From positions 1 to 51,781 of the forward strand of contig RQOI01000640.1 of NCBI GenBank assembly GCA_003854995.1: a stretch of 51,781 nt of DNA, given 5' to 3'. The notes under the pieces are model-generated. The model was not told the DNA's origin. It searched no databases and was given only the letters and a program-made list of their open reading frames with translations. A program made the translations under genes and the position numbers. Source of the DNA: Candidatus Zhuqueibacterota bacterium. GTDB taxonomy: Bacteria; Zhuqueibacterota; Zhuqueibacteria; Residuimicrobiales; Krinioviventaceae. Below are positions 1-51,781 of the stretch, in pieces (the first letter of the stretch is position 1; each line of letters starts with the position of its first letter).

Positions 1-407
1 GCCAGATCATCGACCGAGAGCCAGACATGCTTGTTGTCGTCAAAGGATTCAATGATGAAAGTATAGGGGGTGTGCAGTCCATTGGCAATGAACTCCAGGT
101 GCATGGTGGCCTTGTCGGATGCCCAGCGCATTTGCGCGAGTGGCTCGATGACCTGCGCCCTGTTTTCCAGCAGCTGTTGCAGCTCGTAGAACTCGATGCT
201 GGTGTCGGACGCTCGGTCGAAGAGCGCGCCTATTTCAATTTCGCCATTTTGCAGCAGCGAAATGGTCGGCTGCAACGTCCGGCGCCGGACGACGAAGGCT
301 GATAGACGCATGCGGCGCGCTTGGCGGAGCAAGAGCTGAACAAAGTCGCGGTCGTACTCCCAGTCCGTGGCGATTAAAAGATCGACATGTTTTATTGAGC
401 TGCTCAT
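1..407 (-). CDS. 5' part of a gene running off the left window edge; hypothetical protein with a weak ATP-grasp-like N-terminal pattern
   Basis: Absent from the ORF track because it has no stop in the window. Reading the reverse complement from the ATG (complement of 405-407) stays open for 135 codons to position 1. Product: MSSSIKHVDLLIATDWEYDRDFVQLLLRQARRMRLSAFVV...WASDKATMHLEFIANGLHTPYTFIIESFDDNKHVWLSVDDL. The DK..M..L....G...P.T pattern resembles the start of ATP-grasp domains. It lies on the same strand, 76 nt downstream of the aminotransferase gene. Preferred over the overlapping plus-strand ORF 27..302. Confidence 0.4.
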   Translation of the reverse strand, partial: MSSSIKHVDLLIATDWEYDRDFVQLLLRQARRMRLSAFVVRRRTLQPTISLLQNGEIEIGALFDRASDTSIEFYELQQLLENRAQVIEPLAQMRWASDKATMHLEFIANGLHTPYTFIIESFDDNKHVWLSVDDL

Positions 408-483
408 AAAAAAAGACTGTGCCTCAAACTGTTACTGCTGCGTTCGCGTGCCAGGCTCGCGCGCATCCGTGCTATTTCGTCGA

Positions 484-1818
484 TCAGGCGCGGGCGATCT
501 CAGCGCTGTGGTGGTGTATTTTATGCAGCGCGTTCAGGATGTCGTCCATATCTTCCTTGTCACCCAGCAGCAGGTTTTGCCCAATGGCCAGCGTCGTCTT
601 ACAGACCTGTCTGTTGCCCTGCAAGTCGTGCAGACTCTCGCGATACTCTTTTAAGCGCTGTTCAGAGAAGAGGCGTTTGTAGCCGCGCGACTGAATCGCC
701 TCGTCGATGAGGCCGTCAAAGTAGAGTTCATGGTAACCGGGTCTGAATGGAATTCCTTCGGCATCCATGGCCTGGACAAATTTTGCAATGGGCAGTCCGT
801 TGAATTGCTCGGCATCGTAGCGAATCGGAAAGAGGTGCCAGACCGCACGGCTGTTTTCCGGTAGCCGCACCGGATGAATGCCGGGGAGGTCCAATTGCCG
901 CATCAGATAAGCAGCATTTTCCTGTCGGCGTCTTGTCTCCTCCTGCAGCTTGTCGATTTGCTGGATCAGCATCACCGCCTGCACCTGCTGCATGCGGCGA
1001 TTGCTGCCGCGGGTGAAATACTGCGTCGCGCCGTTCGACGCACCGTATGCCCGGCCGCAGTTGTGAAATGAATGACAGCGATCCATGATCAGATCGTCAT
1101 CGCCGGTGATGGCTCCGCCCTCGCCGGTGGGGAGGTGCTTTGAGTTTTGAAAGCTGAAACAGCCCAAATCGCCGAGCGTACCGCATTTTTTCCCCTTATA
1201 GTCGGCCAGCCACGCCTGGCAGGCATCCTCGATGACGACCAGGCCATGTCTCTTGGCAATATCATTGATCGGATCCATGTCGCACGGCAGACCATAGATG
1301 TGAACCGGCATAATCGCGGTCGTTCTCTCGGTGATCTTTGCTTCGATGGTTTGGGGATCGATCGTCAGGGTCTCGACATCTGTGTCGGCAAACACGGGCA
1401 GCGCTCTGCTCAGCAAGATCGAGTTGTAGGAAGCGATGAAGGTGAAGGGCGAGACGATCACCTCATCGCCGGCATCAACGCCCAGGACATGCATGCTGAC
1501 CAGCAGCGCGGTCGTGCCGCTGGCAGTGGCGAGACAGCGTTTGGCGCCAATGAGTTCGGCATAGGCTCTTTCGAAATCCGCTACGTGTTCGCCCCGGCCG
1601 CGCCACCAGCTGCCGCTGCGCATGACTTGAATGACTTTTTGCTCCCATTCCTGCCGCCAGATCGGCCAGTTTGGCCATTCGCGCGTCCGCACCGGTGCGC
1701 CGCCCAGCAGCGCTGGTCTGGTTGCCTGCGATGTCAAGATGGTCGGCGCCAGCGCCATCGCAGCTGAGCCGACCGCGGTCTTGCGCATAAAAGCGCGTCG
1801 CGATACGTGAATTTTCAT
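484..1818 (-). CDS. Tat-signal-bearing DegT/DnrJ/EryC1/StrS-family PLP-dependent aminotransferase
   Basis: ORF 484..1965 trimmed to the internal ATG (complement of 1816-1818). That ATG is directly preceded by AGAGGAGGAGAG (complement of 1819-1830). The product starts MKIHVSRRAFMRKTAVGSAAMALAPTILTSQA, a twin-arginine motif S-R-R-x-F-M-K followed by an h-region. The body carries DegT-family hallmarks: ASGTTAL, DEVIVSPFTF, and the Schiff-base lysine context FSFQNSKHLPTGEGG. Confidence 0.8.
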   Translation of the reverse strand: MKIHVSRRAFMRKTAVGSAAMALAPTILTSQATRPALLGGAPVRTREWPNWPIWRQEWEQKVIQVMRSGSWWRGRGEHVADFERAYAELIGAKRCLATASGTTALLVSMHVLGVDAGDEVIVSPFTFIASYNSILLSRALPVFADTDVETLTIDPQTIEAKITERTTAIMPVHIYGLPCDMDPINDIAKRHGLVVIEDACQAWLADYKGKKCGTLGDLGCFSFQNSKHLPTGEGGAITGDDDLIMDRCHSFHNCGRAYGASNGATQYFTRGSNRRMQQVQAVMLIQQIDKLQEETRRRQENAAYLMRQLDLPGIHPVRLPENSRAVWHLFPIRYDAEQFNGLPIAKFVQAMDAEGIPFRPGYHELYFDGLIDEAIQSRGYKRLFSEQRLKEYRESLHDLQGNRQVCKTTLAIGQNLLLGDKEDMDDILNALHKIHHHSAEIARA

Positions 1819-1946
1819 CTCTCCTCCTCTCCCGGATGAACCGGAGAAATGCATACGAAAGTCCGTGACGCCGCGGGCAGCAGCAGCTTTATCATGGATG
1901 GACAACTCGCCGCTCCAGAACCGCTGCGCCCAGTCTGGCCATCGTT

Positions 1947-4094
1947 TTACTTTTTCTCCAGCCAAAATTCAAAATTGATCAAGCCCAGATCTTGATGAAT
2001 GGATTCTGCATTGCCGAGCATCAGCGCCAAAGTATTCACGTCCGCCATCAGTTCGATGGGCGCCAGTTTTTTACTGTACTGCGTTTGGCTCAGCCGATAG
2101 TCGATGAAGGACAGCGGAGCATCGCCAAATCGATTATAGTTTTTATAAAGCAGTTCGTTCAGGCCTTTTTTGAGCGACAGCTTGAGCACATCCCTGTTCA
2201 GATCATTCTGATTTTTTTGATATTTGAGCAGCAGCTGCTCGCCATTCAGCCACACCTGCAAACCATCATCGCTGCCAATGGCGACCAGATAGTCCATGTC
2301 CTCTCCGGCATAAATCCGTTGATAGAAATAGGTTGGCGCAAAATCACCGTCGTCGCCTGTGATGATCGCAGAGCTCGTCCAGTTAGGTACGATCTGCCAG
2401 CGTTGCATGGTGCGAAGTGACCAGGTGAAGATCGGATCGATTCCGTGCGTTCGGCCGTGCGTTGCGCCAAGACTGCAACCTTCAAATCCGCCGATTTTGA
2501 ACAATCGGTCGATTTGTAATGGCGATGAGTCGTTTATCGGCTCTGGCTGTGACCTGTCCAGGAGTACGGTGTGACTCTGGCCATCGATTGTGAGAAGCAG
2601 TGCCTTGCCCGCTTCCTGTTCGGTGTAGCGCATCATCGGGACATATTCAGCTCTTTCAGCCGCTTCGATGTTCCACGTCCTTTTCACCGTGGTGCGGAGG
2701 CTGGAGTAATATTCCGGTTGGCTGAAACTATATGATTCGACCGCAGTGTCAGAGGTCAGCTCGATCTTGTCGGCCGCGTCCAGGATGCGAGCCGGCCGGA
2801 TCTTCAATTGGCCGTCGTACTCCACAGCAATGACCGTCACCGCAGAGTCTCTTTCAATGTCCTTGGATGCAGTGAGAATCTGACCATCTTCAAACGGCGC
2901 CGCTGACAGCTGTTGCTTTTCATCTTTCAGTAAATAGGCTCTGGTGATCGCATTTTGCAGTCCTGGCAGCTTGAAGATATTATCAGCAGGCCAATCCACC
3001 ACATGCAGATAGATGATGCCCTCTTTGCAGGTGGCGTCGGCACAGTGCAGGTTGTCAAAAGGATTGGCCTCTGTGCCGTAAATGGCATCGCCATTGACTT
3101 TCAGCCAGTCGCCGATACCGCGCAGGACATCGGCCTCAAAGGGCACCACTGCACCATCGCCCATGGGACCGATGTTGAGGAGATAGGCGCCGCCACGCGA
3201 CACCACTCGCACCAGCGCGCGTATTTTTTCAACCACTTTTTCCTGGTCATCGCCGCGTTCCTGCCACGACCGATAGCCCCAGGTCTCGGGAAACATCGAT
3301 GCCGGCGACTGCCAGGGCAGCTCCATCTTGAATCCCGGAGAGAAATTATCGCCCATGACATTGAAATCGCCTTGATCATTGGAGATGCGGCCGCTCACCA
3401 GGCAGAAGGGCTGATGCTGGCGCACGATGCCGGCAAAACGTTTGCTCTGCTCCGCTGTTGGCGCACCCATGTCAAACCACAGTTCGCTGATTGGACCATA
3501 TTTTGTCACCAGCTCGGCGATCTGCTGGGCATTGTATTCTTCGTGTTTGGCCGGAATCTGGTCAGAATTGTGACTGGAGATCCGAGCCTCAGGCAAGTTC
3601 CAGTCTATCAGGGAGTAATACAATCCCAGTTTGAGGCCATGGCGCTCGCAGGCTTTTGCCAGCTCCTTGACGACATCACGACCGAACGGCGTGGCATCCG
3701 CGATGTTAAAATCGGAATAGTCGCTGTCGAACATGTTGAAACCGTCGTGATGTTTGGCGGTGAAGACGATGGAGCGCATTCCCGCTGCTTTGGCCAGCTC
3801 GCATATGGCATTCGCATCCCAGTTCACGGGATTGAAATCCTGCGCCAATGCGGCGTATTCTTCCCGGCTGATATTGGCATGCGCGCGGATCTGTTCGCTG
3901 TATCCTCTGCTGACGCGTTCGCCCTTCCACTCACCACCCAGCGTCGAATACAATCCCCAATGGATGAACAGGGAAAATTTGTCCTCGCGCCACTGTTCAA
4001 CTGCTTCTTCCTTTGAACGCGGTTGCTGTGGCGTCGTGCAGGTGAGCAGCGTGAGTGAAAAACATCCCATCACTAGAGTGAAATAAAACTTCAT
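1947..4094 (-). CDS. GH29 alpha-L-fucosidase, lipoprotein, with a C-terminal PA14/galactose-binding-like domain
   Basis: Signal with lipobox-like LTLLTC. GH29 motifs FIHWGLYS, TAKHHDGFNMFDS and WFDMG. The C-terminal third contains GSDDGLQVWLNGEQLL, typical of PA14-like beta-sandwich modules. Confidence 0.85.
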   Translation of the reverse strand: MKFYFTLVMGCFSLTLLTCTTPQQPRSKEEAVEQWREDKFSLFIHWGLYSTLGGEWKGERVSRGYSEQIRAHANISREEYAALAQDFNPVNWDANAICELAKAAGMRSIVFTAKHHDGFNMFDSDYSDFNIADATPFGRDVVKELAKACERHGLKLGLYYSLIDWNLPEARISSHNSDQIPAKHEEYNAQQIAELVTKYGPISELWFDMGAPTAEQSKRFAGIVRQHQPFCLVSGRISNDQGDFNVMGDNFSPGFKMELPWQSPASMFPETWGYRSWQERGDDQEKVVEKIRALVRVVSRGGAYLLNIGPMGDGAVVPFEADVLRGIGDWLKVNGDAIYGTEANPFDNLHCADATCKEGIIYLHVVDWPADNIFKLPGLQNAITRAYLLKDEKQQLSAAPFEDGQILTASKDIERDSAVTVIAVEYDGQLKIRPARILDAADKIELTSDTAVESYSFSQPEYYSSLRTTVKRTWNIEAAERAEYVPMMRYTEQEAGKALLLTIDGQSHTVLLDRSQPEPINDSSPLQIDRLFKIGGFEGCSLGATHGRTHGIDPIFTWSLRTMQRWQIVPNWTSSAIITGDDGDFAPTYFYQRIYAGEDMDYLVAIGSDDGLQVWLNGEQLLLKYQKNQNDLNRDVLKLSLKKGLNELLYKNYNRFGDAPLSFIDYRLSQTQYSKKLAPIELMADVNTLALMLGNAESIHQDLGLINFEFWLEKK

Positions 4095-4169
4095 GGCGTT
4101 ACCTGGCTTTCAGCAATACCTGTGATTAAAGATAGCAGTCTTTTTCATTGATGTCAAGGTTAACCCGTT

Positions 4170-5504
4170 TTAATAGGTGTGTCCGTGAACATGCGCTGCT
4201 CTGAAGCCAAAGATGGTAATGACGGCAAAGCAGATCAACGGCAGCACAAATGAAGCGCGCGTGCTGGACAGCATCGTGCCGCCGATATTAAAATCGTTCA
4301 TGTCCATGATCGCTGCCTGCAGGGGCGGCATGATCGAGCCGCCGCCGATCGCCATGATCAGACCGGCCGCGCCGAGCTTGGCGTCGTCGCCGAGACCCTT
4401 GAGCGCAATGCCGTAGATGGTGGGGAACATCAGCGACATGCAGGCAGAGACGCCGATGAGGCAATAGAGTCCGGCCATCCCATGAATGAATATCGTGCCC
4501 AGAATCAGTGCGAAACCGCCGATCGCCAGGCTCATCAGCAGGTCGCCGGGACTAAAGTATTTCAATAAATAGGTGCAGATGAAGCGGCTGCTGCAAAAAA
4601 TGGCCATGGCGATGATGTTATAGCCTTGCGCCGTCTCTTTCGCCATGCCCAGTTCGTTCATCGCATACTGGATGATAAAGGTCCAGCACATGATCTGCAC
4701 GCCGACATAGAACGTCTGAGCGACCACGCCCTCGATATATTTCTTGTTGCTCCACAAGCGGTTGAGTGTGGCTTTGAGATCGAGATTTTTTTCATCCTCG
4801 CCTGCGCTGCGCGGCAATTTTGATAGCAGAAAGATGACGAAAAATATCAATACGATGAATCCGATGGCGACATAGGGTCCGCGCAAAATGGAGAGATCGT
4901 GTACCTGCAATGCCCTGAATTGCTCGGGCGCCGAACGAGCGATGATCGCGCGTTCCGCCTCGGCTGTTTTGTCCAGGCGGGCCAGAATGAGCTGCTGCGC
5001 CGTAAACATGCCGATCAATGAGCCGATCGGATTGAACGCCTGGGCGAAATTGAGCCGACGAGTGGCATTTTCTTCCGGGCCCATGGCGAGAATATAGGGA
5101 TTGGCGCTGGTTTCCAAAAAGGAGAGGCCGCACGTCAGGATGAAATAAGAGATCAAAAACGGCCAGAACGCCATGAGATGGCTGGAGGGAATGAACAGCA
5201 GGGCGCCGGCCGAGTAGAGCGCCAGTCCGACCAGAATGCCGCTCTTGTAGGTGAACCGTTTGATGAACAGCGCCGCCGGGATGGCCATGACGCAATACCC
5301 ACCGTAAAAGGCAAATTGCACCAGAGAGCTTTCAAAGTGGCTGATGAGCATGATCTGTTTGAACGCCGCCACCATCGGATTTGTCACGTCATTGGCAAAT
5401 CCCCACAGGGCAAACAGACTGGTCACGAGAATGAAGGGGTAGAGAATCTCGCTCGGAATGACCTTGTTTTTCTCGGTATGGCTCGCGGTTGCATTTGTCA
5501 TCAT
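4170..5504 (-). CDS. fucP: FHS-family MFS sugar:H+ symporter (L-fucose permease FucP / GluP-like)
   Basis: ORF 4170..5720 trimmed to MMTNATASH (ATG at complement of 5502-5504), which has GAGG 9 nt upstream. The longer form would overlap the upstream mutarotase gene. It is 12-TM-like throughout and has the FucP-type N-terminal motif LFALWGFANDVTNPMVAAFKQI. It sits between the mutarotase and the fucosidase. Confidence 0.7.
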   Translation of the reverse strand: MMTNATASHTEKNKVIPSEILYPFILVTSLFALWGFANDVTNPMVAAFKQIMLISHFESSLVQFAFYGGYCVMAIPAALFIKRFTYKSGILVGLALYSAGALLFIPSSHLMAFWPFLISYFILTCGLSFLETSANPYILAMGPEENATRRLNFAQAFNPIGSLIGMFTAQQLILARLDKTAEAERAIIARSAPEQFRALQVHDLSILRGPYVAIGFIVLIFFVIFLLSKLPRSAGEDEKNLDLKATLNRLWSNKKYIEGVVAQTFYVGVQIMCWTFIIQYAMNELGMAKETAQGYNIIAMAIFCSSRFICTYLLKYFSPGDLLMSLAIGGFALILGTIFIHGMAGLYCLIGVSACMSLMFPTIYGIALKGLGDDAKLGAAGLIMAIGGGSIMPPLQAAIMDMNDFNIGGTMLSSTRASFVLPLICFAVITIFGFRAAHVHGHTY

Positions 5505-5526
5505 ATTCTGGCCTCGTTTGTGCTCG

Positions 5527-5919
5527 TTAGCATTCTTTATCATATCCCTGTTCAGGAGTGGATTCTTTTTGTTGCTCCAGCTCATAAATTCGCTCCATGA
5601 GGCGCCATTTGTCCGCTGCTGCGGCTTCGGCGCTGGTCCGTTGAAATCTGGACACATATGCCTCCCATTCAGCCTGGCGCGGCATAGTCGCGAGCGCAGC
5701 CATCGCTGCCTCGTGGTCAAATTCAGGCACCGTATCCATGATCATGAACAGCTGGTTGCCGTCAATGTAAATCTCCATATCGATGATGCCGATCTCCTGC
5801 ATGCCCTGGCTGATCTCCGGCCAGGCCGCGCCCATCGCATGGACCTTTTTATATTCTCTGATGAGATCGGGATCATCGTGCAGCTTGAGGGTCTTGCAAT
5901 AACGTTTGAATTTTTTCAT
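5527..5919 (-). CDS. RhaM/RhaU-type (DUF718) L-fucose/L-rhamnose mutarotase
   Basis: Trimmed to MKKFKRYCKTLKLHDDPDLIREYKKVHA..AWPEI....GI.DMEIYIDGNQLFMIMD, which follows the L-rhamnose mutarotase family pattern. It is about 130 aa with an ATG at complement of 5917-5919. Confidence 0.65.
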   Translation of the reverse strand: MKKFKRYCKTLKLHDDPDLIREYKKVHAMGAAWPEISQGMQEIGIIDMEIYIDGNQLFMIMDTVPEFDHEAAMAALATMPRQAEWEAYVSRFQRTSAEAAAADKWRLMERIYELEQQKESTPEQGYDKEC

Positions 5920-5948
5920 GCGCGCTCCTGCGGTTTTGATTGCATCAG

Positions 5949-7190
5949 TCAATTGCCAATGAACAACGGCTTGAGATGGCGCACAAAAAGGTTGGCGGTC
6001 ACATTTTCCGCCACAACTTTTTCGTACTTTTTCACCGCCTCCAGATAATGATCTCCCATTTCGGCCGCGATCTTGTAGCCGACATGCAGCAATTGTCTAA
6101 AATTCGGGTTATAGAACTCATGCTGCTGATCATGTCGCAGCGCGTCGGCGTAGTGCTGGCTGTCCCACCTGTCCACATCATCCGGCGTTGGAAGGAGATG
6201 CTCATCAATATCGACCACTGACGCGTACGGTTTGATCAGCTCGTCAGCGCGTTCAAATGCGCCACGATAGATTCTTTTAGCGATGTCCAGTCCATCGCCG
6301 CCGGCGACGGCCAGGCCAATGAGTTCTTCCAGCCATGTCGTGCCCGCTGTTTTGATGTGCAAGCCGGCGTCGAAATTGAGCATCGCCTGGCGGATGGGAC
6401 CATAGATGGAAAATTTGTCGCTGCCGGAATGGACGCTGAGTTTGAGAGTCGCTGGCAGGGAGAACTCCCGGATGGCAAACTGAATGACAGCCAGATGCTG
6501 TTCAAACTCTCTGGCAAACCGCTCGAGATCGCCGACATAGTCGACTCCCTTGTTGAATCGGCCGGTGAATTTGGGGGCAATCGTCTGGATGGGTATTCCT
6601 CGCTGCGCAATGGCCGCCAGGATGAAGAACAGTTCCACGGGCGATTGCGGTGCGTCGGTTTCGTCCATTGAAATTTCAGCGACGAACTGAATTTTTCGCG
6701 CCGCGATGTGCTGATAGATGCGCCCCGCTTCTTCGATGGCGGCCAGGTATTTTTCGCCGATATGGCGGAGCAGATTCTCAGTGGCCTGCAAGGTCTCTTC
6801 CAGCCCGGGGATGAGCCTGCCATGATATTCTCTGTTTTGCTCCACAAATGTCTGAATGACGGTGGGATCAGCTTTGACGCCGATGACATCGGCGACATCG
6901 AGGGTGAAAAAATCGCTCACCGTGATGAACGGATCAATGATCTTCAAGTTGACATGATCGGCATCGACAAAGTATGGCCCGTCCCAGGCGAGCGCGCCGA
7001 CGGCCGCGTCCGCTTCGGCGCGAGTGTCCGCCGGCTCTGAATGAATGATTGCGTGTTCCCGGAATGATTTATTCCATACCGGCGTCACCTGCACACCAAG
7101 TTGCCTCGCTTGCAAAATGGCGTCGAGCTGCGCCTTCCCCTGCTGACCAAAACGGTCGCCAATGCCGATGGAGTATTTTCCGATTTTCAT
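5949..7190 (-). CDS. UxaE-like (tagaturonate/fructuronate epimerase family) TIM-barrel protein; substrate uncertain
   Basis: Motifs SIGIGDRFG near the N-terminus, FVDADHV, EISMDETD, LSVHSGSDKFSIY and HIKTAGTTWLEE. These match my recollection of the UxaE family signature (GDRLG ... DADH ... DET ... HSGSDKFS.Y ... KTAGTS.LEA). The family call needs an HMM check. Confidence 0.5.
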   Translation of the reverse strand: MKIGKYSIGIGDRFGQQGKAQLDAILQARQLGVQVTPVWNKSFREHAIIHSEPADTRAEADAAVGALAWDGPYFVDADHVNLKIIDPFITVSDFFTLDVADVIGVKADPTVIQTFVEQNREYHGRLIPGLEETLQATENLLRHIGEKYLAAIEEAGRIYQHIAARKIQFVAEISMDETDAPQSPVELFFILAAIAQRGIPIQTIAPKFTGRFNKGVDYVGDLERFAREFEQHLAVIQFAIREFSLPATLKLSVHSGSDKFSIYGPIRQAMLNFDAGLHIKTAGTTWLEELIGLAVAGGDGLDIAKRIYRGAFERADELIKPYASVVDIDEHLLPTPDDVDRWDSQHYADALRHDQQHEFYNPNFRQLLHVGYKIAAEMGDHYLEAVKKYEKVVAENVTANLFVRHLKPLFIGN

Positions 7191-7202
7191 GGAATGCCCT
7201 TT

Positions 7203-8261
7203 TCACTCTTGGAATGAGTCGAGCCATGCGACGGCGGCGTCCCGTTTTTGCGCGCTCGAGACGGCATCGGATGGCAGCCTGGTGAGACGCCAGGAGATGG
7301 TGAAATGGGTCGATTCGCCGGTGCTCAGGCGTGCAAAGGGACTGAGCAGTTCGAGCTCGGTATAGTCCGGGCAGTTGTAGACTTCAGCGCTGAGGCCATT
7401 GTCCGGATAGACGCCCGTTTGCAGTCGGAAGAATTCGCCGATGACAATGTTATCCACAATGGCGGCCAGCCAGAAATCCGAATCGGCGCCGGCTTTTTGT
7501 GAGCTGGTCGGATGTGGAAAGAAGGTCGCCACATCGCCGCTCATGAGCAAATTCGCATCCGCCTGCTGCCATAAATGGATACGATCCTCAAGCCGGCTAT
7601 TAGGATTCAGACGGAGCAAGGCCATCTTCGGCGGCCGAATTTGTGTGACATTCCATATGGTGTACTCAATGGGCTCAACCGAGCTGTTTTGCGCTCTCTT
7701 TGCTTTTCTTATCGTCTGGTTGATCTTGAGCTCGCTGCTGAACGGATCGAGGATGATCTCGCGGATGCTCTGCGCGCCGCAGTAATTCGACACCTGGCTG
7801 CTCAGCCGTACACCGTCAGCGATTTCATCTACCGCATGCGCGCCGCCATCAAACCAGTGGTCTGGCGGCCAGGCATAGCCATTGATGTCGGGGAACTGGC
7901 TCTGCTCCGTCGGCCATACCTTGTCCCCGCCAAAATTAGCCCAGGTGATGGCGCCATTCTCGCGATAGGGTTGACCATAGGGCAGCGTTTTGCCGTAAAA
8001 TGAAGGATTGTTCCACAGAATGTTGGCGCCGTCGACAAAGCCATAATACATGATTCGTCCGATGGCCGGAACGACCACCACCTTGACGAGTCCGTTCGTC
8101 ATTTCATAGGCATCATTCCAGCCGCTATAGGTCGTTTTGGCGACCGTCACTTCACCGGTCGCTTCGGGCGCTGTCGGGCTGTTTGGCTCTGATTCTTTTG
8201 AACACATGATCGACGTAACTCCTAAATAGAGAAAAAGGGCAAGGTGAACAAGATTTTTCAT
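7203..8261 (-). CDS. Secreted lipoprotein, DUF4380 / aldose-epimerase-like beta-sandwich (tentative)
   Basis: ORF trimmed to MKNLVHLALFLYLGVTSIMCSKE (signal plus Cys lipobox). Segments such as VVPAIGRIMYYG and WANFGGDKVWPTEQS resemble DUF4380-type proteins. It lies 12 nt upstream of the UxaE-like gene on the same strand. Confidence 0.45.
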   Translation of the reverse strand: MKNLVHLALFLYLGVTSIMCSKESEPNSPTAPEATGEVTVAKTTYSGWNDAYEMTNGLVKVVVVPAIGRIMYYGFVDGANILWNNPSFYGKTLPYGQPYRENGAITWANFGGDKVWPTEQSQFPDINGYAWPPDHWFDGGAHAVDEIADGVRLSSQVSNYCGAQSIREIILDPFSSELKINQTIRKAKRAQNSSVEPIEYTIWNVTQIRPPKMALLRLNPNSRLEDRIHLWQQADANLLMSGDVATFFPHPTSSQKAGADSDFWLAAIVDNIVIGEFFRLQTGVYPDNGLSAEVYNCPDYTELELLSPFARLSTGESTHFTISWRLTRLPSDAVSSAQKRDAAVAWLDSFQE

Positions 8262-8357
8262 GACGTGTTTGACCTTTCGTTTTTCTATGGGCAAGAGAGA
8301 AAGCAGCGTTTGCCTGATAAGCGCTTTCGCTGTCGCGACGCCTCTTTGCCCGATCGG

Positions 8358-8903
8358 CTATTTCGAAACGAGCAAAGATAGACTGAGCCTGTTCTCAGAA
8401 ATATAGCTGCCGAGCCCTAAATTGAGATCGCGTTCCAGGTTCACCATCGCACCGATAGAAAAGCGCTTGAGCTGATAGTCGATGCGACAGGAGAGATCGA
8501 AAAAGATATCGGCGTGCGCGCCGCCGACGCCTTCATCAACCTTGTATCGTTCGCCAGTGACGCCGATGCCGATCTGTGGTAGTATGACCACGCTGTTTTT
8601 CTGGCATGATTTATAGCCGACGAGCACCTCATTGCTGATATGCAGAAATTCTGCATTTGGATTATCTGTCCGGCCGCCATCCACCCTGTGCGAAGCGTAT
8701 TTTATTTTAAGGTGCGCGATGACGTTGGGGAGTCGCACGGGCACCAAAAGGCCGAATGCTGAACCCGTCGTCGCAATTTCGTCAAAAGCTGCTTTCTGGG
8801 CAAGATAGTGGTCAATGCTGAGGGTAATGGCGCCGATCTCCTCGGCGAGCGACAACGGGACGAGAAAAAGAACAGGAATGAGTATCAAGACAAGGATCTT
8901 CAT
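8358..8903 (-). CDS. Small secreted protein, probable 8-stranded outer-membrane beta-barrel (paralog A)
   Basis: Trimmed to MKILVLILIPVLFLVPLSLAEE (signal peptide). The sequence shows alternating hydrophobic beta-strand patterning. It is clearly paralogous to the neighbouring gene: HLKIKYAS/HLKIKATY, VILPQIGIGV/FVLPQLGFGY, DLSCRIDYQLKRFSIGAMVNLERDL/DLSVWIDYHLETFSAGVMLNFERDL. Confidence 0.5.
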   Translation of the reverse strand: MKILVLILIPVLFLVPLSLAEEIGAITLSIDHYLAQKAAFDEIATTGSAFGLLVPVRLPNVIAHLKIKYASHRVDGGRTDNPNAEFLHISNEVLVGYKSCQKNSVVILPQIGIGVTGERYKVDEGVGGAHADIFFDLSCRIDYQLKRFSIGAMVNLERDLNLGLGSYISENRLSLSLLVSK

Positions 8904-8923
8904 ATGCTCTCCAGGAAGCGATA

Positions 8924-9481
8924 TCATTTGGTCAGAACGAATGAAACGTTTATACGATTGTCCGCAATGAAGCCAATGTCTGCACCCGGCAAATCGCGTT
9001 CAAAATTGAGCATCACTCCCGCTGAAAACGTCTCCAGATGATAGTCGATCCAGACCGATAGATCGACAAAGAGTTTGACGTTGAAATAGGCATCATCAAA
9101 CTTGTAGAATAGCGATTCCGACCGATAGCCAAAGCCCAATTGCGGCAGTACGAAAAGATACTCTTCCTCGTAGGCTATTCTACCCAACAATAACTCGTTG
9201 ACAACGGCCGCCATGCCGCTGAAATTGTCCCCCTGCACATTGACATAGGTCGCTTTTATTTTGAGGTGCGCATCAATCTTTGGAATGTGTATGGGTGCGA
9301 GCACGGCCAGCGACACGCCTGAAGGTTTGGCATAGCTGTCGGCGATGTCGGAAAAATAGCGGGTCCAGCCGAAAGCCAGACTGCCGATAGAATGGTGGTG
9401 CGGAGCGTATAATTCCTCAGACTCGGTCGCACGCACGCTCGCGCATAAGAGGAGGAGGAGAAAGAGAACTGGTTTTTTCAT
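8924..9481 (-). CDS. Small secreted protein, probable 8-stranded outer-membrane beta-barrel (paralog B)
   Basis: Trimmed to MKKPVLFLLLLLCASVRATE. The ATG (complement of 9479-9481) is preceded by AGGAGC. It is a paralog of 8358..8903, as described for that feature. Confidence 0.5.
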   Translation of the reverse strand: MKKPVLFLLLLLCASVRATESEELYAPHHHSIGSLAFGWTRYFSDIADSYAKPSGVSLAVLAPIHIPKIDAHLKIKATYVNVQGDNFSGMAAVVNELLLGRIAYEEEYLFVLPQLGFGYRSESLFYKFDDAYFNVKLFVDLSVWIDYHLETFSAGVMLNFERDLPGADIGFIADNRINVSFVLTK

Positions 9482-9831
9482 ATTGCTCCTGTGAGTGACG
9501 CTGTACGATGAGAACGACGCACAAAGATAACTCATTTTATGAGAAATTCAATGGAAAAGTATACTATAAAAGATAGACGCCACGATCAACATGGATGAGC
9601 ATCATTCCATTGACAGGATACCAGATGGACAGTTTCCGCCGTGTCGCATTCGCTTCTCAACCTGCAGGGGAGTGAACAGAATTGAAATCGATTGACATTA
9701 TCAGCCCGACTAATTAAATGGTTTAAGTATATGTTTATAATGATTATAAACCGTGCTATTTATATGGCAAGATATTTGATGTGCATTTCTCCAATTTTTA
9801 CGCGAATGGAGATTCATTGAAGGAGAACGGT

Positions 9832-12192
9832 GTGAGTGGTGGAGTTGATCGCAAGATGCGCATGATTGTGATGGCGATGCTCTTTTTATTCTCTGGGCTC
9901 TCTCAGTCAGCTGAGTGGAATCTGGAAATCGATGATCCGTTGACGACTGGATCGACAGTTGGACGGCAGGGTGGAGGAATCTACACGGAAAAGGGATGGA
10001 AGACCGAGACACGATGGGACCATATCCAGTATGACATTGAAACCTGTTCGCATGGAAAAATTGAATTTGACGTGCAGGGCCTTTACGCCAGCAATCAAGT
10101 CTTTCCCAATGAACTGTATTATCAAGGTCAGCTGATCAGTAACGAAGACATGCATTACACGCTATTCAATATGTGGGACAGGGACGAATCGGACGAGTGG
10201 TATGGGAAAACAATCAACGGCATTCGGCAATGGCATAATCCTTGGAAGCTCTTGCTGCATATCTTTGGCTATGTCGAAGGCGATCAATGGAAATGGCAGC
10301 ATGGGCGATTTCGCCTCAATGTCAGCGCTTACCAGGGCGGCTATGATGATGATCCGCATGCATTTGAACTCGAATACGGGCCTATAACGTGGCAAAAGGA
10401 GCATATCTATCATGTCCGTCTGGAATGGGGGCATGGACAGATGTCTTATTATATCGATGATCAGCTGTACCAGCACGTCGATTACAGCTCATTCGGAACA
10501 GAGTATGCGCCGCCCTACCACAGCATGCGTCTCGGCTCTGCAGAATCGGGCTGCAAAGGAATGGAGATGCAGGTGCCGCAACAAATAACGTATGCAAATT
10601 TCAAGTTTTTTCGGCAGTCCGAAAGCTCGGCGCCCTTTGTGCAGGATTTCACTCCCGGCGACAATGCAGTGGAGCGTCCATTTACTGCCAGTTTTTCGAC
10701 CGGGAGCGCGGATCAGAGGCAGGTTGAAAAATTCGGAATTTTTGAACTGGCGATTGTCGCTCCTGGCATCAGCGGCAATAAATATGTCGACGTATCATTG
10801 CGGGGCGTCTTTCAAGGGCCAACGCAGCGAATTGAAATCAATGGATTTTGGAATGGCGGCGATGTGTACCAAGTCCGCATGATGCCGACAGAAGTCGGCA
10901 CGTGGAGCTACTCGCTGTCAGGCTCGCATAGCGCCTTTGACAAGAGCGGCTCGTTCACGGTCACTGAATCGAATCGCAAGGGTCATATTCACGTGAATCC
11001 GGATAATCCATATACGTTCATCTGGGATGATGGCACTCCCTGGATGTGGAAGGGGGAAACATCGTGGCGTCTGTTCACCCACCTCTATCCGTACGAGAGC
11101 CGTTTCAAGGAGTATATTGATCTCCGGCATGAACAGGGCTTTAATGTCGTGCAGGCGATTGTCGTGAGTTATATCAATGGCGATGCATTCTGGGCGAACG
11201 AGGGGGGTGTTGCTTTTCAGTTGACCCAAAGCGGCAAGGATTATGATCGTCTGAATCCCGGCTATTTTCAGTGGCTGGATCGACGAATCGAATATATGAA
11301 CTCGCTCGGCATGGCGCCGGTCATTTTTTTCACCTGGGCGCAAGAATTTGTCAAATTTTCAGAGGCTCAATTTGCGGCATTCTGCGACTATATGGTCGCG
11401 CGGTTCAGCGCCTATAATGTGTTCTGGTGCCTGTCCGGTGAGCACAGCGAGGTCTATGATGATTTTGGCCTATTGCCGAGCGTCTGGCGACAACATGGCA
11501 GGCATGTCGCAGCGACAGATCCGTACGCTCATCCCATCACCCTGCATCCGGGCGGCAAGGTGCGGTCGAGCGCTGAATTTGGCGCCGATGAGTGGTTTGG
11601 CTTTGTCATGCAGCAGACGCCGGATTTTCACGCCATGATTGCCAGAGATCGCATTTACTCCAAGCCGGTCGTCAATGGGGAATATGCCTATGCGGGCTGG
11701 ACTGAGGATGATAACTCGTTACGCACCGGCGCCTGGGAGATATTCACCGCCGGCGGATATGCCACCGCCGGCTTTTTCACCACTTTTGCACCGGACAAGG
11801 GTGGTTACGATTTGAACGCCAATGCGCAACAACAACAGGAGATGATGGTGTTTCATGAATTCACGCAACGTCTGCAATGGTGGAGCATGCAGCCGAACGA
11901 TGCTCTCGTGAGCACAGGTCACTGCATCGCTGATCCGGGAAGGGAATACGTCGTCTACTCCCGCAACGGCGGGAGCGTTGAGCTGAATCTGGCCGCCGTC
12001 AATGGAGAAATCGACATGCAGTGGTTCAATCCGAGGACGGGCGACTATTCGCCCGTGTCCAGGGTGACCGGAGGCGCGACACTATCCCTGGCGCCGCCGT
12101 TCAGCGGCGATTGGGTGCTGTATGTCGGTGGCAGTCATGATGCGCGCCCGCCGGCAGCGCCATCCGGATTGATGGTGATCTCGGATCAATAG
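9832..12192 (+). CDS. Secreted multidomain glycoside hydrolase, DUF5060 + DUF4038 (GH140-like) with an N-terminal concanavalin/LamG-like domain
   Basis: GTG at 9832 lies 5 nt after AGGAGA (9821-9826). An alternative ATG is at 9856. Signal MRMIVMAMLFLFSGLSQSA. DUF5060-like FGIFELAIV...VSLRGVFQGPTQRIEINGFWNGGDVYQVRMMPTEVGTWSY. DUF4038-like FIWDDGTPWMWKGETSWRLF...RHEQGFNVVQAIVV. A C-terminal beta-sandwich tail is present. Confidence 0.7.
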   Translation: MSGGVDRKMRMIVMAMLFLFSGLSQSAEWNLEIDDPLTTGSTVGRQGGGIYTEKGWKTETRWDHIQYDIETCSHGKIEFDVQGLYASNQVFPNELYYQGQLISNEDMHYTLFNMWDRDESDEWYGKTINGIRQWHNPWKLLLHIFGYVEGDQWKWQHGRFRLNVSAYQGGYDDDPHAFELEYGPITWQKEHIYHVRLEWGHGQMSYYIDDQLYQHVDYSSFGTEYAPPYHSMRLGSAESGCKGMEMQVPQQITYANFKFFRQSESSAPFVQDFTPGDNAVERPFTASFSTGSADQRQVEKFGIFELAIVAPGISGNKYVDVSLRGVFQGPTQRIEINGFWNGGDVYQVRMMPTEVGTWSYSLSGSHSAFDKSGSFTVTESNRKGHIHVNPDNPYTFIWDDGTPWMWKGETSWRLFTHLYPYESRFKEYIDLRHEQGFNVVQAIVVSYINGDAFWANEGGVAFQLTQSGKDYDRLNPGYFQWLDRRIEYMNSLGMAPVIFFTWAQEFVKFSEAQFAAFCDYMVARFSAYNVFWCLSGEHSEVYDDFGLLPSVWRQHGRHVAATDPYAHPITLHPGGKVRSSAEFGADEWFGFVMQQTPDFHAMIARDRIYSKPVVNGEYAYAGWTEDDNSLRTGAWEIFTAGGYATAGFFTTFAPDKGGYDLNANAQQQQEMMVFHEFTQRLQWWSMQPNDALVSTGHCIADPGREYVVYSRNGGSVELNLAAVNGEIDMQWFNPRTGDYSPVSRVTGGATLSLAPPFSGDWVLYVGGSHDARPPAAPSGLMVISDQ

Positions 12193-12300
12193 GAGGCGCT
12201 ACAGCACATCGCGACTTTATTTGCGGCACACTTGCCAACATGCATCCACTGCGGCATCACTCGACTGGCTCGGCCAAGCCATCTGGATCGGTTGATCGGC

Positions 12301-14256
12301 TCAGCGGCTCTCGTCCGATTTCACCGTCATCACAAAACCGCCATACGGGGCCATTTTTATCTCGTGCACCCCATTGGGCAGCTTTTGTATCTTGAATGAG
12401 CGCGCCGCTTCATCACCGATGAATAACACCTCGCCGACGCCAAATTGGCGCGCATCGATAGTGACGGTCTTTTCCTCCTCCAGGCCGCTGATGCCGCCGA
12501 GATGCCAGGTGTCGCCGCTGCGACGTGCCAGTACGACAAATTTGCCCGGCTCTCCATGCAGAAATTTGATCTCATCCCAGGTCACCGGCACCTCCCGGAG
12601 GAACTGTTGCACCGTCTCGGGTTGTGTTCGGTAGCCATCCGGCTTGTCGGCAAAATGCAGGATGCCGGATTGAAAGACGATCGATAGCGCCAGTTCGTGT
12701 GCCACTGTCGTCAGATGCGGATTTTCCATGTCCGTGAAGGTGACTGGCGTGTAATCCATGGGGCCGATGGCGTTGCGGGTGAAGACGAGATTGACGTTGT
12801 GCCAGGTGGCATTTCTCGGGTAGGCAGTGTTGAATTTATACTGCTCCGCGCCATTGACCGCTTCGAGGGTCAGCAGGTTGGGAAAAGTCCGTTCCCAGCC
12901 GCGCGGGATCGTGCAGCCGTGGAAATTGACCAGAATCTGGAAGTCATTGGCGTCTCGCAGCAGATCGGTATAGTATTTGATCATGTCCTGTTTGTCGCTG
13001 TGCCAGAAATCAACTTTAACGCCCTTGACACCTATCTCTGATAGCCACTGAAATTCCTGTCGTCGCCGCTCGCGCTCAAACAGGCGATCGCGCGGCGCTT
13101 CGGTGACGCTATTGTGCGGACCTCCCGAATTGTACCAGACCAGCACGCCAACTCTTTTGTCGTCCGCATAGTTGATAAAGTCGAGTAAATCCGCCATCGG
13201 CTCATAATTCCAGTTTGCATCGAGCAGATAATATTCCCATCCCATGTCAGCGGCCAGATCGATGAAGGTTTTCTGTTTGGCGAAATTGCGCGGACTCGCG
13301 CTATCCGACCACCAGCTCCACGCAGCGCGGCCTGGTTTGATGTAATCGCTGACCGCATACGCCAGCGGATCTGCGACATGGGTGACCAGAGACGATTCGA
13401 CGATATCGCCAGGACTGTCACCGATGATGATGACCTTCCAGGAGGATTGCCACGGCAAAGAAGCGACCGGCGTTGATTTTCCAACGCCCTCTCCATCTGC
13501 CTCTTCAGGCAAACGCACCTGATAGAGCCCGTCCGGTGCATCCTTTTCCAGATGCGTACCGCAATAAGAGCCGTTCAATCCTGATTCGGTGATGAGGATA
13601 GTGATGGCGCCATCATTTATTCTGAATAGCGCCGGGAATGCCCAGCCGGACTGCGTCGGTGACGAGGCGCCAACGGCGTATTCGCCATAAAAGTTCTCAT
13701 AGGCGGGCCACCACTGGCCGGGATCATCATAAGGCATGATATAGGCTGTCCCGGCCGGGATTTTGAAAGCGCTGGCCTCTCTCGTGATAATTTTTTCACC
13801 CTCTCCGGGCAGAGCGTATTTGAAAGCGACGCCGTCATCAAAAGCCCGGACGATGAGTTCAAAGTCTGTCCCATTTTCATTGTTGAGAGCGAGGATCAAC
13901 TGGTTGGCAAGGCTATGCAAATTTCGACGTTTGCCATTGTGCAGGGTGTAGGTTTCGTCAATTTTGGCGAACGATGCGGTGCGGAATACGAGATTTTTCG
14001 CGAACGACTCGCCTTCACATTCCAAACCCAGCGGTGCTTTGTCCATCACCACTTTTTTTCCATAGGTGATCCAATAGCGCAGCGAACCCTCACCAGGCGA
14101 TGAGGATACATCGCTGGCTTGCGACGAGAGTTCGACAGTGATCTCCAGTTTCCCGTCCGGCGATTTGACCGTCCAGAGATTGGAACCATTCTTGGATGCG
14201 CACGAAGTGAATAAAAGCGAAATCACGATAAGAGCTGATGCGATGGATGATCTCAT
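12301..14256 (-). CDS. GH97 glycoside hydrolase (alpha-glucosidase/alpha-galactosidase family), lipoprotein
   Basis: Signal plus lipobox LLFTSC. GH97-like layout with an N-terminal beta-sandwich and a central TIM barrel. Motifs MGWEYYLLDANW and GVKGVKVDFWHSDKQDM. Length 651 aa. Confidence 0.8.
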   Translation of the reverse strand: MRSSIASALIVISLLFTSCASKNGSNLWTVKSPDGKLEITVELSSQASDVSSSPGEGSLRYWITYGKKVVMDKAPLGLECEGESFAKNLVFRTASFAKIDETYTLHNGKRRNLHSLANQLILALNNENGTDFELIVRAFDDGVAFKYALPGEGEKIITREASAFKIPAGTAYIMPYDDPGQWWPAYENFYGEYAVGASSPTQSGWAFPALFRINDGAITILITESGLNGSYCGTHLEKDAPDGLYQVRLPEEADGEGVGKSTPVASLPWQSSWKVIIIGDSPGDIVESSLVTHVADPLAYAVSDYIKPGRAAWSWWSDSASPRNFAKQKTFIDLAADMGWEYYLLDANWNYEPMADLLDFINYADDKRVGVLVWYNSGGPHNSVTEAPRDRLFERERRRQEFQWLSEIGVKGVKVDFWHSDKQDMIKYYTDLLRDANDFQILVNFHGCTIPRGWERTFPNLLTLEAVNGAEQYKFNTAYPRNATWHNVNLVFTRNAIGPMDYTPVTFTDMENPHLTTVAHELALSIVFQSGILHFADKPDGYRTQPETVQQFLREVPVTWDEIKFLHGEPGKFVVLARRSGDTWHLGGISGLEEEKTVTIDARQFGVGEVLFIGDEAARSFKIQKLPNGVHEIKMAPYGGFVMTVKSDESR

Positions 14257-14331
14257 GGCTGACTCCGATTCGATTGGAACTCGATGAATTTTCAGGATAA
14301 GGTTATATGATGAGGAGAGCGATTTTCTGCA

Positions 14332-14892
14332 TCATCGAATCCGTGTCGGTTTTTGTTCCAAATGACTTATTCGTTTCTCATGATTGTCAAGAATACTCTG
14401 ATGCCGATCGATTGTCACATTAGTAGCAGCTCGTTCTATTTGATTATCCTTGAGATCACCGACAACATCGCTCAACACTTCGATGATGTGATCCAGCTTG
14501 GTGTGCACGCCTCGCAATTCTGACTTGATATTGACAATCTCCACCGTATTCACTGCAACTTGGGCTGTCAGCTTGTCCAGGTCTTTTTTTCGGGCAAAGT
14601 CTTTTGCATCATCTCTGGTGATAAAGTTTTTCAGGTCATCCTTTTTTGCAAAGGCTTTCAGATCGTCTTTAGTGGCAGAGTTTTTCAGATCGTCTTTTGT
14701 GGCAAAGTTTTTCAGATCGTCTTTTGTGGCAAACCTTTTCAGGTCGTCTTTTGTGGCAAAGTTTTTCAGATCATCTTTTGTAGCAAACCTTTTCAGATCG
14801 TTCTTTGTAGCAAATTTTGCGAATTCCAGTTTCAGTTCGTCGCGCAAATCATTCAAATCTTGTTTTGTCGCGACGCTATTCAATGGATTCAT
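14332..14892 (-). CDS. Small repeat-containing coiled-coil-like protein (nine FATKDDLKN-type nonapeptide repeats), function unknown
   Basis: 186-aa ORF with no signal peptide or TM segment. The N-terminus VATKQDLNDLRDELKLEF is followed by 9 x 9-aa repeats, then a heptad-like C-terminal half (VEIVNIKSELRGVHTKLDHIIEVLSDVVGDLKDNQ). By eye it is more AT-rich than its neighbours. Confidence 0.6.
   Translation of the reverse strand: MNPLNSVATKQDLNDLRDELKLEFAKFATKNDLKRFATKDDLKNFATKDDLKRFATKDDLKNFATKDDLKNSATKDDLKAFAKKDDLKNFITRDDAKDFARKKDLDKLTAQVAVNTVEIVNIKSELRGVHTKLDHIIEVLSDVVGDLKDNQIERAATNVTIDRHQSILDNHEKRISHLEQKPTRIR
14572..14814 (-). repeat. Nine head-to-tail 27-nt in-frame tandem repeats (plus-strand consensus GTTTTTCAGATCGTCTTTTGTGGCAAA)
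   Basis: Units are at 14572, 14599, 14626, 14653, 14680, 14707, 14734, 14761 and 14788. Units 14680-14706 and 14707-14733 are identical. The central units differ by 2-5 nt and the outer units are more degenerate. There are no spacers between units. Confidence 0.9.
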
Positions 14893-15059
14893 CTCGTGCC
14901 CTTTAATTGAGAGTCCTTTTCAATTTAAACGAAATTTTTTCAGATGCAAGTACTTTGCTGCAAAAGTCAAATTTCAAGTCTCACTTTTCTCGGACATTCA
15001 TATAGTGCATCACTTTCCTTGGGAATTCTCAAACTCACGTAAAAAGAGCTGCAATCGAT

Positions 15060-18000
15060 TCATTCAACCGCAATTTCAAAGTCCTCGAGCAAGCCATAAT
15101 CGAGCAAATCGTAATCCCTACCTCTTGGCTGTTCTTCTGGTGCGTACTTGAAGCTCCACGGCGTCACGACGCCGCGGCGACTAACATTGTGGTGCGGACC
15201 AAGCAAATTCTTCAAGCTGCCAGTGACAACGACGTCGATCCGATTCTCTCCCTTGCGCATGGCGTCTGAGACATCCAGCTCAAATGGTTGCCAACCTATG
15301 ATGCCGATTTTTACCCCGTTTACATGGACAGACGCCACGGTCCCCCGCCATTCACCCAGTCGAACGAGCACACTCTTAGCCTCTGTCAGGACAAGTTTTT
15401 TGCTGTATCTGACGTCGTATGGATAAAAGGGATGCCCTTGTTCTCTCCACGATCCACATTCAAGCGTCGCCGCCGGCACAATTTTCCAGCCGCGCTCCTG
15501 CTCTGCCAACTGAAAATTTCCCAGGATATAGGCCGGTGCAATTTCGGCGTAAATGGACATGGGATGCATGCTGATGGAGAGCTCATTTTGGCCCACGACG
15601 ACATGCTCACTGATATCGAACACACCCCATGTCTCATCGACAGCCCATTCATTCGGCATGGGTTTTATGGCTTGGCCATTGATTCGCACCTGCCACAAGT
15701 CCGGATTCTCGACAACAGCTCTCAAGGAGCTCATCGCCACCCCTTTGTCGACGATGAAAGGATAGCTCGCGTCAAAACCGCTGCCCTGGACGAAAGTGTC
15801 CGCCTCGACCCATTCGGTTTGCCACTGCACCGATGATACCCATGGATTTTCTTCATAACCGTGCGCCTTCCAGATGTGCAAACCGCCCGTGTAGTAGTAA
15901 ATCCCATTGTACTCTTGAGCGTCAACCGTCAAGTTAATATAATCCAGTGTGAGGATATTGGGAGACAAGCGCTCTACCGTCGATGGGCCGGTCGCCATAA
16001 CTTTGTACTGCGGTTTGAACGGCGCTGTCGTCGCCGGCATCTCTGCATCGCTGATATAGAGGAGCAGACTGCCGGCCGGTGGCAGGTCAAAGGATATCTC
16101 GACGTAGCCATTGATTGATTTTGTCGGATAGGCTCTGATCGCACCCGAAAGCGCATCAAGCTCTTGCACCGATGCGCCGAGCACTGAAAATGAACCTTTC
16201 GCGGCCGCCTGCAGGCTGAAATTGGTGAGGAAGACGAGCTGGCCGTTCTCCAGGTCGCGGCGCATATGGTAGAGATCGCCGCCAACCTTGAGAGGATTGG
16301 CCAATTTAAATTCTCTATCCATCTGCTCGACGAACTTGGCCACACTCTTTATTTTTTTCCACTGCATATGGTGTTGCAGGGCAGCTGTTTTTTCTTCAAC
16401 GCGACCGTCCACATGGGTTGGCATTTCGCCAAAATTGTAGACACTGCCGCCTTCAGCGAGGAACTGCCGGAGCAATTCGAACGTCCGCGCGTTGAAATTT
16501 TCGTAATGCGGCGGCAGAACGACCGCCCGATAGCTCCTGTCATTCATTAACAATCTGCCGTTTTTGACCGCGCCAAAATCTTTGATCGTCTTTTCTGATC
16601 CAAGATCATATTCAACCTGATAGTCCTCCAGCTCACTGAGCAGGTTGTGAAAAGCGGCGTCCATGATCGTGAGCTGATCAGGTGATTTCACCGGCGAGTA
16701 ATACATCCACGCCGTCGTCGTGGGCTCGAGCACAAGGATGTCATTCATTTGTTCGCCGCTGGAGAGAGCCACCGATAGACGCGCAAAATAGTCGTTGAGA
16801 ACTCGATAGTCCTTCCACCATGGCGTCTGATAGCAGATGCCCTGCGGAAAGTCGTGTTTGCGATCGCCGGTCAAATTCATATAGGCGAGATGTTGATTCA
16901 TAAAGTTAATGCCGAGCACATATTCCCAGTCGCCATTTCTCTTCATGTCTTTGAACGTGAGCTCCCAGCCTGCTGCGCCATACGTTTCGCTGAGCACCCG
17001 CGCACGACTGAATTGGTTGGCGACGCTGCGCACTTCCTTGATGGCGCGGATGTTGCCGAATTGGGTGCGATCATGATCCGCGGTGTTGAACAGCATATCA
17101 ACTGCCGGAATCTGGTGATAGGCGTACATGGCCATATTGTCGCTGCCATGCACTGGATTTGGCCAGCCATGCTCCCAGTAGTGGCCGGTCCAGGCGAGAT
17201 TCTTTTCCTCTGTATAGCGATGCCACGGTTTTGACCAGTGATCGATGAACAGCTCGAGCAGCAGTTCATAATAGTTATGACGCACCTTTTTCCATTCGCC
17301 CACCGGCGCAAAGATGCTCGGCAGATGCACTTTGAGATCATAGCCCCAACGCTTGTGAAAGTCCTCGAACAAGGCCGGAGTAGTACGCATGCCGCCCCTG
17401 ACATCTGGATTGATGTTCGGTTCATCCGTGAACACGCCCGGCACAGTAGCGCCGAATTCGTCTCCGACGCTCCTTTCATAGCCCGGCATGGTGACGTCGA
17501 TGAATTGTTCCGTGACGCCAGGGATGAGCAGATCCACATAGGTGCGTCCGGCATACCACTTGGATTTTTCAAAGTAGTGATTTTCAAAGAGAATGAAATC
17601 GCCGCTGTCACCGGGCTGCACCACCGCGGTGACGTCGATGTACGCCTCATCCTTTTCTCTCAAGATGACGCCGAAATCGCCGACTGGAACGGACTGCGCT
17701 CTTGCCATGGTCAAGGCGACCGGCTGATGTGCCGATTCGGGCATCAATTCGGGCACCCAACCGCCGGCAAAGCCGCTGGGAAAAGAGTTCTCGTCATAGA
17801 TCCACGCTTTCAGGCCGAGGCGTTTCGCCTCCTGAACGCTGAATTCGACCATCTCGAACCACTCATCGGACAGATACTCGGTTATCAGGCCGTAGCGGGG
17901 ATGCATAAAGCCGCCGCCCAGGCCGCTCTCTTTGAAATGCTGCAAATCTCGAGCGAGCATTTTTTTATCCAGGCGGTCGTGCCATACCCATAATGGTGTG

Positions 18001-18140
18001 GGGCGAAAATCGGACGACGGATTCTCAAAAGTCGGCAACATCTCTTCGAGCGATCTATAATGCGTGTTGATGATACTATTTTGTGCCGCCATCATCCTCG
18101 GCATCAAGAAAAGGAACGCCAATAGAGTGTGGATTTTCAT
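15060..18140 (-). CDS. Large secreted exo-glycosidase, GH106-like (alpha-L-rhamnosidase family) with a C-terminal galactose-binding-like domain; family tentative
   Basis: 1026 aa with signal MKIHTLLAFLFLMPRMMAAQ. The N-terminal pattern FENPSSDFRPTPLWVWHDRLDKKMLARDLQHFKESGLGGGFMHPRYGLITEYLSDEWF...WIYDENSFPSGFAGG and the C-terminal VHVNGVKIG...FELDVSDAMRKGENRIDVVV match my recollection of GH106-type glycosyl hydrolases. Confidence 0.55.
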   Translation of the reverse strand: MKIHTLLAFLFLMPRMMAAQNSIINTHYRSLEEMLPTFENPSSDFRPTPLWVWHDRLDKKMLARDLQHFKESGLGGGFMHPRYGLITEYLSDEWFEMVEFSVQEAKRLGLKAWIYDENSFPSGFAGGWVPELMPESAHQPVALTMARAQSVPVGDFGVILREKDEAYIDVTAVVQPGDSGDFILFENHYFEKSKWYAGRTYVDLLIPGVTEQFIDVTMPGYERSVGDEFGATVPGVFTDEPNINPDVRGGMRTTPALFEDFHKRWGYDLKVHLPSIFAPVGEWKKVRHNYYELLLELFIDHWSKPWHRYTEEKNLAWTGHYWEHGWPNPVHGSDNMAMYAYHQIPAVDMLFNTADHDRTQFGNIRAIKEVRSVANQFSRARVLSETYGAAGWELTFKDMKRNGDWEYVLGINFMNQHLAYMNLTGDRKHDFPQGICYQTPWWKDYRVLNDYFARLSVALSSGEQMNDILVLEPTTTAWMYYSPVKSPDQLTIMDAAFHNLLSELEDYQVEYDLGSEKTIKDFGAVKNGRLLMNDRSYRAVVLPPHYENFNARTFELLRQFLAEGGSVYNFGEMPTHVDGRVEEKTAALQHHMQWKKIKSVAKFVEQMDREFKLANPLKVGGDLYHMRRDLENGQLVFLTNFSLQAAAKGSFSVLGASVQELDALSGAIRAYPTKSINGYVEISFDLPPAGSLLLYISDAEMPATTAPFKPQYKVMATGPSTVERLSPNILTLDYINLTVDAQEYNGIYYYTGGLHIWKAHGYEENPWVSSVQWQTEWVEADTFVQGSGFDASYPFIVDKGVAMSSLRAVVENPDLWQVRINGQAIKPMPNEWAVDETWGVFDISEHVVVGQNELSISMHPMSIYAEIAPAYILGNFQLAEQERGWKIVPAATLECGSWREQGHPFYPYDVRYSKKLVLTEAKSVLVRLGEWRGTVASVHVNGVKIGIIGWQPFELDVSDAMRKGENRIDVVVTGSLKNLLGPHHNVSRRGVVTPWSFKYAPEEQPRGRDYDLLDYGLLEDFEIAVE

Positions 18141-18253
18141 GCGGGCCTCATCGTCTATGTTTTAGTATGATCAGACAGAGATGAAGAATATAACTGTTTG
18201 TGTCATAAAGATGAAATGAAAACTTGCTTTCATTTTTTGATGGCTGGGGGAAA

Positions 18254-19459
18254 TCAGAGCTCTAGCCAAAATTGCACATTGCCGCCGCCAAATCCCCAGA
18301 TGGTCGTGACGTGACTGACAGCAAACTGAAGATAGACTCGATTGTCAAAATTGAATGTGTAAGCCAGTTTGATCTTGTCCACATAGCCACTTTGATGCGG
18401 ATGGGTGATCTCGAATAAACCGACATAGTCCCACTTTTGCATGGATCCCATATACCCGGCCTCAACGACGCCGGGCCCGAGACACCTTTCGGCAAAAAAG
18501 AATGGGATGAATTCCGCATGATGATAGTCGTGCGCGCCATAGCCCGTTGATCCGGCATCCTGAATGACCACATGCGCACCAAAACGCACGTTAGAGTTGT
18601 CGCTGACCGGCGTGATGTAGCCAATTTTAATCAGCTCAATCTCATTTTGATAGCTGTAATGGTCGTCCGTAGCGGCAAAGGCCTTTTCTTCCTCGAAATG
18701 GTAGCGAGAGTATGCCGCCTCGATGAAGGAACGGTGCGTGCGGTAGTAGAAGAGCTTGAAGACCAGGTCGTCCATTTTCTTCCGCTGCGAAAAGCGATCT
18801 CGCCCCTCTGTTGCCACAAAAGATCGCTCGCTGCCGTCATCGTACTGGCCTTGACTGAAAAATCGAAAAGGCCCGACCGTCAGGTTTGTCTCCCAGACAA
18901 ATTGCCATGGCTTTTTCATGTCACGGCTTTTTATATTGTTTTTGTCATTCCAAAACACATCGATGTCTCTGTAAGCAAGCCTGAGATAGTTCGTCCTGCT
19001 TTTGTTGGTGAGAGAGAGACCATATTGGACGTCGATTTCTTCCTTTTCAAAATGCGGATCCCCATAGATAAAAACGGACAATGGCCGGTAAATCTGTTTT
19101 TCAAATCCTGTCTCGACATGCTTGTCCTGTTCGTTCCGATGATGGGTGGCATAGTATGTCGCAGCATAGCGAAACCACAAGCCCGATGATAATTCTTCAT
19201 TGAGGGCAAGTCGAGCATCAGACAAGAGTTCGGTATTAGAAATACTGGCAAAATTAAGCCGCATCATGTTCTGGCAGAACAGGTTTTTTTCCCATTTCTC
19301 ATGCCAGAATGGGTGCAATTCATAATTGGCGATGGCGTGAATATAGACCATATTCTCGCCGTAATAGTCATCGTAAGGCCAGTCGATCTCCTGCGAGCTG
19401 GCCAAATCATGCAGAATACAGCAGAGAATAAATATAGGACATGAGTGGTTGAGCATCAT
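18254..19459 (-). CDS. Hypothetical secreted protein, possible outer-membrane beta-barrel
   Basis: 401 aa with an N-terminal hydrophobic signal-like segment (PIFILCCILHDLASSQE). It is rich in aromatic residues and His, with alternating beta-strand-like stretches, and ends GGGNVQFWLEL. I recognise no family motif. Confidence 0.35.
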   Translation of the reverse strand: MMLNHSCPIFILCCILHDLASSQEIDWPYDDYYGENMVYIHAIANYELHPFWHEKWEKNLFCQNMMRLNFASISNTELLSDARLALNEELSSGLWFRYAATYYATHHRNEQDKHVETGFEKQIYRPLSVFIYGDPHFEKEEIDVQYGLSLTNKSRTNYLRLAYRDIDVFWNDKNNIKSRDMKKPWQFVWETNLTVGPFRFFSQGQYDDGSERSFVATEGRDRFSQRKKMDDLVFKLFYYRTHRSFIEAAYSRYHFEEEKAFAATDDHYSYQNEIELIKIGYITPVSDNSNVRFGAHVVIQDAGSTGYGAHDYHHAEFIPFFFAERCLGPGVVEAGYMGSMQKWDYVGLFEITHPHQSGYVDKIKLAYTFNFDNRVYLQFAVSHVTTIWGFGGGNVQFWLEL

Positions 19460-19678
19460 GCTTGTTCACAATGCCAGGGATTTATCATTTGTAACAATTA
19501 CAGCAGAACAAAATTCCAGATTGGACAACGAGAATGTCTGGCGATGAAAACTGAGGCGACATTGTCTTTATATCTTATTCTTCTCAACGGATTCCTGGCA
19601 ATCTCAGCTACCAGTAACTGACCTCTTACTCCAAATTTCCTCTTGTGAAGACGCTGTTGCAAGTCATCATCGCACCTG

Positions 19679-22522
19679 TCAAGTAGGACAGGAGCAGAGC
19701 AGATTGCGGTCGCCGTAGGTGTTGTCGATGCGCGCGACCGGCGGCCAAAATTTATGCGATCTGACTTTTGCCAAGGGATAGAACGCTTTTTGTCGCGAGT
19801 AAGCGTGCGTCCAGGCATCTGTCAGGCCTTCTGCCGCTGTGTGCGGCGCATTTTTCAGAACATTGTCCTCTTTATCGGCGCGTCCATCGATAATTTCCTG
19901 GATTTCGTTGTAGATCTCGGTCATGGCACTGCAAAAACGATCCAGCTCTTCCTTGGGCTCGCTCTCTGTGGGTTCCACCATCATCGTGCCTGGTACGGGA
20001 AAAGAGACAGTGGGCGCGTGGAAGCCATAATCCATCAATCGCTTGGCGACGTCCTCCGCTTCGATGCCATATTTTTTGAACTGGCGGAGATCGATGATCA
20101 TCTCGTGTGCAACGCGGCCATGGTCGCCCGTGTAAAGGATGGGAAAATATTTTTCCAAACGCGCTTTGAGATAGTTTGCATTGAGAATCGCATTTTGCGA
20201 AGCTTCTGTCACTCCCTCGGCGCCGAGCATTTTGATATAGGCGTAGGAGATGAGCAATACGCTGGCGCTGCCCCACGGGGTGGCGCTCACCGCCGGGATG
20301 GCGCTTTCGCCACCCGTCCTGACGATGCTGTGACCCGGAAGAAAGGGCGCGAGATGTTTGGCGGCGCAGATCGGGCCAACGCCAGGTCCGCCGCCACCGT
20401 GCGGAATAGCAAACGTTTTGTGCAGATTGAGGTGACACACGTCCGCGCCAATTTTCGCCGGACTGGTCAAGCCCACCTGGGCATTCATGTTGGCGCCGTC
20501 CATGTAGACCTGTCCGCCATGTTTATGAATGATGTCGCACACCCGCATGATCTCTTTCTCATATACGCCGTGCGTGGAGGGATAGGTCACCATCAAAGCG
20601 GCAAGATGATCAGCATGCTGCACAGCCTTTTGCTCCAAATCGGCAAGATCGATGTCGCCGCGTTCATTGCATTGCACCAATACGACGACCGATCCCGCCA
20701 TCACCGCACTCGCCGGATTGGTGCCATGCGCTGACGTGGGTATGAGCACGATATTCCGCTGCCCCTGACCCATGGCCTGATGATAGGCGCGTATGACCAT
20801 GAGTCCGGTGAATTCACCTTGCGCGCCCGAATTCGGCTGCAGTGATGTCGCAGCAAATCCGGTGATTTCGGCCAAATATTTTTCCAGCTCCTGAATTATC
20901 TGCCTGTAGCCGGCCGCCTGTTCGACGGGTACGAAGGGATGAATGGAAAATTCCGGCCGGCTCACCGGCAGCATGGCTGTCGCCGGATTCAATTTCATCG
21001 TGCAGGAACCGAGCGGGATCATGGACTTGGTCAGGGACAAGTCTTTTTCTTCCAGAGATTTAATATAGCGCATCATCTGGGTTTCGGATCGATAGCTATT
21101 GAATACAGGGTGCTGCAGATAGGCGCTGGTGCGAATGAGGGATGATGGCGCCTTGAGAGATTCAGTCAACACATGGCGAAAAGGCTGATCAGATTCCAAT
21201 GCCCTGGCGAAAAGATTGAAAATCTCTCTCACGTCCGCCTCTGATGTTGTCTCATCGAGTGAAATCCCGAGACCGGAATCGATGCTGCGGAAATTGATGA
21301 GATTTTCTGCAGCTAAATTTTCAACTTTTGCCTTCATCATTGGCGGGAGTCGCAGCAGGAGCGTATCAAAGTAAGCGTCATTCAGCTGCTCGACCCCGAG
21401 AGCGCGCAGCTGCTCCTCCAGGAGCCGGGCGCGCGCATGAATCGTCGCGGCGATATGGTGAATTCCGGCGGCGCCATGATAGACGCCATACATGCCCGCC
21501 ATGATGGCCGGCAGGGCTTGCGCCGTGCAGATATTCGAGGTGGCTTTTTCGCGTCGGATGTGCTGCTCACGGGTCTGCAGCGCCATGCGATAGCCCACGT
21601 CGCCATGTCTGTCCTGCGATACACCAATGATTCGTCCCGGCACCTGACGTTTGTATTCGTCACGGGTCGCAAAATAGGCAGCGTGCGGGCCACCGTAGCC
21701 CAACGGCACGCCAAAGCGTTGCGTAGAGCCAACGACGATATCAGCGCCATACTCTCCCGGTGGCCGCAGTATTGCCAGGCTCAGCAGATCCGACGCCACG
21801 GCGACGAGGCATCCGGCTGCATGCGCCGCCTCGATAAAGTCTGCATATTCAAAAACCAGTCCATTGTTATCTGGAAATTGCAGCAGCGCACCGAAAATGG
21901 GTTCAGCAAAAGCCATCTTTTTGACATCGCCGATGACGAGTCTGATGCCCAGCGGCTCGGCGCGCGATCTCAAGACATCTATGGTGTGTTGAAAGACACC
22001 ATCCGCGACAAAAAAGCTGTTCACCTCAGTGGCGATCTTGTCCCGCGGCCGCAGTCGATGCATCATGGACATCGCTTCGGCGGCCGCCGTCGCTTCGTCC
22101 AGCAGAGAGGCATTAGCCAGCTCCATGCCGGTCAAGTCCATGACCATGGTTTGAAAATTGAGCAGCGCCTCCAATCGGCCTTGTGAGATCTCGGATTGAT
22201 AGGGAGTGTACTGCGTGTACCAGCCGGGATTCTCAAATATGTTGCGCAGAATGACACTGGGTGTGATGGTGTCATAAAAGCCCAAACCAATATAGCTTTT
22301 ATAGCGTTTATTTTTTGCGCCGAGCCTGCGGATGTGGTTGAGATACTCGTGCTCTGACATGGGTTGCGGCAGAGCGAGCGGCTTTGTCAGTCTGATGCCG
22401 CGCGGAATGGTTTGCTCTATCAGCTCTTGCACCGAGTCAACGCCAATGCTCCGCAACATGTCAGCGCGCTCGCCCGTTTGCGATCCGAGATGGCGATCCA
22501 GAAAGTTCAGATGATTCTCCAT
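19679..22522 (-). CDS. gcvP: Glycine dehydrogenase (aminomethyl-transferring), single-chain P-protein of the glycine cleavage system
   Basis: 947 aa with the canonical N-terminus FLDRHLG....ML..IGV.S...L. Also NPGWYTQYTPYQ.EISQGRLEALLNFQTM, the PLP-lysine context CHLNLHKTFAIPHGGGGPG, and a C-terminal YGDRNL.C.C. Confidence 0.95.
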   Translation of the reverse strand: MENHLNFLDRHLGSQTGERADMLRSIGVDSVQELIEQTIPRGIRLTKPLALPQPMSEHEYLNHIRRLGAKNKRYKSYIGLGFYDTITPSVILRNIFENPGWYTQYTPYQSEISQGRLEALLNFQTMVMDLTGMELANASLLDEATAAAEAMSMMHRLRPRDKIATEVNSFFVADGVFQHTIDVLRSRAEPLGIRLVIGDVKKMAFAEPIFGALLQFPDNNGLVFEYADFIEAAHAAGCLVAVASDLLSLAILRPPGEYGADIVVGSTQRFGVPLGYGGPHAAYFATRDEYKRQVPGRIIGVSQDRHGDVGYRMALQTREQHIRREKATSNICTAQALPAIMAGMYGVYHGAAGIHHIAATIHARARLLEEQLRALGVEQLNDAYFDTLLLRLPPMMKAKVENLAAENLINFRSIDSGLGISLDETTSEADVREIFNLFARALESDQPFRHVLTESLKAPSSLIRTSAYLQHPVFNSYRSETQMMRYIKSLEEKDLSLTKSMIPLGSCTMKLNPATAMLPVSRPEFSIHPFVPVEQAAGYRQIIQELEKYLAEITGFAATSLQPNSGAQGEFTGLMVIRAYHQAMGQGQRNIVLIPTSAHGTNPASAVMAGSVVVLVQCNERGDIDLADLEQKAVQHADHLAALMVTYPSTHGVYEKEIMRVCDIIHKHGGQVYMDGANMNAQVGLTSPAKIGADVCHLNLHKTFAIPHGGGGPGVGPICAAKHLAPFLPGHSIVRTGGESAIPAVSATPWGSASVLLISYAYIKMLGAEGVTEASQNAILNANYLKARLEKYFPILYTGDHGRVAHEMIIDLRQFKKYGIEAEDVAKRLMDYGFHAPTVSFPVPGTMMVEPTESEPKEELDRFCSAMTEIYNEIQEIIDGRADKEDNVLKNAPHTAAEGLTDAWTHAYSRQKAFYPLAKVRSHKFWPPVARIDNTYGDRNLLCSCPT

Positions 22523-22612
22523 TGGAAAAAGTCCTTTATAGTTGTAAGAGGGTATAACAAAAGAGTGAAGGTGATATTTTGCAGCGCTCTGGTTGAATGG
22601 AGCACTATTTCT

Positions 22613-23659
22613 TTATAACTTTTCAATGAGTGGCTTCCAATTGGCGTTTTTAATTCCTAAAACAGCTGCAAATCGCGTTCGAACGTCCTCCTCCAGCAGC
22701 ATCATGTCACTGGCGTCGGCCTTTTCAAGGTCAATTTTCCCGCCGGCGAATTGATTGTGCCCGCCGGCGTTTTCATTATCACCGACGATCCTTTGGATGA
22801 CGCGAAAGGCGCGCGCATTTTTCTTATTCGTTCGCAGTGAGAGATACATGCTGTCCTGAATATTGCCAACCGCCAATGCCCACGAGGTTCTCTCCCGACG
22901 AAGAAACAAATCTGACATTTCAGCGATGATCTCCGGCGCATCGACGTAGCCCAGCGGTATGAAGATGAGATGCCGGAATTTACAGGCTCTATTGAGGGCA
23001 ATGGCGAGCTCTTGAAAATAAGAGTTCAGCAGAGTTGGATTGGTAATGGCGCCCATTTTCGGCAGACTGCAGAGCGGATAGACGGCCAGATAGGCTTGAA
23101 TATCGCGTTTGTTCGCCTCGCGACGAAGCTCCTGCGTCTCGGATCGGATGGCATAGGCGATGGCGGTCGCGAGATTGATTTTAATATCGACTTTGGCAGC
23201 CATCAAAAGCTCGCAGAGCAGCGTGGCGGTGGCGCCCAGTTTGGAGTTGTAAACGACAAGGTCCGCATCAATGTTTGCACTGGATGCGTGATGATCAAAA
23301 ACGATGTGCGTATGCATACCGGCAGGAAGCGGATTGTTGCCCTGGCCAGGTTGGGTGTCCACCATGGCGATGCGATCATATCCGCTGTAGCGAATGGAGC
23401 TGGTTTTCACCAAAGGGATGTCGAGTAGAGAAACCATCGCCCGATTTTCCGCACGACCCAGAATGCCGTTATACGCAATTGTGGCTGCTACGCCGCAGAG
23501 CGAGTCTGCCAGGGCAGCAAGTGCAAAGCCGCTGGCAATGGCGTCCGGATCAGGATTGTTGTGCAACAGAATGAGGAGTGTCTTGGCGCCTTGCAACTGA
23601 TTTTCGAGGGCCTTGAGGACGGTTTTGATCTTGTTGGGTAGTTGAGAAAATTTTATCAT
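22613..23659 (-). CDS. DHH/DHHA1-family phosphoesterase (NrnA-like oligoribonuclease/pAp phosphatase type)
   Basis: Motifs HNNPDPDAIASGFAL, MVDTQ, VFDHHAS and the DHHA1 GGHNQFAGGKI. Confidence 0.85.
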   Translation of the reverse strand: MIKFSQLPNKIKTVLKALENQLQGAKTLLILLHNNPDPDAIASGFALAALADSLCGVAATIAYNGILGRAENRAMVSLLDIPLVKTSSIRYSGYDRIAMVDTQPGQGNNPLPAGMHTHIVFDHHASSANIDADLVVYNSKLGATATLLCELLMAAKVDIKINLATAIAYAIRSETQELRREANKRDIQAYLAVYPLCSLPKMGAITNPTLLNSYFQELAIALNRACKFRHLIFIPLGYVDAPEIIAEMSDLFLRRERTSWALAVGNIQDSMYLSLRTNKKNARAFRVIQRIVGDNENAGGHNQFAGGKIDLEKADASDMMLLEEDVRTRFAAVLGIKNANWKPLIEKL

Positions 23660-23840
23660 GACTTAATTTAAGATTCTCAGCTGAAAAAGTAAACCTGTTT
23701 TCTTTGTAATGTCTTGGCTACTTTTTAATCGATTTTGCCAGAAACTGACCTTTACTTTTGCCTGCGAACATGGCTTGCAAATGATGGAAATTTTTCTTAT
23801 GTTCAATCGCCCATTACGGCGCCCATTTTTATGAGGTTTT

Positions 23841-25430
23841 ATGACTGGAAAAATCCGTCAAGTGGTGGTACTGAGTTTGTTCGTCATCCATACGACTGCC
23901 CTGGCGCAGAAATCCGCGGCCGATCAACAGCTCCTCGCAAACGCCTCTCACCATGACAATATTGAAGAAGCTTTACTCGAAATTGCTGACGGAGTTCTTG
24001 AGCTGTACCAGTTTTTACGCAACGATATTGGCGTCTACGCGGATGCCGCTCGATTTGCGGGCGCGCAATTCCATCCCTGTTCCATCGCGTCCGTGGGCAT
24101 GGGACTCATTTCCCTCTGCATCGCTGATAGCCTGCAGTTGAGCGATGCGGCCCAGGCGCAGGCGCTGCAGACCCTGCGCGCCATGTCGGGCGAAGTGCCG
24201 GGCTATGAGCCGGCGCGCAATCCGGTCAATGGCTTTTTCCGCCACTGGATTAGTCTAAAGACCGGCGCGCGTGAGTGGAACAGCGAGTATTCGAGTATCG
24301 ATACAGCCATCCTCATATGCGGCGCTCTTTTCTGCAAGAGCTATTTTTCGGACGCGGAAATCGCGCGACTCGCCGATGCGCTCTATCTCTCGATGGACTG
24401 GAATGCGGCCACTGCTGATGCCGGCGCCGGCGAAATCTATATGACGTTCCATGAGGATGGCAGCGGCGAGCTCAAGACTCGACCTTTTAACGAATATATG
24501 ATCGTCGCCTGGCTGGCCAAAAATGATCCGCGCGCAAATGCGCAGACGAAACTGCTGTGGCATAAATTTTTCGAAAATGCATCTGCGCTGCCAAACTCGA
24601 TCTATAACGGCATCCCCTTGCTCGCCGATTCACCCGGCCAGTATCTCTCCAATTTCGTCATTCAGTTCCCGATGTATCTCTGCTCACACTTTACATCGCG
24701 CCAGGATTATCGGCAATTTCTGAAAAATGCCATGCATGTGGATCGACAGTGGTGGTCGGATAACACGAACGCGCCGCTCTACGTGTGGGGAACTGGCGCC
24801 GGCGCCTCCGGATTTGTCGGCAGCGGCTATCATGCGGACAATTTCAGGGAAAATCCCGGCCACGTCTGCTCACCGCATGTCCTCGCCGGCTTTGCACCGG
24901 TGGATTCAACGGTTTTCAATGACGTGCTCGAGCTGTGGAATAATAACGTGGGAGTGTACAGCGTCCCTGGTTCCACAAAGAAATTCCTGTGGCGATTCAG
25001 CGTTCAGGATCTGTCCTGGCGGGCAGCGGATGTTCAGGGTGTCGATATCTCGACGTTGCTGTTCGGGCTGGCGACTCATCCCGCTCTCCTGGGAAAAGAG
25101 TTCTTTGCAAAATATAACGACTATGTTTTCCCCAGCAGCAGCGATGTAAAAAAAAAGTGCACATTGGAGAATGAATGGGGCCTGCAGGTGCACCCGAACC
25201 CATTCAATTCCATGACAACGATTCGCTGTCATCTGCAGAAATCATCAAGTGTTGTCATTGAGCTCTTTGATGTGAGAGGTTATCTTTTGCGGAAAATGAC
25301 GAAAAATAATGCAGGCAGCGGCGACCACACATGGCTGCTGGACGGCGGCGATTTGTCGTCCGGCATCTACATCGTTCGTTTGCAGGTGAATGATACAGTT
25401 GCCTGTCGGCGACTCGTGTGCTTGCGCTAG
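23841..25430 (+). CDS. Secreted (alpha/alpha)6-barrel glucoamylase-like protein (GH144/DUF3131-type, tentative) with a T9SS C-terminal sorting domain
   Basis: Signal LSLFVIHTTALAQ. Helical-repeat motifs SIASVGMGLISLCIA, GFFRHWISLKTGAREWNSEYSSIDTAILICGALFCKSYF and NEYMIVAWLAK. It ends in an 80-aa T9SS-type CTD. Confidence 0.5.
   Translation: MTGKIRQVVVLSLFVIHTTALAQKSAADQQLLANASHHDNIEEALLEIADGVLELYQFLRNDIGVYADAARFAGAQFHPCSIASVGMGLISLCIADSLQLSDAAQAQALQTLRAMSGEVPGYEPARNPVNGFFRHWISLKTGAREWNSEYSSIDTAILICGALFCKSYFSDAEIARLADALYLSMDWNAATADAGAGEIYMTFHEDGSGELKTRPFNEYMIVAWLAKNDPRANAQTKLLWHKFFENASALPNSIYNGIPLLADSPGQYLSNFVIQFPMYLCSHFTSRQDYRQFLKNAMHVDRQWWSDNTNAPLYVWGTGAGASGFVGSGYHADNFRENPGHVCSPHVLAGFAPVDSTVFNDVLELWNNNVGVYSVPGSTKKFLWRFSVQDLSWRAADVQGVDISTLLFGLATHPALLGKEFFAKYNDYVFPSSSDVKKKCTLENEWGLQVHPNPFNSMTTIRCHLQKSSSVVIELFDVRGYLLRKMTKNNAGSGDHTWLLDGGDLSSGIYIVRLQVNDTVACRRLVCLR
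25188..25427 (+). other. T9SS (Por) type-A C-terminal sorting domain of the 23841..25430 product
   Basis: VHPNPFNSMTTIRCHL...VVIELFDVRGYLLRKM.....GDHTWLLDGGDLSSGIYIVRLQVND. The pattern is P-N-P-F near the start, a mid L-x-D-x-x-G, then LSSGIY and a hydrophobic tail. Confidence 0.7.
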
Positions 25431-25509
25431 TCGTGAAATAAATCGTGTTTTATTCTCTGTTAAATAGTACGTAATTCGCAAATAATACAAACTCTAACTG
25501 GAGGTTTTT

Positions 25510-26841
25510 ATGAATTTCATTACAAAAATGTTCCTTCTGCTGGTGGTGTTGGCGAGCGTCGCGCCGGCGCAAATTGACTTGCTGGAGATAGGATCCTTTG
25601 GTACAATCGCATCCTTTAGCGAGTTAGCGGACGAACGCACCTGGAGCTCGGTCGATTGCAATGGTGCGCAAGTTTTTGAAATCATCGCAGATCCGGACGA
25701 TGCCGCCAATATGGTGGGATCCTTCAAATCCACTGCCTGCACGGACGAAGGTTTCACCCTGGAGCAAACATTTGTGCCGTTCGATTTTTCGCTGCACAAT
25801 TTTATGAGTCTGGATGTCTATGCACCGGCGGCGAATCGCAAAATCGTCTTCAAGATTTTCAATTCAGCTAATCCGGATCAGGCCAAGATGGTAGAGGTCA
25901 TGACCGAGATAGCAGCCGAGTGGGATACCCTCAATTTTGATTTCAGCGGCACTGAGGCCGGCGTCTATGACCGTATCTCGATTCATCCGGCGTTCGGCGA
26001 GGCGACCGAAGGCGAAGAATGGATCTTTGACAACATTCGCAAGGATCGCGGCGGCTTGATCACCTACCGCAATGACGGCATGTTGGTTGATTTCGACACC
26101 ATATTGCCCTATACGCACTTTTGGGATTGTAATTCAGGGGGCGGCGAATACCTCATCGTCGATAATCCGCTCAAGGATGACGTCAATCCAAGTGAAAAGT
26201 GCGCCCTCTTCTATGTCTCTGACTGCGGCTGGGAAGGTTTTGCCATTGCCGAAAAGTTTGAGCCGCTTGATTTCACCATCACCAGCGAAGCGTGGGTCAA
26301 GGTGCTGGCGCCGGCTGCTGATCTGCAGTTCATGTTCAAGGTCGAACTGTGGGAGAACAGCGGCATCATGGTCGAGACAGTTGTCAATACGACGGTCGGC
26401 AATGCCTGGGAAGAATTGATCTTTGATCTGAGCGGCATCGAATCGCTCAAGTACACCAAGATCGCCCTGTTCCCGGATTTCCAGTCGGCGAGTCAGAACG
26501 AAGACTGGTACATCGATGACATCAAGCTCGTCGATCCCTACAATTTGTCGGTTGAGGATCGCGACAAGGCCATCAAAGTGTTTGCCCTGTCGGCAAAAAA
26601 CTATCCGAATCCCTACAATCCGACGACGATGATCGCTTATAAAGTTCCGCTTGCGTCGCATGTGAAGGTCACTGTATTCGACATGACTGGCCGTGAACTG
26701 GCGACGCTGGCGGACCAGGAACATGCCGCCGGCGAACACACGGTTCAATTCGATGGCGCGAATCTCAGCAGCGGTGTCTATTTCTACAAAGTGGAAACAT
26801 CCTACGATGTGGTGGTGAACAAGATGCTGTTGATGCAATAA
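25510..26841 (+). CDS. Secreted protein with two tandem homologous CBM-like beta-sandwich domains and a T9SS C-terminal sorting domain
   Basis: GGAGG lies 6 nt upstream of the ATG. Signal MNFITKMFLLLVVLASVAPAQ. Internal duplication: DFSLHNFMSLDVYAPAANRKIVFKI...EWDTLNFDFSG...YDRISIHPAFG...EEWIFDNIR aligns with LDFTITSEAWVKVLAPAADLQFMFKV...AWEELIFDLSG...YTKIALFPDFQ...EDWYIDDIK. A C-terminal CTD is present. Confidence 0.6.
   Translation: MNFITKMFLLLVVLASVAPAQIDLLEIGSFGTIASFSELADERTWSSVDCNGAQVFEIIADPDDAANMVGSFKSTACTDEGFTLEQTFVPFDFSLHNFMSLDVYAPAANRKIVFKIFNSANPDQAKMVEVMTEIAAEWDTLNFDFSGTEAGVYDRISIHPAFGEATEGEEWIFDNIRKDRGGLITYRNDGMLVDFDTILPYTHFWDCNSGGGEYLIVDNPLKDDVNPSEKCALFYVSDCGWEGFAIAEKFEPLDFTITSEAWVKVLAPAADLQFMFKVELWENSGIMVETVVNTTVGNAWEELIFDLSGIESLKYTKIALFPDFQSASQNEDWYIDDIKLVDPYNLSVEDRDKAIKVFALSAKNYPNPYNPTTMIAYKVPLASHVKVTVFDMTGRELATLADQEHAAGEHTVQFDGANLSSGVYFYKVETSYDVVVNKMLLMQ
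26599..26838 (+). other. T9SS (Por) type-A C-terminal sorting domain of the 25510..26841 product
   Basis: NYPNPYNPTTMIAYKVPLASHVKVTVFDMTGRELATLADQEHAAGEHTVQFDGANLSSGVYFYKVETSYDVVVNKMLLMQ, a textbook pattern for this domain class. Confidence 0.75.
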
Positions 26842-26859
26842 CAGTGATTCCAGATAAAA

Positions 26860-26899
26860 GATCGGCGATCTTTGATCTCAGATCAAAAGATCGCCGATC
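26860..26899. repeat. 40-nt near-perfect palindrome/hairpin made of six GATC tetramers; function unresolved (atypical terminator or regulator/methylation site)
   Basis: GATCGGCGATCTTTGATC-TCA-GATCAAAAGATCGCCGATC. The 18-nt arm pairs with a 19-nt arm (one bulged A) around a 3-nt loop. GATC sites start at 26860, 26867, 26874, 26881, 26889 and 26896. The element begins 19 nt after the stop of 25510..26841. No T-tract follows on the plus strand, whereas TTTTAT follows on the minus strand. Confidence 0.5.
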
Positions 26900-27281
26900 C
26901 ATCCTCAATCTCCTTCGATATTTTATCAATTTCCCATATCAACTCAATCAGGCCAATCCCTTCTGGTTGCCCCTTTGAGGATTAAACAATTTTTGCAAAC
27001 TGTAACTGTCATTATCTGTTGCATCTCTGGCTATACACACTGTCCGTTTGCAGACAACCGTCAGCAAAGAAAAAGAGAATGCCGTTCAATCAGCTCATTT
27101 TAATGATTGCCTAAAAATTATATAAAACAATATTTTATCTCTATGCGGCCATGCAAAACCACTTTGCCCGGAGGGAGTGTATCTTTGGCATTCTTTATGC
27201 TAATGCGCTATTATACTCAGTTTCGTTTCATGGACAGTTGAAAATGTAATCGGAAATTCATGCTCGAAATGACAACCTTTT

Positions 27282-27845
27282 ATGCCAACTCCCATAGGAC
27301 ACATGCTCGCAGCGGCGATTTTATGCAAGTCACAAAGAAGCAGAGATGATTTTCTCTTTTACCTTTTTATCCTCTTTTTTGCTCTGTTGCCGGATTCTGA
27401 TTTTCTATTTGGCTTTTTTACTGGTGATCCGAATCGATATCATCATCTGTTTACGCACAGTTTTGCTTTTGTCGTCATTGCCGGACTCTTGGGCGGGGTC
27501 ATTTATGCAAAATGGCGGGATGAGAATATCATTTTTTCGTCCGCCATTTTCATCTCTGCTGGTATAAGTCATGTGATCCTGGATTGTCTGGCAGTGGACA
27601 GGAGAGAACCTTTTGGCTGTCCGATAGGATGGCCATTTTCACAGAAATTTGTCATTTCTCCGGTTCTGCTGTTTTCAGATGTAACTCGCAGCTCGGACTC
27701 GAGTCTGTTTTTTCCGAGCTTGTTCAATATGCACAATTTGCAGGCCGTTTCCATAGAGCTCTTTGTCTTGATGCCGGTCTTGTTCACAGTCTGGATGTTG
27801 CGCAAGTCTACTGGCTATAGAAAAACGGCGATATCAAAAATGTAA
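27282..27845 (+). CDS. YdjM-family (DUF457) membrane-bound metal-dependent hydrolase
   Basis: MPTPIGHMLAAAIL..., LLPDSDFL, HHLFTHSF and ISHVILDCL give the His/Asp motif set of the LexA-regulated YdjM inner-membrane hydrolase family. There are 4-5 hydrophobic segments. Confidence 0.65.
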   Translation: MPTPIGHMLAAAILCKSQRSRDDFLFYLFILFFALLPDSDFLFGFFTGDPNRYHHLFTHSFAFVVIAGLLGGVIYAKWRDENIIFSSAIFISAGISHVILDCLAVDRREPFGCPIGWPFSQKFVISPVLLFSDVTRSSDSSLFFPSLFNMHNLQAVSIELFVLMPVLFTVWMLRKSTGYRKTAISKM

Positions 27846-27868
27846 TTGTAACAGGCCTCTGACTTTCG

Positions 27869-28810
27869 ATGCAAGTGAAAAAGAAAGAAAAACCTTATCT
27901 CTCGGTCGTCGTGCCTTTCTTCAATGAAGAGGAGAGCATCGAACGGCTATGGCAGGTGTTGAAAAGCTCGTTGGACGAGTTCGGCCAGTCGTATGAAGTC
28001 ATCTTTGTCGATGATGGCAGCATGGATCGCACCCGCGACATCATGCGCCGTCTGGCCAGTGACCATCCGGAACTTTTGGTCATCCTGTTCCGGGCCAATT
28101 TTGGCCAGTCGGCCGCCATGGCAGCGGGCTTTGAAGCCAGCCGCGGCGATGTGGTCGTGGCCATAGATGGTGATTTGCAAAACGATCCTCGCGATATCCG
28201 CGCGATCGTCGACAAGCTCAACGAAGGCTATGACGTGGTCAGTGGCTGGAGGAAAAATCGCCAGGATAAAATGGTATCACGATTGCTGCCGTCCAAGATT
28301 GCCAATCACATCATCTGTTCGGTCACGGATGTCAAGCTGCACGACACCGGCTGTTCGCTCAAGGCCTTTCGCGGCGACTTGTTGCGACGTATTTCTCTCT
28401 ATGGTGAGCTGCATCGTTTCATACCGGCGCTGCTGCGCATGGAGGGCGCCCGGATCACTGAGATGGCTGTCCGGCATCATGCCCGGCGCTACGGCACATC
28501 CAAGTATAATTTGAGCCGCACCTTTCGCGTCATCATGGATTTGCTGACGATTCGACTGCTCATGCAGCATTTGCAAAATCCGCTCAGCTTTTTTGCCAAA
28601 TTTTCGATTCTGGCCGGAGCGGCCGGAACAGTGACATTTTTTCGCGCACTTGCGCAGATCGTCCTCAATAGGATTGACGTCGCGACCTTGAATATATCCA
28701 TCAGCATGACAGTGCTGCTCTGGGCCGCTTCTTTCATGTTCATGAGCCTGGGACTCGTCGGCAAAATGATTGTTGATAATGGCGAACGTCGTCCGTTCAG
28801 TTTGGAATAA
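27869..28810 (+). CDS. GT2 polyprenyl-phosphate glycosyltransferase (GtrB/ArnC/Ppm1-type lipid-linked monosaccharide synthase)
   Basis: LSVVVPFFNEEESI, VIFVDDGSMDRT, AIDGDLQNDPRDI (DXD), HDTGCSLKAFR, GELHRFIPAL and HHARRYGTSKY, plus two C-terminal TM helices. This is the canonical GtrB/ArnC architecture. Confidence 0.85.
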   Translation: MQVKKKEKPYLSVVVPFFNEEESIERLWQVLKSSLDEFGQSYEVIFVDDGSMDRTRDIMRRLASDHPELLVILFRANFGQSAAMAAGFEASRGDVVVAIDGDLQNDPRDIRAIVDKLNEGYDVVSGWRKNRQDKMVSRLLPSKIANHIICSVTDVKLHDTGCSLKAFRGDLLRRISLYGELHRFIPALLRMEGARITEMAVRHHARRYGTSKYNLSRTFRVIMDLLTIRLLMQHLQNPLSFFAKFSILAGAAGTVTFFRALAQIVLNRIDVATLNISISMTVLLWAASFMFMSLGLVGKMIVDNGERRPFSLE

Positions 28811-28824
28811 CAAAGGGATTTGAT

Positions 28825-29799
28825 ATGGCGCTGCCGCATACAAACGAAATAGATATTCACATGGCAAAAGCCAAACCTTTGGTTTCTGTCATTGTGGCGA
28901 TCAAGAATCAGAAGGAATATCTGGAACAGCTGAATTCTGATCTGCGACGCATGCAGGAGGATAGCGAGTCCTCTTTTGAAATCATTTATGTGGATGATGG
29001 CAGCACGGACAGCTCCTGGCGAATGCTGAAAGAGATCGGCGAAAAATCACCGAACACGCACCTCATCAAATTGCGTACAGCCTTTGGCGAGTCATCCGCG
29101 CTGGAAGCGGCAATGGAGTCAGCGCTGGGCGATTGGATCGTCTTTTACACCTCTCGCGTTCGCGTGAATGCTCGCGATCTGAGCCGTCTGGTCGACCGAC
29201 TGGCGCATGCTGACGTCGTTGTCGGTGCGCGTTTTCCACGGCGCGACTCGGGTCTCAATCAATTTGTTTCAAAGATATTCAATCGAATCACCAACAAGAT
29301 TGCAAAGCTCGATTTGCGCGACATCAATAGCGGCGTGTTCGCTGTGCGACGCGACGTGCTGGAGAGAGTGCCGTTTTATGGCGCACTCAACTCTTTTTTG
29401 CCGCTGCTGGCGAGCCGTCAGGGATACAAGGTGGTCGAAGAGCCGGTCGAGCAACTGCCTGGTAAATTTGATCAATCGCTCAAAGCCAAAGATTATGTTC
29501 GTCGATTTCTTGATTTGATCAGCGTCGTCTTTCTCAGCCGATATTCTAAAAAGCCGCTCCATTTTCTCGGTTTTGGCGGCGCTATCATGGCCGTTGTCGG
29601 CGCGGCGATCGATCTCTATCTGTTCATCTACCGCATTCTGGGTTTTGGCGGCATTGCCGGGCGCCCCATACTATTGCTGGGCACGGTCTGCCTGGTGATC
29701 GGCCTGCAGATGATCGCCATCGGCTTGCTGGGAGAAATGATCATTTTTACCCACGCCCGACAAATTAGAGAATATAACATTGAAGAAATAGTTGAATAA
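28825..29799 (+). CDS. GtrB-like GT2 paralog with degenerate catalytic motifs (DXD replaced); possible pseudo-glycosyltransferase
   Basis: Same length and topology as the upstream gene: VSVIVAIKN, IIYVDDGSTDSS, and a C-terminal TM hairpin ending GLLGEMIIF. The position aligned to AIDGDLQNDP reads FYTSRVRVNA. HDTGCSLKAFR becomes RDINSGVFAVRR and HHARRYGTSKY becomes QLPGKFDQSLKAKDY. An alternative start ATG is at 28861. Confidence 0.6.
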   Translation: MALPHTNEIDIHMAKAKPLVSVIVAIKNQKEYLEQLNSDLRRMQEDSESSFEIIYVDDGSTDSSWRMLKEIGEKSPNTHLIKLRTAFGESSALEAAMESALGDWIVFYTSRVRVNARDLSRLVDRLAHADVVVGARFPRRDSGLNQFVSKIFNRITNKIAKLDLRDINSGVFAVRRDVLERVPFYGALNSFLPLLASRQGYKVVEEPVEQLPGKFDQSLKAKDYVRRFLDLISVVFLSRYSKKPLHFLGFGGAIMAVVGAAIDLYLFIYRILGFGGIAGRPILLLGTVCLVIGLQMIAIGLLGEMIIFTHARQIREYNIEEIVE

Positions 29800-30757
29800 A
29801 AAATTGAAACTCATCATACAAATACCCTGTTACAACGAGGAGAAGACACTTCCTCTCACTTTTTCGGAATTGCCGCGTCAGATCAATGGCATTGATGAGA
29901 TCGAATATCTGATCATCAATGACGGCAGCGACGACCGGACCGTCGAAGTGGCGCGCGAACTTGGGATACATCATGTCATCAGTTTTCCCAAAAACAAGGG
30001 CCTGGCAAAAGGATTCATGGCAGGTCTCGATGCCTCTCTTCGGCTCGGCGCTGATATCATTGTCAACACAGATGCTGATAATCAATACGCGGGCGCCGAT
30101 ATTGAAAAGCTCGTTGAGCCGATTCTCAAAGGCGAGGCAGAGCTGGTTGTCGGTGATCGACAGACCAACGGCATTCATCATTTTTCGTGGTTCAAAAAAA
30201 GACTGCAAAGATGGGGAAGCTGGGTCGTTCGCCACGTATCGGATACTTCTGTCCCGGATGCCACCAGCGGATTCCGCGCCTTGTCGCGCGAAGCTGCACT
30301 GCAGATGAATGTCGTTTCCGAATTCACCTATACCCTGGAAACCATCATTCAAGCCGGGAAGAAGAACCTGGCCATCTCGCACGTCCCGATTCGCACCAAT
30401 GGCAAATTGCGTGAATCGAGGCTATTCCGCGGTAACTGGAGCTATATTAAACGTTCTATTGGCACCATCGCACGGATCTATACCATGTACGAGCCGCTGA
30501 GAATGTTCTCTTTTATTGGCGCCATACTCTTCGGCCTCGGCTTGCTCATCGGTCTTCGCTTTGTCTATTTTTATATCACCAGTGGCGGTGCCGGCCACAT
30601 TCAATCATTGATATTGACCGCTGTACTGCTCATCGTTGGTTTTCAAGTTTTTGTCTTTGGCCTGATGGCTGACATGATCGGCTCAAACAGGCGCCTCATC
30701 GAAGATGCGCTCTATAGATTGAAGAAAATGGAGCACTCGGGATCGTCGGGAAAGTGA
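29792..30757 (+). CDS. GT2 glycosyltransferase with C-terminal TM helices (second subtype of polyprenyl-phosphate glycosyltransferase)
   Basis: The TTG start overlaps the upstream stop (TTGAATAA). LIIQIPCYNEEKTL, LIINDGSDDRT, NKGLAKGF, VNTDADNQY (DXD), DATSGFRAL, then two TM helices (FIGAILFGLGLLIGL, LILTAVLLIVGFQVFVFGL). Confidence 0.8.
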   Translation: MNKKLKLIIQIPCYNEEKTLPLTFSELPRQINGIDEIEYLIINDGSDDRTVEVARELGIHHVISFPKNKGLAKGFMAGLDASLRLGADIIVNTDADNQYAGADIEKLVEPILKGEAELVVGDRQTNGIHHFSWFKKRLQRWGSWVVRHVSDTSVPDATSGFRALSREAALQMNVVSEFTYTLETIIQAGKKNLAISHVPIRTNGKLRESRLFRGNWSYIKRSIGTIARIYTMYEPLRMFSFIGAILFGLGLLIGLRFVYFYITSGGAGHIQSLILTAVLLIVGFQVFVFGLMADMIGSNRRLIEDALYRLKKMEHSGSSGK

Positions 30758-30764
30758 TACGCGG

Positions 30765-31826
30765 ATGAGGATTCTATACGTCGCTGGTCGAGAAGAGAGC
30801 TATTCCCGGACACGCATCGTCTATAAAGCGCTCAAAGCGCAGGGCTTTGATGTGATCGGTTGTTTCCCGCCGAATAAATCCTTTGCCCATTACCCGCGAC
30901 TGCTCTGGCGCGCCGTCCGTCTAGCGCGAAAGTGCGACGTCATCATCGTCGGTTTTTATGGACAGCTCATATTGCCGTTCATCAAACTATTGACCTGGAA
31001 GCCCATTCTGTTCGATATGTATATTGCCACATTCGACACAATGGTGAACGACCGCAAGGCAGCCGACGCCAGGAGCCTCAAGGCGCATTTCTATAAATGG
31101 AGTGATACGCTTGCCTGTCGGATGTCAAACCGGCTGGTGCTCGAGACAAATGATCACATTCGCGATTTTGCTGCAAAGTTTCACGTCGATCCGGCCAAGT
31201 TTCAGCGCATCTTTTTGGCAGCGGACGACAGCGCGATCTATCCGCGCCGCCTTGATAAAACGACAGGCGCGTTCCTCGTGCATTTTCACGGTGAATATGC
31301 GCCGTTCCACGGCGTCAAATACATTCTGCAGGCGGCGCATATACTGCGTCATGCGAATGTGCGCTTTCAGATCATTGGCAAGGGCATCACTTACGACGCT
31401 GATCTGCAACTCGCGCGCGAACTGGGGCTGACGAACGTCTCATTTATTGATCCCGTGCCTTATGAGGTGCTGGCGGATTATATGGCGCGCGCTGATGTCT
31501 GTCTGGGAATTTTTGGCGAGAATGATCGCATGCTGCGCGTTTTGACGAACAAGGTCATTGAATCCATCGGCATGCGAAAGCCGCTCATCACCGGCAGAAA
31601 TGAGCCGGTCCAGGAACTGCTCACGCATGGGCAGAGCGTCTATCTCGTCGAACGCGCCAATCCGAGGGCGCTGGCGGAAGCTATTATAATATTAAAGAGT
31701 GACCCGGATCTGCGTCACAAGATTGCAGAGGGCGGATACGATGCTTTCAGAAACCATTGCACGATGGAAAAGTTGGGTCAAGGATTTGCCACTATTCTGA
31801 GGACTATGAATTCAAATGGAAAATGA
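30765..31826 (+). CDS. GT-B fold glycosyltransferase (GT4-like)
   Basis: MRILYVAGRE at the N-terminus and a Rossmann-like C-terminal half with NKVIESIGMRKPLITGRNEPVQELLTHGQSVYLVE (EX7E-like region). Confidence 0.6.
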   Translation: MRILYVAGREESYSRTRIVYKALKAQGFDVIGCFPPNKSFAHYPRLLWRAVRLARKCDVIIVGFYGQLILPFIKLLTWKPILFDMYIATFDTMVNDRKAADARSLKAHFYKWSDTLACRMSNRLVLETNDHIRDFAAKFHVDPAKFQRIFLAADDSAIYPRRLDKTTGAFLVHFHGEYAPFHGVKYILQAAHILRHANVRFQIIGKGITYDADLQLARELGLTNVSFIDPVPYEVLADYMARADVCLGIFGENDRMLRVLTNKVIESIGMRKPLITGRNEPVQELLTHGQSVYLVERANPRALAEAIIILKSDPDLRHKIAEGGYDAFRNHCTMEKLGQGFATILRTMNSNGK

Positions 31827-32820
31827 ATCTGCAAAATTGAATGGCCGGCAGATACTGATCACCGGCGGCATGGGATTCATCGGCAGCAACCTGGCACATC
31901 GCCTGGTGCGGGAAGGCGCTCGGGTGACCATCTACGACGCTTGCCTTGATCCCTATGGTTGGAACTGGGCGAACCTCGACGGCATACGCGATGACGTGCA
32001 GGTCGTGATCGGTGATGTTCGGGATGAAGAGAAACTGGAGCACCATGCGCGTGGAAAAGATATTATTTTTCATCTCGCAGCGCAGGTGGGACGGGAGATC
32101 TCCATGGCCTCGCCGGAACTGGATGCCGATATCAATTGCATCGGCACGCTCAACCTCTGCAAAGTGCTGGCCAGAGGAGAGAGGCGCGCCAAGGTCGTCT
32201 ATGCCGGCAGTCGCGGCCAGATCGGCGAGCCGGTTTACCTGCCGGTGGATGAGGCGCATCCGACCGAGCCGACAGATGTCTATGGCATCAATAAACTGGC
32301 TGCTGAAAAGTACCTCCTTTTGTATGGGCACATTTTTAATTTTCCGGTTGTGTCCTTGCGGTTGAACAATGTCTATGGTCCTCGTTGTCAGATGGAGCAC
32401 GGTTTTTACGGCATTCTCAACTGGTTCATCCAGAACGCCATGACCGGCAGAGATATCACGGTCTATGGCGATGGCATGCAAACTCGCGACTATATCTATA
32501 TTGATGATGTTGTCGATGCCTTTGTTCGCGCCGGCTTGAGCTCGACCGCGAATGATGAGATCTTTTTCATCGGCTCCGGTGTGGAATCTCACTTTATCGA
32601 TATGGTCAGGCAAGTCATTGATGCCGTCGGTCGAGGCAATTATGTGCACATACCGTTTCCGCCGCAACGCGAGTGCATTGACATCCGCCGATTTGTCGCG
32701 ACATTTGCCAAGTTCAAGGGTGCGACTGGCTGGCAGCCTAAAATTGACCTGGCTGCCGGCGTCCGATATACCGTGGACTATTATCGCGATAAACTGGATC
32801 GCTATTTGAAAAAGAGCTGA
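31816..32820 (+). CDS. Extended-SDR NAD-dependent sugar epimerase/dehydratase
   Basis: ILITGGMGFIGSNLAHRL (GxxGxxG) and YGINKLAAE (YxxxK). It is 334 aa and overlaps the upstream gene by 11 nt. Confidence 0.85.
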   Translation: MENESAKLNGRQILITGGMGFIGSNLAHRLVREGARVTIYDACLDPYGWNWANLDGIRDDVQVVIGDVRDEEKLEHHARGKDIIFHLAAQVGREISMASPELDADINCIGTLNLCKVLARGERRAKVVYAGSRGQIGEPVYLPVDEAHPTEPTDVYGINKLAAEKYLLLYGHIFNFPVVSLRLNNVYGPRCQMEHGFYGILNWFIQNAMTGRDITVYGDGMQTRDYIYIDDVVDAFVRAGLSSTANDEIFFIGSGVESHFIDMVRQVIDAVGRGNYVHIPFPPQRECIDIRRFVATFAKFKGATGWQPKIDLAAGVRYTVDYYRDKLDRYLKKS

Positions 32821-32825
32821 ATCGA

Positions 32826-34112
32826 ATGAGCTTTGAACAACCGATAAATATTGGCTTTGTGCACAACGCGTATCCGGTCCTGTCGCAGACATTTATAAAG
32901 AAAGAGATGCTGGGATTGCAGGCGCTCGGACTGCCTCTGCGCATCTATTCATTATTTCGTCCTGAGGGCGGACAGTGCCAAGGACCCGACCATGTGACCT
33001 ACATCTTGCCGCATGCGCGCGCCGGCGCGCTTGTTTTGTCACATCTCTATTTTATCGTCACAGCGCCACGCCGCTATTGGCGCACTCTGCTCTTTGCCAT
33101 GAAAAGGCGTAGCCGCCGGATATCTTTTATCAAAACAGTCTTGTGTCTTTTGCGCCGGGAGGATGTGTCCAAAGCGCAACGGCAGGATCTGCTGCTCCAT
33201 TTTCTACTGGCTCCTGTGTTGGCAAAGAGGATGAAACGTGATAGCATCTCTTTCATCAACTCGCACTTTGCCGATGCAGCGGCGGCCTTTAGTCTATTGA
33301 CCGCTAAAATTCTGGGATTGCGCTTTGGCGTGACGACGCACGCCTATGATATTTTTACAGCGCCGGCAAACCTTTGCGAAAAACTGGAGGAGGCGCAATT
33401 CGTCCTGACATGTACCGCCTATAACAAGGCGGCGTTGCTCGATAAAGTCGATCTTGACGCTGACAAGATTCAGGTGCACTATCACGGTGTTGATACAGCA
33501 AAATTCAGACGCTCCGGCAGGCCAGTCAATACGACCGCTGAAATATTGTCAGTTGGGCGGCTGGTGCCGAAAAAAGGCTTTGACTTTCTCATTTCGGCTT
33601 GTGCTCAGCTGCGGGATGCAGGCGTAGAATTCATCTGCCGCATCATCGGTGATGGTCCATTGTTCAAAGATCTTGCGCGGTTGATAGACACAGCTTGTTT
33701 GCAGGAGCAGGTCGAGCTATTGGGTTCGCTTTCTCCGGAAAAGATCGTCGCTTACTATGAGAGAGCGGATATCTTTGCCTTGCCATGCGTGGTTTTGGCC
33801 GATGGCGATCGCGATGGCATCCCCAATGTCATCGCTGAGGCGATGGCGATGGAGCTGCCCGTGGTCTCTTCGGGAATATCCGGCATCCCGGAACTGGTAG
33901 TGGACGGAGTGACGGGCTATTTGAAAGAGCCAAAAGATGTCGCGGGCGTTGCCGCCGCTCTGGACCTGTTAGTGCGGAATCAAAGACTGCGAAACGAGAT
34001 GGGCGCGGCCGGTCGCCGCCGCGTGCAGGCTGTTTTCAACTCGGAAACTTGTCTGCAAAACCTGTATCATTTTTATGCGGCAGCGTTGAATGGCAGAGAT
34101 CAGTCGAGATGA
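32826..34112 (+). CDS. GT4 glycosyltransferase (WcaL-like)
   Basis: GRLVPKKGFDFLI and DGIPNVIAEAMAMELPVVSSGISGIPELVVDGVTGYL (EX7E motif region). Confidence 0.8.
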   Translation: MSFEQPINIGFVHNAYPVLSQTFIKKEMLGLQALGLPLRIYSLFRPEGGQCQGPDHVTYILPHARAGALVLSHLYFIVTAPRRYWRTLLFAMKRRSRRISFIKTVLCLLRREDVSKAQRQDLLLHFLLAPVLAKRMKRDSISFINSHFADAAAAFSLLTAKILGLRFGVTTHAYDIFTAPANLCEKLEEAQFVLTCTAYNKAALLDKVDLDADKIQVHYHGVDTAKFRRSGRPVNTTAEILSVGRLVPKKGFDFLISACAQLRDAGVEFICRIIGDGPLFKDLARLIDTACLQEQVELLGSLSPEKIVAYYERADIFALPCVVLADGDRDGIPNVIAEAMAMELPVVSSGISGIPELVVDGVTGYLKEPKDVAGVAAALDLLVRNQRLRNEMGAAGRRRVQAVFNSETCLQNLYHFYAAALNGRDQSR

Positions 34113-34924
34113 TATCCCTTATCGTCAATGCGGACGACTTTGGTCGCACGTGTGAGATCAATCGCGGCATTGTCGAATCCTTTCACAACGGCATCGTCAC
34201 CAGCGCGTCGTTACTGGTCAACTTCCCGGCTTTTGCTGACGCCGCTGAGTTGATCAATCTCTACGACATGCCGGTCGGCATCCATTTCAATTTGACCGAG
34301 GGTCGACCGGTGAGCGATTGCTCCTGCGTGCCCTCTCTGGTTGATAGGAGTGGCCAATTCTACGGGAAATTCATTTTTTATCATCGCTTGATCACAGGAT
34401 GTTTTCGCGAGCAGGAGATGAAAAGAGAGCTGGCCGCGCAGATGGAAAAGTGCCTTGAATACGGCCTTAAATTGGATCATTATGATGGGCATCACCACAT
34501 CCACGCCGTCAGGGCTATAGCGCCACTCGCGCGGTCGCTGGGCAGAATGAAGATGCTGCCGTTTCGCCAACTGAATAGGCCGCACCGGCGACAGTCGCTG
34601 GCTGCATATATACAACATTGCGCCATCTGGCTGATGGCGCCAAGCCCGACAACAGCTCGTCCTCAGACTTTCTGGGGCTCTGACTTGATGGTGCGTAAAA
34701 ACAAGCTCGCAGCACTGGAAAAAATCTTGCAGAATTTAAAGCCGGGACTGAATGAGCTGATGTGTCATCCTGGATATGTCAGCCAGGAGGATATTGGCAG
34801 CTATAATGTCCAGCGTCAAGAGGAAACCGACGCGTTGTGCAAATGTGTTATAAAAAAGATGGTCGATGATAAAAAAATAGGCCTCCTTTCTTATCGGGAG
34901 TTGATCCTGCATTATGCTGAATAA
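34109..34924 (+). CDS. YdjC/ChbG/NaxD-family carbohydrate deacetylase
   Basis: ORF 34049..34924 trimmed to the ATG at 34109, which overlaps the upstream stop (ATGA). MISLIVNADDFGRTCEINRGIVESFHNGIVTSASLL, LDHYDGHHHIHAV and CHPGYV are YdjC-family metal-site motifs. Confidence 0.75.
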   Translation: MISLIVNADDFGRTCEINRGIVESFHNGIVTSASLLVNFPAFADAAELINLYDMPVGIHFNLTEGRPVSDCSCVPSLVDRSGQFYGKFIFYHRLITGCFREQEMKRELAAQMEKCLEYGLKLDHYDGHHHIHAVRAIAPLARSLGRMKMLPFRQLNRPHRRQSLAAYIQHCAIWLMAPSPTTARPQTFWGSDLMVRKNKLAALEKILQNLKPGLNELMCHPGYVSQEDIGSYNVQRQEETDALCKCVIKKMVDDKKIGLLSYRELILHYAE

Positions 34925-36800
34925 AAATCACATCACTGCGACTAAACGTGCAGTCCATCCTCTCCTTGTGCTGGCACTCATACTTTTCGCCGGTCTGGCG
35001 GTCCGGGTCATCCTTCTGCAGTTCCGCTGGATCAATCCGGATGAAGGGGCGCATTTGCTCGATGCGCGTCTATGGCTCGAAGGCCAGGTGCCTGTGGCTG
35101 ATTTCGGCTCCAGGCAGCCGTTTTATGTATTGGTTCTGGCGCTGTTTTTAAAGGTGTTCGGCAGCACCCTTTCTGCAGCCAGACTGATGCCCCTTGTGGC
35201 TTCGCTGGGCGTCACCTGTCTGCTTTATTTGCTGGGCAAGAGATGGTTCGGCGCTGCTGTCGGTCTGATTGCTGCGCTCATTTATTCACTGTTGCCTCTT
35301 GTGGTGATCTGGTCGACGATCGTGAAAACAGAGCAACTGACCATTCTCCTGGCGACAGCCAGCATGTTGCTTCTATTGCATGGGCTGGAAAAAGGGGCCA
35401 TGTCTATCTTTTTTTCCGGGCTCCTGGCAGCGCTGGCATTTTACGTTCGTCAGCCGGCTCTCTACCTCCCTCTGGCGACGATTCTCTTTTTGCTCTTTGC
35501 ACGACAAGATGTTGTGAAGAATGTCGTGCTCTATGTGGCAGGTTATCTCAGCATCACAGCCGTCACAATTCTAATTTATCTTCGGCACATGCGCCTGCCG
35601 GAGATCTTGTTCTCCCAGCTCAATCCGCTCAACCTGGTCTGGAATCGCGCGCTGCATTTGCTGGGGCGGCTGCCTCAACAATACCGCATTGTCGATGGCG
35701 CCGGCTTTCGCATTCTCGATCAGGATATGAGCTATACGCTCGATTCCTGGCATCATGCATTGGCATTTTCACTCTTTATCGTCTTCGGCGCCCTCGCTCT
35801 CTTTTTCCCAAATCGATTTGCAAAGGGAACGCAGCAGCGACGCGCCATTCTTTTATCCCTTTTTTGGCTTGCATGTGCTGTACTGCTTTATCTGTATCAA
35901 ACGGCGAGTCGAGGATTTTACACCCAGTATTTTACCGAGTTTTTGCCACCCCTCTTGCTGCTGGGATCTGTTGCCATTGTTGATGCTCTGCGGAATCCGG
36001 GGTCAAATTGGCGTTCACTGTCTCTGGCAATAGTCACTTTTCTGAGCATCTATGGCTTGCAGCGCCTTTTTTGGCAGGTCAGCCCCGGCATGGTCGGCTA
36101 TCTTGTCCTGAGTGTTGGCACAGCTTTTCTTTTTTATATCTGTCTCCACCGGCCGCGAGCATCGTTTGCAGCAACAGCTCTCCTGATGCTGATCGGCATC
36201 AGTGTGAGCGGTGCGAGCGCTCTGCTGCTGAAGCGACTCGGACTGGCCGACCTGTATCGGTTTATCTTGGTCATTGCCATCCTGTATGTCACGTTGACCG
36301 CTGCGAATCTCGTCAGACGCAAAATCCAGCTGAGGCGCCTCTTCTTCCTTGTCACATTTTTTTATGCCGCATTTTATTCCGGTCACCTCATCGGTCCGCG
36401 CTACGAAGCGGTCTGGTCGCCAGCGACCCTCGACAAGGTCGCCGGCTATTTGAGTGCGAATGGTCAACCCTCCGACGAAATCTTGAGCGGCGGCGCCATC
36501 TGGACGTTCGAATCCGGTCTCGCGCCCTATTTGAATGTGCCGCATGCCACCGAGTTCTATAAGCATCGCTACGCCGATTTTGAATCCGCTTTTGCCAAGA
36601 ATCCGCCGCGATTCATCATCATGGACGGTTACACGGAGAGAAAATTTTTGCGTCACCGGGATTATATGCTCGAGCAAGTTGCGCTCTACTATGAAAAAGT
36701 GTTGAGCGTTACTGGCTCCAAGTACACGGTTGACATCTTTCAGCTGGTGTCTCACTCGCAGGCGGAGAACAATTTATCGGGAGAGGTCAAAGACGAATGA
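34914..36800 (+). CDS. GT-C fold membrane glycosyltransferase (ArnT/PMT_2, GT39/GT83-like), lipid-carrier dependent
   Basis: 628 aa with more than 10 predicted TM segments. A first-loop acidic motif INPDEGAHLLDARLW follows TM1. A C-terminal soluble domain of about 130 aa is present. The start overlaps the YdjC gene by 11 nt. Confidence 0.7.
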   Translation: MLNKNHITATKRAVHPLLVLALILFAGLAVRVILLQFRWINPDEGAHLLDARLWLEGQVPVADFGSRQPFYVLVLALFLKVFGSTLSAARLMPLVASLGVTCLLYLLGKRWFGAAVGLIAALIYSLLPLVVIWSTIVKTEQLTILLATASMLLLLHGLEKGAMSIFFSGLLAALAFYVRQPALYLPLATILFLLFARQDVVKNVVLYVAGYLSITAVTILIYLRHMRLPEILFSQLNPLNLVWNRALHLLGRLPQQYRIVDGAGFRILDQDMSYTLDSWHHALAFSLFIVFGALALFFPNRFAKGTQQRRAILLSLFWLACAVLLYLYQTASRGFYTQYFTEFLPPLLLLGSVAIVDALRNPGSNWRSLSLAIVTFLSIYGLQRLFWQVSPGMVGYLVLSVGTAFLFYICLHRPRASFAATALLMLIGISVSGASALLLKRLGLADLYRFILVIAILYVTLTAANLVRRKIQLRRLFFLVTFFYAAFYSGHLIGPRYEAVWSPATLDKVAGYLSANGQPSDEILSGGAIWTFESGLAPYLNVPHATEFYKHRYADFESAFAKNPPRFIIMDGYTERKFLRHRDYMLEQVALYYEKVLSVTGSKYTVDIFQLVSHSQAENNLSGEVKDE

Positions 36801-38284
36801 GTTCACTCAAGCAGAGAACCGTCTCCGGTGTGTTGTGGTCAGGAATGGCCCGCATGGCCACGCAGCTTGTCCTTTTCGTGGTGATGGCCATCCTGGCGCG
36901 TCTTCTCTCAGCGGATGATTTTGGCATTGTCGGCATGGCGGCGATCATCACCGTGGCGATCGTCATGGTGAATGATAAAGGCCTGGGCATGTCGATTGTG
37001 CAAAATAAAGATCTTGCCGAGACGCATCTTTCCACCCTTTTTTGGACGAGTGTTGGCTTTGGCTTGCTGCTCTATCTCATTTCTTTCATCGCCTCATTCC
37101 CGTTGGCAGTTTTTTTTCGGCAAGAAATTGTCCAGCCTGTCGTTGCGATCATTGCTTTGGGATTCCTCATCGGCGGCTTTGGCATTGTGCAAAAGTCATT
37201 GCTCACGCGCGAGATGGCCTTCAAGCAGCTGGCTGTCGTCGAAGTGTCCGCTACACTGGCAGGAGGCGTGCTGGCCATCGTCCTTGCATTGATGGGATTT
37301 GGCGTCTGGAGCCTTGTGGCCAATGTGCTGGCTCGGGATCTGATCACCGTATTGGTGCTGTGGTTCATTTGCAAATGGCGGCCCATGCTGCATTTTTCGT
37401 CTGCTGAATTGCGAGAGTATATCGCTTTCAGCAGCACTGTTTTGGCAAACGACGGCGCGATCTATCTCATCACCAATGTGGATGTCACTATCATCGGCCG
37501 TGTCCTGGGAAGCGCTGCGCTGGGAGTTTATAATTTTGCCCTATATATGGTGAAATTGCCGGTGACGCGTCTATCCAGCATTGTCGCCAAAGTTATCTTT
37601 CCCGCTTTCTCTTCTTTGCAGAATGATCCTGACAAGTTCAAGGCAGCTTACCTCGAGGCGGTCAAATATATATCACTCATCACGTTTCCAGTTCTGGCCG
37701 GCGTCGCTGTTTTTGCGAACGAGTTCGTCATCATCGTGCTGGGTGAGAAATGGTTCGCGATGGCGCGACCGCTCGTCATACTGACGCCCATGGCTATGCT
37801 CAAATCGGTCGGCACGATAAAAAACTCTGTCCTGATGGCTGTCGGACGCCCGGACATTGAATTGAAGTGGAACCTCTTCTACCTGCTCCCGCTGGTTGGG
37901 GCTGTCTATTATGGCGCCCGATATGGCATCGTTGGCGTGGCGACGGCGTTCACGATGCTCTATGTCGTCACCTTTCCGATCATCCAGCATATCACCAACA
38001 AACAGATCTCGGTTTCACCAGCCGAATTTTGTCGCTCTCTGGCCGGCAGCGCCATTGCGACGAGCATCATGGTTTTGATCGCGCTGGCTGTGCGCTACTG
38101 CAAAGTTGTCTTCAATTTGCCGGATTTGGTCGTATTATTAGCCGGTGTCGCTATAGCATCTGCCGCTTATTTGGTGACACTGTGGCTCATCGATCGCGAC
38201 GATTTGCTCGGATTTGTCAGAATGATGAAAAGAGAAAAAACGACTCCAGGAATTTCTATGACAGAGGTAGTGATTTCAGAATGA
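36797..38284 (+). CDS. wzx: Wzx-type oligosaccharide flippase (MOP superfamily, Polysacc_synt_3-like)
   Basis: The start overlaps the upstream stop (ATGA). The N-terminus KQRTVSGVLWSGMARMATQLVLFVVMAILARLLSADDFGIVGMA is typical of this type. It has about 12-14 TM segments. Confidence 0.8.
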   Translation: MSSLKQRTVSGVLWSGMARMATQLVLFVVMAILARLLSADDFGIVGMAAIITVAIVMVNDKGLGMSIVQNKDLAETHLSTLFWTSVGFGLLLYLISFIASFPLAVFFRQEIVQPVVAIIALGFLIGGFGIVQKSLLTREMAFKQLAVVEVSATLAGGVLAIVLALMGFGVWSLVANVLARDLITVLVLWFICKWRPMLHFSSAELREYIAFSSTVLANDGAIYLITNVDVTIIGRVLGSAALGVYNFALYMVKLPVTRLSSIVAKVIFPAFSSLQNDPDKFKAAYLEAVKYISLITFPVLAGVAVFANEFVIIVLGEKWFAMARPLVILTPMAMLKSVGTIKNSVLMAVGRPDIELKWNLFYLLPLVGAVYYGARYGIVGVATAFTMLYVVTFPIIQHITNKQISVSPAEFCRSLAGSAIATSIMVLIALAVRYCKVVFNLPDLVVLLAGVAIASAAYLVTLWLIDRDDLLGFVRMMKREKTTPGISMTEVVISE

Positions 38285-39378
38285 AAATAGCAATAATGGG
38301 CACGCGCGGCATCCCTGCCAATTATGGCGGTTTCGAGACATTTATCGAAAATCTCGCGCCGCGCCTGGTGCGGCGGGGACACGAGGTGACCGTCTACGGG
38401 CGGTCCAATATGATCGACTATGATGATGATTACTATGAAGGTGTGCGCATAAAAATCTTGCCGACCATCAGTCACAAATATTTGGATACGGTCGTGCACA
38501 CATTTATCTGCACTGTGCACAGCTTTTTTACCCGCTATGATGTGGTTTTCATCTGTAACAGCGCCAACGCCATTTTCACCATCATTCCCCGGCTCATGCG
38601 CAAGCCGGTCGTGCTCAATGTCGACGGCCTGGAGTGGAAGCGCCAAAAGTGGAATTGGGCTGGCAAGGCATTTTACAAGATATCCGAGTTTATGGCTACC
38701 TTTTTGCCTAGTAAAATTGTCACAGATGCGCTCGATGTGCAACGATATTACAAGGAAAAGTTTAATAAAGATTCAACCTTTATTCCTTATGGCGCTCCGG
38801 AAGAAGAGATCCGCAGCACGACCATCCTGCAGCGCTACAATCTGCAGTCGCGTGATTATGTGCTGTATGTCAGTCGAATGGAGCCGGAGAACAACGCGCA
38901 TCGCGTCGTCAGCGCCTTTGAAAAGGTCAATACCACTAAAAAGCTGGTCATGGTTGGTGATGCGCCCTATAGTACGAATTATATCGCCAATCTCAAAAAA
39001 ACAACTGATCCGCGCATTATTTTTACCGGCTATGTTTTTGGCGAAGGATACAAGCAGTTGCAGAGCAATGCCTATTATTATATCCAGGCGACAGAAGTGG
39101 GAGGGACGCATCCGGCCCTGGTCGAGGGCATGGGATATGGCAATTGCATACTGGCAAATGATGTTCCGGAGCATCGCGAAGTGCTCGGCGATGCGGGCGT
39201 CTATTTTTCACGGACCGATCAGCAGGATGTGGTGAACAAGATGCAGTATTTGCTCGACAATCCAAAGCTTGTTGAGGAACGTCGCCGCGTTGTGTTGCAG
39301 CGTGTTCGTGCCAACTATAACTGGGAGCGAATCACTCAGCAGTATGAATCCCTTTTTCGCCAGGTGGCGAAGAAATAG
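38281..39378 (+). CDS. GT4 glycosyltransferase with a DUF1972-type N-terminal domain
   Basis: ORF 37867..39378 trimmed to the ATG at 38281 (ATGA overlap with wzx). MKIAIMGTRGIPANYGGFETFIENLAPRLVRRGHEVTVYG is the characteristic DUF1972 start. The C-terminal region reads EVGGTHPALVEGMGYGNCILANDVPEHREVLGDAGVYF. Confidence 0.8.
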   Translation: MKIAIMGTRGIPANYGGFETFIENLAPRLVRRGHEVTVYGRSNMIDYDDDYYEGVRIKILPTISHKYLDTVVHTFICTVHSFFTRYDVVFICNSANAIFTIIPRLMRKPVVLNVDGLEWKRQKWNWAGKAFYKISEFMATFLPSKIVTDALDVQRYYKEKFNKDSTFIPYGAPEEEIRSTTILQRYNLQSRDYVLYVSRMEPENNAHRVVSAFEKVNTTKKLVMVGDAPYSTNYIANLKKTTDPRIIFTGYVFGEGYKQLQSNAYYYIQATEVGGTHPALVEGMGYGNCILANDVPEHREVLGDAGVYFSRTDQQDVVNKMQYLLDNPKLVEERRRVVLQRVRANYNWERITQQYESLFRQVAKK

Positions 39379-41055
39379 ATGATGCGCGCAGCGAAAAAAC
39401 ATTTGACGGTCGTTCTGCTGATGGCGATCCTTCTGATCGCCGTTTACCTGCGTTTATACGGCATCGATTTTGGCAGGCCCTGCAATTACCATCCGGATGA
39501 GACCAAACTGGTCACCCAGGCCGGCCGTCTTCTGGCCACGAAATTCATGGACAAAGACGCCTATTTTGGCATCGGTGTCTACCCGCCGTTTCATACCTAT
39601 CTTTTGGCCATGGTGATGGGCGCCTGCATCAGCCTCGGCCTGCTGAGCGGCCGCATCGAATCGCTGGCGGTTGTGAAAGCGCTATATGAGGCCGAGCCCT
39701 TTCAGTTTTTTTTACAGAGTCGATTGCTCGTTGCGGCGATGGGCGCCCTTTCCGTGCTCATCATTTACTTGATTGGCAAGAGGATCTATTCGCAAAAGAT
39801 CGGCCTGCTCAGCAGTTTGTTTTTGGCGGTTAATTTTCTGCACGTCCGCAATTCACATTTCGGCACTGTTGATGTCCCGGCCGCTTTCTGGGGATTGCTC
39901 TGCATCTATTTCTGCGTCCGCATCATGCAGGCGGGTGCGGCGCGCCACTATATTGGTGCCGCTGTCTTTGCAGCCCTGTCCGTCGCGACAAAGTTCAGCA
40001 TGGTCATGCTTGTTTTCCCGGTTTTCTTTGCTCATTTTGCACAGTTTCCGCTGCGACAATGGCTGCGCAAAATAGGGGATAAAAAACTCTGGTCAGCTGC
40101 TGCTGCGGGTGTCGTCTCCTTTCTGATCGCTTGTCCGCTTGTTTGGCTTGATTTTCATGAAACGTGGGGTGGCATTCTCGGCACGCGTCGCTTTGAAAAA
40201 GTCGGCAAGATCGGCAGTGGCGGCGGATTTTTGTCCTACTGGACCGGTGACCAATCCGATGGATTCGGTGTTTTCTATCCGAATTCGATCCCCGAAACCT
40301 TCGGCCTATTGTTGACGCTCGCCGCGGCCGTCGGCCTTATCTATCTTTTGATGAAACATCGACGGCAGGATCTCTTCATACTCGTCTGCACCGTGCCCAT
40401 GTATCTGCTGTTTGAAAAAATGTCGATAAAAGCTATGCGACACATTTTGCCCATCATTCCCTTTTTGCTGCTGGCCGCATCGGTGCTGATCTGGGAAACT
40501 CTCGGGCAGATACGCCCGAGAGTGAAGGTCCTCTTGCTGTCGCTGATTTTGACTTTTTTCTCGCTCAACCAGGCTTTCGCCGTGCTCGACTATCATCGGG
40601 CGCTGGCGCAAAAGGACCCCCGAACGGCGGCGGCTGAATGGTTCGGACAGCATGTTCCGCAAGGCAGCGCCGCGGCTGTCGAATCGTTTCCGCCAATGAT
40701 TTTCACGCGCGATGACGGCTACCAGGTCTATGAGACGAACTGGACGTCCAAATCGCGCAGCGAGAGGGAAAAATTCTTCACATTTGCTGCCGGCAGGGAC
40801 AGCCTCTACTATGTTGCGGATGATTTCACCCGACAGGTTTTCCAATGGAAATACACACAGCGCCGGCATCCCCTGATCACCGAGGATCGGCTGGAATTTT
40901 TTGCCTGGCTGGACAAACACATGAAAAAGCTGGTCACTTTTACAAGCAAAAACCCAAAGATTCAGCCCACTATCACGGTCTATCTGATAACAGAGATCGA
41001 CAAGACATGGACCATGCTGAACAAAATGACAGAGTCTGAAAAACAAAACTATTAA
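39379..41055 (+). CDS. GT-C fold membrane glycosyltransferase (GT39/ArnT-like, phospholipid-carrier dependent)
   Basis: It starts immediately after the upstream stop. TM1 is followed by LYGIDFGRPCNYHPDETKLV (acidic first-loop motif). About 11 TM segments are followed by a C-terminal soluble domain of about 150 aa. Confidence 0.75.
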   Translation: MMRAAKKHLTVVLLMAILLIAVYLRLYGIDFGRPCNYHPDETKLVTQAGRLLATKFMDKDAYFGIGVYPPFHTYLLAMVMGACISLGLLSGRIESLAVVKALYEAEPFQFFLQSRLLVAAMGALSVLIIYLIGKRIYSQKIGLLSSLFLAVNFLHVRNSHFGTVDVPAAFWGLLCIYFCVRIMQAGAARHYIGAAVFAALSVATKFSMVMLVFPVFFAHFAQFPLRQWLRKIGDKKLWSAAAAGVVSFLIACPLVWLDFHETWGGILGTRRFEKVGKIGSGGGFLSYWTGDQSDGFGVFYPNSIPETFGLLLTLAAAVGLIYLLMKHRRQDLFILVCTVPMYLLFEKMSIKAMRHILPIIPFLLLAASVLIWETLGQIRPRVKVLLLSLILTFFSLNQAFAVLDYHRALAQKDPRTAAAEWFGQHVPQGSAAAVESFPPMIFTRDDGYQVYETNWTSKSRSEREKFFTFAAGRDSLYYVADDFTRQVFQWKYTQRRHPLITEDRLEFFAWLDKHMKKLVTFTSKNPKIQPTITVYLITEIDKTWTMLNKMTESEKQNY

Positions 41056-41060
41056 TATAC

Positions 41061-42869
41061 ATGATAAAGTATTTCGATTTCGTACAAAAAAGACATGTCA
41101 CACTCCTGATCCTCCTGGCAGGCTTGTTGCGTTTTGGCTATATTTTGACTCTGGAGGATCGATCTTATTTTTATGATACAGTACATTATGATCAAGCCGC
41201 ACGCGCCATCCTCGAAAACGGCACCTTCGGCAGCAGCCTTCATTATTATGGCGAATACGACCACTATTGCCTCGAACCGGTGTATCCCCTCTTCCTGGCA
41301 GGAATTTATGCGCTGTTTGGCAAAAGCTTTTTGATCGTGCGTATGGCGCAGGCCTTTTTCTCTTTGCTGCAGTTGTATTTTCTCTATCGCATTGTCATGC
41401 TGTTGCGTCCTCGAGTCGCATGGCTGGCGCTGGCCTTCGGCGCTGTCTATCCTTTTTTTATTTATATATCCGGACTGCTTTATGTCACTCAGCTGTTCGC
41501 TCTACTGCTGACGCTGGCGCTTTACTTTTTTCTCCGTTATGCGTCGAGCTTTCAGCTGCGATGGCTCTCGCTCTCCGCCGTCTCGCTGGGAGTGGCGATC
41601 GCTGCTCTGCCGGCAGCGCTGCCAAGTGCGCTCCTGTTCGCAGCATGGATGGCCTTTTTTGCCGAAAAGAGCCGGCTTAAAAAGATCGGGCATATCGCGA
41701 GTGCGGCGACTATCATCATCATCGTGCTGACGCCTTGGACCATCCGGAACTGGACTGTCTTCCGCGTCCTGTCACCCGGACGCGCTTGTCTGGCCGAGAA
41801 AAGCGTCTTCAATCTTATCGATCTGCAGTTCCGCATCCAGGACAGTAAAAAAGCGACCCAATTCCCGGCCGGACAATTTAAGGTCAATGTCATTCAGGAT
41901 GCTGATACTCCGCAGTTCGACTGTTTTGTCGATGACAAGCTCATTGCAGTGCTGAAAGTCAACGAGCCATTCATCTGGCCTGACTCTTCCTACTATGGCC
42001 TCATTTTCAAAGGGGGTGACAGCATGCAGGTGCGACGCTTGCAGGTGATGCTGGATGGCGCTTCTTTGCTGGATTCGATGAATGATCGGGCGTCTCTTCA
42101 TTCTGCATCCCTGTCGGTCGGGGACGCAGCCATTGAATTGCGCGACACGGACGGGAAATGGGACTATTCGGCGGTCTTTGCAGCATCAGGCTCAGCTCAG
42201 TCGTTCATTCTCTCTTATCCACCCACGATCAAGCCGGGGGACGTGAGTCGCGTTGCCATACTTTTTCATCTCAATCAGCCGCGCCTGGACGCCGATGGTT
42301 ACATGATCTGGTTGCATCCATGGATGCAGGCCGACCTCTGGAAAATTGAAAAAGGTCGTCCGGTACGGTCAGTTCAAATCGTCGATCTGTTTTTACAGGA
42401 AAATCCAGTCAGCTTGCTGGCATTGATCACGACAAATCCGCTTCGTTTCCTGTGCAAACATGTTGTGCCAGAGTTTCTCAATTTCTGGTCGCCAACCGTC
42501 AAGCGCATCACAACGTCCGCTCGCTTGAGCCGGGCGATGAATGCACTCTCGTTGCTTTTTTTTGCTCCCCTGCTGTTTTTCTCCATTCTCGGGATTTTCG
42601 CACTGCGCAATGAATGGAAATCGCTGCTCATTTTACTGATTCCGATCGTGACCATCTCGCTGTTTTATTCTGTTTTTTTCACCGAAGTTCGTTACCGCAT
42701 TCCAGTCGATGGCTTTCTCATCGTCCTGGGCGTCATTGGTCTTGACCGAATCACGGCCGCGTTGAACGGCCATCGCCGACGCGCGCCGTTATTGTTCATA
42801 TCCTGTCTATTTCATTTCATTTTGATACAGAGCTGTTCTTGTGTCGAGATATTGAAAAGACGACTTTGA
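41061..42869 (+). CDS. GT-C fold membrane glycosyltransferase (PMT_2-like) with an inserted soluble beta-rich domain
   Basis: TM1 is followed by FGYILTLEDRSYFYDTVHYDQAARAILENGTFG (D..Y..A motif of PMT_2-type GT-C enzymes). Multiple TM segments run up to TPWTIRNW. A hydrophilic insertion of about 190 aa covers roughly aa 250-445. The conserved NPLRFL...FWSP segment and 2-3 more TM segments follow. Confidence 0.65.
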   Translation: MIKYFDFVQKRHVTLLILLAGLLRFGYILTLEDRSYFYDTVHYDQAARAILENGTFGSSLHYYGEYDHYCLEPVYPLFLAGIYALFGKSFLIVRMAQAFFSLLQLYFLYRIVMLLRPRVAWLALAFGAVYPFFIYISGLLYVTQLFALLLTLALYFFLRYASSFQLRWLSLSAVSLGVAIAALPAALPSALLFAAWMAFFAEKSRLKKIGHIASAATIIIIVLTPWTIRNWTVFRVLSPGRACLAEKSVFNLIDLQFRIQDSKKATQFPAGQFKVNVIQDADTPQFDCFVDDKLIAVLKVNEPFIWPDSSYYGLIFKGGDSMQVRRLQVMLDGASLLDSMNDRASLHSASLSVGDAAIELRDTDGKWDYSAVFAASGSAQSFILSYPPTIKPGDVSRVAILFHLNQPRLDADGYMIWLHPWMQADLWKIEKGRPVRSVQIVDLFLQENPVSLLALITTNPLRFLCKHVVPEFLNFWSPTVKRITTSARLSRAMNALSLLFFAPLLFFSILGIFALRNEWKSLLILLIPIVTISLFYSVFFTEVRYRIPVDGFLIVLGVIGLDRITAALNGHRRRAPLLFISCLFHFILIQSCSCVEILKRRL

Positions 42870-43180
42870 TGAACAAGCTCGTTCGGCTCATGCTGGTCCG
42901 GCACCCTCGCAAAGGCTGTTGAAGATGTGTGGCTTTATAATATATTGAAAATAATGAAAATAATTATGCTTCCGCTCCTTTGTTTTACGCCGGATGTTAT
43001 CTGATTCGAGATTCTTTCTGAAAAATATTTGAGCGGGCGCCAGGTGACGTGGAAAAATGGTTCTTGAGGGTATGGTACGATTGTTGTTCTGAAAAAGATT
43101 TGGCCGAGTCCTGCGTGGCAGCGGGGCAGCAGGCCAGAATTGCCCATCGATCTGAATAGTATGAAAATAAGAATGAAAGA

Positions 43181-44212
43181 ATGGATGTCGTTAAAAAAAG
43201 ACTGCTCGTGCTCATGGATTGGCAACCGCCGGAAGACTGGATTTTCAAGAAACAGCTCGATCTCTATTTTGACACGGATATCTTTTATGATGACACCAGA
43301 AAGGGCTACAATTCAACCCTGGAAAAAGTCGTTGCACTCTGGCGAAGTTATGTGGCGACGAGCGTCCGAGGCTTTTTTGCTCTAAAAAACTATGATGTTG
43401 TCTATGCGTGGCATGCTGTCATGGGATTGGTGTTGGCGTTTTTATGCCGATTCTTTCGTGTTCACAGACCCAAGATAGTCATTGCGCAGCTGATCATTCC
43501 CAAGAGGCCGACTTGTCTCAATCAAACGCTTCGAGAGGGCTTTATAAAATACTCGCTCAAGCGCGTCGATTCTGTCATCGTCTATTCGACCGTTGAGGCC
43601 GAGCAGTTCGAGAGGCTGTACGGCAACGGTCATACAAGATTTAAATTTTTGCCGCTCGGCATTGAGCTCTCAAACCATCGGCCGCCATCGGACGATTTTT
43701 ATATTTTCAGCGGTGGCCGCAGCAATCGTGACTATTTTACCCTCGTCAAGGCGGCAGCAGGATTACCGTGTCCGGTCAAAATCGCCGCCCAGCGATTCAA
43801 TCTGGCTGATCTGGAATTGCCCGACAATGTTGAGCCGATTTTTGATGTATACGGAGAGAATTTTAACCGTTTGCTCGCTGCAGCCACGATCGTCGTCATT
43901 CCTCTGGAACGGGCGGACGAGTCGTCCGGCCAGCTCGTATTGTTGAATGCCATGGCTTTTGGCAAGCCGATTATCGTCACAGACAGCCGAGGCGTGCAGG
44001 ATTACATCCGCGATGGCGAGACCGCCATCACCGTGCCGCGCCAGAACGCCTTTGCGCTGCGCACAGAAATCGAAAATTTGCTCAACTCACCTCAGGAGCG
44101 GATGAAACTTGGCGTCGCGGCCAAAGAATCAGTGATGAATTATTCGCTAGCACGGCAGGCGGAGCGCGTTGCAGCGCTGTTAGCAGAAACTGCCAATGAC
44201 AAATCGCAATAA
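43181..44212 (+). CDS. GT4-like glycosyltransferase
   Basis: C-terminal half with ESSGQLVLLNAMAFGKPIIVTDSRGVQDYIRDGETAITV. It is preceded by a 311-nt gap. Confidence 0.65.
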   Translation: MDVVKKRLLVLMDWQPPEDWIFKKQLDLYFDTDIFYDDTRKGYNSTLEKVVALWRSYVATSVRGFFALKNYDVVYAWHAVMGLVLAFLCRFFRVHRPKIVIAQLIIPKRPTCLNQTLREGFIKYSLKRVDSVIVYSTVEAEQFERLYGNGHTRFKFLPLGIELSNHRPPSDDFYIFSGGRSNRDYFTLVKAAAGLPCPVKIAAQRFNLADLELPDNVEPIFDVYGENFNRLLAAATIVVIPLERADESSGQLVLLNAMAFGKPIIVTDSRGVQDYIRDGETAITVPRQNAFALRTEIENLLNSPQERMKLGVAAKESVMNYSLARQAERVAALLAETANDKSQ

Positions 44213-44224
44213 AAATGATATAAG

Positions 44225-45571
44225 ATGAACTTAAACAAATCATTACTCATTGCTTTCGGTTTTCTCCTCTCCATCGAACAGGGATTCACCCTTGTTCTTG
44301 GCGTGCTCAGCAGCGGCGTCGCTCGCGGCGCCGATGTTCTCATGCCGGTTGATGTGGCAATGTACAGTCTTTTTCTGTTCAAACCGGCAAAGCCGGTGCC
44401 GATAAAGTATAGGGGCTTGTACGTATTCGCCATCACGCTTGGCGTTCTTTTTTTGTTCTGGTCGTTCATCGGTGAGTTTTTCGCGGTCGAAAGCGCTGAC
44501 TTTCGATTTGGCATTGTCCACCTGACTCGCTCCATCCTCATCTATCTCTGCATTTTGACTCGCGTCAGCACCAAGCAGGATATCGTTGATTTAACTCTGG
44601 GTATTCTCTTTGGTCTTGCTTTTGAGGCTGTCATCGGATTTTGGCAATGGCAATTTGGCCCGGTCTTTTTGCCTTTTTTGAACATCGTCAATGATTGGCG
44701 CGCCACCGGCACCTTGAAAGTAGGAAACGCTTTTGGCTGCTATCTGGCGCTGCTGACGCCCATAGCTATTCGTATGGCCTTGTTCACCCGCATCAAACCC
44801 AAGTGGCTCTGGTACACGATATCTGCCCTCTCGCTTGGCGCCCTTCTGGCCACCTACTCCAGAGGCGCATGGTTCGCTTTCACAGCGTCCATGGTGTTTT
44901 TTTTCACCCTGGATATTTTCAGGAAAAAACTCACGCCCCGTCAGATTGAGTGGCTTATCGTGGTCTTTGTCGTGGCAGTGACATTTACTTCCATAAAATA
45001 TGGACATGTCATCACCGGCCGCATGGCAAATTCAAGAGAAGCCTTGGTGAGCGAAAAAAAACACAGCCGATTGGGATTTGCCCAGGACGCTCTCAGAATT
45101 ATCAAGCGATACCCGATCACCGGCGTCGGTCTGGAAAACTATCGCTATCATGCGGATAAAGAGATCCAGGGCACGCGAATCGTGCACAATGCCTACCTGT
45201 TGATCGCAGCGCAACAGGGACTTCCTGGCCTGGCGATATTCATTCTGCTCAATTTCACAATTTTCATTTATGGCTTTAAAATTAGAAATTCTCAGGATGT
45301 CGTACTCTATCATCTGGGTATGGCGGCGATGACCGGCATGTTTGCTCTTTTCATTTATCACCTCGCGGCGCCCGACTATCGGTTGGTGATCATCAATATG
45401 CACCACTGGCGGGCGCTTGCCGTGATTGTGGCGTTCTTGATCGCTGATGAACGAATCCGTTCAAGTCGGGAGCAGATGTTATTGCGCAAAAAGAGACAGA
45501 ATAGTCGTGCGCTCAAATCTTCACTCGAAACCGAAGGTCAGCAGGATGAAGCAGCTTTACAAAAATATTAG
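44225..45571 (+). CDS. O-antigen ligase/polymerase family membrane protein (Wzy_C domain)
   Basis: It has 10-12 TM segments. Motifs LATYSRGAWFAFTASMVFFF, the periplasmic loop GVGLENYRYH, and HNAYLLIAAQQGLPGLAIFI are typical Wzy_C signatures. Confidence 0.8.
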   Translation: MNLNKSLLIAFGFLLSIEQGFTLVLGVLSSGVARGADVLMPVDVAMYSLFLFKPAKPVPIKYRGLYVFAITLGVLFLFWSFIGEFFAVESADFRFGIVHLTRSILIYLCILTRVSTKQDIVDLTLGILFGLAFEAVIGFWQWQFGPVFLPFLNIVNDWRATGTLKVGNAFGCYLALLTPIAIRMALFTRIKPKWLWYTISALSLGALLATYSRGAWFAFTASMVFFFTLDIFRKKLTPRQIEWLIVVFVVAVTFTSIKYGHVITGRMANSREALVSEKKHSRLGFAQDALRIIKRYPITGVGLENYRYHADKEIQGTRIVHNAYLLIAAQQGLPGLAIFILLNFTIFIYGFKIRNSQDVVLYHLGMAAMTGMFALFIYHLAAPDYRLVIINMHHWRALAVIVAFLIADERIRSSREQMLLRKKRQNSRALKSSLETEGQQDEAALQKY

Positions 45572-46985
45572 CTACACCGGCCTGCACCAGTTCATTGTCA
45601 TTGGATTGGCCTTCATCCTCGTGCCTGTGGCGACGCGACAGCTTGGCGCCAACGATTACGGCATCTATACGGTAGCAACCACGATCGGTTTTTTTGTGAG
45701 TCTGTTTGCGGATTTGGGCACTTCAACCATTCTGACTCGGGAAATTTCCAAGCGACCCAAACTGGCAGGAAAATTTTTCGCGCGCGTGCTCAGCATCAAA
45801 CTGCTCCTCACCGTCTTGGCCGTTGCCCTTCTGTTGATCTATTTGAGTCTCGCGAACTATACTGAGAAGCAAACGCATGTCATACTTGTTTTTTGCATCG
45901 CGGCTGTACTCGGCTCTTTTTCCACAGCGGCGTTCGGTGTGTTTCGCGGCGCAGAAAAAATGCAATACGAGGCCATCGGCGTCTCACTTGACAAATTCAT
46001 CTCCGTCATCATCGGCATCACAATTTTGCTATACGGTTTGGGAGTCGAGTATTTTATCTGGTCTTTTGTGGTCTCTAGCGTCATGCTGTTCATTTTTTCA
46101 TTTTGGACATTGTATCATAAATTTATCACCTTTGAGCTGAAATGGCATCAACGGCAGTCAAAGACGATTCTATACATTTCGATCTATCTCGGGATCTCTG
46201 CGTTCTTATCCATGGTCTATAATTATCAGGATATTTTGATGTTATCCAAAATGGGCACCATGCAGGATATCGGCTATTATTCTGCTGCCCATCGCGTGCT
46301 GATGGTGACGCGAATATTCCCGACGATCCTGGCCACGGCCTTTCTGCCGCAGCTTTCCGCGCATCATGCGGATAAAAACAGGCTCGCCGATTTTTTTTCT
46401 CAAGGCGTCAGCTATCTGTTTTTAATCATTTTTCCCTTGATACCCGCCACTGTTCTATTGGCTGATCCAATCATTCAATTTATTTGCGGCATCGACTTCA
46501 TCCCCGCAGCAGACGCCCTGCGAATTCTCGCCTTTGCTGTGACAGCACAAATAATGAACATATTTTTTGTGCCCCTCTATGTCGCCACAAATAACGAAAA
46601 AAAGATCGTTCACTTTCAGATTATCGGCCTCATCGTCAATGTCGTCTTGAATGTGCTTCTCATACCACTTTTGTCATTCAACGGCGCTGCACTGGCGACA
46701 GTGGCGACCGAAGCCATAATCTTTATTTTCATCTATTCGTGGATTCGACACAAAATCGGCGTCCGTCTGTTTCCGCCGGCGATGTTTGGCTTGAAAGTCC
46801 TGCTCAACACACTGCTCATGATGACAGTCGTTTTTTTCGCCTACGCAGCTCATTTTCATATACTGGTGATCGTCATGGCCGGCGTCATCACTTTTGCCCT
46901 CGCGCTGGAATTGACAAATACCTTGAAATTCAGCCGCTTTTTTCGAATGGCGCGTGAGCTCGCCGGGCGAGCCGCTGTGAATTGA
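45546..46985 (+). CDS. wzx: Second Wzx-type flippase (MOP superfamily, Polysacc_synt/Polysacc_synt_C-like)
   Basis: ORF 45447..46985 trimmed to MKQLYKNISYTGLHQFIVIGLAFILVPVATRQLGANDYGIYTVA (ATG at 45546). It overlaps the end of the Wzy-like gene by 26 nt. It has about 14 TM segments. Confidence 0.8.
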   Translation: MKQLYKNISYTGLHQFIVIGLAFILVPVATRQLGANDYGIYTVATTIGFFVSLFADLGTSTILTREISKRPKLAGKFFARVLSIKLLLTVLAVALLLIYLSLANYTEKQTHVILVFCIAAVLGSFSTAAFGVFRGAEKMQYEAIGVSLDKFISVIIGITILLYGLGVEYFIWSFVVSSVMLFIFSFWTLYHKFITFELKWHQRQSKTILYISIYLGISAFLSMVYNYQDILMLSKMGTMQDIGYYSAAHRVLMVTRIFPTILATAFLPQLSAHHADKNRLADFFSQGVSYLFLIIFPLIPATVLLADPIIQFICGIDFIPAADALRILAFAVTAQIMNIFFVPLYVATNNEKKIVHFQIIGLIVNVVLNVLLIPLLSFNGAALATVATEAIIFIFIYSWIRHKIGVRLFPPAMFGLKVLLNTLLMMTVVFFAYAAHFHILVIVMAGVITFALALELTNTLKFSRFFRMARELAGRAAVN

Positions 46986-47020
46986 TCGGGGCGCCGACAA
47001 GCCATGTCTCAAGAAAAACG

Positions 47021-47812
47021 ATGAGGAAATGTGTGACAGAAGAAGAAAAAATACTAAAGTTGCGCGACTTTTACGAGCGCGAGAGCGCGCTCGTAACCTC
47101 ACCCTTCATCGATGATAAGCTGCAATTGAATCGCGACCTGTTCAAACAGGTCAGCCGTTCTTTGAGTATGTCATTCAATGGCAAGATAGTGCTCGACATC
47201 GGATGTGGTTCGGGCTTACTCGCTGCATTTTTCCATGATCACAAATTCTATGTCGGAATGGATCTCAACGTGCGTGACAGTTTCAAGATCATGCGGGACG
47301 AATCACATCATTATGCACAGGCGAACGCCCTGCAGTTGCCGGTTGCCGACAACAGCATCGACGTGGCCATTTGTATGGACAGTTTTGAACATTTTCCGGA
47401 TCAACCGACAGCTGCAAAAGAGATCAAGCGCGTCTTGAAACCGGGTGGCTTTGTCTTTTTATCAACCCCGAATTACGCCAACATCGCCGGCATCGTCAAA
47501 TCCTGCTGCGAAACCTTTGGTCGTTATGAAAAGAATACCTGGGCGCCGTTTGACTACTGGAGGGCTGAAGAGCTGGAGCACTTTATGACGCCGCGGCGCC
47601 TGCGCCAGGTATTCGGCAGTGCAGGATTCAGCACATTTGCGCGCATCGGATTCGATCGCGAAGTTGTCGTCGGATTGTTCCCGTGGGTGTGGCATCCCAA
47701 AATGCCCGGCATCGTTGCCAGCGCCCTTTCGAAAGGCATGTCAGTGGTGGCAAAGCCAATTTGCCGGGTATGGCCGGAGAGCAGCCTGCATACCTTCTGG
47801 CGTATCGAGTGA
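47021..47812 (+). CDS. Class I SAM-dependent methyltransferase
   Basis: Motif I VLDIGCGSGLLAAFF, the post-I acidic residue in VGMDLN, and LKPGGFVFLSTPN. I prefer the ATG at 47021 over the TTG at 46982. Confidence 0.8.
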   Translation: MRKCVTEEEKILKLRDFYERESALVTSPFIDDKLQLNRDLFKQVSRSLSMSFNGKIVLDIGCGSGLLAAFFHDHKFYVGMDLNVRDSFKIMRDESHHYAQANALQLPVADNSIDVAICMDSFEHFPDQPTAAKEIKRVLKPGGFVFLSTPNYANIAGIVKSCCETFGRYEKNTWAPFDYWRAEELEHFMTPRRLRQVFGSAGFSTFARIGFDREVVVGLFPWVWHPKMPGIVASALSKGMSVVAKPICRVWPESSLHTFWRIE

Positions 47813-47913
47813 CCTGAGGAGAGAAGAGAGCAGCGAGTCTGCGACAGGATCGAACATGCTGCCATGCGAAAAGCGAAATTTGTCCCTGCTTGCGCCCGCT
47901 CGTTCATTTGCTT

Positions 47914-49113
47914 ATGAAATTCAGTTATCTCAATTATATGGCCGACCTCTATGGCTATTCCATTGGTTCGACGATCAAGGCGTTGAAGCTTTTGCATAAT
48001 CTCGAACTCTTTGGCCATGCAGTTGCGTTTCACTGGCTCGGCGGGGATCGCCCGCATGCATCGACAGCCGCACCGGCCAATTCCTCTGCGCGATCATTCT
48101 TTCGTGACCTGTTTTTCACGCCTGGCCAGCTTTTACGAAATGTGCGGCAGTTTTTCCGTGAACAACAATTGATCAAACAGGATCATCCGGATGCGCTGAT
48201 TGTGAGATTGGATGCATTTCGACTGTCCGCACTCTGGCTCGCTCGCCTGTATCGTTTACCACTAATTGTCGAGGCGGATGGCGCCTGTTCTTACGAATGG
48301 CTCACCTTCAATAACGGCCGCCATTTGTGGGATTCTGCGCTGCTTTGGTGTGAGAGATTAATGCTCAAGGGCGCGAACGGCATTTTCACCCAATCGAAAA
48401 TCGCCAAAGACTATTACACAAAAATGCACGGTCTTGATCCGGATAGCATTACTGTCATTACAAACGGCGCCGATCCATATCCCGACATCGAAGCGGGGAC
48501 GTCTGTCCGGGCCAGGCTCGGCATCTCGCAGGATGCGCAGGTCATTGGCTTTATTGGATCCATGCAGCGATGGCATGGGCTGCAGGATATGCGCAGTCTT
48601 GTCGACGATCTTCTTGCCAGTGACAAAAATGTTCTGTTTTTATTTGTCGGCAGCGGTGGCGCGCTGGAAAAAGAGCTGCGTGAGAGCCTGCAGCATGGCG
48701 GCCGCCGCATCATCTTCACCGGCGCGGTGCCGAACGATCAGGTGGCCGCCTATGTGCGCGCTTTCACCATCGCGGTGGCGCCTTATCCGCCCATCGACCT
48801 GTTCTACTTTTCGCCGATGAAGATATTCGAGTACATGTCCGCCGGGGTGCCGATCGTCGCATCCAGGAGTGGCCAGATATCAGATATTCTCCGCGACGGC
48901 GAGAGCGCCCTCTTGTATGAACCGGGAGATTACGCGCAGTTGAAGACGGCCCTCATTCGACTGGTCAGAGATGTCGACCTGCGGACGCGAATTGCGGATA
49001 ATGCTCGTGCACTATTCGGCAGAGAGCATACATGGCAGCACAAGGCGAAGGAACTGGACGATTTCCTGAGCCACTGCCTGCATATGAAAGATGAACCGGA
49101 GAGAAAAGTATGA
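47914..49113 (+). CDS. GT4 glycosyltransferase
   Basis: ATG at 47914 (MKFSYLNYMADLYGYSIG). C-terminal region FSPMKIFEYMSAGVPIVASRSGQISDILRDGESALLYEPGD. Confidence 0.8.
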   Translation: MKFSYLNYMADLYGYSIGSTIKALKLLHNLELFGHAVAFHWLGGDRPHASTAAPANSSARSFFRDLFFTPGQLLRNVRQFFREQQLIKQDHPDALIVRLDAFRLSALWLARLYRLPLIVEADGACSYEWLTFNNGRHLWDSALLWCERLMLKGANGIFTQSKIAKDYYTKMHGLDPDSITVITNGADPYPDIEAGTSVRARLGISQDAQVIGFIGSMQRWHGLQDMRSLVDDLLASDKNVLFLFVGSGGALEKELRESLQHGGRRIIFTGAVPNDQVAAYVRAFTIAVAPYPPIDLFYFSPMKIFEYMSAGVPIVASRSGQISDILRDGESALLYEPGDYAQLKTALIRLVRDVDLRTRIADNARALFGREHTWQHKAKELDDFLSHCLHMKDEPERKV

Positions 49114-50222
49114 AAATCAAGGTGCTGCAGCTTGTAGAGGGATTTAATTTTGGCGGGGCGGAGACCAAGCTGCTCGAACTGGTCAAGCATATGGATGACG
49201 ACCGGTTTGAAACGACGGTCATCAGCCTTGGCCTCGGCAATGAAATCGAGGAGCTGTTTCATCAACTTGACTGTCGGGTGATGACCTTCCAGAGGCAAAA
49301 GCAGGTGGATTTCAGCCTGCTGCGCCGCGTCCGCAATTTTATCCGCGACGAACGCATCGATATTGTCATGACGACGCTTTTTTACGCCGATGTCCTGGGC
49401 GCCCTGGCCGGTCATAGCAGCGGCGCCAAGGGTGTGTTCTCATGGGAGACGATCTCGTCACCCAAGTGGCTTACGCCGCACCGCCTCTGGTCATATCGTT
49501 ATGCCATTCGCAATGCGGACAGGGTCATTTCTGTTTCAAAAGCCACTGCGGAATGGCTGGTGGAAAAACGCAAGGTGGCGGCAGATAAGGTCATGATCAT
49601 CCCGTATGGCGTCAATCTCGACAAGTTCAATCCGCATATTAAATCCATCCAAAGAAAAGATATTGGTCTGCAAGAGGACGATATTATCGTCGGTCAAGTT
49701 TCTCGCCTCGATGAGCAAAAGGGCCACACCTTTCTGATCAATGCTGCGCCAATCATCATTGCGCAACAGCCACGCGTGAAATTTGTCCTCGTCGGTGACG
49801 GCCCGCTGCGATTAGAGCTGATGCATAAAATTGATCAGATGGGCTTGCACGACTATTTCATTTTTCTTGGATTCCGACGCGATGTGCCCGATTTGCTGCC
49901 GCTATTTGATCTGTTCGTGCTGCCGTCGCTGTACGAAGGCCTCCCCAATGTCGTCCTCGAAGCCATGGCTTGCGGATTGCCAGTTGTCGCGACGCCCGTC
50001 GATGGCACGAAAGAGGCGGTCGTGGATGGCCAAACAGGCATTCTGGTTCCCGTTGGTGATCCATATCGGCTCGCGAACAGTATTCTCAGTGTCATCAGCA
50101 ATGAGCAGCTAAAAAAGCGGCTGGGCATGAAGGGTCGACGTCGCGTTGAAGACGAGTTCTCGCTGGATGACCAGGTTAATAGATTTGAATGTCTGTACGA
50201 GGCGTATGCATTCCGAAACTAA
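49110..50222 (+). CDS. GT4 glycosyltransferase
   Basis: ATGA overlap with the upstream gene. MKIKVLQLVEGFNFGGAE, SRLDEQKGHTFLI and YEGLPNVVLEAMACGLPVVATPVDGTKEAVVDGQTGILVP. Confidence 0.85.
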   Translation: MKIKVLQLVEGFNFGGAETKLLELVKHMDDDRFETTVISLGLGNEIEELFHQLDCRVMTFQRQKQVDFSLLRRVRNFIRDERIDIVMTTLFYADVLGALAGHSSGAKGVFSWETISSPKWLTPHRLWSYRYAIRNADRVISVSKATAEWLVEKRKVAADKVMIIPYGVNLDKFNPHIKSIQRKDIGLQEDDIIVGQVSRLDEQKGHTFLINAAPIIIAQQPRVKFVLVGDGPLRLELMHKIDQMGLHDYFIFLGFRRDVPDLLPLFDLFVLPSLYEGLPNVVLEAMACGLPVVATPVDGTKEAVVDGQTGILVPVGDPYRLANSILSVISNEQLKKRLGMKGRRRVEDEFSLDDQVNRFECLYEAYAFRN

Positions 50223-50231
50223 AGATGGCAT

Positions 50232-51512
50232 ATGAAAATTTTAATGGTTCACAAGTTCTATTATGTCGAGGGTGGCGCAGAGCGATACGTCTTTAACGTG
50301 ACCGATCTGATGAAAGAAAAAGGACACACCGTCATTCCTTTTGCCATGCGCGATGACAGAAATTTCAGCTCTGATTATAGCCGCTTTTTTGCCGATCCGT
50401 TTGGCCCGGAACAGCTGTTTGCCACCCATGATCCGTTCAAACGCCTGCGCATTGCCAGGGATGTGATATTCAATCGGCATGCCCAGGCGAGGCTGGCCAG
50501 CTTGATCGAAGAGACAAAGCCGGACATCGCACACGTCCATTCTGTCTATCACCATTTATCGCCTTCGGTTCTATTCACTCTGAAAAAGTACAATCTGCCT
50601 GTGATGCTCACGCTGCATGACTACAAGATCGTCTGTCCCAACTATATTTTTCTCGACGGCGCTCGCCAGGTTTGCGAGGAGTGTCGTGGCAGACATTTCT
50701 GGAAGGCGACGGCGAAAAAATGTTTCCGCAACTCTTACGCTGCCAGCGCCCTGGTGACCGCCGAAGCCTATTGGAATTATTGGAAAAAGAGCTATCTCAA
50801 GAACGTCGATCTGTTTGTCTCACCCAGCCGCTTCCTGGCCGACAAGGTCTGCCAGTATGGCTATCAAAAAAAACATGTCAAGGTTCAACCCTATACGCTG
50901 GACCTCCGCCTGTACGAACCTTGCCATGCGGCGTCCGACTATTTCGTCTTCATGGGCCGTCTCACCCACGAGAAAGGCGTTCATTTTCTGCTCGATGCGG
51001 CGAAGAAAATCCGCGGCGCAGATTTGCTCATTCTGGGCGCCGGGCCCATCGAAAACGAATTGCGACAACGCGTGCTGAAAGAAAATCTACGGCATGTGAA
51101 AATGGTCGGCTATCAATCCGGTGCTGCATTGCGCGACCTGGTTCGTCAGGCCAAATTTACGGTCGTCACTTCTGAATGGTACGACAATTCGCCGCTCGTC
51201 ATCTATGAATCATTAGCTCTTGGCAATCCAGTCATCGCAGCCCGCATGGGAGGCATCCCCGAGCTCATCGAAGAAGGCCTTGACGGCTTTGTCTACGATC
51301 GAGGCGATCTCGAATCATTTGTCGCATTCGCCAACTATCTCATTCAAAATCCGAAAAGGGCGAGAGAGATGGGCATCAATGCCCGCCAGAAAGCAGAGCG
51401 TTTGTACGGCTTTGACCAACATTATGAAAAGCTGCTTGATCTTTATAACCATACCAGCGCCGTTGCCAGCAAGAACTCTCGCTTGCCCAAGGACGACTTA
51501 CCTTTACGCTAA
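50232..51512 (+). CDS. GT4 glycosyltransferase
   Basis: MKILMVHKFYYVEGGAERYVF, GRLTHEKGVHFLL and WYDNSPLVIYESLALGNPVIAARMGGIPELIEEGLDGFVY. Confidence 0.85.
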   Translation: MKILMVHKFYYVEGGAERYVFNVTDLMKEKGHTVIPFAMRDDRNFSSDYSRFFADPFGPEQLFATHDPFKRLRIARDVIFNRHAQARLASLIEETKPDIAHVHSVYHHLSPSVLFTLKKYNLPVMLTLHDYKIVCPNYIFLDGARQVCEECRGRHFWKATAKKCFRNSYAASALVTAEAYWNYWKKSYLKNVDLFVSPSRFLADKVCQYGYQKKHVKVQPYTLDLRLYEPCHAASDYFVFMGRLTHEKGVHFLLDAAKKIRGADLLILGAGPIENELRQRVLKENLRHVKMVGYQSGAALRDLVRQAKFTVVTSEWYDNSPLVIYESLALGNPVIAARMGGIPELIEEGLDGFVYDRGDLESFVAFANYLIQNPKRAREMGINARQKAERLYGFDQHYEKLLDLYNHTSAVASKNSRLPKDDLPLR

Positions 51513-51781
51513 ACAAATTTCCTCGTATCTCCTTTCGATATTTTTCATCCCGAATAGCCAAAGTCACAGTTGACCGCCTCACCTCATCGCTGGAATAAAA
51601 ACATATACCTGTGGCACAGTGTTTGTCCTATTAGGCCAGAAATAGATAAATGTCTATGGAAATTAAGCAGTTAACTCATTCTATCAAAAGCTGAAATTAT
51701 ACCAGCATGAAACATAACTCGTCAGTTGTTTTTTGCTGAGACAAAAGATTATAATTGGAGGTTGGACGCCATGAAGGTGAA

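Follow-up and report, generated by a model that had tools for sequence, protein, structure and literature searches.

A probable cell-envelope glycoconjugate locus with recurring gene order in candidate division KSB1, combining GT4, Wzx and Wzy_C genes with GT2 and GT-C glycosyltransferases

The stretch of DNA analysed in this study (51,781 nucleotides, hereafter the window) derives from a contig of a candidate division KSB1 metagenome-assembled genome (MAG) and contains a 24-kb locus of 20 intact, close-packed ORFs (g01-g20, 27282-51512). All of these, and all other features described below, lie on the + strand. The 20 co-directional genes with hardly any spacing were all recovered, and the start/stop overlaps claimed for them are present (ATGA at 34109, 36797, 38281 and 49110; TTGAATAA at 29792). 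Neighbouring genes are spaced by -11 to +23 nt except at three places: a gap of 311 bp between g13 and g14 (42870-43180), one of 77 bp ahead of g18, and a nominal overlap of 125 nt between g15 and g16, which becomes 26 nt if g16 begins at ATG 45546, the start called on a Logan contig. Every family assignment of the preliminary description was confirmed by Pfam with matches above the curated cut-offs, including 13 predicted glycosyltransferases of three folds (seven GT4, three GT2 and three GT-C). Two points of layout were revised: the GT2 genes, described as interleaved, form a tandem triplet (g02-g04) at the 5' end of the locus, and the supposed single seamless operon consists of two units, block A (g01-g13) and block B (g14-g20), split by the conserved 311-bp intergenic region.

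This intergenic region, to which a gap of 323-345 bp corresponds in relatives, carries a sigma-54-like motif, TGGTAC-N5-TTGT, at 43073-43087. The motif (GGGTATGGTACGATTGTTGTTCT) is kept in two relatives (L002 and L012), and the pattern was counted 3 times against 0.35 expected. The upstream boundary of the locus is marked by a strong stem-loop detected by RNA folding (26858-26900; -27.9 kcal/mol, z = -4.9, 0/200 shuffles as stable), which lies just 3' of the stop codon of a T9SS-cargo gene and is followed by a 380-bp non-coding leader and then g01. Two T9SS-cargo genes with Por_Secre_tail C-terminal domains (Pfam) are found directly upstream (23841-26841), and the same two genes stand 5' of YdjM in L015. 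At the other end, positions 51612-51781 comprise a conserved leader, with an RBS and, at 51612-51626, a sigma-54-like motif, and an ATG at 51772. The end of the window aligns with a leader in L005 and with the MKVNLSS... start that follows it, and is read as the leader and first codons of a gene, cut off by the contig end, for a giant T9SS-secreted adhesin with Ig repeats. Homologues of this adhesin, of 2738 aa (L011), 1984 aa (L009), >2462 aa (L005) and >1436 aa (L008), contain Big_1/Invasin_D3 repeats and end in a CTD of the Por_Secre_tail family. It is treated here as genomic context rather than as a proven member of the glycan locus.

The first gene, g01 (27282-27845), encodes a small polytopic membrane protein of the YdjM family (187 aa, about 4 TM; PF04307, 60 bits), a putative membrane metal-dependent hydrolase, whose gene also immediately precedes the three GT2 genes in L015, L016 and L017. 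Its role may be accessory, or it may hydrolyse intermediates linked to polyprenyl. The three GT2 enzymes (Pfam Glycos_transf_2) were correctly assigned to the polyprenyl-phosphate-sugar-synthase type, as shown by NCBIfam matches and by alignments to ArnC, GtrB (sll0501) and DPMS structures that run over the full length, including the membrane region (E 7e-44 to 2e-16). The ArnC-like GT2a (g02, 27869-28810) aligned with ArnC 9bhc (E 6.7e-44) and GtrB 5ekp (E 1.7e-29), matched the NCBIfam ArnC model (E 1.6e-51) under its equivalog cut-off, and shares 60-83% identity with its counterparts in relatives. GT2b (g03, 28825-29799), of ArnC/GtrB type, aligned with ArnC 9hwj over residues 19-323 (E 2.1e-28). 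GT2c (g04, 29792-30757), whose TTG start overlaps the stop of g03, is DPMS/AglJ-like (DPMS 5mlz, E 2.4e-16; ArnC, E 2.8e-13; NCBIfam AglJ model, E 9.5e-36). All three possess a C-terminal hydrophobic hairpin, called as two TM segments in g03 (250-268 and 282-300) and g04 (240-258 and 273-291) and, at a simple TM threshold, as one in g02.

Pfam analysis identified seven GT4 enzymes of GT-B fold: GT4a (g05, 30765-31826; Glyco_trans_1_4 and Glycos_transf_1), GT4b (g07, 32826-34112; Glycos_transf_1, E 2.1e-37; NCBIfam EpsE-like model, E 1.8e-51), GT4c (g11, 38281-39378), GT4d (g14, 43181-44212; Glycos_transf_1), GT4e (g18, 47890-49113, probable start ATG 47914; Glyco_trans_1_4 and Glyco_transf_4), GT4f (g19, 49110-50222; Glycos_transf_1, E 2e-41) and GT4g (g20, 50232-51512; Glycos_transf_1, E 1.2e-30), the last being the final gene of the locus. 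GT4c combines a DUF1972 N-domain with Glyco_trans_1_4, resembles Cps2T/WchF (NCBIfam Cps2T model, E 4.7e-50, under cut-off) and is 68-90% identical in relatives; characterised enzymes of this kind add rhamnose as the second sugar onto a lipid-linked primer sugar. The extended-SDR, NAD-dependent epimerase/dehydratase g06 (31816-32820; Pfam Epimerase, E 6.5e-47; LegB, RmlB and GalE models of NCBIfam matched, each under cut-off) is the sole sugar-nucleotide enzyme in the locus, in keeping with the earlier remark that NDP-sugar synthesis genes are almost lacking. A class I SAM-dependent methyltransferase is encoded by g17 (46982-47812, probable start ATG 47021, called as 263 aa; Methyltransf_23/11/25).

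The multi-TM proteins g09, g12 and g13 proved to be GT-C enzymes, g09 and g13 by matches of their AlphaFold models and g12 by profile alignment. GT-Ca (g09, 34914-36800, 628 aa; PMT_2, 69 bits) has an NPDEG motif after TM1 and a C-terminal periplasmic alpha/beta domain, and its AF2 model (pLDDT 89.3, pTM 0.91) was matched best by Foldseek to ArnT 5f15 and 5ezm (E 7e-9, prob 1.0), followed by OST/PglB/ALG/AftB/Emb/Pmt4. GT-Cb (g12, 39379-41055, 558 aa, about 10+ TM) belongs to the PMT/PMT_2 family (PMT_2 57.6 bits, PMT 41.9 bits) and aligned to the g09 family profile with a probability of 96.4% (hhalign, E 1.4e-9). GT-Cc (g13, 41061-42869; PMT_2, 41 bits; AF2 pLDDT 89.6) shows a PMT-like layout with TM blocks at 1-264 and 460-574 around a beta-sandwich domain (272-442) in the position occupied by MIR in PMTs; Foldseek returned the yeast Pmt1-Pmt2 complex chain 6p25_B (E 5.3e-7) and Pmt4 9i5l (E 1.8e-5), and hhalign of A2 vs A1 gave a probability of 98%. 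As modelled, GT-Ca is nearest to ArnT and GT-Cc to Pmt1-Pmt2. The acidic motif after TM1 (N41-P-D43-E44 in g09, H-P-D-E-T in g12, D39-T40...D44 in g13) is kept in families of 49 and 39 sequences. Overlapping g07 at its start and g09 by 11 nt at its end, g08 (34109-34924) encodes a YdjC-family carbohydrate de-N-acetylase (193 bits; chitooligosaccharide deacetylase 7vi8, E 3.9e-26), and in L016 and L017, too, the orthologue of GT-Ca has YdjC as its neighbour. This pairing can be likened to that of NaxD, a member of the YdjC superfamily that deacetylates undecaprenyl-P-GalNAc before GT-C transfer (PMC11279074).

Two MOP-family flippases with 22% identity were identified: WzxA (g10, 36797-38284) of WzxC/TuaB type (Polysacc_synt_3, E 4.7e-84; NF007773, 304 bits, over the 273 cut-off), and the Polysacc_synt/MurJ-like WzxB (g16, 45447-46985; Polysacc_synt, E 8.8e-32), which has 479 aa when begun at its probable start, ATG 45546. 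Since WzxC and TuaB, the closest models of WzxA, flip Und-PP-oligosaccharides, linking WzxA with polyprenyl-P-monosaccharides is guesswork. The Wzy_C-family polytopic protein g15 (44225-45571, 448 aa, about 8+ TM; 74.7 bits), for which no sequence match was found in the PDB, may act as polymerase, as ligase of the WaaL type or as O-oligosaccharyltransferase of the PglL type. As previously noted, the window ORFs scanned include no Bac_transf/Glycos_transf_4 priming enzyme, no Wzz/Wzc/Wza and no GtrA/ArnEF. Neither the window nor the 10-kb flanks of relatives revealed a priming phosphoglycosyltransferase, Wzz or other chain-length regulator, Wza or other OPX exporter, or clear WaaL, so the Wzx/Wzy pathway is incomplete as seen. 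GT2-primed assembly, which the preliminary description had not considered, may explain the absent priming enzyme.

The gene order is shared with KSB1 contigs at 34-92% protein identity, and the set is kept as a unit in related MAGs. Block A recurs as YdjM, three GT2, GT4, one further position (x), GT4, YdjC, GT-Ca, Wzx, DUF1972-GT4, GT-Cb and GT-Cc, and the part after the gap as GT4, Wzy_C, Wzx, methyltransferase and three GT4; inserted modules vary. The count of three GT2 plus three GT-C is not fixed, as relatives possess extra GT2 genes (some paired with DUF2304) and extra PMT_2 genes.

We consider it fairly probable that this is a KSB1-wide cell-envelope glycoconjugate locus acting at both faces of the inner membrane, a view drawn for most steps, including donors, acceptor and flippase-to-lipid pairing, from family membership and gene context. 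In the best reading, a GT4/Wzx/Wzy_C envelope glycan is glycosylated periplasmically by three polyprenyl-P-sugar/GT-C modules. On the cytoplasmic face, the seven GT4 enzymes would assemble one or more oligosaccharides on a polyprenyl lipid carrier, with g11 probably second in the chain and the SDR and methyltransferase assisting; the two Wzx proteins would carry lipid-linked intermediates over the membrane, and the Wzy_C protein would polymerise or ligate the product. In parallel, the three ArnC/GtrB/DPMS-type GT2 enzymes would load polyprenyl phosphate with three different monosaccharides, one HexNAc donor being de-N-acetylated on the lipid by YdjC in a NaxD-like manner, and after flipping the ArnT-like, PMT-family and beta-sandwich PMT-like GT-C enzymes would pass these to the glycan.

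Several points count against this best reading: the incompleteness of the Wzx/Wzy pathway as seen, the lack of a small flippase of GtrA or ArnE/F type among the scanned window ORFs, the split between blocks A and B, and a strong phylum-wide synteny unlike that of typical hypervariable O-antigen loci. At least one GT2/GT-C module may act on lipid A/core or protein instead, and an LPS acceptor is available because KSB1 genomes possess lpx genes (PMC9012183). Blocks A and B, between which the conserved 311-bp gap and its promoter-like motif lie, might also yield two different products. A Wzx/Wzy-type glycan decorated outside the cytoplasm, perhaps in connection with glycosylation of lipid A or protein, as first proposed, still appears to be the most reasonable interpretation.

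The accompanying view that GT2 plus GT-C logic comes as single, usually separate modules is outdated. In S. mutans, the SCC locus has two GT2/GT-C pairs (SccN/M and SccP/Q) decorating one polymer (PMC11754754); in L. lactis, two GT-C enzymes are encoded together with a Wzx flippase and an initiating GT2 in the cwps (Wps) locus (PMC9574508); and Gram-negative O-antigen loci embed three-component systems with MOP/MATE-type flippases, as in C. youngae (PMC11127046). The systems of these three species are experimental precedents for the logic. Like SCC and cwps, the KSB1 locus places multiple GT2/GT-C pairs in one polysaccharide locus. The strategy is therefore already known, and the KSB1 arrangement is an undescribed and unusually rich version of it, with three extracytoplasmic modules.

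Twenty intact co-directional genes (g01-g20) were identified by ORF listing and translation on the + strand between positions 27282 and 51512, in agreement with the preliminary description, and the start/stop overlaps reported there are present in the sequence (ATGA at 34109, 36797, 38281 and 49110; TTGAATAA at 29792). Gene-to-gene spacing ranges from -11 to +23 nt, the larger intervals being 77 bp ahead of g18 and 311 bp (42870-43180) between g13 and g14, which divides the locus into block A (g01-g13) and block B (g14-g20). The proposed product families were all borne out by Pfam, every match lying above the curated cut-offs. They comprise YdjM (g01), Glycos_transf_2 (g02-g04), GT4/Glycos_transf_1 (g05, g07, g11, g14, g18, g19 and g20), an SDR epimerase/dehydratase (g06), YdjC (g08), PMT_2 (g09, g12 and g13, here GT-Ca, GT-Cb and GT-Cc), Polysacc_synt_3/Polysacc_synt (g10 and g16, here WzxA and WzxB), Wzy_C (g15) and a class I methyltransferase (g17). 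The GT2 enzymes are 22-30% identical to one another and the two Wzx proteins 22%, and BLASTP among the three GT-C enzymes gave no match to one another. Judged by this divergence, the paralogues are old and their multiplicity does not come from recent duplication. The sigma-70 promoter/terminator scan returned two notable promoter-like sites, one ahead of g01 (10/12; 27185-27214) and a weak one in the g13/g14 gap, and no convincing terminator inside the locus; an Rfam scan of the whole window gave no match. YdjM was also considered as a known Und-P-sugar hydrolase and rejected, since UshA is an alpha/beta hydrolase and UpsH a metallophosphoesterase, neither of them a YdjM protein, which leaves an analogy only.

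The assignment of the three GT2 enzymes to the polyprenyl-phosphate type was upheld. Their best matches among solved structures are ArnC, the GtrB homologue sll0501 of Synechocystis and the DPMS of Pyrococcus (ArnC for g02, E 6.7e-44, and for g03, E 2.1e-28; DPMS for g04, E 2.4e-16), and the alignments extend through the C-terminal membrane region, whereas soluble or processive GT2 enzymes match just the first ~100-130 residues. These full-length matches remove the objection that the enzymes might be soluble or processive GT2 proteins. All three carry C-terminal hydrophobic segments in a simple hydropathy scan (one in g02, two each in g03 and g04), and the GT-A/GT2 synthase architecture of GtrB, ArnC and DPMS, a catalytic domain with a C-terminal TM hairpin, was found in each. 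The top NCBIfam models are ArnC, PgfS and AglJ, all scoring far under the equivalog cut-offs (g02, 175 bits against ArnC with a cut-off of 529 bits, and E 7e-43 against PgfS; g04, 124 bits against AglJ, its best family match, with a cut-off of 325 bits), so that the sugars of these enzymes cannot be named.

The multi-TM proteins are indeed GT-C enzymes, as judged from AlphaFold (AF2) models of g09 and g13 and from Pfam and hhalign for g12. The g09 model, for which 49 homologues were aligned, has a pLDDT of 89.3 and a pTM of 0.91. Foldseek against the PDB placed ArnT first (5f15 and 5ezm; E about 1e-8, probability 1.0, TM-score 0.5-0.58, 14-15% identity), followed by archaeal, bacterial and eukaryotic OSTs and then by ALG enzymes, AftB, EmbA/B and Pmt4, and no NCBIfam match was obtained for this protein. 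For g13, 39 homologues were collected and the model reached a pLDDT of 89.6, with TM blocks at residues 1-264 and 460-574 flanking a beta-rich domain at 272-442. Its best Foldseek matches are yeast Pmt1-Pmt2 (chain 6p25_B, E 5.3e-7) and Pmt4, with probability 1.0, and the three have in common the layout of TM block, luminal domain and TM block. Residues 272-442 form a confidently modelled beta-sandwich of ~170 aa, with weak CBM/GH16-like matches, at the place where PMTs have MIR. The MIR beta-trefoil that lies between TM7 and TM8 of PMTs was found neither in g13 nor in g09, whose C-terminus is an alpha/beta domain in the model. Full-length homologues of g13 come almost only from KSB1 (Zhuqueibacterota).

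Pfam matched g12 to both PMT and PMT_2, and hhalign aligned it to the g09 family profile with 96% probability, its H-P-D-E-T falling on the conserved N-P-D-E-G of that family; the g13 and g09 family profiles were aligned to each other with a probability of 98%. The acidic first-loop motifs reported after TM1 (D-E or D-T) proved real and are conserved within the g09 and g13 families, the residues being D43-E44 in g09, D-E in g12, and D39-T40 with D44 in g13. With PMT_2 matches in all three proteins and a PMT match in g12, the TM core of PMT (GT39) and its loop-1 Asp-Glu were thus recovered. Searches of PDB sequences with g09, g12 and g15 gave no match.

Of the assembly components, g10 scores 304 bits against NF007773 (cut-off 273) and g16 matches Polysacc_synt with an E value of 8.8e-32, which qualifies both as Wzx. 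The g15 product is a Wzy_C protein by Pfam (74.7 bits), and this family also includes WaaL ligases and PglL O-OTases (PMC3643930). The genes described as missing were not found in the scanned window ORFs either: there is no WbaP/PglC- or WecA-type primer, Wzz/Wzc, Wza, GtrA or ArnE/F, and the two MOP flippases of the locus have no GtrA/ArnEF-like gene beside them. The 10-kb flanks read in relatives contain no linked initiating phosphoglycosyltransferase (WbaP/PglC or WecA/MraY), which could lie elsewhere in the genome, and no Wzz/Wzc, Wza, GtrA or ArnE/F. Pfam detected no DUF2304 partner of the WpsA/WpsB or GacI/GacJ type in the window; such pairs are found in relatives.

KSB1, recently renamed Zhuqueibacterota, belongs to the FCB superphylum (PMC11683472). 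The gene set is kept as a unit in related MAGs, the neighbourhoods of the homologues having the same order. The 5' part reads YdjM, GT2, GT2, GT2, GT4, SDR or GT2, GT4, YdjC, GT-Ca, Wzx, DUF1972-GT4, GT-Cb and GT-Cc, and the 3' part, after a gap of ~320-345 bp, reads GT4, Wzy_C, Wzx, methyltransferase, GT4, GT4 and GT4. This order holds at 72-92% identity in GCA_016929295.1 and at 54-85% on a 67-kb contig, and it is also present on a 247-kb JGI contig, a 6.5-Mb contig and a 950-kb contig, on the last of which GT-Ca is just 34% identical. The three GT2 enzymes, the DUF1972 GT4 (g11) and WzxA are best conserved (50-70% identity in the deepest comparison), and the GT-C enzymes and YdjC diverge faster (30-46%). 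On two of the relatives' contigs, L016 and L017, the GT2 synthases are 57-70% identical to those of the window, against 30-46% for YdjC and the presumed partner GT-C enzymes at equal evolutionary distance. From these identities, the sugar donors seem to be fixed and the outward-facing transferases to drift. A looser version with a GT2-GtrA fusion was found in a Thermodesulfobacteriota MAG. GC is even over the window and the flanks are conserved chromosomal genes (GcvP and DHH). A strain-variable O-antigen island was rejected on account of the synteny kept across deep divergence. MAGs labelled 'uncultured Cytophagia bacterium' (L006, L012 and L013) carry a block B that is 55-79% identical to the KSB1 locus; these are probably KSB1-related bins placed in the wrong taxon. 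The two KSB1/Zhuqueibacterota genome papers contain no earlier description of the locus.

A fixed count of three GT2 and three GT-C genes did not stand, as the number varies and relatives insert further GT2 and PMT_2 genes. A four-gene insert between YdjC and GT-Ca (L002:5500-9958, L003 and the JGI contig) encodes a 534-546-aa protein without Pfam match, a 239-aa GT2 without TM hairpin, an SDR and a DegT aminotransferase; it is missing from the window, L016 and L017, where YdjC therefore abuts GT-Ca. The inserted 534-aa protein was tried as a fourth GT-C and found no support (hhalign probability 8.7%). Other inserts in relatives include GT2 + DUF2304 pairs, radical-SAM, GHL15/Golvesin_C, sulfatase/LtaS-like, MBOAT + DUF1574 and PMT_2 genes. 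The pairs of a short GT2 (~248 aa) with DUF2304 lie within the locus (L017:14451-15200 and 18658-20287; L014:8891-10014; JGI contig) and are arranged like GacI/GacJ or WpsA/WpsB in Gram-positive cocci. In relatives, accessory genes concentrate in block B, with GHL15/Golvesin_C between the methyltransferase and GT4e, an O-acylation pair of MBOAT + DUF1574 after g20, and sulfatase/LtaS-like, arylsulfotransferase and extra PMT_2 genes (L005:5258-7555 and 11266-13636; L009:23-1990 and 2251-4356; L011:6625-8682; L014:16576-18651).

The g08 (YdjC) and g09 (GT-Ca) genes overlap tightly, and the adjacency is kept in L016 and L017, which by analogy points to one module in which a polyprenyl-P-HexNAc would be de-N-acetylated and then transferred. 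NaxD, of the YdjC superfamily, acts in this way for the galactosamine of lipid A (PMC11279074), and lgmABC of Bordetella is the equivalent for glucosamine (PMC4993483). As in Francisella FlmF2-NaxD-FlmK, Bordetella LgmABC and enterobacterial ArnC-ArnD-ArnEF-ArnT, the locus has an ArnC-like GT2 (g02, E 7e-44), a deacetylase of the YdjC superfamily, for which NaxD provides the precedent of action on a lipid-linked HexNAc, and, adjoining and overlapping it, a GT-C whose best structural match is ArnT. The correspondence of g02 and g08 to an ArnC/FlmF2-type GT2 and its deacetylase is at family level only, both being under the equivalog cut-offs. Unlike the small, dedicated Arn, Flm-NaxD and Lgm modules, whose organisation was not found here, these genes are spread over a locus of 20 with two more GT2/GT-C sets, and in contrast to Arn there is no ArnE/F.

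Two genes for T9SS cargo (Por_Secre_tail) lie upstream of the locus, as they do ahead of YdjM in the closest relative. A hairpin at 26858-26900, directly past the stop of the upstream cargo gene, has a near-perfect 18-bp stem (-27.9 kcal/mol, z = -4.9) and no U-tract and is likely a terminator or boundary element. At the other end the window stops 269 bp past g20. An exact-protein look-up of g20 for sequence beyond 51781 gave one other contig, Logan SRR13394437_630725, which stops at the same place, and several other independent assemblies break at or just past the g20 homologue. All four relatives with downstream sequence carry a giant gene 3' of the locus (L009:13845-19799, 1984 aa; L011:11407-19623, 2738 aa; L005:13854-21239, >2462 aa; L008:11609-15916, >1436 aa), in one of them with MBOAT + DUF1574 in between. 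It encodes a secreted protein with Big_1/Invasin_D3 Ig repeats; the copies of L009 and L011, which are complete, also end in a Por_Secre_tail T9SS CTD. Over its final 80 bases the window aligns with the giant gene of L005 at the leader and start codon, where the start reads ...GGAGGTTGGACGCCATGAAGGTGA. By this alignment, the ATG at 51772 is the start of the same adhesin gene and the contig stops 10 nt into it (51772-51781); the repeats of this gene are the probable cause of the assembly breaks.

Three copies of a sigma-54-like -24/-12 motif, TGGYAC-N5-TTGY, were counted in the window with 0.35 expected, each of them on the + strand: at 43073-43087 in the g13/g14 gap upstream of block B, where it is conserved in relatives, at 51612-51626 upstream of the adhesin gene, where it is conserved in L005, and at 23866-23880, where the first of the T9SS-cargo ORFs upstream begins. 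From its position ahead of block B and the cargo genes, these may be co-regulated and block A separately transcribed. The neighbouring T9SS proteins have 12-16% S+T and 0.3-0.8 D[ST][AILVMT] motifs per 100 aa; this composition and motif check for signs of glycoproteins found no Ser/Thr-rich stretches and was uninformative.

Elsewhere in the window there are genes for glycoside hydrolases (GH29, GH97, GH106-like and apiosidase-like), an MFS transporter, GcvP and an opposite-strand DegT aminotransferase. An unrelated glycan-degradation cluster lies at 1947-18140, with a GH29 alpha-L-fucosidase, the MFS transporter, a UxaE-like epimerase, a DUF4380 protein, an apiosidase-like/DUF5060 protein, GH97, a 1026-aa GH106-like rhamnosidase, and three small ORFs and one 401-aa ORF without Pfam match. 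The DegT/DnrJ/EryC1 aminotransferase (484-1965, - strand) has 493 aa, a TTG start and an N-terminus ~100 residues over the usual; it is far from the locus and has no obvious relation to the DegT found inside the locus in relatives.

Families, folds, motifs, synteny and conservation are directly established, and from family knowledge a pathway can be proposed. The GT4 enzymes would assemble a lipid-linked oligosaccharide on the cytoplasmic face, among them g11, a putative Cps2T/WchF-like enzyme whose characterised relatives put the second sugar on a lipid-linked primer. The MOP flippases would carry lipid-linked intermediates out, and the Wzy_C protein would polymerise or ligate. The three GT2 enzymes would make three polyprenyl-P-sugars, to be used outside the membrane by the three GT-C enzymes, and one of these modules would de-N-acetylate a polyprenyl-P-HexNAc by means of YdjC before transfer. 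The product is, on balance, probably a core envelope structure, namely a heteroglycan, linked to LPS or anchored in some other way, that would receive three substituents in the periplasm; a core structure is expected because the locus is conserved across the phylum.

Three rival readings, partly compatible with one another, were weighed against this pathway. The missing primer would be explained if at least one GT2 were not a single-sugar donor synthase but an initiator making a polyprenyl-monophosphate-sugar, which block A GT4 enzymes elongate, WzxA flips and GT-C enzymes polymerise and/or transfer en bloc to a second chain from block B or to another acceptor. Such a 'dual-chain' assembly would suit a block A that has its own Wzx and three GT4 enzymes without a Wzy, and a GT2 triplet that stands at the very start of the locus with the most conserved genes (57-92% identity). 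The AglJ model matched by g04 is that of a Dol-P-hexose initiator, relatives have GacI/GacJ- or WpsA/WpsB-like GT2 + DUF2304 pairs in the same locus, and the mechanism is documented in L. lactis with the GT-C polymerase WpsI and the GT-C ligase WpsJ (PMC9574508). However, WecA-like primers are often encoded elsewhere in diderm genomes, which makes their absence weak evidence, the window has no DUF2304 partner, and an initiator and a donor synthase are not distinguished at the sequence level. Moreover, the characterised DUF1972 GT4 enzymes of the Cps2T/WchF type use diphosphate-linked primers, and we regard GT2 priming as unlikely. Similar doubt attaches to a division into two independent neighbouring loci, with block A making or modifying a single glycoconjugate, such as an Arn/Flm-NaxD/Lgm-type LPS core or lipid A aminosugar/hexose modification together with a short oligosaccharide, and block B being an ordinary Wzx/Wzy heteropolysaccharide cluster. 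The position of the 311-bp gap and its promoter-like motif are conserved, each block has one Wzx (mutually 22% identical), block B alone has the content of a standard Wzy-dependent cluster, and GT2a (g02), YdjC and the ArnT-like GT-Ca reproduce the lipid A hexosamine module of Francisella and Bordetella. Yet every relative showing both blocks (L002, L003/L004, JGI contig, L014, L017 and L011) has them side by side and in unchanged order. This extends to genomes at 34-40% identity and speaks for functional coupling, and in some relatives (L009) GT-C genes lie inside block B too.

The remaining rival, protein O-glycosylation of T9SS cargo, including the giant Ig-repeat adhesin, by PMT-like GT-C enzymes and/or a PglL-type Wzy_C protein, appears less probable still. 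It draws on the PMT_2/GT39-like membership of all three GT-C enzymes, on g13 being structurally closest to Pmt1-Pmt2 and Pmt4, on the two cargo genes upstream and the giant T9SS adhesin downstream in all four relatives with sequence, and on the same sigma-54-like motif ahead of block B and the adhesin gene. The Wzy_C family includes the PglL O-OTases, which are often encoded beside their targets (PMC3643930), and streptococcal PgfS/PgfM1, whose GT2 is the PgfS matched by g02, combines GT2 and GT-C in protein O-glycosylation (PMC12041528). The giant proteins, however, are without Ser/Thr-rich disordered regions and not strikingly enriched in the Bacteroidota motif D(S/T)(A/I/L/V/M/T). The CBM-like beta-sandwich that replaces the PMT MIR in g13 equally fits a glycan acceptor, g09 is nearest to ArnT, whose acceptor is lipid A, and T9SS cargo is so numerous in FCB genomes that the adjacency may be just retained synteny. 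Carried furthest, it would make the locus a phylum-wide, dedicated machine for surface glycoproteins, GT2-primed and attaching glycans to a co-regulated giant T9SS adhesin and other cargo, which we think improbable. On this reading, ArnC/AglJ-like GT2 enzymes would replace the priming PGT, GT4 enzymes extend polyprenyl-monophosphate oligosaccharides, Wzx flip them, and PMT-like GT-C enzymes and/or a PglL-like Wzy_C protein attach and finish them. If true, archaeal Agl and eukaryotic PMT glycosylation would have a counterpart in diderm bacteria, and there would be a candidate answer to how FCB bacteria outside Bacteroidota glycosylate or anchor T9SS cargo.

The preliminary description held that GT2 plus GT-C modules occur singly and usually separately in characterised systems, a view superseded by S. 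mutans SCC, the L. lactis cwps and Gram-negative O-antigen loci. The streptococcal SCC/GAC loci (GacI/GacJ/GacK/GacL in S. pyogenes) resemble the KSB1 locus in pairing Und-P-sugar GT-A/GT2 synthases with GT-C enzymes inside a polysaccharide locus. GAC has a Wzx-family flippase, as the KSB1 locus does, and in streptococcal rhamnose polysaccharides a DUF1972-type GT4 acts early on the lipid-linked primer; KSB1 relatives also have GacI/GacJ-like GT2 + DUF2304 pairs. More than one GT2/GT-C pair in a locus is likewise known from S. mutans, in which two pairs (SccN-SccM and SccP-SccQ) decorate one polymer (PMC11754754). Unlike the streptococci, the KSB1 organism is an FCB-group diderm with backbone machinery of the Wzx/Wzy_C type in place of an ABC transporter, a YdjM-led tandem of three GT2 genes, a YdjC deacetylase and GT-C enzymes of the PMT_2 family, one with an internal beta-sandwich domain, and its window encodes no LCP ligase or GroP transferase. 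In the L. lactis pellicle locus (WpsA-WpsJ), a GT2 making C55-P-GlcNAc, several elongating cytoplasmic GTs, a Wzx and two GT-C enzymes, one polymerising and the other ligating outside, stand together, and the second chain needs no classical PGT (PMC9574508). The differences are that the initiator WpsA requires its DUF2304 partner WpsB, which the window lacks, that the acceptor is a peptidoglycan-linked rhamnan in a monoderm, with no Wzy_C or YdjC described there, and that no sequence-level orthology goes past family membership.

Periplasmic decoration of an O antigen assembled by Wzx/Wzy or ABC systems is performed by Gtr (GtrA/GtrB/GtrC) and by the GT136 pentofuranose system of C. youngae, both of which have in common with the pathway proposed for KSB1 a GT2-type polyprenyl-P-sugar synthase, a flippase and a GT-C. 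Such three-component systems are embedded in Gram-negative O-antigen loci, the C. youngae genes lying inside the locus with a MATE/MOP-type flippase and a CBM-bearing GT-C (PMC11127046). The KSB1 locus has three modules and is a conserved core part of the chromosome, whereas a Gtr operon is usually carried by a phage and forms a single module with GtrA as its flippase; GtrC and GT136 are GT-C families other than PMT_2, and the C. youngae donor synthase uses PRPP. The Agl N-glycosylation system of Haloferax volcanii has two GT2 polyprenyl-P-hexose synthases (the initiator AglJ and the donor synthase AglD), a Wzx-like flippase (AglR), a GT-C that adds the final sugar outside (AglS) and a SAM methyltransferase (AglP). 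It differs in being archaeal, with a dolichol carrier and transfer to S-layer protein by the OST AglB, no STT3/AglB-type counterpart of which occurs in the KSB1 locus, and the similarity is at family level only (124 bits for g04 and AglJ, cut-off 325 bits). Several GT-C enzymes with polyprenyl-P-monosaccharide donors and a conserved, lineage-wide envelope glycan are also features of actinobacterial Ppm1/Pmt protein O-mannosylation and of the Emb/Aft arabinosyltransferases, echoed here by the PMT-like layout of g13 and by Emb and AftB among the structural matches of g09; the actinobacterial donors (PPM and DPA) and GT-C families differ, however, and their genes are without Wzx/Wzy and dispersed or otherwise organised.

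The kind of system, multicomponent transmembrane glycosylation embedded in a polysaccharide locus, is therefore already known. What is new is the run of three highly conserved tandem GT2 genes behind YdjM, its combination with a NaxD-like YdjC step, three PMT_2 GT-C enzymes, one with a beta-sandwich at the MIR position of PMTs, and two Wzx proteins with a Wzy_C protein, and the keeping of the whole as a unit in an uncultured diderm phylum beside T9SS cargo genes. Transmembrane glycosylation of this kind is known mainly from work on Gram-positive cocci, mycobacteria and Gtr operons carried by phages; here its predicted enzymes are encoded three times over within the Wzx/Wzy-type locus of an FCB-group diderm. 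The locus offers new enzyme material, with three highly conserved predicted polyprenyl-P-sugar synthases, a NaxD-like deacetylase and a PMT-like GT-C with a beta-sandwich insert, and a case on which GT2 priming of glycan assembly without a PGT can be tested in bacteria. Current concepts are not overturned, and the finding would be conceptually surprising only if GT2 priming or the glycosylation of T9SS cargo were true. To our knowledge, KSB1 has no cultured member and what is known of its envelope is limited to lpx genes. The presence of these genes in KSB1 has been reported (PMC9012183). Because the gene order is kept down to ~34% protein identity, the locus probably specifies a core surface structure of the phylum and not a strain-variable antigen, and it may tie envelope glycans to T9SS cargo outside Bacteroidota.
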